Below are positions 1-64,000 of a stretch of DNA of 64,000 nucleotides, in pieces. Position 1 is the first letter of the stretch, and each line of letters opens with the position of its first letter. Below the pieces are notes generated by a model, which did no database searches, was not told the origin of the DNA, and was given only the letters and a program-made list of their open reading frames with translations. Position numbers and translations under genes: made by a program. Origin of the DNA: Moniliella sp. 'wahieum' (Eukaryota); NCBI GenBank assembly GCA_003971905.1, contig RSEE01000032.1:1-64000 (forward strand). Reading direction: 5' to 3'.

Positions 1-2699
<2,699 letters not shown>

Positions 2700-3180
2700 G
2701 ATGGGGGGGAGTGGGGGTGGGGGTGGGTGGGGAGGAGGGAGATGGAGGGGGAGAGGAGGGGGAGATGGAGGAGGAGATGGAGGAGGAGATGGAGGAGGAG
2801 ATGGAGATGGAGGCGGCCACACTCGGTTTCATTCAGGGCGTCTGGAGTTGCACGTGCTCCCCCACCGGGAGAGACCGGGCCGGGGGTGCAATTTCAATTC
2901 GGTTCGATCGGATGCGGTGAGGGTGACGTCAGAGGCAGCGCATGTCACGTGCACTGACGCACGCAGACACACTGGTGGGGTGCGGGCCGGTTGCTGCTTA
3001 CACACCCGTGCCGGCCCATCGCCACTCGTTCGCCTGGCTGCTCCACCTTTGCTGCTGCGGGGGGGGCTCTTCCTGTCTTCCACCTCGTCTGCCTCGCTTC
3101 TGCTTCGCTTCTCCCCCTTCTCCCTCGCTTCTGCTCTCCCTTCTGCTCGCCTTCCACCGTTGCTCCGCAGCACTGCCCCC

Positions 3181-5966
3181 ATGCGCATCCCCGCCGCCTG
3201 GCGGCCATGTGTGTCGTCCGCGGGCGTGCTCGGGTGCCGCCGCCCGCCGCCGTCGGCCCGCGCCGCCCATTCCCACTCCCAGCCCCCCCCGACTCGGACA
3301 GGGCCACGCTCGCCCAACTCCACGCCGCCAACAAGGCCGCTGCACGGGACCGCGTGCCTGTCCTGCCCGAGTCGGCGTGGAGCAAGACGCTGATCGATGG
3401 CCCCGCCCGCAGCAACGGCGCAGCCTCCGTCGCCTCGTCTGCCCGTCCAGGCAAGCTGTCCGCCGACGGTACGTGCGTCTCGCTGCCAGTGCCCCCGTTC
3501 CCACTGCGTCTGGTGTGATGTAGCACGCTCCCTCTGACCTTGCTATCCTCTGTGCTTGCCCCCCCCCCCCCCTCTTCCTTCAGGGCTGGACAGCAGGACA
3601 CGCCCGCACGCTGCTCGGCGCGACTATCCCCCTGTCACGCGCCTGCCCGACGCGGTGGTCTGACCAGCCTGCAATCCCCAACCCAGCCCAGACCGCCGAG
3701 GCACACCGCACCCTGCGCAAGCGCGGCTATTTGCTTGCCAGGTCCTCCTCGGTGGTGCCGTGGCGGGCGGCGTGGCCTACCTGCTGCTGCCGAACCTGCA
3801 TCTCGATGCGCCGTCGGGATCCCGCGACCTTGTTCCGGTCGCGCCCGAGACAGAGGAGGAGGTGATGGCGCGCTTGACGCTGGCCAATCCCCACCTTTCG
3901 GCCCAGGAGCTCGAGCGGTTCCTTGCGGTCGAGTTGCGCAAGCACAGGGCCCAGCTGGCTCGACACACTGCCCCACGCACGTCCGAGCCCAGCAAAGCGA
4001 GCTACGTGCTACTCAGTATCCAGCGCTCCTCTACCATCGCCAAGGCTGTGGTGGCAAGCATGTGGGACTACCGCAAGACGCTCAATGCTTCCTATGCGAC
4101 GAGCAGACGGAGCGCACGGCCCTGAGCCGCTGCCACACCCGCAGTGCGAAACGGGTCCTGCGCGCCCTCCAGGCCAACGGCGGAATCTATATCAAACTCG
4201 GCCAGCATGTCAGTGCCACGCTTTTTATCCCCAGGAGTGGAGAGATGTGCTGAAACCTTTGCAAGACCAAAACAAACCCACGCCTCTGCCCGAGTTGGAG
4301 GCCACGTTCCAAGCGGAAACAGGCAAGTCGTTCGAACAAGCCTTTAGCTTTGTCGATGTCACTCCCATTGGCGTGGCCAGTTTGGCACAGGTGCACCGTG
4401 CGGTCGAACGTGACACGGGACGGGAGGTGGCGGTCAAGATGATGCACCCGGACGTAGAGCGCTTTTCGGAAATCGACATGGCGACGGTCAATCGTCTCAC
4501 CGCATTGGTCAAGCGTACGTTCCCGACGTTTGAGTTCACCTGGTTGGCAGGGAGATGAACGAGAACATGCCGCTCGAGATGGACTTTGCACATGAGGCAG
4601 GCAATGCGGAACATGCCCGCCTCGACTTTGCAAAGTACAAATCAACCCCCGTGTACATCCCTGAAATGTACTTTGCCACGAAGCGGGTGTTGGTCATGGA
4701 ATTCATCCACGGTCGCCGCCCTGATGATCTCGAGTATCTGCGCAAGCACCATCAACCGTAACCAGGTATCGCAAGAACTGAGCAAGGCGTTTGCCCAGAT
4801 GCTTATATCCATGGCTTTTCCATGCCGACCCTCATGCGGGCAATGTCCTGATCCGCTCTGTGCCACCAAGAGCTCTCTTGCTGCCCACACGCGGTCTTCG
4901 TACAACTTTGAACTGGTGCTGCTCGACCATGGTCTCTATTTCCACATTCCGCAAAAACTTCGGGCCGACTATGCACGCTTTTGGCTTTCCCTCCTGTCCC
5001 ATGGCACCCCTTCGGTCCAGCGCCAGCGCCGCCAACTGGCAAAACGAGTAGCCAACATTGGCGATGAACTCTACCCTCCTAGAGAGTGCGATTACTGGTC
5101 GAAGTGGATTGGAAGGCAGCGACCCTAACAATCCATATGGAGTGGGAGGAAAGCGTCGACCCTCCTCGCTCCTTGATATGGACGGCGGTACCAAGATGAC
5201 GCGCGCAGAGAAGGCTCACATTCAAAAAACGATGATGGAGCGGGAAGGGTTGTTTGAGGATGTGCTGCGCATGTTGCGCGCCATGCCACGTCAAATGTTG
5301 ATGGTGTTAAAGTTGAATGACTTGACCCGCAGCTTGGACATGGCTCTCCACACTACCCATGGTCCCATTCGTCCTTTTATTATCTCGGCCCGCTTTTGCG
5401 CCACGTGCGTATGGAACGATGATTGGAACACTCTCCAAGCCCAGCGCAGGAGGGACGGGTGGAGTGTCGCGTGGACCAAACGCCTGTTGAGCGCTTGGTA
5501 CAACTATGCCGTACGTTTTTCTCTTCCCCCCCCCCGCGCCCCCTTCCCTTGCTTTCTTGCATTCGGTGTAGACCAAAGCGGAAGGAACTGAACTAAACTG
5601 AGTACTGAACTGAGACGATCGATGAGCTAACTTACCTGATTGCACCCGGGACAGTACTTTAACTACGGCTTTGGATTGCTGGAATGTTACTCGGACATAC
5701 GCGCACGCATTGGGATCGTGTCGTTGTACCTGCGCACCATGGTGCTGCATGGCTTTACTGCCGCTTCCCGTGCCGCAGCTGGGATCGACGAGGACCAAGA
5801 CCCAACCCCGTCCAGCGCAGACCAAGCTCCAACTGATCCTGATCCTGATCCTGATACTGGTACTGATACTGATGGTGAGGCGCACGGTACCGATACGATG
5901 CTGGAAAAGGGTATAAGGAGTATCGATCGCCTACACCCGCTACTCAGGCTTGAACGTACGTCTTGA
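3181..5966 (+). CDS. ABC1/UbiB-family atypical kinase (ADCK1/Mcp2-like), 2 introns (~3469-3582, ~5511-5653)
   Basis: Motifs NGGIYIKLGQH, PIGVASLAQVHRA, VAVKM, EMDFAHEA, VLVMEFIHG, FHADPHAGN, LVLLDHGLY, MLMVLKLNDL; introns begin GTACGT and end CAG. Confidence 0.92.
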
Positions 5967-6615
5967 AGCTTGAACAGGACTGAAGCTTGAAGTTCACTGC
6001 AGTGCCCAGTGGCCTGCCCTGCCCCTAGTGCACAGAGCCTAGTGCCCACTCACTCTAATCTACATGCTGTTTTAATGAGCGTGCTTCAGTGGGCCAAGTA
6101 GTAGCAGGAACGATAAGCGTGGCGGAGATAGGCAGCACGCGTCACGTAGACCAACATACACACTACACACCACACCACACTACATGAAAAGGGAAAGGGA
6201 AAGGGAAATGGGAAGGGAAAGGAATGTCCACTAGCATAGGGAGGACCACCTCGGACCTCGAGGGCCGCCCATGTGGTGGGGAGTAAGTATGCGCAGTACA
6301 ATGGCACAATGGCACAATGCACCGTGCGGTCAGAGTAAGGAGCGGGTAGATGGCATGTACGATGCCTGTTTCGCACGCTTGACTCACGTCGGACTCGCAC
6401 GACTTGACTCGCACGACTGACCAAGGGAAAGTGGGCAAGTGGGCATGTGGGCAGATGAGTAGCATGGGGGGAGATGAGGGATGCAGATTTGTTTTACGCT
6501 TCGGAACGGTCCAGCGGCGGCTGATTGGATCGAATGGAAGGTCCAGACCCAAGGGACAGGGAAGGGAGAGGGAAGGGAGGGGAGGGGAGGAGAAGGGAGG
6601 AGCAAGGCAAACCGT

Positions 6616-8174
6616 TTACGTGGGCTTGCCCTCAATCGAGGTACGCCACCACTCCTTGAGGCACGAATAAGGGTTCTCATCAAACGAGTCCTTCGGGTCG
6701 CATGCGCACCTGCCCGTGTCGTGGTACTTGGCACGGTTGGCCGGGCAATGGAGAAAGGAACGTGGTAGTACCCCACCGAATCCATATGCACGACCCGGCT
6801 CCGGTCCATAAAGAGGGCAACTGCGATGGAATGAACCGGGGCATCTCCCCAACGCTCGTAAAAGAAGCCACCCGCCTTGTCAAGATGGTCAAAGTACTTT
6901 TGGTACGCTTCACCACGCCAGAAACGCAAGTCGCCAATCTCAAAGTTGGACCAAAAGTGGCACAGGTTGTACCCGGGTTCCAGCCCCTTTTCCGGCTCGT
7001 CCGTCATGAAATGAAGCCCGTTGTCTTTGGCCAAGTACTGCGGGTTTTTTGAACAAATTTTTTCGTCTCGTCCCACAGGGTAGGAATGGTGTCCGGGTAC
7101 TCGTGCAGTGCCATGGTGAATGCATAGGACTTGTTGTTCATCTGCATGAAGAGGAACGGGTCAAAGTCCATGTCGCAGTACAGACGAATCCCCGGCTCGA
7201 CACGCCAGTAGTAGTCCAAGTCGAGCGTGAGCGGGTGCTGGAAAAAGAAACCGGATTGGAAACGGCACATGTGCCGGTACGATTCCGACCAGCCATAGAT
7301 GATGTTCTTCATTTTCTCCGCGTCTCGGCAGCTTTGGTCTGGTTGATCCACGGCGGGTACCCCCAGTGCTCCGGTCCAACCTTACCAAACCGAATTTCAG
7401 AGCGCGTCATGCTACGCACTCCCTTCTTAAATTCATCTGCCCAAAGCAAGACCAACGTCTCGGGTTAGCCCATCCGAATCCGCAAACGCTTTGCCTTTGC
7501 CTTTGCCTTTGCCTTTGCTTTGCCTTTGCATCCCCTGCCCCTCCGGCACCCGACCACGTACGTACCTGTAAAGTCATCGTCGTTGAGGAAGATCCAGGGA
7601 TATCCGTACTTGCGGTTAAACTTCTCCTCCACGTCACGCATCGAGCTCTTCATATCCTCCAGTTCCTGGTTGCGAACCAGGACAATAAACGCCGCTTTGG
7701 CGCGCGGCGCCTTGTTGGCAGCAGCGGGGACAAAGGCAGGAGGGTAAATGTTACCATCATCGCCCTTGACCCCCCACGACGCCAGCTCTTCCACCGAAAC
7801 GGGCGGCGCACCGGCCGGAGACTCGTAGAGCCAGTCTCCGGGACTAATCTCGCCACCTGGGACCTTCATCGTGCTGGCCGGACGGGCAGAGGCGGAAGGA
7901 AGCTTGGTCGACGGCGGCGGACGCTGGAATTGGTTGCCTACCCAGGCGGTAGCTTGTCCACCAGCCTGCTGGCAACAGACTTCCACTGCTGCGCATGCTG
8001 CGCGCCCTTGTCGGTGAAACCGACCCAAGAAACGAGGCTGATGGTGAACAGCACGCCGAGGGCAAGCACAACGAGCCGGATGGGACGCCGCACCACCGCA
8101 TCAACAATGCCCCGGGAAGAGGAGGGCCCAGAAGACGAGCCAAGACCGCCAAGTAGCTGGTAGCGCGGGGGCAT
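6616..8174 (-). CDS. Glycosyltransferase family 15 alpha-1,2-mannosyltransferase (Kre2/Ktr family)
   Basis: N-terminal TM ([17 protein letters not shown]), [78 protein letters not shown]; intron containing (GCAAAG)n near 7.5 kb. Confidence 0.95.
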
Positions 8175-8722
8175 GGCGCACAGAACTCCAACAGCAGACG
8201 CGGCGCGAAAAGAGGCGGTGCGAGCCAGACGACGCAGAAGAGGCAGACGACGCAAAGCAGCCAGCCAGCGGGGACTGCGACGGGCCAGCCATCATGCATC
8301 ATGCCATCATGCACCACATCGCCCGCCCAGTACCCAGACACACCGCCCAAAGTGAAATGTACAGTCGGTCGCGGGCGCCAGCACTCCCCACGGGGGCAGC
8401 CGCTGCCCGCCGCCGCCGCCACCACTGCCCCCCTGCCCGGCTGCAGGGGCATGCGCCACGCTGGAGCGCCAGCAGAAGCTGTCGCATTGGTCAATGATTG
8501 CTATTGCAGGTGCCGGCTTTGCGCCTCTTTGCGCGGGTGGATTGATATTGATGACTGACGCTTGCCACAGTTGGCGTCTGTCTATATCTATAGGCCCTAC
8601 TCGCTCACCCCTCTTCTACAAGGGCAGCCACGCCAATAGGTTGGCAGACGACGCATCGATATGGATCCATCCAGCCGTCCGCCCTGCTCTGCTCTACTCT
8701 ACGCCACGCCACGCCACACCAC

Positions 8723-10046
8723 TCACAGATCCTCGTGGACCGTCTCCAGCTCCTCGTCTGCCTTGGCCTTGTCCACCTTGGCCTTCTCCCGATCCGCCAC
8801 CGTCTTGAGCGACCGCGCCAGTCTCTCGTCCACCGTTGCGCGCAGAATGTTCAGCTTGGTCGTGATCTGGTCCAGCTTGGCCCCGCCCAGCCGACGTGCG
8901 ACGCATTGTCAGCCGACTTGGCTAGGATCTTCTCCAGCCGCGCAATCTCCTTGACCACCCAGCTCTCTGACTGCGTCACCTTGTCCAGCACGCGACCATA
9001 GTACTTGGCCGCTGTCGCCTTGGCCTCCCCGCTGGTCACCTCGCCCGACCCAACCTTGGTCAAGAGCCGGTCAATGTACTCCCGTGCCGAGCCCGCAATC
9101 TCCGTTAGCTCCGCTGCAAACCCATCGGCCTTCTCGGTGGCAATGCTAATGTACCGGTTGAGCATCCGGTCCAGCGCGGGAGCCGGCCAGCAAGGTTCGA
9201 CAGACCTCCACCGGGCTCGCGGAACGTGCCGGCATTGGCATTGATGTACGACAGCAGACCTTCCTCCGTCCGCTCCCCATTGAACGGCTGCGACGTCTTT
9301 TCCTTGCCCTCGGCTTGCTCGGCCTGCGTCAACGCAGGGAAGTACAGAAGCGTAGGGAAACTCTGGATATTGAACCGCTCACCCAAGTCGCGGTACTTGT
9401 CCGCATCCACTTGCGCCAGCACCACATCTGCATCCCGCTCAAAATCTTTCGCGGCCGCATCGTAGAACGGAGCAAGCCGTTTGCAGTAGCCGCACCACGG
9501 GGCAAAAAACTCAACCAGCACATTCTTACTCGGGTCCAAAACGACTTGGTCAAACGTGGCTGGAGTAAGCTCTTGCGCATGCGCAGCATGCGCTTCACTC
9601 TTCTTAGGTGCCTCCGCTTTGATCGGCGACTTGATCCCAATCTTGCCCGAGACGTAGGTGGCAAGCGAAGTCAAGTCGCGGCCCACCTGGACAGTTTCCG
9701 CTGCCTCCTTGGTCGATCCATCGGCCGGGAACCAGAGTAAGGTAGGGAAACCTTGAATGTCAAACTTGGACATGAGTTTCCGGTTGCTGTCGCCATCCAC
9801 TTGCGCAATCAATACCTTGTCCTCGTACTTGGAGAAGGAATCGGCAAGCTCGGCATAGGTCGGAGCCAAGTTCTTGCAGTGACCACACCATGGCGCGAAA
9901 AACTCAACCAGAGCAGGCTTGCCCTGCCCAACAAGTTGCTTGAACTCCTTCTCGCTGCTGATCACTACCGCCTCGGCCGCGACCAGCAGCGCACCGACCA
10001 GCGCCCACGCCAGCAACAACATGCTCGAACCATAAACTCCACGCAT
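8723..10046 (-). CDS. Protein disulfide isomerase, ERp38/TigA type (two thioredoxin domains plus ERp29-like C-terminal helical domain)
   Basis: Signal peptide MLLLAWALVGALLVAA; LVEFFAPWCGHCK and LVEFFAPWCGYCK; GFPTL/SFPTL; C-terminus reads ...ELETVHEDL-stop (TGA at 8723-8725). Confidence 0.92.
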
Positions 10047-10220
10047 ACCACACTGAGTACTGAGAACTGAGAACTGAGTACTGAGCCACACGGAGGGCAG
10101 GGTGATGGAGGGGAAAACGGTGTTGGTGCGGGCACCGGGCCGCGTAATTGCGGTGTCGGGAAACGCTAAACGCTAAACGCTAAACGCTAAACGCCGAGAA
10201 GGGCCACGTTGGTGGGTGGT

Positions 10221-10228
10221 CCACGTCA
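10221..10228 (-). promoter_or_regulatory. Candidate unfolded-protein-response element (TGACGTGG) upstream of PDI
   Basis: Exact XBP1/Hac1-type UPRE core about 175 bp upstream of the PDI start; short motif, function inferred. Confidence 0.45.
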
Positions 10229-11071
10229 CGGAATGCAATATTGCAATGCCCAGCCCACAGCGGTCACGTGTGACACGTGACTCGTGGTCGATGGCCATCG
10301 ATCGATGATTGGCTAACTGGCTGTCCTGGATCAGTGGGTCGGTGAGCCTCACCGGTCACCGCTCGACCTCAGCCGAGCGCACCTGCTGGGGTAGCCTCTG
10401 ACCTCCGGTCGCTAGCAACGCCACAGCTAGCTCATGGGGGTCCTGCTGCTACACATCCAAACGATCCGCCCCTGGGACAGGCTGGCGTAGGCCGGTGGCA
10501 CAAATACTGAACGTACTGAACGTTGAGGATGGTGGGGGAGGAGACGACATGGATGACATGGACTTGGCCAATGTGGATCAATCGATCGTGCCGCAGATCA
10601 TGGCCTGGCCTGGCAGCCATGGTATGCGTCCCCGCCAATCGCACGCGTAGCCAGTGCCCCGCTGGAAGCTAAAAGCTGGAAGCTTGACGCTGAAGCTTGG
10701 AAGGGCAATGAATGCGGCGGCAGCCCAGGGCCAGTGTACGCGCGGCTGCTGACTAGTGGCGAGTGATGAATGATTCCAGCACCCTGGGTGGCGTGGACGG
10801 TGGAGGTGGCGGAGGGCGTGTCAAGCCGGCGGTGTCATCGAATGGGTCATCCGATATCGACATAATCAGTACTCAGACTCAGTGTACTCAGGCTGAGCTC
10901 AGCCTCAGCGGCTCAGCCGCTCAGCCGCTCAGCGGATGATCGATGATCGATGAGGCGCATTCTGCTCTTCGCGCCCTCGGCCTGCCTGCCTCTCCGATCT
11001 CCACCCTCTCCTCCGCCTCTCCGCTCTGCGCCACCACCGCTGCGTCGCCTGCCCCCCCTGTTCTGCAGCGC

Positions 11072-14000
11072 ATGGGCGGACTGACCACCCCCTCCACCGG
11101 CCGGTCCACCGCCACCGGCACCACGGCCACTACCGGCCGCAACGCCCCCAAGTCCCGATGGTCCGGATGGGCCAACACTGGCTTTACCAAGTCCATCAAA
11201 GTTCCGACTGGGCGCCGGATACGTCAATGCAGCAAGCCATAAGCTCGGCAACGAGCGCTTCTGGCCCAGCTCGGGCGACTACGTCGAGGAGATTGCCAAG
11301 TGCACTCGCATCCTCAATGGCTTTACCCAACAGGGCTTTGTTCGCGAGGAAGAGCAAGTCGTCGCTGATGACGACCCCAACGGCAAGGTCGTCGTCGAGG
11401 AGCAGACCGTAGGTCCCGACGGCCAACCCATGACCAAGGAGCAAGCTGCCAAACTGGCTCCGAGCGAAACACGCACCCAAAAGATCACCAAGAAGATCAA
11501 GAAGGTCAAAATCATCCGCAAGGTTCGTCCCCCCTCCCGCGTCTTTTGTCTTGTCACATGTCACCACTAACCTCGCCCGACAAACCTCAAGATTCCTCCG
11601 ATGTGTTCAAAAAGGCGTGTGGAATTGCTATCTATACCTCTATGCGCAGTGGCATGGCACCCTTTGGGGGCTCGGGCGGCTCGGGCATCGTGATGGCTCG
11701 TCTTCCCGATGGCTCCTGGTCCGGTCCTTCTTTATCACACCACAGAACGCTACAGCAGGACTCATGTTTGGTATCGATGTTTACGATGTGGTGTTGCTCA
11801 TCATGTCTCCCACTGCTCTCGAGGGATTCAAACACACAAGGTCACTCTGGGCGCCGAGACTGCGATTGCAGCTGGCCGGTGGTACGGGCGCTGCTATGGA
11901 TATGAGTGTCAACGGAGTGGACTGGAGTAATTCCAAGATGCAAGTTCCAGAGGGAGAGAGGAGGAAAATTGCCAAACCTCCTGCCCCTTTGTTCTCGTAT
12001 ACTCGCAACCGTGGGTTCTATGCTGGTCTCGAGGGCATGGCTATGGTCTACCTCACGCGTTTTGATGAGAACGAAAGGGTGTACCATTGGCCCGGTCTGA
12101 CCGGTCGAGATGGTTGGAAGGAAAAGTACGCAAGCCCGTCGAGGCGCGTCAGCTCTACGACGCCCTGGCCGCAGCTGAGACGGGACAGGCTCAAGCAACC
12201 ATGTCAGATTTACGTGTGCCCAAGGAACTGGATAACGCGTCTTGGCCCACCTGTCATCGCAAAGCAGTTCGTCCCAGGCCAGCATGGTTGATACTGACAC
12301 AGCCTCGACCATCGGCTCAGTCCACGACAGTGCATCTTCGATCAAGATCGGCTCTGACGACAGTGCGACGACGGAAAATGGCGGACCTTTGGTCTGGACG
12401 ACGGTGAGAGGCTCCATTTACCGCCTACACCCGAACAACTTGACTTTATGGAACAAGCGGGCATCCAAGACGAAGAAGATGAGCGGCTTGACGCAATTCA
12501 CAAAGACTATATTTGGTCCTTGCCACCGCCACGTCATCCCGGTGCTGTCAAGCGGGCTGAGGCGATTACTCGCACCAAGGCCGGACACCGCTTTGTCGCT
12601 CCTGCCACTCTGCCACCGATGGGATCCACTCGCTTTATTGCGCCCGGTCCATTGCCAGATGCCAAAGCGGTCTCTCTGCCGCCCTTGAAGCGATCCCCCT
12701 CGCAGGAAAGCACGGGAACTCTCAACCGCTCGATCTTGACTCGCCTCCTCCCTATACGTCCAGTCCGGCCGGCATGGTCCCCCTGGGCCAGGACAAGAAG
12801 ACCCCTGAGCAAGAGGATGACAAGCTAGAGCACGCTACTTCGAAAGGTGCCAACCTCGAGGCTACCTCAGAGCTTTCTCTTGCACCCGACTCGACGGACA
12901 ACAGCATCAAAGCGAAAGGTGTTGATGCTAAGACGGACCTTGGACTAGACTCAAGCACAAGCACCGCACCTGTAGGTGTAGGAAAGGATGCGGCGCAGTC
13001 GTCCGATCTTGCGCAACAGGACTCGATCCAGTCTGCTTCGGAAGATATCGTCCCTGTTCAGACGGCCGACCAAGCTGAGGAGCCTGCTGCAGCGCCCGAC
13101 GCGCCCCATCCCTCAGCAATGGAGAAGGTTGAGGAGAAGGAGTCGCCGTCCACTGTTACTTCGGCGGTAAATTTTCGTAAGGGGTCGGCGGAGGAGGAGC
13201 CGGCCCGAATCGCCCGTACTATTCACGCCAAGGAGGGTAAACCCAATGACGAGACCGACCTGGCACGAGGGGAGGAGCAGAACGATGAGCGCTTGAGTAG
13301 TCAACCCGATGAACCCGATTTCCAAACAGTCAAGAAGTCGAGGCGCAAGACAGCTACCGAGTTGTTGCTAGACTCGATGTGGAGCGGGCGCTCGGGTACT
13401 CCTACTTCAGGCTTGGGACTGCTCCCTGGGGAAACAGGGGAAACAGGGGAAACAGGGGAAACAGGGGAAACAGGGAAAATCGACATCGACGTCCACCTCC
13501 GTTGGGCGGTCCTTCACTCCGGGTCGTTTGTTCGCCAAGCAGGTACCTGAAGAAGATGAGGAGAAGAAGGAGAAGGAAGAGGATGAGGTTGAGGTTGAGG
13601 AGCCCAAGACAGCGACAATGGCTACTGAGCCCAACCACCAACAAAAGATTGCTGTGCCGGTGGCTCGAAGGGAAAGCCTGCACCTAGGCACGGACGAAGA
13701 TGACCTGGATGACGAGGAGTTGGAGCGCCAGGGATCCAAGGCTACATCAGAGTCGGGTCCTAGCACGAGGCATAGCATCGACTCTTGGCGACCTGAGTAC
13801 GATACGGACGAGGCGGAAGAGAGCACGACAGATGCATTTGCGATCATTTCCCGTCGGATCTCCAGCATGCCTCCCTCACGCGAACCGACGTCGCACAACG
13901 CGGCACAGGAAACGCAACAGGATGAGGATGAGACGCACAGGAAACGCAACAGGATCAAGAAGAAGCTCAAACCCGGCAAGAGTATCTGTTTTCCGCCGCA

Positions 14001-14439
14001 CCTACGCCGGCCCCTGTGCCTGCAGAGCAGTCTGACCAGTCGGACAAGTCGGACGGGGAAAGTTCCGATGCATTTGCCGAAGCCGAATCGTATGACCACT
14101 CTTCCAACCCAACCACGGCAACAGACACAGCCCCGAACGGTACTTCGATCAACAAGACGCCCGAGCCTTCTACTGCTACTGCTACTGTTACTGCTACCCC
14201 CTTCCGTCGTCCGGCCCGCAACCGGCCCTTGAGCTTCATTTCCACTCTCCCCGACCGACCTACCACGCCCACCACGCCCACCACTCCCACCACTGCCGCC
14301 ACCACCTTCCCCTCCTGTCACTGCCACGCCCAAACGCCACAAACGGTCCGCCTCCCGTGCCCTTCGCCCGGCTCGCAATGCTAAGCCCCCCGCTACCACG
14401 GTGCAGGCTCAGGTGCCGCCGGAGGCAGACTCCGCCTAG
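11072..14439 (+). CDS. SYLF/Ysc84 (DUF500) domain protein with long acidic low-complexity C-terminus; intron ~11523-11591
   Basis: ERFWPSSGDYVEEIAKCTRIL, VFKKACGIAIYTSMRSGMAPFGGSGGSGIVMARLPDGSWSGPS, GLMFGIDVYDVVLLI, FSYTRNRGFYAGLEG, RFDENERVY. Start codon and far 3' end uncertain. Confidence 0.85.
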
Positions 14440-16360
14440 CTGTCACGTATCAAGTGTCAAGTATCAGGTTGAGGTTGAGGTAAAGGATGGGGAATGAAGC
14501 TTGAAGGATGAAGGATGAGGTGAGGGGGGCGGGGGGGGGCTAGAGTGGTTGACGGTATGTTGGACCTGCGTCAAGCTTCAAGCTTCAAGTTCTTCTAGCT
14601 TCATGCTCTTCAAGCTTCAAGCTTCAAGCTCTTCAAGTTCTTCAAACTTCAAGCTCTGCAAGTTTTTCAAGCCTGGATTGATTTGGGGGCGGACCGTCAC
14701 GGTTGTCTGTCGGAGGCTCGATTGCTGGCTCACCCGTCGGGCCTCAGGCCTCAGGCTCAGGCACCATGATGACGACGTGATTAAACGTGTAACGCGTAAC
14801 GTTGATTGATGTGTAGCGTGTATACGTTTTGGTTTCCCTTGGCGCTGCACACAAGCCCAAGGAGCCGGGCCGACTCTCTCGTTTCTTTTCGTTTAATTGA
14901 TGCTTTTTTTGTTCTTTGTTCTATCCAAGCAACCCAAGCATAAAGCCGCTGTGACGGGAGGGGGTGGTGCAGGTAGGGACATGTGCATGAGATGTGAGGC
15001 CTGAGGCGCGCGAGGCCCAAGCAGGAGGCTTGAGTACCTTGAATTGAATACAAAGTTATTGAGTACTGAGTACTGAGTACAGATGTTCGCAGCAGATGCG
15101 CCTCGCTCCCAGCCGCGGTTGTCGGGAGAACACACCAATAGGATTGAGATGGAAGAGGACGCGGGACGAGTCGGAAGGTGGGGTGGACATATAGGCACTT
15201 GGAGCCGTACACAGGCGCGGGGAGGGTGGCACGGGGGCAGTATCAAGCACCCGAGGAATGGGCTGATGCTACCCACTGGCGCCGTGCGGCCCACGTGACT
15301 GGGGCTCCGCATTGGCAAAATCAGACCACGGTACGCCCGCTGGCCCAGGGGCTATCGACTATCGCCCATTGGCTATTGGCTATCCCATCCGTCTCGTCGC
15401 TGGATCAGCCCACCTCCCATGCTCGATGCTCTCTCCTTTGCTCCGGACCGACCCGCGCGGATAGCCATTGTGGCATTGTGCATTGATGATGATGCCCTCC
15501 GCTCTGATCTCGGTGCGCGACGTGGGCTTGGCGCGTGCCCCGTCGCCCGTTTGTCAGCATGCCGTTGAGCGCACCCAACTGGGCCTACAAGGCGTACTCC
15601 TATGGTGTGGTACTACTGGTATTCACATATTCACATGCAGTGTCGCAACAACGCCGCGCCACCCGCCAAAAGTACACAACACACGATGATCCCAGTATGC
15701 AGTAGGCCTTAGGCTGGGTCGAAGGGCTCGAAACATGATGCATGACGCATGACCGGGACCCAAGGCCGCTGGACGGTTGAATATTGGTTGCGGGACAGGC
15801 CGGGAACGCCTAGCGACTCTAGCGACGACTGCGGGGTGGCCCTGCGATAGCAAGAAGCATTAAGCAACCCCAGTCTGTCATTCCACTCAGGCAACATTTG
15901 TGGGGGCGCCGGTGATGTAGTGACTAGTGACTAGTGACTGACTAGCTTGACTAGTGATGCAGGTGCATGGGCACTGCAGGGCAGATACGGCGCAGGTGTG
16001 CGAAGATCGTCAGAGATGCTCACCGGACGGTCATTTCTTTGCCCACTTCTGGCATCTCAGGTCCAGCTACGCGCGCCATAGGTGATACCCCGTGCCATCT
16101 GCCCCTTTCGCACGTCCCTGAGGCCTGGGCCTGCCTAGTGACTAGTGACTTGTGACTGTAGAGGGTATTGTATCAAGCATCATGCATGTCTGGTAACGCC
16201 GGTGGTACGTGTGCTCGCCCGTTTTTTTTCAGGGGCTTGGGTATAAAACCACCCCCCTCTTTGGCTGGCTCTACAGATCCCCCACCCTCCACCGCACCAC
16301 ATACATTCTCTTTCCCCTCGCCCTCCCACCTCTCTCGCCTCAACCCTTGTCCTGTTCGCC

Positions 16361-16720
16361 ATGCCTGCCACCACTACCTTCTTCAAGTACTGGTACAGCC
16401 ACGACGCTGTGCCCTTGCTGTCCTCATGTTCGGCGCGGTGTCCGGGCCAGCTACATGGCGTTCCGCGCCGCCCATGCCCCTGACGTCGTGTGGGACAAGA
16501 AGAATCCGACGCCTTGGAACTCGATCAAGGAAGACGAGGGTGTGAAGATGGTTCAGATCAACGTGCGTATTGCTCCCTCTCATCTATCCCACGGTGAACT
16601 TCATACATGCATCATGCAGAGGCCCATCCCCCCATCGACCATCGACCGTCCCGCTAACCTTACCTTTGTTTCCCCACCACAGCAAAGTTTGACCGCCAGT
16701 GGCACCGCGAAGGCCTCTAA
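16361..16720 (+). CDS. NDUFA4: NDUFA4/MLRQ (B12D)-like small mitochondrial membrane protein, one intron
   Basis: Reconstructed MPATTTFFKYWYSHDAVPL..VLMFGAVSGASYMAFRAAHAPDVVWDKKNPTPWNSIKEDEGVKMVQIN, intron (GTGCGT..CTAAC..CAG), then KFDRQWHREGL-stop; PDVxW..NPxPWN is the family motif. Confidence 0.85.
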
Positions 16721-18079
16721 TCGCCTAATCGGTGGTCGTAACTTCCAATTGGTCGGATCACGGTGCAGTGCTTTTCCTTACGACATGAGTTGGGCTGTGC
16801 ACTGCGGCCCACATCCTACGCTCTGCACGATCGAACGCGTCAACGTCACTAGTCACTCTTCTGGCTTGAAGATTGGAGCTTGAATAAGCTTGAAGATTGG
16901 CTAGTCATCTCCCAATGTACATCACGTTTGCAACTCGACTTGACGCTTCCATGTAGTGCAAATAGAAGACGAGAGGCTCTCCCCAACAACATTCTGGGCT
17001 GCTAGCGCTTGCCGCACTGGTTCCCTAGGGTAAAGTACATTGTGGGGAAAGAGTACATGGAGACGGACGACATGTGGGAATAGTAGGGTGTAGCCGTCCA
17101 ATCGTGGAGAAAATGCATTAGTTGCGGTAATGGCCAAAGGTCCGTAATAACACTGCATGCATAACAGCATCAGACTGTGGATTCAATGACTGTGTAGCCC
17201 GACAGACAAAAATATGCAAGCAAGTATCGCTCCCCTCCCATCCGCACTCGACAACGGTAATGCTCCAGCAAAACAATCCAACAACACCGTGACGTCTTCT
17301 TCATATCACTTGTTGTCGCGTGCCGTCGAAGGGGGTTCAGGTTCTGCAGGAGAATGCTGCTCATCTAGCAGTCTGGGGCAACTGACAGTATAGGTCAATG
17401 GTTCGGCGAGCGGGTACGAGTGCAGTGAAGGGGTGTGGGTGTGGGTGTGGGGGGCATCAAAGACGGAGGGGGGCGGAACAAAGTGAACAAGAGAGGAGGC
17501 AGGCAGGCAGGCCAGCTTCTTTTCCCCCTCTGAATAGTCGGTTGGTTACTAATTGTGTCAACTGCTCGTGCCCCAAAGGGGGGGATAGTACTAAGTAGGG
17601 TCTGAATCTGTTGATCAAGGTCCTATGGACCAGCCACCTCTGCGGCACTCCTGACCGTGACCGTCTTACTCATCGGGGCACCACGCCAGTATCCCTATCC
17701 CCTGGCCTCGTGCCGCTCTCCTTTCTTCTCCTTCTTCTGATTCTCAGTCTGGGTTCATTGAACGTTCAATGTTCAACCCAGCTCTGTCTTCTCTCTGCCA
17801 TTGCGTAACTGCACTTGGGACATCGCTGGGTAACCAGGATCATTAGAGTTGCAATTGAAGCACTGCGCCTACGACTCTCTGATCTCCCCAACCCCCAGTC
17901 GTGAGTACCAAAGTTATCCCACCCTTCCACCCCAACGCCACCTCTCGGTTGCCCTCCCCACCCCACAAGGCCACCTCCCGGTCACCCCCCCCACCACCAA
18001 TCTCCCGATTTTCCCTTTCCCCAGACCACCCGGTCCCCCTCCCCCCCTCTCGCAAGACCCACAACCCGCCCCCCGGTAT

Positions 18080-19800
18080 ACAACCCACAACATGGTCGCA
18101 ACCCGAGGGCAAATCCCAAACCGACGCGACATGAATCCGCAACCAGATCTATGAGATGCTGATGGCCCTAAAGGAAGTGCCAGGCCGCCCGTCTCGATCT
18201 TCTCCAGCTGTGCGCCATGGAGGTCCACAGCACCAGAGCCGATCCTCGCGTCAAAGGAAGAGAACCTCGACGAGGAAGAATACCTTGAAGAGGAAACGCT
18301 CGCCTTAATCAAGCGAGTCCTGACGCGTCGCCGACCACCAGGCCATACAGCGTCACGGCCACTGTGGATGAACCACTGCATCCGCAATCAGAAATGTCAA
18401 CAAACTGATCCTAGCCAAGACGATCGATGGTCCGCCGTGACCTCCAAGACCCGCATCGGTTCAACACCGCCTACCAAAACATGGTGGCGGAGCTGAAGTG
18501 CATCCACCCTGACGCTAGGGATATCATCGAAATGGGAAGAAGTGCTCGCCACTTCAACGAGGCGATCGACGCCAGCATGAGGACATGCCTTATGATCGCC
18601 CTGCCACCCCGAGCCCGAAACGCATTCAACCCTCCAAACGAGGAACCTTCGACCACACAGGATTTCCTGGAAAGACTCCACGCCGATACGGCCCGGTACC
18701 GAAGGCGCATCCCAACGGGACACAGCCAGTCCAACGGAGTGGCAGAGCGTGCCATCCGCAGCATAGTTACGCGCGCAAGGCAGCTCATCCTAGCCACAGG
18801 CCTCCCGACAGCAGCAAGGTGGCATCACGCCCTCCACGCGGCCCGCTTCACCCACAGTCTCATACCCCCGTCTGTGAGGACATCCGGAAACTCTTTAATG
18901 AGAACAAGCAGGGACAAGCTTCGGGCGCGTTTGGCTGGAGCGTATGGAGGAATTGTATGGGAACGTCGTTGCCACATGCGGCGCCCAAGACGAATGGTAC
19001 CGCCATGCACTCCTCGACGGCATGAACGACCGCAACCTGAGCACCAACCACCTAAAATCGGACCTGGAGGACCTGCGCCTTATTATAAGGGAACTTCCCG
19101 CTCCCACGCACAAGCCAATCAACAAAGTGGCGGGAAAGAATCCCAACTCTGATGGCCGTCCATTCAATGACAGCTACGGCCGTACGGGAAAAACCCCCAA
19201 AGCGACAAGTCGAATGGCGGGGGCAAGTTCCTCAGCGGGGACAAAGATCTGAGCGGGGGCAAGCCGCTGCGCCCGATCCGCAATCCGGGCCGAGACCAGC
19301 CTCAGTCGTATGCGAATATTGCTACCGCCAATCCCGCGGGAGAAGCCAAGACGCAGGGCCACGCCCTCTATACCTGCTGGATGAATAGGAACTCGGGGCG
19401 AACTAGGGAACATCCGAGCGCTCTTCGACAACGGCGCTTTCCCCACCATCATCTGGAGGGAACGCGGCGCATTCATGGACCTGCTTCCGTGCCACGACAC
19501 GATCGAAGTGGCCAATGGGAAATACATAAGAGCAGAAGCCCGAGGGAACTGCACCCTCCGACTCCATATAGCAAAGGGGGACAATGCATTACCATCAATT
19601 TGCCCGACTGTCTCTATGTACCTTCGTTTCGCCTCAACCTCGCTAGTGTCGCCCACTTGTCGAGCGCAGGATATGCATCCTGTGGCTTGCCCCAGACCGC
19701 CGAGGCGTGTGGATACGCCCAACCAGGTCACAGGCAGCGACTACGAACTCAACCTCTTGCCGGTTTCTGAACCCCATCGCCCCACACCTACCCAAACGCG
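18080..19800 (+). mobile_element. Degenerate, internally rearranged Ty1/copia LTR retrotransposon relic
   Basis: Integrase fragment PTGHSQSNGVAERAIRSIVTRARQL (~18710-18860); zinc knuckle CEYC..GHALYTCW (~19305-19385); copia protease region LFDNGA..TIEVANGKYIRAEARG..LPDCLYVPSFRLNLASVAHLSSAGY (~19415-19680). Boundaries approximate; no LTRs identified. Confidence 0.85.
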
Positions 19801-20637
19801 AGCCATGCCAGCCAAATCAGATAACCAATCCCAAGCTGACATCCTCGCTCAGGAGCACGTGCGAAACGACTGAGTACGAACGCTGGAGCCATGCATCAAT
19901 TCCCCTCCTCCCGGAGGTTTTAGAGAGAATGGGTAAACGCTGCCCACACGCTTCAAGGCGATAGTGCGTGGCATTCAGTGCGCAAAAGACAAAGTGTGGC
20001 GGCCAGACCGGGTGCACAATGTTCACGAAGCAGTGGAACTTTGGGCTTTTGCCGTCATAGAAATGGCCGTCTGCGGAGGATTCCGCAGCATGGATAGTAA
20101 AGAAAACGAGAGCAGAATCGGACTCAACCGAATGGAGGAGTTTTGCAGGGCCGTAGTACAGACTACATTGCCCGTGCTTTGAAAGGTGCTGAGGCGACGC
20201 ATCAGTGCATCAGATGAAGATGCGTGTCCTAAGCATCGGTCTCTAAGGGCCGGCTGGCTCTCGGGCGCTGTCACGTGCTGCTGTGCGCATCAACCACTAG
20301 AACGCGCGTGGCCAACCCTACTGTGCCATGCCGACATGCGTCTGCCGTGGCTGCCGGCTGCACGCCGAGTGGGCACTGGGCCTGTGCTGCGCGGGCCACG
20401 CACCCAGCGCCAGGCACCGGCAGGCTGTGACGTCATGCTGCCGCGTGCATCGATCATTTCATCTCTCCCGATCCTTAATCATTCGATCACTGGCGCTGTG
20501 GTGCCTGTCACGTGCCAGTGTGCCCAGGCACGCTCGGCCTCGTCAGCGTCGCCAGCGTCGCTCGCCTCGCCGCATTGCCCCATCTTCCGTCGGCTTCCTC
20601 ATCTGCGCCTCCACCGCCACCAGCTCCCTCCTCCAGC

Positions 20638-21511
20638 ATGTCCGTCCAGCTCACCCCGCCCGCAGTGCTGGCCTTTGAGCGTACGTGTCTCCCCATCGCC
20701 TCCTCTGCCTCTCGTGCGGCTGACCGTTCGCGTCTCGCATCTCCCGCCGCCAGGCCCCCTCACCCGCCTCATTCCTCGCGTCCTCGCTCTCCACAACCCC
20801 CACACCAGCCCATCGCCTTCAAGATCAAGACCACTGCCCCCAGTACTCTGTTCGCCCTAGCGCAGCCCGCGTCGAGCCGGCGAGTCGATGAAATCCACAG
20901 TACGTCCTCCCCCTCTCCCCATTCCCTCCCCCCGCCCGCTAATCATCGCTCCTGTCCAGTTGTACTGCAGCCGCTCAAGGAGGAACCGCCCGCCGGCAAC
21001 CGGAGCCGGGACAAGTTCCTGGTGCAGAGCACGCTCTTGACCCCAGACCGAGAGACACTTGGCATCACGACATCTGGAGTGTCGTGCCAGGCAACGAGGT
21101 GCACGAACAGAAAATTCGCGTGACTTGGACCGGCGATGTTCCTGAAGCCGCGACTGCCACTGCTCCCTCCTCTATTCCCCCAGGAAACGGTGTATCGAGT
21201 GTGCCTGCGGCCGCCCCACTCGCGGCGGGTGCGGGTGCGGGAGCCGGCGCAGCGATGCTTGCTAGCCCGTCAGCCCCGTCTCTGCCACAGCGCTATCGCC
21301 GAGCAGTGCAGGCGGGCTGGGTGCGCGTGCGTTGCCCGCCCAAACTTCTGCTGTGCCGGCAGACAAGCCACTGAGCACGTCTGAATACGAAGCACAGATC
21401 AAGGCGTTGCAAAGTCAGCTGGCGGTGGCGCAGTCAGAACGGGGTGTGCCAATGCAGACGGTCGCGCTCGTGTCGCTGTTTGTGTTTCTGTTGACGTACC
21501 TTTTCTTTTAA
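20638..21511 (+). CDS. SCS2: VAMP-associated protein (MSP domain, C-terminal TM), Scs2/VAP orthologue
   Basis: MSVQLTPPAVLAFE.., PIAFKIKTTAP, LQPLKEEPP..RDKFLVQST, HEQKIRVTW, C-terminal TM VALVSLFVFLLTYLFF-stop; GTACGT introns at ~20681 and ~20900. Confidence 0.93.
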
Positions 21512-22573
21512 GACCGATCAGCATCTTCTTTTGGCAGGTTTGTCCTCAGTTTCATCCTCCTCAGTTTCATCCCATGGACTGTCGTCCTGGAGTTGGAAAC
21601 CATTGAATGCGCCCGCTTGCCTGCCCGTTGCTCTCTGGCCATCACAGCGTTTGCTAGTAGTTCCCTCCCTGGCAATACGATGGCGCCCTTTGGCCACGCT
21701 GCTATGCTCGCTGTCGAGGGTAGTAGGAAACATGGATGAAGCGCAAGGAGAACAAGGGGCTGCCCGGCTCCCTTCCCACACGCATCTGCATCTGCATGCT
21801 CTGCGCTGGGGTGGGTACCTTCATAGGCTGACTGCCAGTCACATGCCACATATGGCCTTGCACCGAGACAGCGGTGGTACCCAAGAAGGACGAGGTAGCG
21901 AATACAGGGATCCGACAGACGCCAGCCGAGCGCAGTTGCTGATGGTGTTGACGATTGGGCTGACATTCAGCTGAATTCTCTCGCCTGTGCTCGATCTGAT
22001 GTCAATTGCATGTCAAGTCCAGTCCAGCTCCATGACACGTGACACTCCTTGGGCCGGCTTCGCATGGATCGTCTCGTCCCAGCCCATCCTGAGCGCTCAT
22101 CCCGACCTCCTTCCCTGCGGTCTGTCCACCCCATGCACGCCAACTACCCATCCTATATGTCTTTGCAGCCCCCGAGAGCAGCCAAGGCGGAACAGATGCA
22201 TGGCGTTCTGCGTATAACCACCACCCCACCAACACAGACCGAGTGAGGGAACACTGCGAGTGCCCGATGCCTGGAATACTTGCCAGGCGTGCCGCAGCAC
22301 CAACCTAGACCTGAGCCCGAGCCGACTCGCGCTGAGGCGAGTTGACCACGTCGGTGCACGCGGAAGGCAAGTTGATGTACAGGGAGGCGAGGCAGAGAAC
22401 AGGGGAGATTGAGGACCAGGACAGAGAGGTAAGACAAGATATGGGATGACATGGGGGGATACCGGGTTTGGGGCCGGTACAGGGACAGAGAAACGGCTAG
22501 ATGAACGGAAGGGAAGCAGGCGGGCAAGAGGAGAAACAAGAGATAATGAAAAGGCAGCCAAGCCAATCCTAAC

Positions 22574-25500
22574 TCAACCCAACCGAGAGGCATGAAGGGG
22601 ACGGCGCGCGGGGGGTGAATGAGGTTTCGATCTTACTCGGCGCGCGTCCACACCCCACTTAGGGCCCGCTTGATCGAACCCAGAGCCTGGCCCGTCTGGG
22701 CAGCCCGGGGCGACAGCGTGCCCGTAGACGCGGCCGGTGGCACGGACAGCGTCACCCTCCGCGCCACCTTCTTGTCGGTTGCTACCGTAGCCACAGGACG
22801 GGTGCCATAAAAACGCAGGCCGCGGCACGGGCCCCGCCTTGCCCGCTGCAGGCGGAAGAGCCATCTGCCCCGCCCGCCGGGCCAATTCCTGAAGCGCATC
22901 TTGGTTGCCGCCTTGGGCTTGCTTGGCCAAGTACGAGGGATAGTACGGCGGTGCGGCAGGGTCGACCGCGTCGACGGCAGACGGGGCAGGTCCGCGCGCA
23001 TCGGCCTTGTTGGCAGTGGCCAGCACACCACCCAGCGCGGAGGCCGAGGCCGAGCTGGTCAGGCCCCCTATGCTAGATGGCGCGACAGGCGCATTGCGTC
23101 CCTTTGTGCTGGCAGCGGGTGGGAAGGGACCGAATGCCCAATCGGCCCGTGGCACCGGCGCCACCCCGGCCGAAGCACGGTACACACGGGCAAACGAATC
23201 GCGCAGCGGCGAGTGGAAGGCACGTGTGACGGCATGCGAACGAGCTAGGTGCGAAGCTTGGTAGGTCAGCGCCAGCGCACGCGCCGTACGACGCGGGAGC
23301 GTAAGAGAAGGTTGATACGGCGCTTGCATCTCCTCCATCGCCACTTCGCCCGTGGTAGGATCGATGAGCAGCGGCGGCTGGGCATACTGTTGTAGGCGGC
23401 GGCAAGTCGTCCACATCCAACGCACAGGTTTCCTGCGTCGTGACCAGCGCTTGGGTTGCGTACATGGGCACTCCCAATGGGTTGGGCGGTGCGTGCTCCC
23501 ACTCGGCCAAGCTTGGGTGCCCATACGCCCCTGTGCCTCCCAACGGCGGCGGAGGCATCGTGACTCCACCCGTTAGCGGTGGATTGAGCACCGGCTCTAA
23601 CAGTGCATCTGTGATCTCGTTATTAGGCAGCGCCGGCCCCATCAGGTGCCCCCCACCCTCGGCACGCACATACTCGTACATGTCCGGCGGCGGCCGTACC
23701 CCCGCTTGGGCCGCATTCAGCACCGCCCCGTACCCTGGACGCCAGGAAGAGTACGGTCCGACCGTACGGAGATGAAGGTGCGGGATGCTGGACAGGAACG
23801 GGTTTCCGCCCTGCAGCGCCGAAGACATGCTCAAATCCTCGCTGGTCGTATTGGCCGAAATGGCAGTGGCGGTACGCAGGAGCGAGGCGCTGGGACGCGA
23901 CATGACCGGCGAGCCAAACGCAACCGGCGAATTAGGCCATGTTCCATGGTCCACCGAGCCCTTGTACGAGTGAGAACGGAATGTGTGGATGGGGGAGGGC
24001 TTCGAGGGTGGATCGCATGATAAAAGCGGGGAGCCAGGTGCGGTCTGCACGCCCGCCTTTCCGTTAGTCAAAGGTTGGGGTGTGTGGGACGAATGCGGGG
24101 TCCAGGCGAGGGAAGGCGAATTGGAGGGATCAAGATTGCCTTTTCCCTTAGCTCGCCCCGCGATCGAAGCAGACGAGCTCACCGTCCGCTCCCGCGGGAT
24201 GTAGGATTGAGAGGGAGAGACGACATGGGGAGTCAAGGACTGGCGCGAGTCCGCCGGGTAATGCGACGGCCCACAACCCACCAAGACGGGAGAGACATGC
24301 GCCTCGGTGGGCGAACTGCCAAGGTAGGTACGCGAAGGCGACTGCCCCTGCCCCCCTCCGTATCCGTTCCCGGGGCGACGCAGCTTGACGATGCGCAGCG
24401 GGCCGGAACGAGTGGCGCATAGCACTCGTGTTGCTCACCAAGGCCGGCGCAGCAGTGGTGGTCGCCTTGCGTTGAAGGAGCACGTCGGCGGGAGAGAGGA
24501 GAGTATGAGTTGGACAAACGGTGGGTTAGGTTCAAAAGCGAATGCGAACGCTTCGTCACGGGCGACTTGGATCCCTTGGGGGGGGGGGAGCATGCGCGAT
24601 AGCGGCCGTAGTGCTTGTTGTGCCTTCGGAAAGACGCGAATTCCGGGTCGAAGGGAGAACTTCCGAAGTTGAGGCTCGCTTCTCAGGCCGCGTCCTCGGC
24701 GCAGGACGATCGGAAGGAGGTGGCGTCGGGGGCAGAACGCTTTGGGTCGCGGTCAACTCTTGCTCCTTGACATTCGGAGGAGGGTCGGGGGTAGGAATGG
24801 CCGTCGAAGCTGCCGTAGTGTCACTCTGATTGTCCGTCAAGGCGCGGGACGGCATCTATCCTCGGTTACCGCAGGGCCTGGAGTGGTGGCGGGGGAAGAT
24901 GAGGAGCGGGAAGCAGACGTTGAAAGAAGGGCAGACTCAGGATTGTCCGAAGAAGTCTGAGTGCGCCAACGTGCCTCCTCTGCCCCTCACGATTGGGCCC
25001 CGATGACGGGGCTGTAGACTGCTCGCGATCCAGTAAGGTCCGATCAGAGGCAGTGCCGCTCACGATTGAGGGCGGCGGTGAAGAGGGCACGGCGGTGGCA
25101 GTGTCCGTGTCGGAAAGGGCGTGTCGTGCATGCCACCCAATGTATGTCGAGCGACAAGGTACTTGCGGTGGATGGGACGAGCAGTGGGGGCGGGAGAGGG
25201 GGCGAGGGGGTGTAGGGGAGGAGGCCTCCATGACTTGAGGTTGAGGAGGGGGCGAGGGAGGGTGTGCGGGCTGTGGTTGAGACGGAGGATTGGACGGGAG
25301 TTCGGACGCAGCAGTAGGAGCAGCTGCGGTGGTTGTGCAGAAGACTCAGCGGCCCGACGACGAGGAGCCACCATAACTAAACCATCGTGACCATCTTCGT
25401 CGTCGTCGTCGTCGTCTTCGTTGTCGTCGCTGTCGTCCTTGTCGCCACCAGGAGCTTGGCTGTGGGCCGGGGGGAGGGGGTGGCGGGGGCAGCGGGGCGG

Positions 25501-25773
25501 TGGGGGAGGTGGCGAGAGGGGCTTGACGGCGGGCGAGGGAAGATGCCGAGGGGAGGCGGCCGGCGGGTGGACTGCCGTCATAAAGCCGAGGTTGGCGCGC
25601 GCCGAAAGAGAGCCGCGGGAGCGGTTGCGCGGAAGGGAGCCGTGCCCAACGGTGTGGAGGCGGTCGCTGCTCTTGCGTGAGCGCAGATCGGTGGAGCTTC
25701 CGCGGGCAGGACGGGCGGGGCGGCGGCGGGCGGCGGAAGCCGAGGGCGGCGGCGCGGAGGAGGTGGTGGGCAT
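22574..25773 (-). CDS. Large Ser/Pro-rich hypothetical protein, possibly TCO89-like TORC1 subunit
   Basis: Chain of long minus-strand ORFs (25060-25869, 24556-24855, 23073-24425, 22574-23569). Segment LARSHAVTRAFHSPLRDSFARV resembles, from memory, the TCO89 C-terminal motif. Ends uncertain. Confidence 0.5.
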
Positions 25774-27855
25774 GGGCGATGGCGGTCGGGGGCAGGAGGG
25801 GGCAGCCACGGAGAGATGCGATGGGGCGGCGGCGGCTGGGCCTTCAGCCGGCTGTTGAACGTTCAACATTCAATCGCCAGCGGCTGCCCAGGTGCTGGAA
25901 CAGTGGCCAGATCAAGCCATGGCGACCGACTAGTGACGGCCACGCGTGACGCGTGTAGAAGTGATTCTAGTGATCAATCGATTATCGATCGATTACTTGG
26001 TTCTTGTCCAGTGAGAACTGCGTCTGGCATCTGCCTGGTGCATGACAAATGACTAGCTACTGACTAACCACAGTGTCTGGACTGGTTTTTATAGGGACCA
26101 GGGAGGGACACGATAGGGACAAGGCGCCTCGGCCCTCGAGATCCACTGCGCCCAACGGAGCACTGGAAGCACACAGGAACGGAAAACAACCGCAGCCCGG
26201 GCGGCTGGCCGTTGAACAAACGTTAAACGTTGAACGTTCAGTGAACGTTGAACTTCAACGTTGAGCCTGAGGCCCTGAAGCTTGAAGCTTCTTATTCAGC
26301 TTCAAGCTTCGGGCAAGACGAAGACGTTGAAGTTCTATGTTCAACGCTCGACAAGTGGCAAACACGCGCCGCGCCTCTCGCTTGGCCGAGCACAAAACAT
26401 CGTTCAGGAGGCCCCGAAGCAGGGTTTGCTCCACTCATCTTCTCCTTTCTGATGCACACAGTCGTCAGTGCAAGTGGTTCTAATAAATAGATCCAGTTCT
26501 CATTGAGCCTTGAAGCTCTTGAAGCTTGATCCTCAGGCGCCGAAGTGAGCTAGAGCTATCAAACGCAGAGCTCAGAACGTGGCCTGTGCACCAACATTCC
26601 ATGCACGACGCGGGCGGGCAGAGAGCACCATTCCGACACTGTCGGCCGTAACAGTAACCTCAGCCCGATCCCCCCCTGAAAGTCTCCTGTCCAACTTCCC
26701 CCTCATTAGTTGGACCAGGAGAAGGTCACGCTGGGGCAGAGTCGAACGTGGTGCTGGCAATAAGGTTTCACTATTATTACTGGCGCGAAGCGCAAGAACC
26801 CCGTCTAACACCTTACGCGTTCTGTCCCTCCCCGGCCCATCCATCAGCTCCCTCGACATCCTCCTACTAGCCATCGACCATGCCATCCAGCAACCAGAGA
26901 GCAAGATTCTCGTTGCAAAAATATGTCCGACTTTAGCGGGATAATGCCCGAACAGGCTCTCACTTCAACATCCTTAGCTTTTCGGACAGCATCGAGTTGG
27001 AGGCTCCATGTACTAAACGGTGTGGCCTCCCACGCGATGGCAATCTTGCCTGAAGGAGGCCGAGGGGGAGCCAGCCCTCACCGGTGGCGCACGGGTACCA
27101 ACAGACGTAAGCCCGAAGCTCAAGCATCTTACCATACAGTCGTCGTCCTTTCGCCTTGCTGACAGCCTTGCAATGCCGAGTCCTATTAGTAGCGAGGCCG
27201 ATGTTGAGGGTGGACATTCTTCTCTTTTTTTCCTTCTGTATTTCCGAACCGCTTGGCCAATCTCCCCGCTTCTCTCCATACTATGAATACTGCCCCTTTC
27301 TTGATTATGAATTAAGGGACAAGTCGCAAACCATTCTCATCATCAACTCTTGAGAGACGCTTCTACCTGCCCAACAATGCTATAGAGATTGACCGATCCC
27401 GGCCTCCTCAATCCTTGACCGACCTACTTCCGTCTGTCTGCCGCCTCTAGTACTCCGGCAAAGACCTTGTTCCGCCATCCTTTTCCCCTGCTCACGGGAG
27501 CTGTGGGACAACTCAGTGCCAAGTCACTTTGACGCTTCCGTTACTTCACGAGTACATGACTTGCTTTCCTGACGTATGCCTCCCCCCCCCCGCTCACGGA
27601 CAATCGGTGAGCGGGACTTGTTTACAGGGGTACAGTAAATCCGTCGTCAGTATTAGTCTCTCTTGCGGAAAGAGTGAGTTTCCACAGTCGGACCGAATGG
27701 CCATATCCCCTTACTCCTTTGTCCCATGCCCGATGACTAGATGACTCCTATTTCCTCTCACGAACGAATTTGTCTTTCGCCCCGTCTGACAGATGACCTT
27801 GATACTCCGTTTCGCTTACCCTCATCGACGTTGCAGTAGCTTTACAAAAGTAGAA

Positions 27856-27950
27856 CGACAATGACAGGATTCGAACCTGTGCAGGCAGAGCCTAATTGAT
27901 TACAAGAACCTCATTCAAGTCAATCCCCTTAACCCCTCGGGCACATTGTC
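27856..27950 (-). tRNA. tRNA-Ser(UGA) with 13-nt intron
   Basis: Reverse complement folds: acceptor GACAATG/CATTGTC plus discriminator G; anticodon stem ATTGA/TCAAT; loop CT-TGA-A[TGAGGTTCTTGTA]A; long variable arm; T arm ACAGG-TTCGAAT-CCTGT. Confidence 0.95.
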
Positions 27951-30306
27951 ACTGTCTCAAAAATGTTCTCCAACAGGCGCACCATGAGCTTGGAAAAGAC
28001 CAAGCTAGTACCATTGTGTCCTACGAAGCACATTTTTTTTGTTTCTCTGGAACGGGGAACGGGCATAGACCACCGCCCCAACGGTACGATTTTATCCTCT
28101 CCATGGCTGTTGGGTTGTCATCCGTCTTAGGACCGCTACGCGGACCCTGTGTCACGCATGAGTCAGCTTTTCCTTGCTTCCGAGCTCGCACCAGAGTCTT
28201 TTCTTCTAGACGATTCGGCAGTCACATAAACTTCTTCGTCGAATACGATGTTCAGTGCTCACATCCAACTAGTAGCGCCGATACCGACTGTATTACATCC
28301 CCATCTACTCATCCCCGAGCTGGTCGCAATGAGTACACACCCACAACCATGAACATTAGCGTCAATCTCGCTCTCTCTGCCACTGACGACACAACGATGG
28401 TGAACAAGCTTGATCCCTGTGGACACCCGCCCGCGAACCTCGGCCACCTATTGATGTCGAAGATGAGGAGCTCAAGGCGATCATCATTGAAGCGCACTAA
28501 CCATGGACCCCATTCTGATATCAGTGATTGCAGGATGTTCGACGACGTCCCTGGTCACGACCCTCCTTCCCTCTGAAATCAGAGAGGACCAGGGTTAATC
28601 AATAACGATATCAGGCTGTTCGGCGATATCCATACTGCCCGAGAAGTGATCAGCAGCGCCACAAATTCCAATGTTGACATGGTGGTCATCGAAATGGGTG
28701 TACATAGATATCATATAGAGACTAGGAAAACAGTATCTCGGCGTCCCTGGGCTCCATATCTCACAACCTTCAGTGCTTCAGGGGGAGACTTATAGTCACA
28801 CTCCGATGATGGCTCAGCGCTCAGTGGGCACCGTCGTGTCGGTATTTAAGATGGGCTGCCAAATGCCCCACCTGATCTCAAAGGCTTCTCAATCTTCTCG
28901 ATAAACTCAGCCTCGTTTTGGTCGCGTGCATTCGTGGTGGCAGTGGGTATGGGAGCCAGTCCATGGCACTCTCGAATGGTTCTATATAGATACTCAGGCA
29001 TTCCAGAGAGAGACAACGAGAAGGATGTGAGGCGTTTAGCAAGCTTCCTGGTCTCATCCGCCGTGAAGACGAGCGCGCATATGACACTTCAGATGAAAAC
29101 TGGCAAACATGTGGGCAATACCGGCAGCATCCCGCCTGAACGCGTTGTCCACCCAGTTATCCACGGATCCAAGCATTAAAAGTGATCAGAACGTGGAGGT
29201 CAGAACGCTGAGGTGGCCGAGCATACTAGTAAGGCAGCGGTCCCGTGCTCCCCGGCTTAGAACCAGTTGGGTTTCCTCATCAGGCCATGAGATGCCAAAG
29301 CCATCCAGACTGGACGGATGGGAGGCACATATCCAGATTGCGGCGTGCTTGGACACCAAATGAAACAGTTGGGTTGATGAACTGGACTCGCCTTTAAATC
29401 TTACACTGCATATCATTGCACGGATATGGCAGACGGACTAACGCGGAGCCAGCATACGCGCTCCCTTAGTGTCTCCCTAACCCCGATCCACCCCGATCCC
29501 AGAGTTCGCTCCCATGTTCCGATCGTGGCTAGCCAGACCATCAATGTTACGGGTCACTGATGGGTGCTGGCTCGCATAAACAACCCACCATATCGAAGCG
29601 TGCTTCCGTCGATCTGTGCGACCAAGATCGAGTCCTTTCCGTAGGGCTGAGGAGACCCGTGCGTGAGCTTAATTTGAGTGCCTACGAGTTCATGCTACTT
29701 CAAATTTGTGGTCTTTTAATTGGCATTGAGCGCATGTGAGCTTTAAGGTGAGCTGTCGGATTTGGACGTCGTCAGTTTCGTGATCCGAGCGTCTCGTTAT
29801 TGTTGTGAGAGTCTACCCTCATGCATTTACGTCCTTTCTGAGAGCGGAGAACGTACCTATTACTTTGGGTCTTCTTCATGTTTGACTGGTGTTGCTGTCA
29901 ATATAATAGCCTTTGTTCTATGTGTGTAAGAACATGATTTCCTTGCGAATCCATCCTTGACCGACCTGCAACACACCCGCATTACTCCACATAGCTCACC
30001 AGCATTACCTCTGACCTCCTTCAGCGACCACCTCTTGGTCTTCCCGATCCTTTCGTCCAGGCATCCTTTCCCGTCGATCTCCATCCAGCTTTCACTTTCC
30101 TCCGCACGGATCCCATCCCGACCCTATACATAGCTGAACAGTTATGTACTAACAGGACCGGTCTGACTCTGTCTTTGTCTGCGCCAACCTTCCAGCCAAT
30201 CTTCAAGGTTCTGCGTCCAGTACACACACGTTAGTAGTCGTGCTTGTTCTGGCGTATATACAATCTTGCCGCGTAGCCGACCCACCAATTCAAAGGCTTC
30301 TCACAT

Positions 30307-32330
30307 TGTTACGGGTTGCGGCGGACCCGAGATGGTCCGATCCAAGCTAAGGTCCGCCTGCTCGGCACGTGCCTCCATTGAATAAAGCGTGCTCCACAGT
30401 CCAACTAAGTGTGATGATAGTTGGTTAAATTAGATGCGGTGACCCGAGAGGCCATGCATTCGCGCGACAATAGTCGCCCCCCACCTACTAAGTAAGTCCA
30501 AATCGGATGGCCTATTAACTAACTACTAAATAAGGCCACCGAGCTTCCAGTATCTTTGCGACGACTGTCGCCTCCTCTGTCCCCGTTTGCTTTTCTTTTC
30601 TGGGTCGCGCCTGCGGCGATTAACACCCTCTTTTTCCTGTCTTCCTTTCTACACCCCTTCCATTCTCGTCTTCACTCTCGTCCCTTTCCGCGACTCCTGC
30701 CCGCTTTCCAGCCAATTGATCCACTGTACTGGCAGGCAGCCTCCTCTTTTGTTAGCCCCCGAAGTTCTCTTCCGACCTCGCCCTGAAGCACTCCATCAGT
30801 CCAGTCGCGCGAGCCTTTCTTCGGCCGCGTCGATTTCCAGTCTCTAACATCTCAGTTGAGGCAGAGTGTTTGTCCACCTCTGCTTCTTCCCGTACCTACC
30901 GACGCCCCGGAGGCTTCAGACACGTTACTACGACCTCAGTCGGTACAGACGCAGCTTTTTTGCCACACGTGCAGCCGCCCCATCAAAGGCCTCTCCTCGT
31001 CCATAGCTCCGCTCGGATTCATCAACTAACCCAAGCCCGAAACTATTACCGTGAGTCGGCTAATCGGATCTCCAATGGATTAGTTGTACCCCCTAGGCCT
31101 TAACCTCCCTGGGCGGGCCCCCTGGCAGCGCCCGCGCGTACAATGCCTGGTGCAGAGAATGTTGGGCGCAGCCTGTTCTCTGCAGCAACAGTGCTTCTTC
31201 AGTTAGGCCCCTGGCTAGCCAAATCTGGCCAGGGGCAAAATACTTGCCTATAGTGCATTGTATGGAGCCCCCCACATGTGAGTGGCGCAATCTGCTCTAC
31301 CCCTCACCGCAGCCCACACGTGACAAGAGCCAGCCAGACCCCCCTGGTCCTGCCTCTTTCCACACACACCCCACCACCATCCCTCGCCGCCGTTCCACCA
31401 GAGTAAGTGCAAAACAGCCCGTCCAGGCAATGCTCGTGCGAGCCCCTCTCCGCGGACCCAGCAATATCGCCAGTCCAGGCACACCCTCACCGTCAACAAC
31501 AAGCTAGGACGTTGGCAGGCAGCCGAAATGGATGAGCTGTACGTGGACGAGCCCCCCCCCCGCCAATCTGACCTCGCCCCCCACCCGCATTCGGACGATC
31601 CTGAATAGCCGCATGTCATGGTGCAGGCGCCCAGGCGAATATATGATCCAGAAAAGTGTCGATAAAGATACCACAAGCGAGACGCACAAGGTCACGCCAG
31701 TGCCACTGGGTAAGAATGGTCGAATTCTTTAGCATGTCGGCCAGATAGCACGTTTTGCTGATGGTGGTCAAGAGTCCACCGCTCCCGGCGCCTCCCCCAC
31801 TAGATCCACCTTCAAGAGGGCCATAGCCAACATCTTCCAGAGGCGGGCAACGCTCGGCACAAGCTATTTGAATGATGAGGTGCGTTAACCCAAACTCCTA
31901 AACCATGAGCTACTAACAAATAACACAGCGTCCAGTTGCCACAGAGCATGCACCGTATCGATCGAGGCAACGGAAGGCGCGCCATTGCAGCCTTTCAGGC
32001 TGATTTCGTGCGTCATAAGTTCCAGTCTACTTTCGCAGCCTCTCTCACCACACGAGCTCACTGCCACCAAGCTGGTACGTACTGGCCTCGCCTCTTCACG
32101 CGTTGCTCTCCTCGCAATATGGCCACATAACTTACTTCACCCGTTCTCATCAGCGCTCTGTTGCTACGTACCGAACGGCATTGACTTCCAGAGGGAAATG
32201 GGATGTGTCTTACACATCAGCTGCCCTGACCCATCTGCCCTGTGCACAGTCTTGCTCAACCGGAGTCTGAACAGCAGCAACCGCTGCAGTGACATTTTCA
32301 GTGCCATCACTGTCTCTTGTCCGATCATAA
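30307..32330 (+). mobile_element. Possible LTR (TGTTAC...TAACA, 30307-30849) followed by decayed gag-like sequence
   Basis: TG...CA termini with short inverted repeat TGTTA/TAACA; downstream broken Pro-rich ORF pieces and STFKRAIANIF / AAFQADFVRH fragments. No TSD, no pol motif and no matching second LTR found. Confidence 0.35.
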
Positions 32331-32867
32331 TTTAAGTACGTCCCCGTCCCGTTGTCGTCCAGCAGGTCATCCGACTTTTTTCATTCATCGCCCCGCAAGC
32401 TATCTCTACTGGGCTGGACGAGTGCATGAGATAATTTCGCGGCCATTGCGGACACGCATCTTCGCAAGGTTACCCTGAAAATTGTATCGCCTAGCGTGCG
32501 ACCCTGTACATTTCACGCACCACCGTCGCATCGCAGTAACCGGGCATAAATAATAGAGACGAGGAGGATGCATGGGACTCGAAGGCACTGCAGTCAACCT
32601 CTTTGGCACAGACGGGACAGACGGCATGGACGATGACCGCACAGACGACTCTGAGACTGAGTAGTGATTCCATACATTCCCAAGACCTCTCAATGGCAAG
32701 CCCTCAAGTCCATATTGACCCATCGCAATGCAAAAAAGTACACTCGAAGACGATTGCACTGCATTCGATGGTGCTAGAATGAGTACTAGTATAAACGTAA
32801 TACCAATAGTAACCCAGGGAGAGCGAGCATAGGAGGATCATATTCGTCAGATACGTCGCCCGTGGGC

Positions 32868-32998
32868 ACGTCAATGACATTTCTGACTTTCAAGGGGTGA
32901 CGTCGGCGACATAACTGACCTGCAGGGGGATGACATCGAGACATATCTGACGTTCAGGGTGGTGCATCGACGACGTCCCTGACCTGCAGCGCGCTGAC
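32868..32998. repeat. Degenerate 32-33 bp tandem repeat, about 4 units
   Basis: Units GACATTTCTGACTTTCAAGGGGTGACGTCGGC / GACATAACTGACCTGCAGGGGGATGACATCGA / GACATATCTGACGTTCAGGGTGGTGCATCGAC / GACGTCCCTGACCTGCAGCGCGCTGAC. Confidence 0.85.
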
Positions 32999-33020
32999 AG
33001 AATTGCCTCACCCGCGCAAA

Positions 33021-34990
33021 TTACTCCTCTGACATTTTTGAAGGTATTTTTATCTTAGACATAATGATGTCTTTTGGTGATCCGCTTGCGATTATCATTG
33101 CCACCATGATTGAGAGGGCAGTGCTAATAAGAGTTCCTTGCACCCCCTCAGTGGGTTGGTAAGAAGCTAGCTTAGCTGAAGACTTGTAGCTCTCCACTTT
33201 GCCTTCACATGCTTTGTCTGAAGTTGCTTTGCAGCTGAACGCTGATACCGTAGGATCATCTTTTGTGTTCCAGCCCATGGACTTAGTCAATGCTATTACA
33301 GATTCCATCTGTAATGCTCGTCCATAAAGGTCACTTGGTTCAGACGAGGAAGCAATTTCATGATGACAACATTGAACCAAAAAGCTGACATTGAACCAAG
33401 AAGAAATTCAAGCCAGGACCGCTTTGACGGTTCGATCCACTGTTGTACCCTTGTCGTCCGAATACTACCTACAGATCACTACACAAATCCTAAACCAAAA
33501 CGAGACCCGTACCTGCTTGCATACTGTGCAAAAAACAATTTATGACGTTTATAATGGAAGCTCTACCCCCCCCAAAGCGATGTTATCCAAACTGCTTCAC
33601 CGATGACCTCAACCGTATCTTGCATTTCCTCTGAGTGATATCATACTATCACTCAAGGTTCTTCCAGACGATCTGAACATATCACCAAATGACAACGGAG
33701 AAAGCAACTTGAGTGCTAGCTAACCATTATTCTAAGGGAAGAGTATAAGAGACTCGGTAAGTGACGCTGTTTCGTTCAAGGTCAGCTGGGTCCAGAGAGG
33801 AGACAAATAATCCCTGTCTATTGATGGGCACAAGCCCCAAGGCAGTAATGCCCAGAACGTCATCATTCCTTTAGAGCAGTTGGTGGGTTGCGCTGAACTC
33901 GCGAGATTTGTCGAGTTGAGTCCCCGAGAGGTGGGTGCTGAAGGTAAGCGCTAACACAAAAATGTCCCAAAACAAAACTGTCGCAGGGCTCACTAGAAGA
34001 CAAGACGCTTCTTGAAGCCGCAGAGGTTGCAACGGAAATAGTATGGGTAGCAACTCGGTATTGTCCTTTGATATCACTAGCGTGTGTCCCCTTGAATGTT
34101 TGACCGGTTAAAGCTCTATCCGACCCATAGACCGGGTGAGTGATAAATCTCGTTGAAATGAGCGCATTCCTTCTAGTGGTATCTATAAGCCAAGTTAGGC
34201 ATGTCCACAGATGGTCGCCCATAGAGACGAGTTTAAATGCAAGAAAGTAGAAAGTGACCCAAATGGATATTTCCGATTAGTCTAATGGATAGATCCTGAA
34301 AGGGTTAATATGTTCGATGCCTGCAACTAGACTTGTGTGAGAAAAGGATAAGGATTGTATGGCATAATGTGGAATAGATGTGGGGTTTATACATCTGGAA
34401 GAGAGAGAGCCCCTAGCAGCTTAATCTCATGACACTACTTGAGAGAGTAGTATCGAGAGTAGGCAATGTCAGAATGAGCCGAAGGTCTGGTTAGCATACC
34501 TTCGTATAAGAGTTGCAGTATCAGGTGTTCTCACTAACAATGACAAGTCCACATCCGTTAAATTTGTAGCCGGGGTGACAGTACTTTTCTCATAGTTGCC
34601 TCGCAGCCAAACCAAAAAAGATGGGGGTTGTTAGTGAAATAATCTGCTTTGCAAAATGACACTAGTGAAAACTGTGGATACCCCCAACGATTAGTCTCAA
34701 TAATGACAGGCAAGACGCAAGAGCATTGCAGTCCACCAAGGATGCAACACAGATACCCCAAGGAAAGCAAGGAGATGCATAGCCTGCTCTCATCTCGAGT
34801 CAGTGTAACTAAGCGAGCATCACTGTCACCCATGGAAAATACAGCAAAACCGTACAAGACCGGAGTATACCCTGCGACAACATTTTGTGAGTTATGTAAC
34901 TTGGGCCAGTTGCTTCCCCTGTAGTGGTGTGGTAGGAATCCTCGGCTCCTTTCCATGTGCGGCTACCCAACAAGGCTGGACGAAGTTCAT
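33021..34990 (-). pseudogene. AT-richer decayed coding relic of unknown family (possible membrane protein)
   Basis: Collinear minus-strand ORF pieces (34558-34956, 33863-34222, 33021-33380) with hydrophobic segments at both ends, in-frame stops between them, and a candidate GTATGC..TTCCAG intron near 34395-34500. Confidence 0.35.
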
Positions 34991-35514
34991 TTTTTTCCTT
35001 TTAACCAGGAGCACCGCACACCAGTCCACCGCTCAGTGTACACACCCATCCGTTCGCGCAGCAAAAAAAAACAAAAAAAAAAAAAAGATCATGAGATGTC
35101 CCGCTTAAGGCGGGGTCCATTGGCGTTTCCACTGGTCATCCCAAGGCGGTTGTATGTGTAGCGATATTTGCTGTCGGAATAGCTTCAACATGAGCATGAT
35201 GTTGGACACGAACGAGACTATTGCATGGGCAGCCTCGGCGATGTGAGCTATGTTCGGCATTGTGTCCGACCGTGATAGAGTCAGTATGGACAATGGGCTC
35301 AGTGCTGGAGAGCCACTGAAGCGCTACTGAGCCTATTGCCCATCCGTGCCCCATAATGGGAACACGCCTGCGTCCAAAGAAGCCGGACGACATCAAGTTT
35401 AGTGTGATCTCGCTTGTGGCCCGTGACCACAAAGTCGTCGCGAGTTTGCCTCGATAGCCTTGCGGATGGCAGGGTTGGAGACGGGAGGGCGGGGGTTAGG
35501 GGGGGGGGGGGTTG

Positions 35515-37873
35515 CTCTGTGCCCCATCCACCATCGCAAGCATCACCTGGCCGATGGGCAGTCCCGGAGGGCATTGGGAAGGGTGCTCGGGCATGAACAG
35601 ATCCAGATCCAGTTTTCGTTTGCGATGGGACGAGCCGAAGCCCATGTTGACCTGTAGCGCGCAACCGGTACCTCCGAAGTGGAGGCGTATAGCAGTACAT
35701 TGATACACTTGGGCCACTGTCCACCACAAACATATCCGGGTCAACGGCAAGCAAAGTGGCAAAGGCCATAATCAGATTTGATTTGGCCGGATATACTGAC
35801 GTTGGGGCAGGTCTATCCGGGTGGACCCAGCCCCTCCTAAAAACGGCCCTTGAAAGCAAGCGCTTCGTCACCTTTCTCACCGCCCTCACCAAGAGTATAT
35901 TTACCACGGCACTGCCCCTGGACGCGAGCTCTCGTTGGCCTCCCGCCTTCCCCCCCTGGAGAAGGCATCGGGAGGTATCCGCCCCTCGCCTGTGGGGAGT
36001 TGATCTACCGCCTGTGCGCCAAGGCCATCGCTCGAGCGATCGCCCCCAACAGCTGGCTTCTCCCCACCCAGCTGGGAGTAGCATCGCAAAACGGGGTGGA
36101 GCCTATCGTATGGATGGTCGAGCGCATGATAGCGCCAGATGGGGAGAACGATGCGGAACTGGGCGACTGACTTCAGCCACGTCGCCATGCTCGACTTTAC
36201 CAACGCGTTCAACACTGTGCGCCGTCGCACACTCGCCAAGGCGCTCCATGCCTACGCCCCCCATCTCCTCACCTTGGGCCGATGGATCTACGATTCCCCC
36301 ACCCAGCTTTGGGTCGCGTCGGGCGGAAATGAGACCAGCGTCCTGTCGGCAGAGGGCGTACGGCAGGGCGACCCCCTCGCCCCCTTTTTCTTCTCCATCG
36401 CAGTGCGGCCCACGCTAGAGAAGTTGAGAGATGCTCTGCCGCAGCCGGGGCACCTGGTGATGGCATACCTGGACGACATTACGAGATCTTCGGTCCAGGG
36501 CCCGGCATTATCGGCTAAGCCGCGGAGATTTTGGAACGACGCGTCAGGCCTCAAGCTCAACCTGCGCAAGTGTGTCGAGCGGGACCGGGACCAGATTCGG
36601 GAGGATGGTCTGCAGGTTCTGGGCACTTGTGTGGGAGGGGTAGACTGTCGTCGATCCTGGCTCCGGGCCCAACTGACCAGTCTGAGGGAGAACATGCTTA
36701 AGTTTGATGGCATCACCCGCCAGGGACGCCTCTTACTATGGCGGCTCGGCAGCACTCAGACCAAGCTGCGCCACCTGCTCCGCACCATGCAGATGGAAGG
36801 AGAGCTAGACGACGTGCTGGCCGAGATTGATGCCTTCATCTGTACGGAGTTCAGACGGATCCGGGCGACGAGGATCCCCAAGGTGCCAAGGACGACCACT
36901 TCGACATGCTCATGAGCCTGCCTCTCCGGATGGGAGGATGTGGCAGCCCGCTTTACTCGTATATTGCGCCCCACCCATGCCGCGGCCAACGAGGTCAACG
37001 ACTATCTTATTACCACTTATGTTGACCCAGCGGGACCGCAAACGGCTACGGCCAACGCATTTACGAAGCAACGCCAACGCTGCCGCGAGATGTGGGAGCA
37101 AAGTCGACAGGAGCTGCTCCAGAAGCTGGGCGCTACCGATGGTCGCCATGTGGTTGAGCACAGCAACCCGCTGAGCCACAACTGGCTCTCCGCCATTCCG
37201 TCCGTCCCGTACCTCAAGCTCTCCGACCAGCAGGTCCAGGTTGGTCTCCAGCTCCGCACGCTGTGCCGTACCACGCGCAGCATGTGCAAGTGCGGTGTCA
37301 TGTCCTCGCTGGAGCAGATCATGTATTGCACCCGCTCCCAGGCCAAGTTTGGTGCGTTGCATGACGCAGTGCGGGAGCCCATTCTCCAGCTCCTACGCTC
37401 CATTCCCGACACCCACGTCCACAACGAAGCTATGGTGGAGGACGAGGATGGCAGGAGATAGTGGACACAGCGCACCGACTACCGCGTGATGGGGCCCGGA
37501 GCACTCGGAGGATCAGGAATGGAGGTCGACCACACGCTGCGCGACACGGGATCGCTGGAGGCGCAGCGCGTTCCGGAGAGGGTGGTGCATGAGAGAACCG
37601 CAACCCCTTGGAATGCCGGGAGAAGGAGCTGCTTCGGATGCTTGAACAAGTAGAATGCGACAAGAACGCCAAGTACCAGGGACGCACTCAAGAGCCGTTT
37701 TTCCCCTGGTTTTGACGACGCGAGGATACTACGGCACCAAGACGGCGGGCAAGTTGTTTGCGCATTGGAAGGAGTGGCTACTAAGTCTCAGTGAAATGGT
37801 TCCTCGCTCGGATGTCAACCACGTTCCTCTGTGTCCACAAGCGCTTCCTAGGGTACGGGACCGGATGGCGTGA
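35515..37873 (+). mobile_element. Non-LTR retrotransposon of CRE clade (RT plus C-terminal restriction-like endonuclease), 5'-truncated
   Basis: GAGLSGWT, KASGGIRPLACGELIYRLCAKAI, LLPTQLGV..NGVEPIV, LDFTNAFNTVRR, EGVRQGDPLAPFFFS, MAYLDDI, GLKLNLRKC, GLQVLG, GWEDV (GGLG-like), NWLSAIP, CKCG..C..LHDAV, RTDYRV, KNAKY, VFPLVLTTRG. This is the layout of Cnl1/MoTeR-like elements. Confidence 0.92.
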
Positions 37874-39316
37874 GCCGGAGGGTCCTGTGATATCCTGGCG
37901 ACCCCCTGGTTCCTTGACCCTGGTGGCGCCCCCAAGTAACCCCCGCAAGAGGAACGGTTAGGTTTAGACGTAGCGTTCCCCCTGTCCCAGCTTTAAGCTC
38001 TGCCAATGAAATGGACGTGATCTAGAGATTACAACAGTAACTCTGGCAAATCCAACCTTAAGCGAGCAGTTCTTGGCCTTCTGTTACCGGCCTCCGCGGA
38101 TTCAATCTAATCGACGGCCCGATGGCCTTGGCAGTCTTAACAGAGATTGCTTAGTTCCCAACCCCAACCCAATTCAATGTTAAAGGGGTTGAGCCATCAT
38201 GTTCGATGATCGATGATCCGAGTGGTCATTAACCTATCAACGTAGTATCTCCTCAGCGAGACGATAGGTGCTCCTTGCCTCTTTATATTATTTTCTGTTC
38301 ACAGTTACCCGCGTTGTGTCCCACGTGTGGGGAGGAAACACCGAGAGGCCACTTCCTTTCTTGTTTCCTTCCCGGGGGAACAGTCTTCCTTCTGGTGATT
38401 GCTTTCCAGTATGTTATGCTTCTCATGACAGGTATTTTTTTACTCTTCTTAGATCGTGACAATATGCCGCACTTCATTTCGACGCCGGCTCCCAACGATC
38501 TGACTGTTGGCATCATTTTCTTTTGTTGAGGTCTCGCAGCAGACCACAATTCTGGGCTTTTGTGCACTTCATTACTTTTGCTCGCAAAGGGTTACCTGTT
38601 TGTGTAAAAAGACGCCCGCTCCGTCCTTTCTTCATCCTGTCTGCTTGGTCGATAATTGGGAGAAAACTGGTAAATGTGGTAGATAAGAGAAAGGGACTGC
38701 TAAGTTTCTATTGCTTCTGGGGGCCGCCCTCGATCGCCCTCCCTTTTCACCTAGATATCAACCGATTGTGGTTCCCTTCATGTTTCCGGCCAGCAAAAGA
38801 TTGTCCCCTATCTGAGCAGCGTCGACGTCACATTATGACGGAAACACCTTGTAGCTATCTCATCCACATGTGCACAATGCACAGCGGAGGCCTATACCCA
38901 AGCCGACTCTCTAAACCAGAATGCACCCCTGGCGGGCACGTATGACCACAGACAGAAGAAAATGAGAGGGGCATCACATTTGATGAAAGCAAGCCAGCTT
39001 GCCTAAGAGCACATCTCAAGGGAAGAAGAACGGGGTGAAAGAGGGTGATGTAGCAGAGAGTAGCTCAACCCAGCTGCCAAGAAGGGCGAGAAAAACAGAC
39101 TGAAGAGAAGAAGGGCGGGGAAAGGAGGCAATGGATGAATCGCGGACCCAGATCGTTGACATCTTCGTTCCCTGTGCAAATATCGTGATCAAGCCCAATC
39201 CCGCGCCGGGGATGTAGTTGTGGGTTGAAAAGGTGATGAAGTAGATATTAGAAGAAGAAAACGAGGCGTCGGAATCGATCGTCGGAACCGATGGGACCAT
39301 CTTGTGAAGGAAACCC

Positions 39317-40614
39317 TTAAGAGGTAAACTTCCACGACACGGAGCCGCTGGCGAGTGACTGAAGCGAAGAATCGACAGCCAAGAAGTTTTCAGTCTCTTC
39401 CGGGACCCACTCGGTGACAATGGCTTTGGTATCCTTGTTGTCGCTGTGGATGGAGATCCACTTGCCACAGACTTGTTTCAGGTTCTCGCTCGAGTACTGC
39501 TTGGTTGGTCCCACGGCCACTGCCGTCGTTCCATGAGGAACGCTGACACCGGGGCAGTATTGGCTGTCGATCTTATCCCACACCTCGGGCTTGAAAGAGA
39601 AGGACCCTCCGTTGGAGGACGAAGCAGACGAACTCTTGGCCGGAGAGGCGGAGGAGGACGAGGAGTGGGATGAAGAGTGAGACGAGGAGTGGGACGAAGA
39701 GGACGAAGAGGAGGACGAAGAAGCGGAAGAGTGGGACTGGGACGAAGACCCACCAGAGGCCTTCCCATCAGTGTTGCACGGGTTCTCCGTACCGTCATCA
39801 AAGGTCCATGACACAGGGAAAATGCCAACGCTGTGTTCGGCGAGCATGCCAAACAAACCATAGGTCAAGTCAATGTCACACTGGGATCAGAAGGAGAAAA
39901 GCACGGATATAGGCATGTCAGTTTACCGGTGGGAGTTATAATCGGGTCAACAAATAAGAGAAGCGGGAGAAAAGGAAAGAAAAGGACGCACGATGTTCTG
40001 GCAGGTGGAGTGGGTCGAGGGACATTCGTCCATCAGCTTGGCCTTTTGACTGCCGAGGATTCCGTGGATCGTAATGGACTTGTAGCAGAGATCCTTTTGG
40101 CTTAAACCCTGGCTTGCAAAATGTTTCCAGCCGGGGATGGAAAGTGCCAATCCCATCTAGTCGGAGGCACATAGAGTGAGGTCAGTACAATGAGAGAATG
40201 TGTGTCGGTTGCAAACAACGAGCGCATTCTCCCCACACGCCACACGTATTAGTCCTTCCAACAAATGAGACTTGGTTTGAGATGGGGAGAGAGAGAGAGA
40301 GAGAGAAAGAGGACACGTACCGTGTTATCGTCCATAATTTGACCGCAGGCAGAAGTCGAGCCTCCCTCGGTGGCAGGATGATAAAAAGTGGCGTGGCCAC
40401 CGCTGCCACGGGCAGCCAGTTGGTTAGACAGGGTGCTGTTGTGGAGGAGGTAGCCGTGGCGCTCGCTCGCGTTCTTTGGGCCCTCTGAAGAGGCACGAGC
40501 AACTGGGTGATGGAGGGAGAAGCCCAGTCCACGAGGCTGGTTCGGGTGATGGCCCGCCCAGGCGCTGGCAGCACCTAGGGCAAGGAGGACGGTCGTGAGG
40601 AGGGAGCGGGACAT
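39317..40614 (-). CDS. Secreted expansin/RlpA-like (DPBB) protein with two DPBB-like domains and Ser-rich linker; 2 or more introns
   Basis: Signal peptide MSRSLLTTVLLALGAASAWA; GHATFYHP..SACG; LCYKSITIHG..AKLMDECP..C; DIDLTYGLF..GIFPVSWTF; poly-Ser; second domain AVAVG..VCGKWISIH..AIVTEW..VSWKF. Confidence 0.88.
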
Positions 40615-41998
40615 GGCAGCTGCGTTCGCGAGAAAGAACGTGATGGGATGAGGAGCAGTGACGAGAGAATGTGTCAGGGTGTGTAGGGGCGGGGAGAGGG
40701 CTGAAGGAGAGCAGGATGGTGGTGGCGAGGAAAGGGTCAGAGGGAAAATTGGCAGGTCGACTGTGGTCTGTCAAGGGCCGCGGCGGGATACCACAGATCC
40801 CACCCTGCATCCTCGTCGATCGTCGTCTTGCGAGGTAAGTTGCACAACGCATATATGTGGGCCCTGGTATTGACACGGGCGCAGAGGCACCCGGGGGCAA
40901 TGTGCCACGACTCCAGTTGCAATTGCAATTGCAATTGCAATTGCGGATGTGACATCTGGGAGCGACAAGCGGAGGCGCGAGCGAGACGGCGGAAGGGAGC
41001 GCTTGGCAGTGCTCTCCTGCTCTCTCCTTCTCTCACTCTCTCGTCACTCCGTGCTCACGCTCACTGCCAGGCAGATCATAGTCGCTCGCCCAGCCTGAGC
41101 GCTCATCAACACGTCAACGTTCAACACCATTACACAGCTGTGCCCACACGCGCCACCGAGAGCGACTCCGAGCCGGGTGCGAAGAGCGACATTGGCATCC
41201 CCCCACCCGCGGCGCACTCGAGCCCCCCACAGAGCGAGTAGATCAGTCACGCCCTTTGCAGTGCTAACTATTACTCGGAACCGTAACCGGTAGGTAACCC
41301 CACAAGAGTACAGCAATAAGGTCAAGGCCTAAGGTGCGTCTTGCGTCTGCCTCACACTACTTTAGTATAGTTTGGCTGTGGCATATATTAGCTTCTGCCC
41401 TCCTCTGCCCCTCCCCCCTCTCCTACGATTCTGCTGCCCTGCGTCCCACTGGGCCCACACAAACGTCAAAACGGAGCGAGCTTGGCGTGTGCAATGATCC
41501 AATGACTAATGAGATCGAGAGGAGAGAGAGAGAGGGTGACCGATGCGGAAAGAGCAAAAGGCCTCAGCCTCATGCATCCTGCACATCATGCACATCATGC
41601 ATCATGTGCATCATGAATGACTAGATGACTCGCCCACCGATCCAGTGCCTTCAGTGCAGATCTTCAGGTCATAATATCGTTGGTGGGTCTTGGCGCGAGA
41701 CGCGAAACGGGAGATGCCAAATGTCCATCCATATACATGTCCCTTCTACTGAACATTCAATATTCAGTACAGGCCAGCGGTCAGGTCAATCAGTGGTCAA
41801 AGAACTCTCAGACTCAGTTGTCGAAGTGGAGCGTTGGAGGCCAAGTGTGGTGGTGGGGGGGGGGGTTGCTCAATGAGATCATGAGATCTGAGATTCCGTG
41901 GTAGATGGAATGGGGGTGGGGCATGGGGATGCGAGGAGGGCCATGCGTGGTGTCATGCGGTGTAAAAGGGTAGGGAAAAACAAAAAACAAAAAAGGAA

Positions 41999-42095
41999 TG
42001 ACGAGAGTGGGATTCGAACCCACGCCCCGGAGGACTGCGGTTGAGGTAACTGGATCACCTTAACACAGCGCGTTAGACCACTTCGCTATCTCGCC
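41999..42095 (-). tRNA. tRNA-Leu(AAG) with ~17-nt intron
   Basis: Reverse complement GGCGAGA..TCTCGTC-A acceptor; D loop AGTGGTCTAA; anticodon stem CTGTG/CGCAG with TT-AAG-G[intron]C; variable arm; GTGGG-TTCGAAT-CCCAC; downstream oligo-T pol III terminator (A runs at ~41976-41994 on the plus strand). Confidence 0.95.
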
Positions 42096-42739
42096 TGATG
42101 CTTACCATGAGAATTTGAATCATTTAGATCAGTCCATAGCCTGAACCAGATCGGTACAGGGTGCGGAGACTGAGTGGCAAGCAAACCACAGTGCCTGCGT
42201 CGGCCCCCCTCACGCATTACGAGTTTCAATTACTTGTCACTCCAATCTATCAATTCTATGCCGCACCACACTTTCCCTCCTCCCTTTCCTTCTCTTCCCA
42301 TCCTATCCCATCCCATCCTATCCTCCAAGCTGCTCTACAGAAAGCTCACGGGGGAAAAGCGGACGAGTTCAGGGGGTCTCAAGGGGACGAAAAAGATGAG
42401 TTAAAACGGGGGGGGGGAATGAGATGATCAAGTGCCACGTGCTGATCCACCGCGAACAAGGAGAGGAGGTGAGATCAAGGGGAAGGGAGATCAAGAGATC
42501 AAGGGGGGGGGGGAGATGATCAAGGCGAGGGGAGATCAAGGGGATGGGAGATTAAGAGCTCCAAAGGGACCTGAGATCTGGGATCTGAAATCTGATCCGA
42601 GAGAGGGCTCGAGACCAACCACCAAGCGCGATCCAACGGGGTTGGTTCAAAAGCGATCATCGATCATGGAGGGGGGTGAAAAACCATGTGTCATGTCATA
42701 CGCATGCACCCACAGCTGGATGCGAGATACAGGTGAGGA

Positions 42740-42813
42740 GGGAGGTCGATGAGACGAGGGGGAAGGGAGGTCGATGAGACGAGGGGGAAGGGAGGTCGAT
42801 GAGACGAGGGGGA
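42740..42813. repeat. 25-bp tandem repeat x3 (GGGAGGTCGATGAGACGAGGGGGAA)
   Basis: Three near-identical adjacent copies read directly. Confidence 0.95.
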
Positions 42814-43336
42814 GGGGGGGGTAGGAGGGGAAGTAAGGGGTGCCCATAGGCGGTGCCCGGGAAAGGTGGTGGGTGCACTCGAAGCGAGAAAAGGAAAAAA
42901 AAGGAGAGAAAAGGAGACAAGGAGACAAGGAGAAGAGGAGACAAGGAGAAAAAGAGAAAAGGGAGATAAAAAGGAAGAGAAGGGTTCAATTCAAACAAGT
43001 TGAAACAAAACCAAAACGCCTTCCCAATCCGAACGACAGAACGACGGGGGAGAGATAAGTTGAATGGGAATGCGCCTCCAGAGGGAAACCGACCTGGAAC
43101 GACAATGTGACAAGGGAACAGGAGATAAGAGATAAAGGACAAAGGATAGCGAGGTGAACTGAGAAATGGGAGATGGGGAGGATGGAAGAACGAAAGATGG
43201 TTTGAGATCTGATGCAGGGATGCTTGATGAGAAGTGGTCCAGAGCCAAAATGAACCCAAGCGAATAAGGTACATCCACACCAACCCTTGACAACTGCCCA
43301 CGGAAGCAAAGCCAACGAACGGAAAAACAGTGGTCC

Positions 43337-46300
43337 TTACGCCACTGTGGGTACCTGATTGAACGGGTTGAGCGCATACACCTGTCCCACCGCGTGCCCA
43401 TCAGAGCAATCAGTCAGTACCTTTGAGAAAAGAGAATCAAGCAATCCAGCACGCAAGAAAGCAAGAAGGAAACGAAACCAAAAACGCACCTTAAGCACCG
43501 GAGGCGACTTGACCATCTCGACCGTGACCAACACAGGCACCTGGTCCAACAACGATACGGTCTGAAGGCGGTGTCCCTCGACCGTCTGTTCCACCGTACC
43601 CTCGGTCCATCCCCAGGTAGGCGGCACGCCCAAGGGCGCAGACTGAGCCTGAGCCTGAGCCTGAGACTGGGGCAAGGCTGGGGCAAGGGCGCGGTACGCG
43701 GGACGGTGGTAGCCAAGCGGACGCCCTTGGAGAACGCCAAGCTGAGACTACGTTCGACGGAACCGTGAGCGGCCTGGGCATTGATCGCATCCACGTCCAC
43801 CTGATCTTCATCGTCAAACAGAGCCGCTTCGCGGGCTTGTTTATCGTTGGGCTCAGCCACTTCGGCAGGGAAGGGTACGACGGGTGTGCCTTGAGAACGG
43901 AGGAAACGAATTGTGTCCCCCTGTCCCCAGTAGAGCGTCAACCGTTCGGACGCAGCATCGTGCGCAACATGCAACAGTGGCAGTTGGTCCGTGTGCACGC
44001 GCTTCTCTACCCCCACAACGGTAGCAGCACATCAAACGATCCCTCGTGCACCGCCGTCACGGTAGCCATGCGCACAACGGGGCCGTAGCGCATACTCAGG
44101 TCGTGTACCAAGAGGCAGAGGTAGAGGTGCGCGCTGGCGCCCATGGCGCGTTCCGATGCGCCCAAGCGCGTGTTGGCCTGCAACGCAATCCGTGCTACTT
44201 CGGCTCCATCCCATCCGGACGATGCGGTGGACTGCGGGGAGGGGAACCGTGAGCATGCCGGCCGCCAAGGCGGTGAGGACTTGGCGGAGAACGAGAGCGT
44301 CGGCATACGAGGTGAGGGGGTTGGTGCAATGCGTGTCAATTGCCGTGCCATGGGCCCAGTGAGCAAACTGGCCAATGTCCGCCAGTCCAGCAGAGAGTAC
44401 TCGCCATCCTTGCCAGCCAGGGACGAGGCCAAGACGCGCCGGAGCACCGCCTCGATCGCAATGCGGTGAGGAATCGAGATGGTTCCAATACGCTCCAGCG
44501 ACGCCTGCAGCAGCTGGGCACTCGGCACGATCGGACGGTCAGGGATAAGAGAAGTATCGATGCCCTCGGGCACGGGCGTCGAGGGCTTGTCGCCCACCTC
44601 AATGCAACGAAGCGTGTAGCCAGTCAAGCGTTCCAACCGGGCGCACGTCGCAGCCAAGCGGCGCGTGGACGGCGGGGGCGCACGACGGAGCAGCGCGGCA
44701 TCTGGCAGGGTGGCTCCAATGAGCTTGGCAGCCGCCTGGTTGGCCAAAGCCATCACTTGGTCCACCACTTGGCGTGCCGTCGCCTTGCCCACCAAGGACC
44801 GCGGGGCCACACTAGCGTCCGTAGGCAAGCTGACCTCGTTGAGGGTGAACTGGGGGATAAGGTCGGGTATGTCAATGCCGCCGGGGTAGTCCGGGGCCCG
44901 GCCGGCAAGCCGAGCTGAACGAAGTGCGTCGACCACCTTGCTTAGATGGACAAGTGTCTTCGCCACAGCGCTCTCCGTCGCCTCGGTATTGGGAGAGGAG
45001 GAAGAGGAGGAGGAGGAGGCCAGGAGAAGGTCGGCTTCCTGCCAAGAAAGATAGGCACACGAACGCACCACGCTGCGTCCTGCCCAGGTGAGCGTGGGCG
45101 GCGGCAACTCTTCCTCTCCTTCGAGGAGCTGGGGCAGGGTGAAGAAGAACGAGATGGCAAGCCGGTCCTGGTTGGGCCGAAGCGACGCGTACTCTGCCCC
45201 GACGACGGGCGGGAGCATGGCGACCGAGTCCTGCGCCAACGGTTGAACGAGGGAGGTGGCGGTTGCCGCGCCGGCGGGCAAGGCGGTCGAGCGGGGACGA
45301 AGGCTTGACAAAATAGGGCACATCGGCAATGTGGATCGCCAGTTCGTCTCCCTCGGGCTTGCGGGTAAAAGAGATGGCCGTTTCTGCCTGTGCCTCGCCA
45401 CCGCCGGACCCAGCGAGAAGAGCGTCAACTGTTCGTCTTTGGCTCCGGGACGAAGGTCGCGCCTGTTCTCAGCCTCCTTGGACGGAACAACCCAGGGTGG
45501 GGGGGGCGGAGGGAACGACGCTCATCCACCGTAAGCTGAAGCGGGGGCAAAGCACCACCGAGGGAATGAGAGAGAAACCGCACCAGTCAACTCGGAGCCT
45601 AGGGTAGGCGGTGCCACCATGGCCCGTCGACTCGTCTCCTCCTCGGCAGAAATAGCAAGGGTGGAACGAACAATGGCAATCGTCTCCGCCTCAAGGTTGC
45701 CCATCACGCCCGCATCCTCGACGAGCGAACCAAACGGGTGAAGCGAAGTGACAGGCCACCGCTTGAGCGTCGCAATGAACAGGCGGCGGGAAAAGACCGA
45801 GTTTCGGAATTGGGGTCGAGCCAAAACTCGTCCGGCGCCTCATCCGCCGGAATCGCCATCAGCGGTACACGTTTGTCCACCGGTCGGAACCAGACGATCC
45901 GAGGCCGGCTCGATGGCGGCATGGATGTCGGCCCAGTCGCCGAGCGCAACGTGTCCCCACCTTGCTTCTCTCGCGTAGCTGCCGCCGACGGGCGGAGGAG
46001 ACCCAGGGTGCCTGCATACAGTTGGCCCGAAGGACGTTCGATGATGCCCACCACATGTCCAACAAGCGGAGGAGGCGCACTCGACACGGGCGACGTACTC
46101 GATGCCGGGGAAGAAGGGGATCCGGCCGAGCCGGGTCCGTCCAACGCGTTGCCCACCACATCGTCCGCCTCGTCGTCCGGCAGGCCCAACTGGGTGCCCT
46201 CAACTTCATCATCCGCTTGTTGTTGCTGTTGCGCTGCTGCTGTTGTTGTTGTTGTTGCTGCGGGCCCTGGGTAGCGTTGCCAGGGAGCGCTGGGCCACCA

Positions 46301-48280
46301 CGGGTAAACTCGGCAAGATCCGAAAACGATTGGGAGTAGGAGTGGCTGTGGTGATGGCCACCCCCACTCTGGGAGGAGATGGAATGAGAATGGGAGTGTT
46401 GCATATCTCTTTGCGGCGTTTCTTATCTTCCTTGGCTTGGCGAGCCGACCAAACCTCTTTGGGGTCGAGTAGCTCGACGGCCACAACGTCACCGTGGAGG
46501 GCACGGTTGCGGTCCTTGGATCCGGAAATAAAGATGTCAGGCATCTGGCCGGCCGAGGCGGCAAGGCCAGAGCCCGGGCCTGCGGCGGCCAAGGCAGCAA
46601 GAACGGCAGATTGCGCGTTGCTTCCGGCCTGAGAGGCGTGGGGAGGAGCAGTTGCTGTTGCAACAGATCGGAGGCCGGACGCACATATGCGCCGCCGCGG
46701 TTGCGCTGGTTGATGCGCAGGGTGCCAACCCAGATTTCGCCCGAAGCAACGAGAGGAGCAATGGCGCTGTAGGGAGGTACGTGCCAAAAAGAGGCTTGCG
46801 TTGCGGCCCAGCAGAGCCGGGAGCATCCGAGGGTGGAAAGCGAGCGGTGATGGCTGTGGCGGCTGCCGCCCCCCTGGGGTCCACCGATCGCTGGTTGACC
46901 TGAGCCCGCGACTGATGGAGTGCGTGGAGGTGCGCTTGGGCTGAGCGAGGGCAACGGTAGAGACAGCAGGATCTTCGGGTGTGGTGGAGGAGAGGCTGGC
47001 AAGGCTGCTGCCGAGCCGAGTGTGCCCACGTCCGCCACCCCGCGCGGCCCCGGCGGGGGAGCCAGCATAGGCCGAGGGCATGCTGCAGTTGAGGCAGTCA
47101 ATCCCGTTGCGGCAGCGGCTTCAAAGGTGAGGGCCAAGCTCTGGTGGGCAGCCTGGAGGCGGAGGAGAACCCATCGGCAATGTCAGCACGGTTCAGGGGA
47201 GGCGGGGCGGTGGGTGGGCCCATAAGACCAAAGCGCGAGAGAGAGAGGAGCCAGAGAGGGAATGGTGGTGCGTCGGGCCACCGCTGCTAGCGGCAGGGCC
47301 CACCGCAGGCGGTCGGGCATAGTCGCCCGGGCCCGGGCCCGGGCCTGGGCCGGGGGAGTGGGAGAGGGCGCCGGCGGCGGATTCGGGGCGGTACGATGAT
47401 GATGGGCCGAATAGGAGGTGGCCGAGGTGGGGGGGTGGGGCTGGCCAGGGAGCGGGAGGCAAGGGAGCCCATGAGACCAATGCGCGGGACGGTGGTCTGG
47501 GACGAGTGGCGACGGGCGTGACCGGCCGAGGGCGGGGTGCCAGGGGCACAGCGGGGGCTGGGTGGAGTCCAAGTCGGGTGCATGCTGCGAGACCTGGCTG
47601 CCCAACGACGATGAGGCCCAGTGGCGACGCGTGAGCGGGCGGGGCTGTGCCGCCCGGGGGCGCAATCGGCGCGGGCGGGGAGGAGGGCTGGGCCGGTACC
47701 GGAGGCTGGGCCTGGGACTGGGCCTGGGCCTGGGGTTGAGAGGGAGGCGGGGACACCAGCGAGGCCGTGCTGGAGGGACGGAGGAGGCGTCTGGGAGAGG
47801 GAAAGGGCGGCTTGTTGGGCCTGGAGGGCCTCGATTTGCTGCTGGAGCGCCATGTGCTGTGCCTGGGCGGCGGCGGAGAGGGCGGCGGCGGAAGCAGCGG
47901 GTGGGGCGGAGGGAGCGGACGTGGGCAGGAGCGGCGGGGGGGCGCCGCGGGCGGCAGCCATGACGGCCTGGGCCTGGGCCTGGGCTTGGGCCTGGGAGTG
48001 GTCCGGAGGGGGCGTGAGGGCCTAGGAGGCCGATGCGCTGGAGCGACGAGCGGCGCGTGTGGGCAGACGCGGCGGCGGCAGCAGCAGCAGCAGCAGAAGC
48101 CGAGGCGGAGGCGGGGTCGGGGGCGGGGTGGGGTGGGGCTGGGGCTGGGGTCGGGGTCGGGGCCGGGGCCGGTGCTCTTGCGGGCCATGGCGGAGCGGAA
48201 GGCAGCGGTGCCGGCAAAGGCGGGCTTGGCGGAGGCGTCGTTGGCGGCGGCGGGGCGGTGGGGGTGGGCGGCGTGGCCAT
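43337..48280 (-). CDS. SSD1: Ssd1/Dis3L2-family RNB-domain RNA-binding protein
   Basis: Pro/Gln/Ala-rich N-terminus (ALQQQIEALQAQQ); GTLRINQRNRGGAYV; PDIFISGSKDRNRALHGDVVAVELLD; GHVVGIIERPSGQLYAGTLGLLRPS; IVWFRPVDKRVPLMAIP; KRWPVTSLHPFGSLVE; AHLYLCLLV; FDVLLPLWGVEKRVHTDQLP. Confidence 0.92.
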
Positions 48281-49139
48281 CGTGGACGGGCACAAGGAGG
48301 GGGGGCGGGAGCGAGCGGCGGGGGGGCGGGGGGCGGGGCGGGTGGTGGCGGTCGGGGGAGATCCGGGCAGACGTAGCTGCTGCATCGCAGCCCTCGCTCG
48401 GCGAGCGGCAGGGCGAGTGGATGCGGTGGCACGGCGGCGCACTGGCCCGGGCGGCCGGGTGGCATGTGGCATGCGACGGTGCACGGGCCGGGGCGGCAGG
48501 CGGGGAGTGTGGGGGCGGCGGGGGCAGGCGGCGACGGGTGACGGGTGAGCGGCCGCAGCGCAGCAGGTGCTGGAGGCGTCGCTGCTCGAGCCGATAGCCG
48601 ATGGTCCAGTCCATGGCCGCTGCAGCAGCTGCTCCCAAGCGCCCCTGCCTGCGCCGCCGCCAGAGCGCTATTACCACGGCCCATGCCAGGGGGGGATGGC
48701 TGCGCGCCGGGCGTGGCCGATGTGGCCGGTGGCGGCCGACGCAGCAGCAAGCAGCAAGCAGCAAGCAGCAAACAGCAAGCAAGCTGGCCCGGCCGCTCGG
48801 GGCATGGCGCCTGTGGCGTGTGCCTGCGGGCCGCTGTGTGCTCCCGTGCGAGAGCCATCTTGAATCGGCAACGTCATTCTCCCCCCGCGCATACTTGGGC
48901 AAGCAAAGCAATAAGCTGCGAAGCCAGCGCATGCCAAGCCCAGCCGCCCTGTGTGTGCTCCCTGCATCGCCTCGCCTCGGCTAACCCTCACTAGTCACTA
49001 ATCACTACTGCCCACCACTACCTCCGTTTTCCCAGCCTGGTGCCCACTATGCATACGTTCGCTCGGGATAGATACATGGCCAGGTGCCAGTGGCGACTAG
49101 TAGCTAGTAGCTCGTTGCTCGCGAGTCGTGGCTAGACAT

Positions 49140-51803
49140 TTACTGCGGCGACAAGCTGAGCAGCTGCGCATACGTGGCGGGGGCAACGAGGGGGCGGACC
49201 AAGCCCGCAAAGGAGAGGAGCGTACGCGCCTTGGCGCGTACGTCTTCCAGTGCGTGGTGCTGCGGGGGCGGGAGGACGGGTGCGCGTACGGCGCTGTGCA
49301 TCGAGCAAGATGCGCATGGTGAGCACCAACACAGCGCCCAAGTTTGCGTTTGCAGAGCCGAGGGGAACGTAGACCATTCCCGTGCGAGCGACGTGACGGT
49401 CTCCACGTCCGCACGTAAGGGCACCAGACGCGTACTGTCCAGCACACTCAACGCGTCCTCCAACGCGCCCGTACGGAACAAGCCCACTGCCCGCTGCACC
49501 TCCAACACACAACCGTACCGTGTCGCGTTGTTGTGGCGAGTCTGGTGCAACGCCCTCGGCTGCGCCTCGTACGATACCAGCATTCCCGTGCCACTGTGCC
49601 CAAGTCCTCGGCCGCCTGCAGCGACGTGCCACGCACCAGCAGTCGTGTCGACTCGCGTGCCGCAGCAGAGAGAGAGGAATCCGTCGGTCAAATAGCGTGG
49701 CACCCAGACCGTCAGTGAGCACTTCAGTGCCTTGTCGTACGCGCCGGCCAGGGTGTAGAGCAAGATGGCGTCTTTGGTCTGGCCGGCCTGCTGGGCCGCA
49801 GCAGCCGCTTCCGATACCACTGTGCGCAGGAAACCGGGTCTCGTCGGGAAATGGAGTAGGGCGGCATAGGTGGCAATCGCACCGGGGGCCACTGTGCCGT
49901 CGTTCCTCGGATCGCCCAAGAGGGTGTAGTAGTCCTTGGAGATCAACACCACTTCCTGCACCATCTCGAGGCACACTGCCACTGTTCTTCTCCCACCGGC
50001 GACGGCGCATCGGCATTCAAGGCGACCAGGCAAACGTGCTGCAACGCCTTTTGGGGGTCAGTTTGGACAAACGTGCGAACATAACGCTGGATGAGAGGCG
50101 CAAAATCAAAGTACGCCAAGCCCAGCGCAGCGGGCACGCCGGCAACACCAAGTCGGGACAGAGTCTGTCGAGACGGAGAGCAGCGCGAAAGAAATGGGGC
50201 AGCAGTGCTAGCGGGCGGGGGAGCAGGCCATAGTACGTCAATGTGATAGCAAATTGGACTGCGTCCGCATGGGAGGTAGGCCGCGCGGCAAGAAAGGCAA
50301 TTGCTCGCTCAAATTGTCCGACGAGCAGCAACAGTTGAAAGTAAAGGTAAGGTTGTGCCTTTGGGATCAAAGTAGGTCGGGCCAAACGTCGTCACTGCGT
50401 GGGCGAGATCACCGAGCGTATACTGGTCGCGTGAGGCAATCGAGTCACCGACTCGCAAACGCGTCTCAACACGGATGGTTCGCGCACCATGGCCATTGGA
50501 GCCAGAGCCACTGGCTCCAGGGGGAAGTCAAAGCGGACGGGAAGGGTTTGTGGCGTCAAAGCGGCCCATAGCTTGTAAGGGCGAGTTTGTACGGGTCCCT
50601 GCAGGTGCCTGGGAGCGACGGGCGGGAAGCGGGTAGTAAAATCGGTAAAGAGGCGTTCCCTTAGAGGCTTGGGAAGCAATCGGTCGGGCGCCGCAGCCTG
50701 TCTGGAACAAGGGTACAAACGAATGGTCCGTCCTTCGTAACACCTCTTCGGCCTGGGTGGCCAGCTGAAGTGCTGCCTCCTCCTCGCCCGAGCGGAGGAG
50801 GAGGAAGAGTACGCCCAAATAGGGATTTTGCCTTGGTCCAACTGGACCAGCTCAAGGTCGGAGGACCAGCGCTGGTCGGGCTGCATGTGCTGGATGCGGA
50901 GTAGGCAGCAATGCGCTCCGAAGGAGACCGCGGTGGACTGTCAGGACGGATACCAATGGCATGGTTGAGCTGCTGTTGGAAAGCGTCCTGGGGTAGCGCA
51001 TGGCAGCACGCGTGAGCTTAGTACGAAGCGCCAGACGAGCGAAGAGCAAGGTAGGCGTGAGGATCAGTGTAGGCTGGAGCAAACTCGCGTTGGGCGACAG
51101 CGCGTTTGGGTGAAGCGGCCATTCAGGACATGGTGTTCGCCGACCAGGGTCGGACAAGTTTCCACGAGTCGAGCAGCTTGGTGGTGGTGCTGCCGCCTGC
51201 CCTAGTCTGGAGCGCAGCCACAGCATCGGCGTAGGCGTGGGCGAGCGGGAACACGTCGCCGGCGAGGCGGGCGTCATTGACGCTGAACGACCATGACGTA
51301 GCGCAGCATCTTGCTGTGCATCTGAAGCGAGGCAGAGGTGCGCACGGACAGGGTTGTGACGGCGGGTTGGCAGCGGTAGCGGCAGCGGCAGCGGAAGCGG
51401 TAGCAGGGGCAGAAGGGACAAAGGAGCCCAAGTCCTCTGTGATGCGCGCTTCTGCATGGTCCAGCTGGTTTCGAGGGAGCGATCGACAGCGCGATACATG
51501 GCATGCTGGGTGTTGCGGCGCGCGTGCTGGAGGGCAGAGAGGAGGACTGCTGGTGCTCGTGGCGGAGGTAGCCGGTGACGTCGGTGTCTTCGAGCGGGCG
51601 GAGCGGCGCAAAGGCGGCGCGGCGTCGGCGGCAGCAGCAGCGGGCAGGGGCGGCGGGTGCGAGTGCGGGGCCAGCTGCCTGCTCTGCCGCTCGATCTGGT
51701 CCAGGCCGAGCTGGAGCGCAGGCAGGGCGGGGCTGTCGGAGGCAGAGGGGGAGGCGAGGTGCTGCGACTGCCGCAGCAGCTCCGCCAGACTCGGCACAGC
51801 CAT
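49140..51803 (-). CDS. NIC96: Nucleoporin Nic96/Nup93
   Basis: SLAELLRQSQHL..LPALQLGLDQIERQSRQL; TDVTGYLRHEHQQ; PIWAY..LLRSG; LYFQLLLLVGQFERAIAFL..DAVQFAITLTYYGLL; FAPLIQRYVRTF..TDPQKALQHVCLVAL; AILLYTLAGAYDKAL. Confidence 0.93.
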
Positions 51804-52095
51804 GGGGCGGAGGTGGTACAGCCGAGTAACCCAGATCGACTCTGCCGCCTCGACGTCCCGCCCGACGTCCAGCCCAACTTCTAGCATGTCCAAATCCAGG
51901 CGGACCCTCCTCGCCCACCACGCCCCATTCCGCCCCGCGCACGTGACACCCGCCCCCTCCAATTTCAAAATCACGCCAATCAAATCAAACCAGCCAGAGT
52001 CCAGCGCCAGCTGTGCCAGCTAACCTACCTTCCCTCCCTCCCCTTCCCCTTTCCCCCTTTCCCCGGCCCCACCACCACGCCTACCTAACCCAGCC

Positions 52096-53007
52096 ATGGC
52101 GGCCCCCACCAAGCTGCGCGTGCTCTGCCTCCACGGCTACACCTCCAACGCCTTCATCTACCAGAACGCTGCGGCTCGCTCCGCAAGAGCCTGAAGTGTA
52201 CGCTCCAACCCCCCTCCCTCCCCCTTCTCGCATCGCTGACCACGCCGCAGCGGTGGCCGACATGTACTTTATGAATGCGCCGCACCTCGTGCAGCCGATT
52301 ACTGCGCTGCGGGAGAGCGAATCTGAGCCTCCGGCGGTGGTGGACGAGTCGACGCCCTGGAGGAGCAGCCGCGTGGGTGGTGGTACTTTGAGACAATGCC
52401 GGAGCCAAAACGGAGGGTACGCGAACGATCGCAGGGTGGGACAAGACGGTGAGCTACCTGAGCCAAGAGTTGACTGAGCACGGTCCGTTTGATGCGATCT
52501 AGGGTTTAGCCAGGGTGGGTGTCTTGCCGCGGCGCTCACGTCGGCATTTGAAGATCCTACGCGATGGCCGGGCCTGCACTTGCACCCCGACCAAAAGCCC
52601 GCAAACTCACCATCATTCTGTCTGGGTTTAAGAATGGTGAGGCGCAATTCGAAGCGCTCTACCGGCAAAAGGTCAAGACGCCGCTCCTCCTCGTGGTGGG
52701 CAAGCAAGATCCCATTGTGGCTCCCTCGCGGTCCATGTCATTGCTCGACTATAGTGAGGATGTGCGATTGGAGGAGCACCCTGGTGGCCATGGCACTCCG
52801 ACCCAAGGCCCGTGGCGCAACTTTTTCAAGGATGTAGTTAGCGCGTTTGCTCGTCCGGACGGGCCGGGAGACTGGCACGCCATCCCTGGTCCCAACGAGC
52901 GCGCGCCCGGCCCGGCGCCCAACAGCAAACCGGGTAGCGGAACGTCGACGCCCAAGCCGACCACGCTCCACGATCTCGAGCAGGCCGACAAGGACAAGAA
53001 GGCATAA
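52096..53007 (+). CDS. FSH1/OVCA2-family serine hydrolase
   Basis: KLRVLCLHGYTSNA, YFMNAPH, HGPFD..GFSQGGCLAA, IILSGF, TPLLLVVGKQDPIV, HPGGHGTP. Confidence 0.92.
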
Positions 53008-53131
53008 GTAACAATGGCATGATGCAATGCTGTGAGTGGGGAGGAATGATGAAAGGGGGGTAGGTACAATGTAAGAGTCAGAGGGCGTTTATCTCAAGAG
53101 TAAGTGGTGGTAGCTTGGTAGGCGGGTAAGG

Positions 53132-56012
53132 TCAACTTGAGTGTCGAGTGTTGAGCAGCTGAGTATGAGCCTCATACTTTCGGGTTGGATTCTTGGCTCG
53201 TACTTGTTCAGCTGGAAAAGAGCATCTTGCGAGATGGCGTCGACAGACCTCTTTTAATGGCATCCTCCGTCCACCTCTGGCCCGTAACTCGGTTGGATCC
53301 AGCGAACGAAGCTGAGATAACAGCTCCTGATCATCCGACAACTGCAAAGGGAGAGAAGGTCTGTCCTTTCTGGATTCGAGCACTCTTGCAAGGAAGAAGA
53401 AAGAGGGCAATGGGGGTCCTGGGAGCGGCGCGGACTTGTCCGGGAAAGGGAAGCGCGCCAGCATCTGTAGAGATGGTACGCGAGACGAGTTCACCGGCAT
53501 GGAACGCCGGCCCTCTGTTGTGGAGTAAGACAGCGTGGATGGCTTACTTGGTTTCGGACAAGGGCTGTTGAGGTGCGACGTTGAGAGAAGGGAACCGTCT
53601 GGCACTTTCCTGTAAGGAGAATTGACCCGGCTCTGAACTCGTACAACCTCCTTCTCCTTCTCCTGCTCCTTCTCCTGCTCCTCAAACAACTCGTCCTCAT
53701 CCAAGTCTTCTGCATCCCTTCGCACCTTGGCAGTGCGGGATCGGGGAAAAAGCCAGTAAGCTGCTGCTGAACCGAATCCGACGGCAGCGGGGCTGTATCC
53801 TTCTTCCCAAACACGAGGGGGCCATTGGTGCAGAAAAGATCACTCCCACCTGACGCAACCAATGCGCCATCTGGTCCACGAGTAAAATCGGAAACGAGGG
53901 ATACTGCGCGTTGCTTTCCAGTCGGTGTGGAGGTGAACGCGGGTTAGCGCCCGGGACAAGAATGCCAGCCTCTGGATGGGGTCGCGTATGGGGGTAGGCG
54001 AACCCGGGTCGGCCATCTGCACTTTAGATAAGGAGTAAAGATCATCGTCATCCCAGGAGAGGGGAACTGTTCAAGGAGTGCCTCGCTCTTCTCTTCCCTC
54101 TCATTTTCCTTCTCCTTCTCCCTCTCCTGCTCCGTCTCCTCCTCGGTATCTTCCATCTCCTCCTTGTGCCTCCCGCCTGTTCGGCCCCATGAGGAGAAAG
54201 GGTGTAAACACCGGTCTTACCCAACGACAGGGTGGTATGCAAACTGGTGCCAAACGAGGCGTGTCGCTGGTGGCGCAACTGGACCGTGGGAAGGAGGCAA
54301 AAAAGGACTGGGCTCCCTAAAGAGAGGTGTACCCGAAGAACCACCCTCACCACCCTGACCATCATCACCACCACCACAAGGCGAACGATCAGCTATCCGC
54401 TCCACCTCGTCCTGCTCGGGCTGGGTAGAGCTAATGACATCCGTTCCGAGCCCGCTTGGGTCCTCGATGTACCGTCCTGGGTTGAGCGGGGAGCCGGTGG
54501 TGGGAGCGTAGGTCAACCGCCGATGAGTAGGCGTGATGGGGTGTGTGACCGTAGGACCGTGTGGGCTGCGCGGAGAAGAAGTAGGAGAACGAGGTACGGT
54601 TGGTGCACGAACAGAGTTGCTTCGTGGTTCCTCGGGGAGGCGGACACTGGGCCTGGTTCCAAGGATCTTGTGTCCCAAGGGACTCAGATGCTTGTTCTTG
54701 CTAGGGCTGTGGAGGGAGAGGGATACTGAGCCCGAGATCGTTGAAGGAGCACGTGCAGGGCTGGCATCTACAGTTGAGAGTGGCACAGGTCGGGGCGGGT
54801 GGTAGGTGAGTCGTCGTGGGGGAAAGGAGGAGGAACGGACGAGGGTAGGGAAGCGGTGCCGACTCGGGAATCGTCTCATCTTCATCATGTCATCGGGAAC
54901 GGGGAGAGGGGCGTGAGCCGGGCGAGGCGAAGGTGGAGGTAACAGAGAGGAGTTAGGGGAACTGGGTGGACCCATCCGGGAGTCACCCGTAGGCGCTGTC
55001 ACTGGGGATGAGGCAACATGCGTGTCCTCCGCACCGGGAAGGTGCATTGGGATTAGGGCGAGGGGCAGGCCAAGCCTGATCCTGGAGGTAGTCCTGAGCC
55101 TTACCCTGGCTGACCCTGGCCTCGTCGACGAGGGTTGGAGGTAGGGATAGCGGCCAAGGCTGCTGCTCGTGGTCCAGGAGTGGTGGTGCATGCGCTTCAA
55201 TCCAATCCATCTCGGCTTGAATTTGGGAGGAAGTGATGACCAAACCATTCATCCTTCGGATCTCGTTCATTCTGACCGGGTTGGGCCCGGACGCATAGCA
55301 TGGGCATCTGATTCCTCTGCCCGCATGGCCGTGGTGGGGAGAGTATCGTGCAAAAAGGGTGTTTCGTCGCCAAACACTGGGTGCTGGGTGCGCAACATGG
55401 ACGCATGCTCTTCCAAAAGTAAAACGCATCGCTGCTGGTCGCTGGGTCGGTCTGGGTGGGCCGACGATGAGCCGAAGGACGCGTCCTCGTCCTGTGGCGA
55501 ACTGGGCGCATCCTGGACCCGAGGCGAGCCTCCCAACTCGCTTCCGTCCCATCGCTGTCCTCCTCCACACGAGGCGATCCGATCTGAGGCGCGATGCGTG
55601 ACAAGTTGACTGGCGAGGGGGTTTGGGGCCCAAGAGGAGGCGTCTCGGGGATTTCAATGGGCGACGGGGAGCGGGCGACGGGGGCAGAGCGGCGTGGTCG
55701 CTTCGGGGGCAAATCGGGGAAAGCTTGCGGGCGCGGTGGCGGGATGGTGGGTGGGTGGGGCTCGAGGGCAGATTCCGACAGTCGTCGTTTGCGCAGCTTG
55801 CGCGGACGGGCGAATGCGCCCGAGGCACCGAGAAGGGCGGGTGAGAGGAAGATGCGGTCGAGGTGGAGGCTGAGGTTGAGGCTGAGGTTGAGGCCGGGAG
55901 GGCGGACGTGGAGTGTTGGGAGGAAGGCACGCGCGGGGGCTCGAAGAACGCGGATGAGGGTCTGGTCCGGTCCGGGAGTGTGGGCGGAGCGGATGCTCTT
56001 GCGCCGACCCAT
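53132..56012 (-). CDS. Hypothetical Pro/Ser-rich protein (frameshifted chain of ORFs)
   Basis: Consecutive long minus-strand ORFs with protein-like segments (EIRRMNGLVITSSQIQAEMDWIEAH; IRDPIQRLAFLSRAL; acidic EEQEKE tracts); divergent from RPL2. No family recognised. Confidence 0.55.
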
Positions 56013-56566
56013 GGCGAGCTGCGCGTCTCGCGCCGCACTGGGGATGGAGGTGAGGGCGGCACGCGGCGCAACGACGAGTGCCGCAGAGTACCTGCACTGC
56101 CGTGCAATCTAAATCCCACCCACCGCCCGCACGCGTCACGTGCCCCCCACGTGCGGAATCACGTGATACACAATCCTGCCGATGAGCTAAGCGGCCTCCC
56201 AGATTATTCGCGCCGCTCGGCACTAGGGTTGCATGGGCGAAATGCACCGCAGCAGCACGGCACCCCCCCGTGCCCGCTCACCCTCAGCTATGCAGGCACA
56301 GGGGCAGCCCGTGGTCTTAACCCTAGTCCGCCGCCGCTGCTTCTCGCTAGCCACGAGCCGCCTGGCCCGCCCTAGAGCAACAAACGCAGCCAGCCAGCTC
56401 CTCCTCCTCACCCCCTCTACCCCCCCCCACACACACCAATTCAGTGAGTACGCGCACGGCCGGGCTCGTCGGGTTGCTCGCCTGCCCACCCGATTGGCAC
56501 TGCCTGCACCCCATCCCCCATTCCTCCTCCTGACGCACCCCCACTAACACTTTCCTTCAGGGTACC

Positions 56567-57325
56567 ATGGGTCGTGTTATTCGCTCCCAGCGTAAGTCGG
56601 GCGGGATCTTCAAGTCCCACTCGTCCCACCGCACTGCGCCTGCCAAGCTGCGTACGGTCGACTTTGCCGAGCGCAACGGCTACATCCGCGGTGTCGTCCG
56701 TGAGATTGTCCACGACGCTGGCCGTGGCGCGCCGCTGGCCAAGGTGACCTTCCGGGACCCGTACCGCTACAAGCTGCGCACTGAGCACTTTATTGCCACC
56801 GAGGGCATGTCGACTGGCCAGTTTGTCTACTGTGGCAAGCGTGCCGCGCTTTCCGTGGGCAATGTGCTGCCCCTCTCGGCGCTGCCGGAAGGTACGATTG
56901 TGTGCAACGTGGAGGAGAAGGCTGGGGACCGCGGTACGCTTGCTCGTGCTTCGGGCAACTACGCCACCCTGATTGGCCACGATGCCGATGGCAAGACCTC
57001 GCGCATCCGTCTTCCCTCGGGCGCCAAGAAGATTGTGTCGTCGGCGTCGCGTGCGACGGTGGGCATTGTTGCTGGTGGTGGCCGGATTGACAAGCCGCTG
57101 CTCAAGGCTGGCCGTGCGTTCCACAAGTACCGTCAGCGTCAATCGTGGCCCCGTACTCGTGGTGTGGCTATGAACCCCGTCGACCACCCGCACGGTGGTG
57201 GTAACCACCAGCACATTGGTCACGCCTCGACCATCTCGCGCTGGGCTCCTGCCGGTCAGAAGGCTGGTCTCATTGCTGCCCGCCGCACGGGTCTCATCCG
57301 CGGTACTCTCAAGAAGGGCGACTAA
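56567..57325 (+). CDS. RPL2: 60S ribosomal protein uL2 (L2/L8)
   Basis: [10 protein letters not shown]..; [42 protein letters not shown]. Confidence 0.99.
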
Positions 57326-57593
57326 ACGTATTAAGTCTCCTTCTTTCTGCCGTTTGATGGTTCCCCTTATGCACATGCCCCCGCAGCTTGCCTGTCTCTA
57401 TGCTGTAAAACGTCCATTGCCCTCTTACGGGGCATGAATGGATTCCCTGTCCTTCCAGGACGCTCCTCATCTACCTCGTCGTGCCTTAGCTATCATATAG
57501 TAGGACGTTGAACATTGGATTCTTGATGGAACAGAATCCAAACCAGCGGCACACATCAAGTTTGCACGACCAGAAGAATCCTGGCTACGGCAC

Positions 57594-57654
57594 CCATGCA
57601 TCATGCATCGTGCATCATGCATCATGCATCATGCATCATGCATCATGCCCATGC
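57594..57654. repeat. (CATGCAT)n 7-bp-period quasi-palindromic array, ~7-8 units
   Basis: Read directly; lies between the convergent 3' ends of RPL2 and TOM5. Confidence 0.95.
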
Positions 57655-57804
57655 GGTAAGACGAGGGGGTGCTACGTGGGATGCTATGCTCCGATCGAAA
57701 GGGTCTGGAGGCGACTATGCACGTGCAGTAGAGCTCTCACTGAGAGGCAAGCGCCAAGGGCTGCCAAGAGACGGGGCGAGTAGTGCATTGGGTTGCGAAA
57801 GGCA

Positions 57805-58024
57805 CTAGTGCTTGGTCAAGTGGCCAGCAATGATGGGCACTGGGGAAAAGGCACAGAGTTAGCAGGAGGCGAAGCAGGAGGCGGCGGGACGAACGAGGCG
57901 GCAGGCACGTACACGTAAAGAGCACCGCAGCCGTGATGATGAATCCGTGGATGTTGCTGCGGACCTGAGCGCGGGCAGCGGCCTGCTCGGCCGGGGAGGG
58001 CTTCGGGGGAGGTCCACCAAACAT
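57805..58024 (-). CDS. TOM5: Mitochondrial outer membrane translocase small subunit Tom5 (48 aa, intron 57840-57912)
   Basis: Spliced MFGGPPPKPSPAEQAAARAQVRSNIHGFIITAAVLFTLPIIAGHLTKH-stop; MFG-Pro-rich start and Pro-containing C-terminal TM are typical of fungal Tom5; GTACGT/CTAAC/CAG intron. Confidence 0.88.
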
Positions 58025-58360
58025 TGTGCAGAGTGCAAACAGGGACTGGTAGAGGAAAGGAGGAGCGAAGAAAAGGCAGCGGCGGAAGAAGCCAGCGGGC
58101 GGACGGAGGGATGGATGGACTTTTGGCCTCCGCCACCCACCGCTCGTCTGCCTGGCCGCCTTCAGCTTCCGGCAGGATCCAAGAAAGACGCAAGAGCCCC
58201 CCGCGCCCAGCAACCGCTCACGCGGGCGGAACTGGAACGCGAGCCTTCCCATTCCGCCCAGCTGACAAAACGGCGGGCTGAGACTGGCGCCGTGCTGGCC
58301 CGACGGGGAACGGCCAATCCCCGACCCCCATCGTTTCTTCTCTCCCCGTCCACCACCGCG

Positions 58361-58896
58361 ATGCTGTCCATTGCTGCCCGTTCGCTGCTTCGTGTGCCGC
58401 TCCTCCGTGCCGCTTCGGCGCCCGCCGCCGTGCGCATGATGCAGCCGGTTGTGGCGATGCGCATGTACAGCTCGTCAACGTTGTCGAAGGAGGACATCTC
58501 GTCGCGCATCCTCGACGTGCTCAAGAGCTTTGACAAGGTTACCCCCGACCAGCTCAACACCTCGGCCACCTTTACCGAGTTGGGCTTCGACAGCCTGGAC
58601 AGCGTCGAGGTTCTCATGGCCATTGAGGAGGAGTTCAACATTGTACGTTTAATTCAGTTGTCTTGCACATTTCCCGCATCACCTTCCGTGCTCCTTCTTC
58701 CTCACCATGTGTTCCTCTGCTCTGGCCGCCTACTAACCTGTACCACGCGCTAGGAAATTCCCGATGCCGAGGCGGACGAGATCGTGACGGTGCCGCAAGC
58801 AATTGAGTACATTTCCAAGACTCCTGAGGGTATGTGCATTTTTCTTGTCACTGCCTCGGGGACCTGCACTGACCCTGAGCCTACACAGCGAGCTAA
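58361..58896 (+). CDS. ACP1: Mitochondrial acyl carrier protein (introns 58643-58753, 58830-58888)
   Basis: Arg/Ala-rich presequence; ELGFDSLDSVEVLMAIEEEFNI|EIPDAEADEI..QAIEYISKTPE; canonical splice signals. Confidence 0.97.
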
Positions 58897-61528
58897 GTCT
58901 AAACCGTCATGGCACGCAAAGATGGGGAATCATTGTTGCCCTACCAATTCCTGTCTTGGAAAGCCGTAGAGCGTGAAGCCAGCAAGCCGGAAGGATGGGC
59001 CCACGAGGATCAATAATCAACCAACAAGAAAGGGAGAACGGGTACCCGAAGGCAGTTTGGCGTTAGGCATCGGGGCTAAAGCAGAGCAGACGGGGTAAGG
59101 CACTAACGCTGCCCCCGCCTAGCCCCCCACACATACACCCTCACCAAATGGCTAGAAGCGACAGACCCATGGCCAGCACCAAGGCAGGTCAGGCTACCGG
59201 GGTGGCTGCACTGTCCTTGGCGCAGCTTCTACTTCGCGATCAGGAAGGACCAGGGCAGTCAGGTGATAATCGATGAGAGAAGAGGGTATATATGCACATG
59301 GAATGTAAGTAAAAGGTCAAACAGACCGAACGGGACCGTCGGGGCCTCGGTCATCTGTCATCCAGGCTGTCGCCCGGTCACGGTGGCCATTGACCCATTG
59401 GATCCTATACGTTGAGCCTGGTAGGAAGCTCCTTTGAATCATCAATTAAGTTCCACCTCACAGTCATGGCTACCTTTCCGATCCGAAAATCATACATGTT
59501 TTGACATTTGGGCACCACTACCCAGAAAGAAGGACAGTAAAAAAAATGGGCGGGCAAGGGCTGAGGAACAAGGGTTCCCTTACTTTTCGTTGAACTCAAC
59601 CGTGAAAAAACGTTTTGCCACACTGGGAACGGCATGGGCGGAAGGTGTGCCAGTCTGAGCAGGCTCTGTCAAGCGAATCCCTCCAACAAGGTAAAGGTGA
59701 GTGTAGAACAAACGCTGGTGAGTTGTAGATGAGCTTCGGGAAGGAGTGGTGTGCAAAAAAGCACCTTGAAAAGAATCAAAATGAGAGTGAGGGTCACGGC
59801 GGAGGTCCACTGAGAGGCCAGGGCCATCTTGAGATTTCCACGGACGGTGAAAAAAGATTCGTCTCGGCAAGCGCAGTCGACCTACAAGGTGAGGCCTAAT
59901 TCCAACGGCCGTCGGAACCCTCCTACCACACAAAATTTGTACAATCCACTACTTGGCGCTCAGTCGCTCATCCTCACATGTCACAGCTCACATGAGCCAC
60001 TTGACCAATGTTAACTTTTGGGAGGCTTCCTGGTGCCCGCTACATATATGGTCACTACACTGACCTCAAACCATGTCCACCCAACGGTGGACCCTCCAAG
60101 GCCTCTGCCTCTGGCTTTTGGGCTCCGACCTCATCCGTGGGTAGTGTTTATACCTGGAGTCTTGCTTGAGGTGGTACTAGTACCCCCACGGCCTTGACTC
60201 TGGCTGGCAATGGGCGGGGTTTCCGGCAGAGTCTCGCTGAGCTCACTTCTATACCAGAAGAGGCCAGAAGCCAGAAAAAGAGTAGGCTAAACGCGTTTCG
60301 GTATAGACTTTGTCGTGGTTAAAGGGCCAGAACAACCAAACAAAAAGGCAGTGCGAAATCGCAGGCGTCGTAGGCAACGAGGGATGTGCGGACGGGGACA
60401 CCCTATCCGTAGTTTTGAATGCCACTGGCAGGGGCGATGCGGGAAATGGGTGCGAGTGGTCCGGATGGAGACTACGTATGGGCCGAAAAGGAGGGGACGA
60501 AGGGTATCAACCAGTGGAGCAGGGAAAAAAAGGGAGGCGGGGAAGAGGTGGCAAGGGAGGGGAGGGTTCATTGACACAAACAGTTAGTTAACCGTCTTAA
60601 CAGGGTAGAAGCCATCCCCTCCACCGCCGTCAAGTTTAGGCAAGGGGGTCGAGCGGGATGAGGCTCACAACCGCTCACGTCCCAGGAACAGTCCTATTAT
60701 GAATATCTGGTTACTGAGCACGATGAGGAGCCTGAATTCTGCGAAAAGGTCGCATTCGAGGACGGTGGACAGAAATACAAGGTAAGTTGGGACCATCCAA
60801 GAGTCTCTAGGCCCAACGTTCCTGCGTCGGAAAGTGATATAATCATCGCACCTTGGGGTTCCCTAAAAGAATCAACCTCATGTATATAGGTTGTTGTCCG
60901 TCGGCGTGGCGGGGTTAGGGTGGTGCCAGAGGGGGTACCATTCCACGGCCTATGTGGACAGGGTGAGGCCGTGGTGATGTTTGCGCCGGCCGTGCCGAAG
61001 GCGAAGGTGAATGGGTCGATCATTTATCCATGTTGGTGCTCTTACCTACGGCCGTCTTTGCGTCATCAGGTGGGGATATTGATACTTGAACGTTGATAGC
61101 GCCTGGATGGTAAGACCCTCTTAGAAAGCAGTTCCTTGAGCCACCCTGTATGGCTAGTGTGTTTGACCGAGGTCACTTCAGTGTCCCTTCTCAGGCATAG
61201 TAGGAGTTCGTTTTGTTTTCTCACTTCTGTTTGCCTTGTTCTGCAGCATATAGCCCCTGGTGGGGAAACTGGCTGTTGGATGTCCCTCTGTAAGTGTTGT
61301 TGCTTTGGCTGAAACCGCCAACCGCCACAACCAGTGAGATTGCAACATCCTCGAGGACCACCAGGACTCCAGAGCTCATCAGGACTTACTCATATTACCT
61401 CAATTCCCGACTATATGATCCCAATCGAGGAGATGATACCGAGGCGAACAGGTTTTGATTACGCATCACGAGTTACAGTGGCAGAGACGATGAAAAGCAC
61501 AGAAAGAAATACACGTTGCCATAGAGAG

Positions 61529-63096
61529 TCAAGGTGTCAAGACATCCCCAGGGTGGAAATAAGACCAGGCCGAAGCAGCCAGATCCCAACAGACAACCAC
61601 AATATAGAACTCGTCGTCATCTCCGACACGAGGACGACAGAGCCGAATGGTAACGTACACCGCATGCGGAGCAACATTCACTGACATGAGTCGTGGTGAC
61701 TGTCCCTGAAGAGGGTCTGCTGCCGCACACGAGAATAGATCGGCGACTCTCTCTGCAGTTGCGGTAGTGGGAGGAGAAGAGAGCAAGACGGGATGTATCG
61801 CGTCGAAGCAGCGAAGCGTTAGTCCAGGAGGCGCGATACCTTCCTCGTCCTGGATCACCGTCGCTTCTCTCTCTTGCCAGTCTAAAAGGTAAAGGTGCCG
61901 ACCCCGTCCACACAGTGCTTGTCCACTCCCCATATCGGCTCGGATCGTGTTGACCTCGTCTGCCTCGGACGGGAGCCAAATGAAATGACCCTCAGGTCCT
62001 TTGCCCCAGTCGTGCACGAACAGTAGCCCTTCTTCATAAACCATGCCACCGCGCCCGTTGTGGGATCAATCAGGCACACTCCGTCAGTGAACTTGACCAA
62101 TTGGGCTGTACGGTGTTATGGACCAAGCGGAGGAAAGGACCCCAGATTGCTGGGCATCCCACGCTGAACAGGAAGTTTCGGCAACCACGAATGGGAAGAA
62201 TTGAAGGTCCAGAGGTACTTCCTTTTGACCAAATCCCAGGCAAAGAACTCTCTGCCTTGGTGGTGGTGGTATGCCCGGTCCTTTGTATAAGCCTGAGGTA
62301 TAAGATCGGAAAACGGAAAAGCATCTTGCTCGAAATATTCTTCACTAGACCCCGCCCCCTCCCTCCAGCCCCAGGTTCCATTGGCTGCGGTTGGTGTCTG
62401 TGGAGAAGTGGGGAGTAGCGAACCGCTTGCCTCGTCAAAGTGGAAGTGGAGAGTAGATGATGGTTTGATCAGCCTAGATCGATCGGTATCGAACGCCACC
62501 TCCGTCCCATGGATCAGTGGGGGGGCGGCCAGCTCATCAGCATATTCTTCTACATCTTCAAGATCGTTGAATCCGCTGGCACCCTTGACGCAGTCCATAA
62601 CCACCTCACCTGTACGAAGAGAGACGGTGCGGTAGCCCGCCGCGTTGAGCAGCAGCATCACACCGAACGAGGGAAGGATGGTAGGAGTCGGGGTGTTTTC
62701 GATTTCCCATGGAACAAGCTGGACCACGCATACATATCGTGCCATCGTTACGGGCCGCTTGGGGTGCCCGTGTGAGCCGGGGGTAGCAATCAGGGTGCGG
62801 CCCACCTGCTGCGCCATCCCTTCTTGCATGAGCACGACGTCGCGCCAAGTCTTGACCTTCTTCCATGCGGCTGAGCTGATACGGTCGGCCTTGATGTGTG
62901 TGGCGCGGGCAGGACCGAATAGCTGCCCGGGCTCGGTAAGCTGGAGCGAGCGTGCCAGGCGCCGCCACAACCACTCGTGCCGGACGACGGCACGCATATG
63001 CTTGCTCAGCGACTCGAGGCGGACGAGCTCTGGAATGGTGAGCACGCGGCAGGACAAGATGTCCCACCATACGTGCTCGGGCAGGTGGACGGACAT
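61529..63096 (-). CDS. F-box domain protein (3' end uncertain)
   Basis: N-terminal HLPEHVWWDILSCRVLTIPELVRLESLSKHMRAVVRHEWLWRRL fits the F-box pattern; reading continues by frameshift into 61529-62100. Confidence 0.75.
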
Positions 63097-63577
63097 GGTG
63101 GATGGGGCGGGTTGGCGGGTGTTGGGTGGGTGAGGGTGGGAGTCCGGGAGCAGGCGCTGGCCGCATAAGGCCCAAGGCCTAAGGCAGGACTACTAATGAC
63201 TCGTGCTTGACTCACTCGGTCCAGACGAGAGTTCGAGGACATAAATAGTGCCTCCATGTCACGTGCGAGCGGGGCCCGGTGCAGTGACGGGTGACGGGTG
63301 ACGAGTGACGCTCGCCTCGAAACGTTTCATGTGGCCGCGGTGCTGCCCGCCATTCCGCCCCGGCGCAAGCACACTGCCCCTGCGCGCGCTCTGCGTTCCG
63401 CCCGAGTTCGATGGGCGGCGGTGCGGCCGGCGGGCGTTCGTTTGGATTTGCGGCCGTGCATGCCCGCTGGCCCCCGCCCGCCCCTCTGCCCTCCCCCCGT
63501 TCGCCTTCCTCCTACCGCCTCGGCTCACCCCCCCCACCTGTCCCTCTGCCTCTCCGCCGTCGCTGCTGCTGTCCGCC

Positions 63578-64000
63578 ATGTCCGACCCCGCCTCAGCGAC
63601 GCCGAGCTCTTCCAGCTCAACGCCTCCGCTGCCGTGCGCAACTTCAACGTCGAGCCCCGTGTCGACTACCGCACGATCAGTGCCATCAACGGGCCCCTGG
63701 TTGTGCTCGAGAATGTAAAGTTCCCCAGCTACTACGAGATTGTCAGCCTTACGCTCCCCGACGGCTCCAAGCGCGGCGGTCAGGTCCTCGAGGTCGCCGG
63801 CAACAAGGCCGTGGTGCAAGTGTTTGAGGGTACCAGCGGCATTGATGTGGCCCGCTCCCCACATTGAGTTTACCGGGGCCAGCATGAAGCTGCCCGTGTC
63901 GGAGGACATGCTGGGCCGTATCTTTAATGGTTCGGGTAACCCTGTCGACAATGGTCCCAAGGTGTTTGCCGAGACTATTTGGACATCAACGGCTCCCCCA
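63578..64000 (+). CDS. VMA2: V-type ATPase V1 subunit B (partial, 5' end)
   Basis: [81 protein letters not shown]. Confidence 0.98.

Follow-up and report, generated by a model that had tools for sequence, protein, structure and literature searches.

Palindromic 7-bp repeats in Moniliella non-coding DNA as probable excision footprints of an EnSpm/CACTA-related transposon

Non-coding DNA in the 64,000-nucleotide stretch analysed here (the window) carries many short repeats that share an architecture but not a sequence: T[GC]A followed by a palindromic tetramer. The initial annotation of this DNA proposed either cooperative sites for a dimeric factor or the footprint of a mutational process that builds dyad symmetry. 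We asked what could impose a rule on symmetry and spacing while leaving the core free to vary.

A palindrome-plus-one grammar in non-coding DNA

All 17 stretches in which arrays had been reported contain a 10-mer in which a palindromic tetramer sits between two T[GC]A triplets, and 15 of them carry the full 12-bp unit TSAxy-y'x'-TSAxy (S = G or C). The exceptions are 17758-17780 and 25855-25875, where the perfect palindrome TGAACGTTCA stands without the 12-bp unit. The window contains 57 full 12-mers, whereas five order-3 Markov copies gave 0-1 apiece, and has 33 loci when 8- and 9-bp variants are taken into the count. We then used a 594-kb sample (0.85% of the assembly) composed of the window, seven stretches of C14 and 46 dispersed 10-kb stretches from contigs C1-C21. 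TGA-palindrome-TGA occurred 412 times in this sample where 10 were expected, with at least 10 counts for 13 of the 16 palindromic cores, whereas non-palindromic cores were enriched only 1.6-fold. Period-7 perfect runs were of the "palindrome + 1 base" type in 189 of 373 cases, compared to 3.0 of 44.6 in background, and this excess was absent at period 5 (199 of 926) and period 9 (4 of 74). Genome-wide, (TGAAGCT)x3 had 1,039 matches and its reversed control none. A look for sequencing runs covering 7000-16900 of the window listed none, a result that speaks neither for nor against the arrays.

Several features of the initial annotation required adjustment. A G or C spacer describes most 12-mers, but 78 of 562 have A or T. 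The suggested TGA-N4-TCA/TGA pairing is dominated by same-strand pairs (412), far above the mirror pairs (34 and 20), and the 7-bp form has 8- and 9-bp relatives. The exclusion from exons was borne out: coding-like DNA makes up 16.8% of the sample, as judged by a classifier that overlooks genes with weak bias, and holds none of the 300 loci. A further search for in-frame 9-bp forms in coding-like DNA gave 0 of 37. The reported scarcity between 27 and 38 kb proved to be a modest deficit: this interval makes up 17% of the window and has 2 of the 33 loci. Gaps between neighbouring loci were shorter than 200 bp in 119 of 262 cases, and 102 of these 119 pair different cores.

The basic unit and its behavior between haplotypes

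The basic event converts ab-TSA-xy into ab-TSA-xy-y'x'-TSA-xy, which is a duplication accompanied by two inverted (P-like) bases. The extra bases form the reverse complement of the flank beside them, and the core is copied from local sequence. Since array lengths peak at 12-13 bp, with 198 of 342 below 14 bp and with fixed end phases, the arrays are not simple tandem duplications. The two-base extension was present on one side only in 38 and 35 cases and on both sides in 10. At asymmetric sites, the junction xyy'x' was found 128 times and its mirror 108 times, compared to 0.6 expected. Duplicated words with two inverted bases were in excess at 5 bp (376 vs 71.5), 6 bp (76 vs 24) and 7 bp (59 vs 5) and were rare at 8 bp (5 vs 0.5), and 9-bp forms, for which the entire 7-mer must be present on each side, occurred 10 and 13 times vs 0. 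We refer to these units as scars, in keeping with the origin proposed below.

Minimal scars in the window lie at 14495-14506 (12 bp, AGCT core, asymmetric site), 14790-14801 (CGCG core, TAA centre), 14995-15006 (GGCC), 15734-15745 (TGCA), 16846-16857 and 48988-48999 (both CTAG), 28812-28823 (GCGC), 41114-41125 (ACGT), 41755-41766 (ATAT), 42655-42666 (TCGA) and 59974-59985 (CATG). Other 7-bp scars occupy what we judged by eye to be introns, at 5597-5608 (GTAC core, in an ABC1-kinase gene) and 11552-11563 (CATG), or are found at 5962-5992 (two scars, AGCT), 8290-8303 (TGCA, symmetric site), 10349-10360 (CCGG), 14742-14755 (GGCC), 16137-16150 (CTAG) and 38205-38218 (TCGA). GTAC-core arrays are present at 10052-10084, directly upstream of a PDI gene, and at 15060-15078; further arrays have TCGA (10935-10953) and CTAG (15919-15939) cores, and a long AGCT array at 14571-14637 combines 7- and 9-bp units. 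The longest perfect array of the window (TGCA core, 57613-57647) is downstream of a ribosomal L2 gene. The 9-bp variant at 10506-10521 corresponds to the entire 7-bp site duplicated with two inverted bases, and 8-bp variants are found at 15621-15634, 20200-20213 and 27733-27746. Mixed loci include a 9-bp variant followed by a 7-bp scar with AGCT core (26509-26529), an 8-bp variant with a 7-bp scar of GATC core (41873-41893), a cluster with ACGT and AGCT cores (26242-26287) and a cluster of 7-, 8- and 9-bp variants (41584-41630). The perfect palindrome TTGAACGTTCAA, which falls outside the 12-bp rule, occurs at 17759-17770, possibly with a longer P arm, and at 25856-25867. Several window loci are close to gene starts or ends.

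Haplotypes C14 and C19 were compared over 160,906 aligned columns with 4,609 substitutions, leaving alignment pieces below 85% identity or 300 columns out of the counts. Fourteen of 31 non-tandem 7-bp indels, which are unpolarised, fit the rule at T-N-A and none fit at the other 15 centre types. Of 12 indels of 8 bp and 18 of 9 bp, 2 and 3, respectively, also fit and are not tandem duplications. The 12-mers are no better kept than their flanks, with 0.0354 and 0.0353 substitutions per column, respectively, and 95 of 183 12-mers vs 402 of 732 flank words identical between haplotypes. In orthologous spacers of the subgenomes, arrays differ in number and set. Scars are retained solely in non-coding DNA, where they behave neutrally. 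Neither the 198-bp haplotype insertion nor the single large insertion between haplotypes that had an evident duplication was accepted as a source of scars, because TG..CA ends and a 5-bp duplication are of LTR type.

A 4.9-kb element with matching target duplications

The initial set of loci contained no element with 7-bp duplications flanking inverted repeats. The assembly does contain a 4.9-kb element that has inverted repeats, remnants of an EnSpm-like transposase and 7-bp nn-TSA-nn target duplications. Five of six two-ended copies have perfect 7-bp duplications (GATCATG, GTTGATG twice, CATCAAC and GATGATG), the C11 copy has two unlike flanks, and lone ends adjoin GTTCAAT, GATGAAG and CATCACC. 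T[GC]A accounts for 2.8% of positions. We found 14 element ends, allowing up to three mismatches, and about ten copies. The termini read CTCACTG..CAGTGAG, and no adjacent 3-bp repeat is seen if the ends are shifted inward to CACTG. Repeats of the TTCCGTACC type are present at both ends, and subterminal tandem repeats are a feature of EnSpm/CACTA elements. A relative on C66, considered as an autonomous copy, turned out to be a truncated older one.

One pair of homologous sites allows an occupied site to be compared with a scar. The C29 site reads GTTGATG[element]GTTGATG and its C53 homolog reads GTTGATG-CA-TGATG, which in this single pair is the exact scar predicted from insertion and excision at C29. 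A second candidate, C8 vs C23, has a left side that could not be aligned. The C29 copy differs from its sister copies by only 27-41 substitutions in 4.8 kb, while C14 and C19 diverge by approximately 3.5% near scars, so the C29 copy must have been the donor of the others unless the site was hit twice. The bases beside TSA are A/T and then G/C in 16 of 20 element half-sites (counted by hand). Isolated scars show this order in only 105 of 236 cases for the retained half-site and 66 of 236 for the lost one, with a background of 31%. Because the flank preference of scars is looser than that of the element, this single family may not explain all cores.

No active or intact transposase was found in the sequences examined, and the five long element copies have neither a long frame nor a Pfam match. 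One element frame matches the C-terminal part of another gene (E 2.9e-5 among 635 frames), whose upstream frame points to PF02992 (E 2.5e-5, below the cut-off). In a full HMMER scan the element frame is also linked to two unnamed proteins, weak relatives that match neither Pfam nor a solved structure. A word-based protein search with the best frame returned no relative, and the nearest Atlas cluster, recognised below threshold, is named DUF4218. Tnp2-type DDE transposases have C(2)C and H(3-4)H motifs; in the broken frames, CxxC and HPVEPMH were spotted by eye. The remnant resembles Tnp2 rather than hAT. Insensitive searches for hAT (PF05699) and KDZ (PF18758) transposases, in which the controls were also silent, gave no match in the genome, and a Harbinger family search found nothing. 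A Tnp2-like gene on C17/C62 was rejected as domesticated because its substitutions are even across codon positions, unlike those of the neighbouring host gene; its 12 synonymous and 34 non-synonymous changes indicate neutral decay.

Origin of the scars and relation to known systems

We consider it very probable that a cut-and-paste DNA transposon related to EnSpm/CACTA left these units behind as footprints of its excision. The element inserts at ab-T[GC]A-xy and duplicates those seven bases. Excision would then seal both flanks into flush hairpins, one reading xy|y'x' and the other b'a'|ab, and we infer flush tips because the centre of the palindrome is even. A host nuclease of the Pso2/Artemis type could open these hairpins 2 nt 3' of the tip (geometry as given in PMC3299998), leaving 4-nt self-complementary overhangs. 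End joining that in most cases retains just one of the two overhangs would give the observed TSA-xyy'x'-TSA product (+7 bp), and partial retention of an overhang would give the +8 and +9 forms that are also present. The product site is symmetric, and further hits or slippage could extend it into (TSA + palindrome)n arrays. The mutational half of the initial annotation stands, with transposon excision rather than template switching as its probable agent, given the matching 7-bp duplications and the C29/C53 pair.

Extrapolation from the 300 loci in 594 kb gives approximately 35,000 scars in the assembly, compared to 14 element ends. This excess counts against the excision reading. With less confidence, but on balance in favour, we propose that an undescribed EnSpm-related lineage with a 7-bp nn-T[GC]A-nn target acts as a low-copy, hit-and-run mutator: some ten copies would have left about 35,000 near-identical hairpin scars, approximately one new scar per 150-250 substitutions between haplotypes, and seeded the main class of 7-bp microsatellites. 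On this view, intergenic DNA would densely preserve the history of transposition and of the way in which the host opens hairpins. Searches limited to the main part of open-access articles turned up neither a description of the pattern nor an EnSpm-like element that duplicates 7 bp.

Selected binding sites for a dimeric factor reading TGA-N4-TGA/TCA are the least probable alternative. Loci are non-coding, clustered and in several window cases near gene starts or ends, as such sites might be, but the clustering of unlike cores equally fits insertion hot spots. A protein that reads duplex DNA would have no simple means to require any palindrome, and the weak enrichment of non-palindromic cores, the use of 13 of 16 cores copied from the flank, the lack of conservation and the different array sets of the subgenomes all argue against the cooperative sites first suggested. 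Ordinary microsatellite slippage, helped by hairpin-forming units, has hardly better prospects as the origin. Seven of 40 7-bp indels between C14 and C19 are unit gains within existing arrays and some differences span two complete units (14 bp), which makes it probable that arrays grow by slippage. It could not create the first unit at asymmetric sites, however, and more than half of the arrays are less than two copies long; neither does it explain the lack of enrichment of palindrome + 1 units at periods 5 and 9. Moreover, in 120 metagenome loci (399 kb) picked for a long TGAAGCT array the grammar was absent, with other cores found 11 times compared to 309 in 594 kb here. Slippage is refuted as the origin and is likely a secondary process.

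Replication template switching, in which the polymerase copies 2-3 bases off the other strand and re-anneals 4-5 bases back, is also very improbable. Short switches are reported to yield local inverted copies (PMC5453318, PMC7954356), and perfect TGA-core-TCA palindromes are enriched 3.6-fold (34 vs 9.4). Switching nevertheless gives no reason for the T-N-A preference (14 vs 0), the 7-bp ceiling on duplication, the lack of enrichment at other odd centres and periods, or the match to the target duplication and exit site of the element, and is largely refuted. A somewhat better, though still slim, chance attaches to a host-kept or orphan transposase-like nuclease that acts at T-N-A and makes the same scar mostly without a passenger, the 4.9-kb element riding on the same enzyme. 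A Tnp2-like gene on C34 could encode it: its frames are long, a DNA search found it once, and 10 kb of sequence showed no inverted ends. There are more than 1,000 scars for each element end, and the flank preference of scars is looser. Yet a 7-bp duplication with hairpins at both new ends would seem to need prior insertion, as we know of no single cut that gives both. The C17/C62 gene shows no purifying selection, and the sole tested scar at an element site is accounted for by insertion and excision.

If transposon excision is the source, much of the non-coding DNA can be rewritten by a DNA transposon whose copies do not accumulate, and the effect of such an element is underestimated when its copies are counted. 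The rule would allow tens of thousands of past landing sites, target preference and repair outcome to be read from the genome. It would also provide indirect evidence that an EnSpm/CACTA-like enzyme excises via flush flank hairpins, as RAG and Transib do, and would widen the reported duplication range of the clade from 2-5 bp to 7 bp. It would also caution that a striking intergenic grammar can be a neutral scar.

A possibly related case is that of the Ustilago maydis 10-bp repeats, cited in PMC4081816 as proposed transposon footprints. These are also numerous, small and scattered through a smut-related genome, and have been interpreted as traces of past transposition, but they are given there without a sequence rule, palindrome or source element. 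Among basidiomycetes, hAT7 of rusts and Kyakuja of Laccaria share the 7-bp target duplication (PMC12730594), but our insensitive searches found no hAT dimerisation or KDZ domain, and Kyakuja lacks the inverted repeats of the 4.9-kb element. CMC/CMCT EnSpm/CACTA elements such as CNIRT6, which starts CACTG, and CNEST of Cryptococcus neoformans resemble the element in having CACTG just inside the terminus, subterminal repeats and a Tnp2-like transposase, here as putative remnants. Their duplications differ (3 bp for CNIRT6, TA for CNEST and 2-5 bp for the clade; PMC12810828, PMC12730594), as do their termini, CA..TG "in most cases" (PMC12730594).

Hairpin formation on the flank has been described for hAT, Transib, MULE and RAG (PMC5499845), and no report of hairpin formation by EnSpm/CACTA enzymes was found in the parts of the literature examined. 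Where Ac/Ds (hAT) has left its site in Candida albicans, budding yeast and plants, short P insertions and deletions are found, with short arms in C. albicans as here (PMC5873905). The Ac/Ds palindromes are centred on the complement of the element-adjacent base, in contrast to the centre between two bases seen here, and the usual hAT duplication is 8 bp rather than 7. As in V(D)J coding joints and in Transib, hAT and MULE excision, palindromic bases at the joint are copied from the flank (PMC5499845, PMC3299998), and the two P bases match hairpin opening by Pso2/Artemis 2 nt 3' of the apex (PMC3299998). The Moniliella scars are set apart from these systems by a 7-bp duplication centred on T[GC]A, a single dominant product and genome-wide build-up.

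Enrichment and sequence rule of the probable scars

We re-examined the 17 sites cited in the initial annotation and found the T(G/C)A-palindromic tetramer-T(G/C)A 10-mer at all of them and the full 12-bp unit at 15; the window, which is the opening 64 kb of its contig in a 69.5-Mb assembly, contains 33 scar loci. In the 594-kb sample, 189 of 373 perfect period-7 runs consisted of a 6-bp palindrome plus one base, compared to 3.0 of 44.6 in the Markov background, and no such excess was detected at periods 5 and 9. The anticipated preference for palindromic cores was borne out, with TGA-palindrome-TGA observed 412 times (10.4 expected) and TGA pairs with non-palindromic cores 364 times (222 expected). 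The TAA/TTA-centred version was also over-represented (65 versus 2.6 expected), and the remaining six symmetric centres were enriched less than twofold. Thirteen of the 16 cores had at least 10 counts, and (TGAAGCT)x3 alone matched 1,039 times genome-wide (control, 0).

Array lengths peak at 12-13 bp and 198 of 342 arrays fall below two units. Extension past the 10-mer is usually one-sided, with two bases added to the right in 38 cases, to the left in 35 and on both sides in only 10. From these features, the basic event is ab-TSA-xy to ab-TSA-xy-y'x'-TSA-xy (S, G or C; primes, inverted complements), or its mirror form. At asymmetric sites, where class counts partly overlap, the two mirror forms were found 128 and 108 times (0.6 expected), the 8-bp form 26 times (0.4 expected), the 9-bp forms, with the entire 7-mer on both sides of two inverted bases, 10 and 13 times (0 expected), and plain 7-bp duplications 30 times (0.4 expected). 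Duplicated words with two inverted bases were frequent through 7 bp and scarce at 8 bp. This ceiling and the scar rule together predicted a TSA-centred 7-bp target duplication before the element search. Perfect palindromes such as TTGAACGTTCAA do not fit the rule.

None of 300 loci lies within coding-like DNA, consistent with the earlier impression that exons are free of arrays and as expected because insertion shifts the frame. The proposal that arrays are binding sites for a dimeric factor is not supported: substitution rates within 12-mers equal those beside them, in a comparison that is rough because loci were selected for being perfect in one of the haplotypes, and orthologous spacers differ in their arrays. 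No function is indicated. Close pairs of clustered loci carry different cores in 102 of 119 cases, as expected of repeated hits in open DNA. An intron at 5585-5630 of the window contains the branch-point-like words CTGAA, CTAAA, CTGAG and CTAAC overlapping a scar, and we speculate that TGA/TCA-rich scars could supply branch points.

The element, its target duplications and an occupied site

The first copy of the ~4.9-kb inverted-repeat element was found on contig C11, and a terminal-sequence search with flanks unconstrained then yielded 14 ends. A perfect 7-bp duplication flanks five of the six copies that have both ends: GATCATG on C23, GTTGATG on C34 and C29, and CATCAAC on C35, with GATGATG around a miniature copy of 378 bp whose inverted ends are related (L096:211-588, C20). 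The flanks of the C11 copy are unlike each other, each nn-TSA-nn, and were not counted as evidence because this copy was found through its T-N-A pattern. Lone ends adjoin GTTCAAT, GATGAAG and CATCACC, and an end on C8 has two additional bases. Two ends on C23 (L091:190-203 and 1235-1252) lie directly inside apparent earlier scars, suggesting that scarred sites are re-used, and the element itself bears two scars. The five long copies are 12-41 substitutions apart over 4.8 kb and contain no long frame, so they are non-autonomous and have moved recently. One frame is similar to the C-terminal portion of a gene on C34, and a frame upstream in that gene matches Tnp2 (PF02992). Because that match is below cut-off and the element departs from the available part of the CMCT description (PMC12730594) in its 7-bp duplication and its CTCACTG termini, EnSpm/CACTA membership is likely as kinship, short of proof.

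On C29, the element lies between two copies of GTTGATG. At the homologous position on C53, where the flanks are 87-91% identical, the sequence is GTTGATG-CA-TGATG followed by the same right flank. It consists of the 7-mer, then two inverted bases, then a second 7-mer lacking its first two bases, and corresponds to the TGA-TGCA-TGA unit of the initial annotation. Had the element entered a pre-existing scar at C29, CATGATG would have been duplicated in place of GTTGATG. Of the five long copies, the one on C29 has diverged most, as would fit an old resident. The comparison covers one pair, for which a repeat hit at a preferred site could also account. Searches of this genome found no active transposase. 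The single-copy, Tnp2-like C34 gene (L087:3262-6872) has long frames, sits some 8 kb away from a copy of the element and has no inverted ends within 10 kb; it is a candidate source of transposase in trans. Another Tnp2 gene (L086:2900-6230 on C17; L089 on C62) occupies the same place in both haplotypes with scar arrays on its flanks, and is decaying under neutral evolution. The A/T-G/C flank preference is stronger in the element family than in scars, so other or older transposon families probably contributed as well.

Haplotype polymorphism and genomic setting

The region of the window is present in three copies (C32, C14 and C19). Over most aligned pieces, C14 and C19 share about 92-97% identity with each other, and in conserved blocks they share about 66-85% with the window; being mutually close, they serve as a natural haplotype pair. 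Two close copies and one distant copy suggest a triploid hybrid. Among 40 7-bp indels between C14 and C19, 14 follow the rule and are not tandem duplications, and seven more are units gained in arrays; of the 31 non-tandem indels, the rule holds for 14 at T-N-A and for none at other centres. Two of 12 8-bp and three of 18 9-bp indels are also rule-fitting and non-tandem. There are thus 19 clear scar events (30 including ambiguous ones) per 4,609 substitutions, and scar formation appears to be ongoing, with indel direction assumed. The alignment has 1,284 one-base gaps and ordinary genes also carry frameshifts, which suggests many assembly indel errors.

The window also contains a non-LTR retrotransposon (35693-38032; reverse transcriptase match, PF00078). 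Sequences up to 93% identical to its 3' end occur in at least five further loci of the sample, and copies are present on C14 and none on C19. A decayed LTR-retrotransposon-like stretch (17609-19900) has a weak Pol match, and its start recurs in locus L073. The dispersed repeat of about 830 bp at 30307-31139 begins with TGT, is related to copies found in L045, L060 and L061, and resembles a solo LTR. Four degenerate 32-bp repeats (32876-32999) within the AT-richer island, with a similar word near 28540, are possibly subterminal repeats of another element. A tRNA-Ile was called on the minus strand (27855-27951), and a second tRNA-like stretch was recognized by eye on the same strand (about 42000-42095). 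The window's disulfide isomerase has a Tilletiaria protein as its best named relative (49%), an indication that the DNA comes from a basidiomycete related to the smuts. On C14, a 1.55-kb insertion absent from C19 (L072:6684-8233) is a small non-autonomous LTR element; its ends are TG..CA, its terminal repeats are direct, and it is flanked by a duplication of 5 bp.

Proposed mechanism and known systems

Flanking-DNA hairpins are left by hAT, Transib, MULE and RAG and opened by host enzymes (PMC5499845, in part), and Pso2 and Artemis are described as cleaving two nucleotides 3' of the hairpin apex (PMC3299998, in part). We infer every step beyond insertion as follows. Flush hairpins on the 7-bp duplication, opened in the manner of Pso2/Artemis, would leave xyy'x' and b'a'ab as overhangs. 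Retention of one overhang would add 7 bp, and retention of part of the other as well would add 8 or 9. Where the site is symmetric, the two overhangs would be an identical palindrome, allowing clean rejoining with one unit added. Isolated scars in the 594-kb sample have an A/T-G/C flank on 44% of kept sides and 28% of lost sides (background, 31%), which may reflect unequal survival of the two hairpin ends.

The literature searched held no description of a TSA-centred 7-bp duplication in an EnSpm-like element or of scars at such density; we put their number at 35,000 by extrapolation from 0.85% of the assembly, in large contigs. A survey describes Ustilaginomycotina genomes as compact and repeat-poor (PMC5751038, in part), and a footprint origin has been proposed for small repeats of Ustilago maydis (PMC4081816, in part). 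The available text on Pack-CACTA reports footprints and 3-bp duplications and leaves hairpins unmentioned (PMC6379663). P-nucleotide footprints are already known; those of Ac/Ds, as described in the accessible part of PMC5873905, have an odd centre, unlike the scars here.
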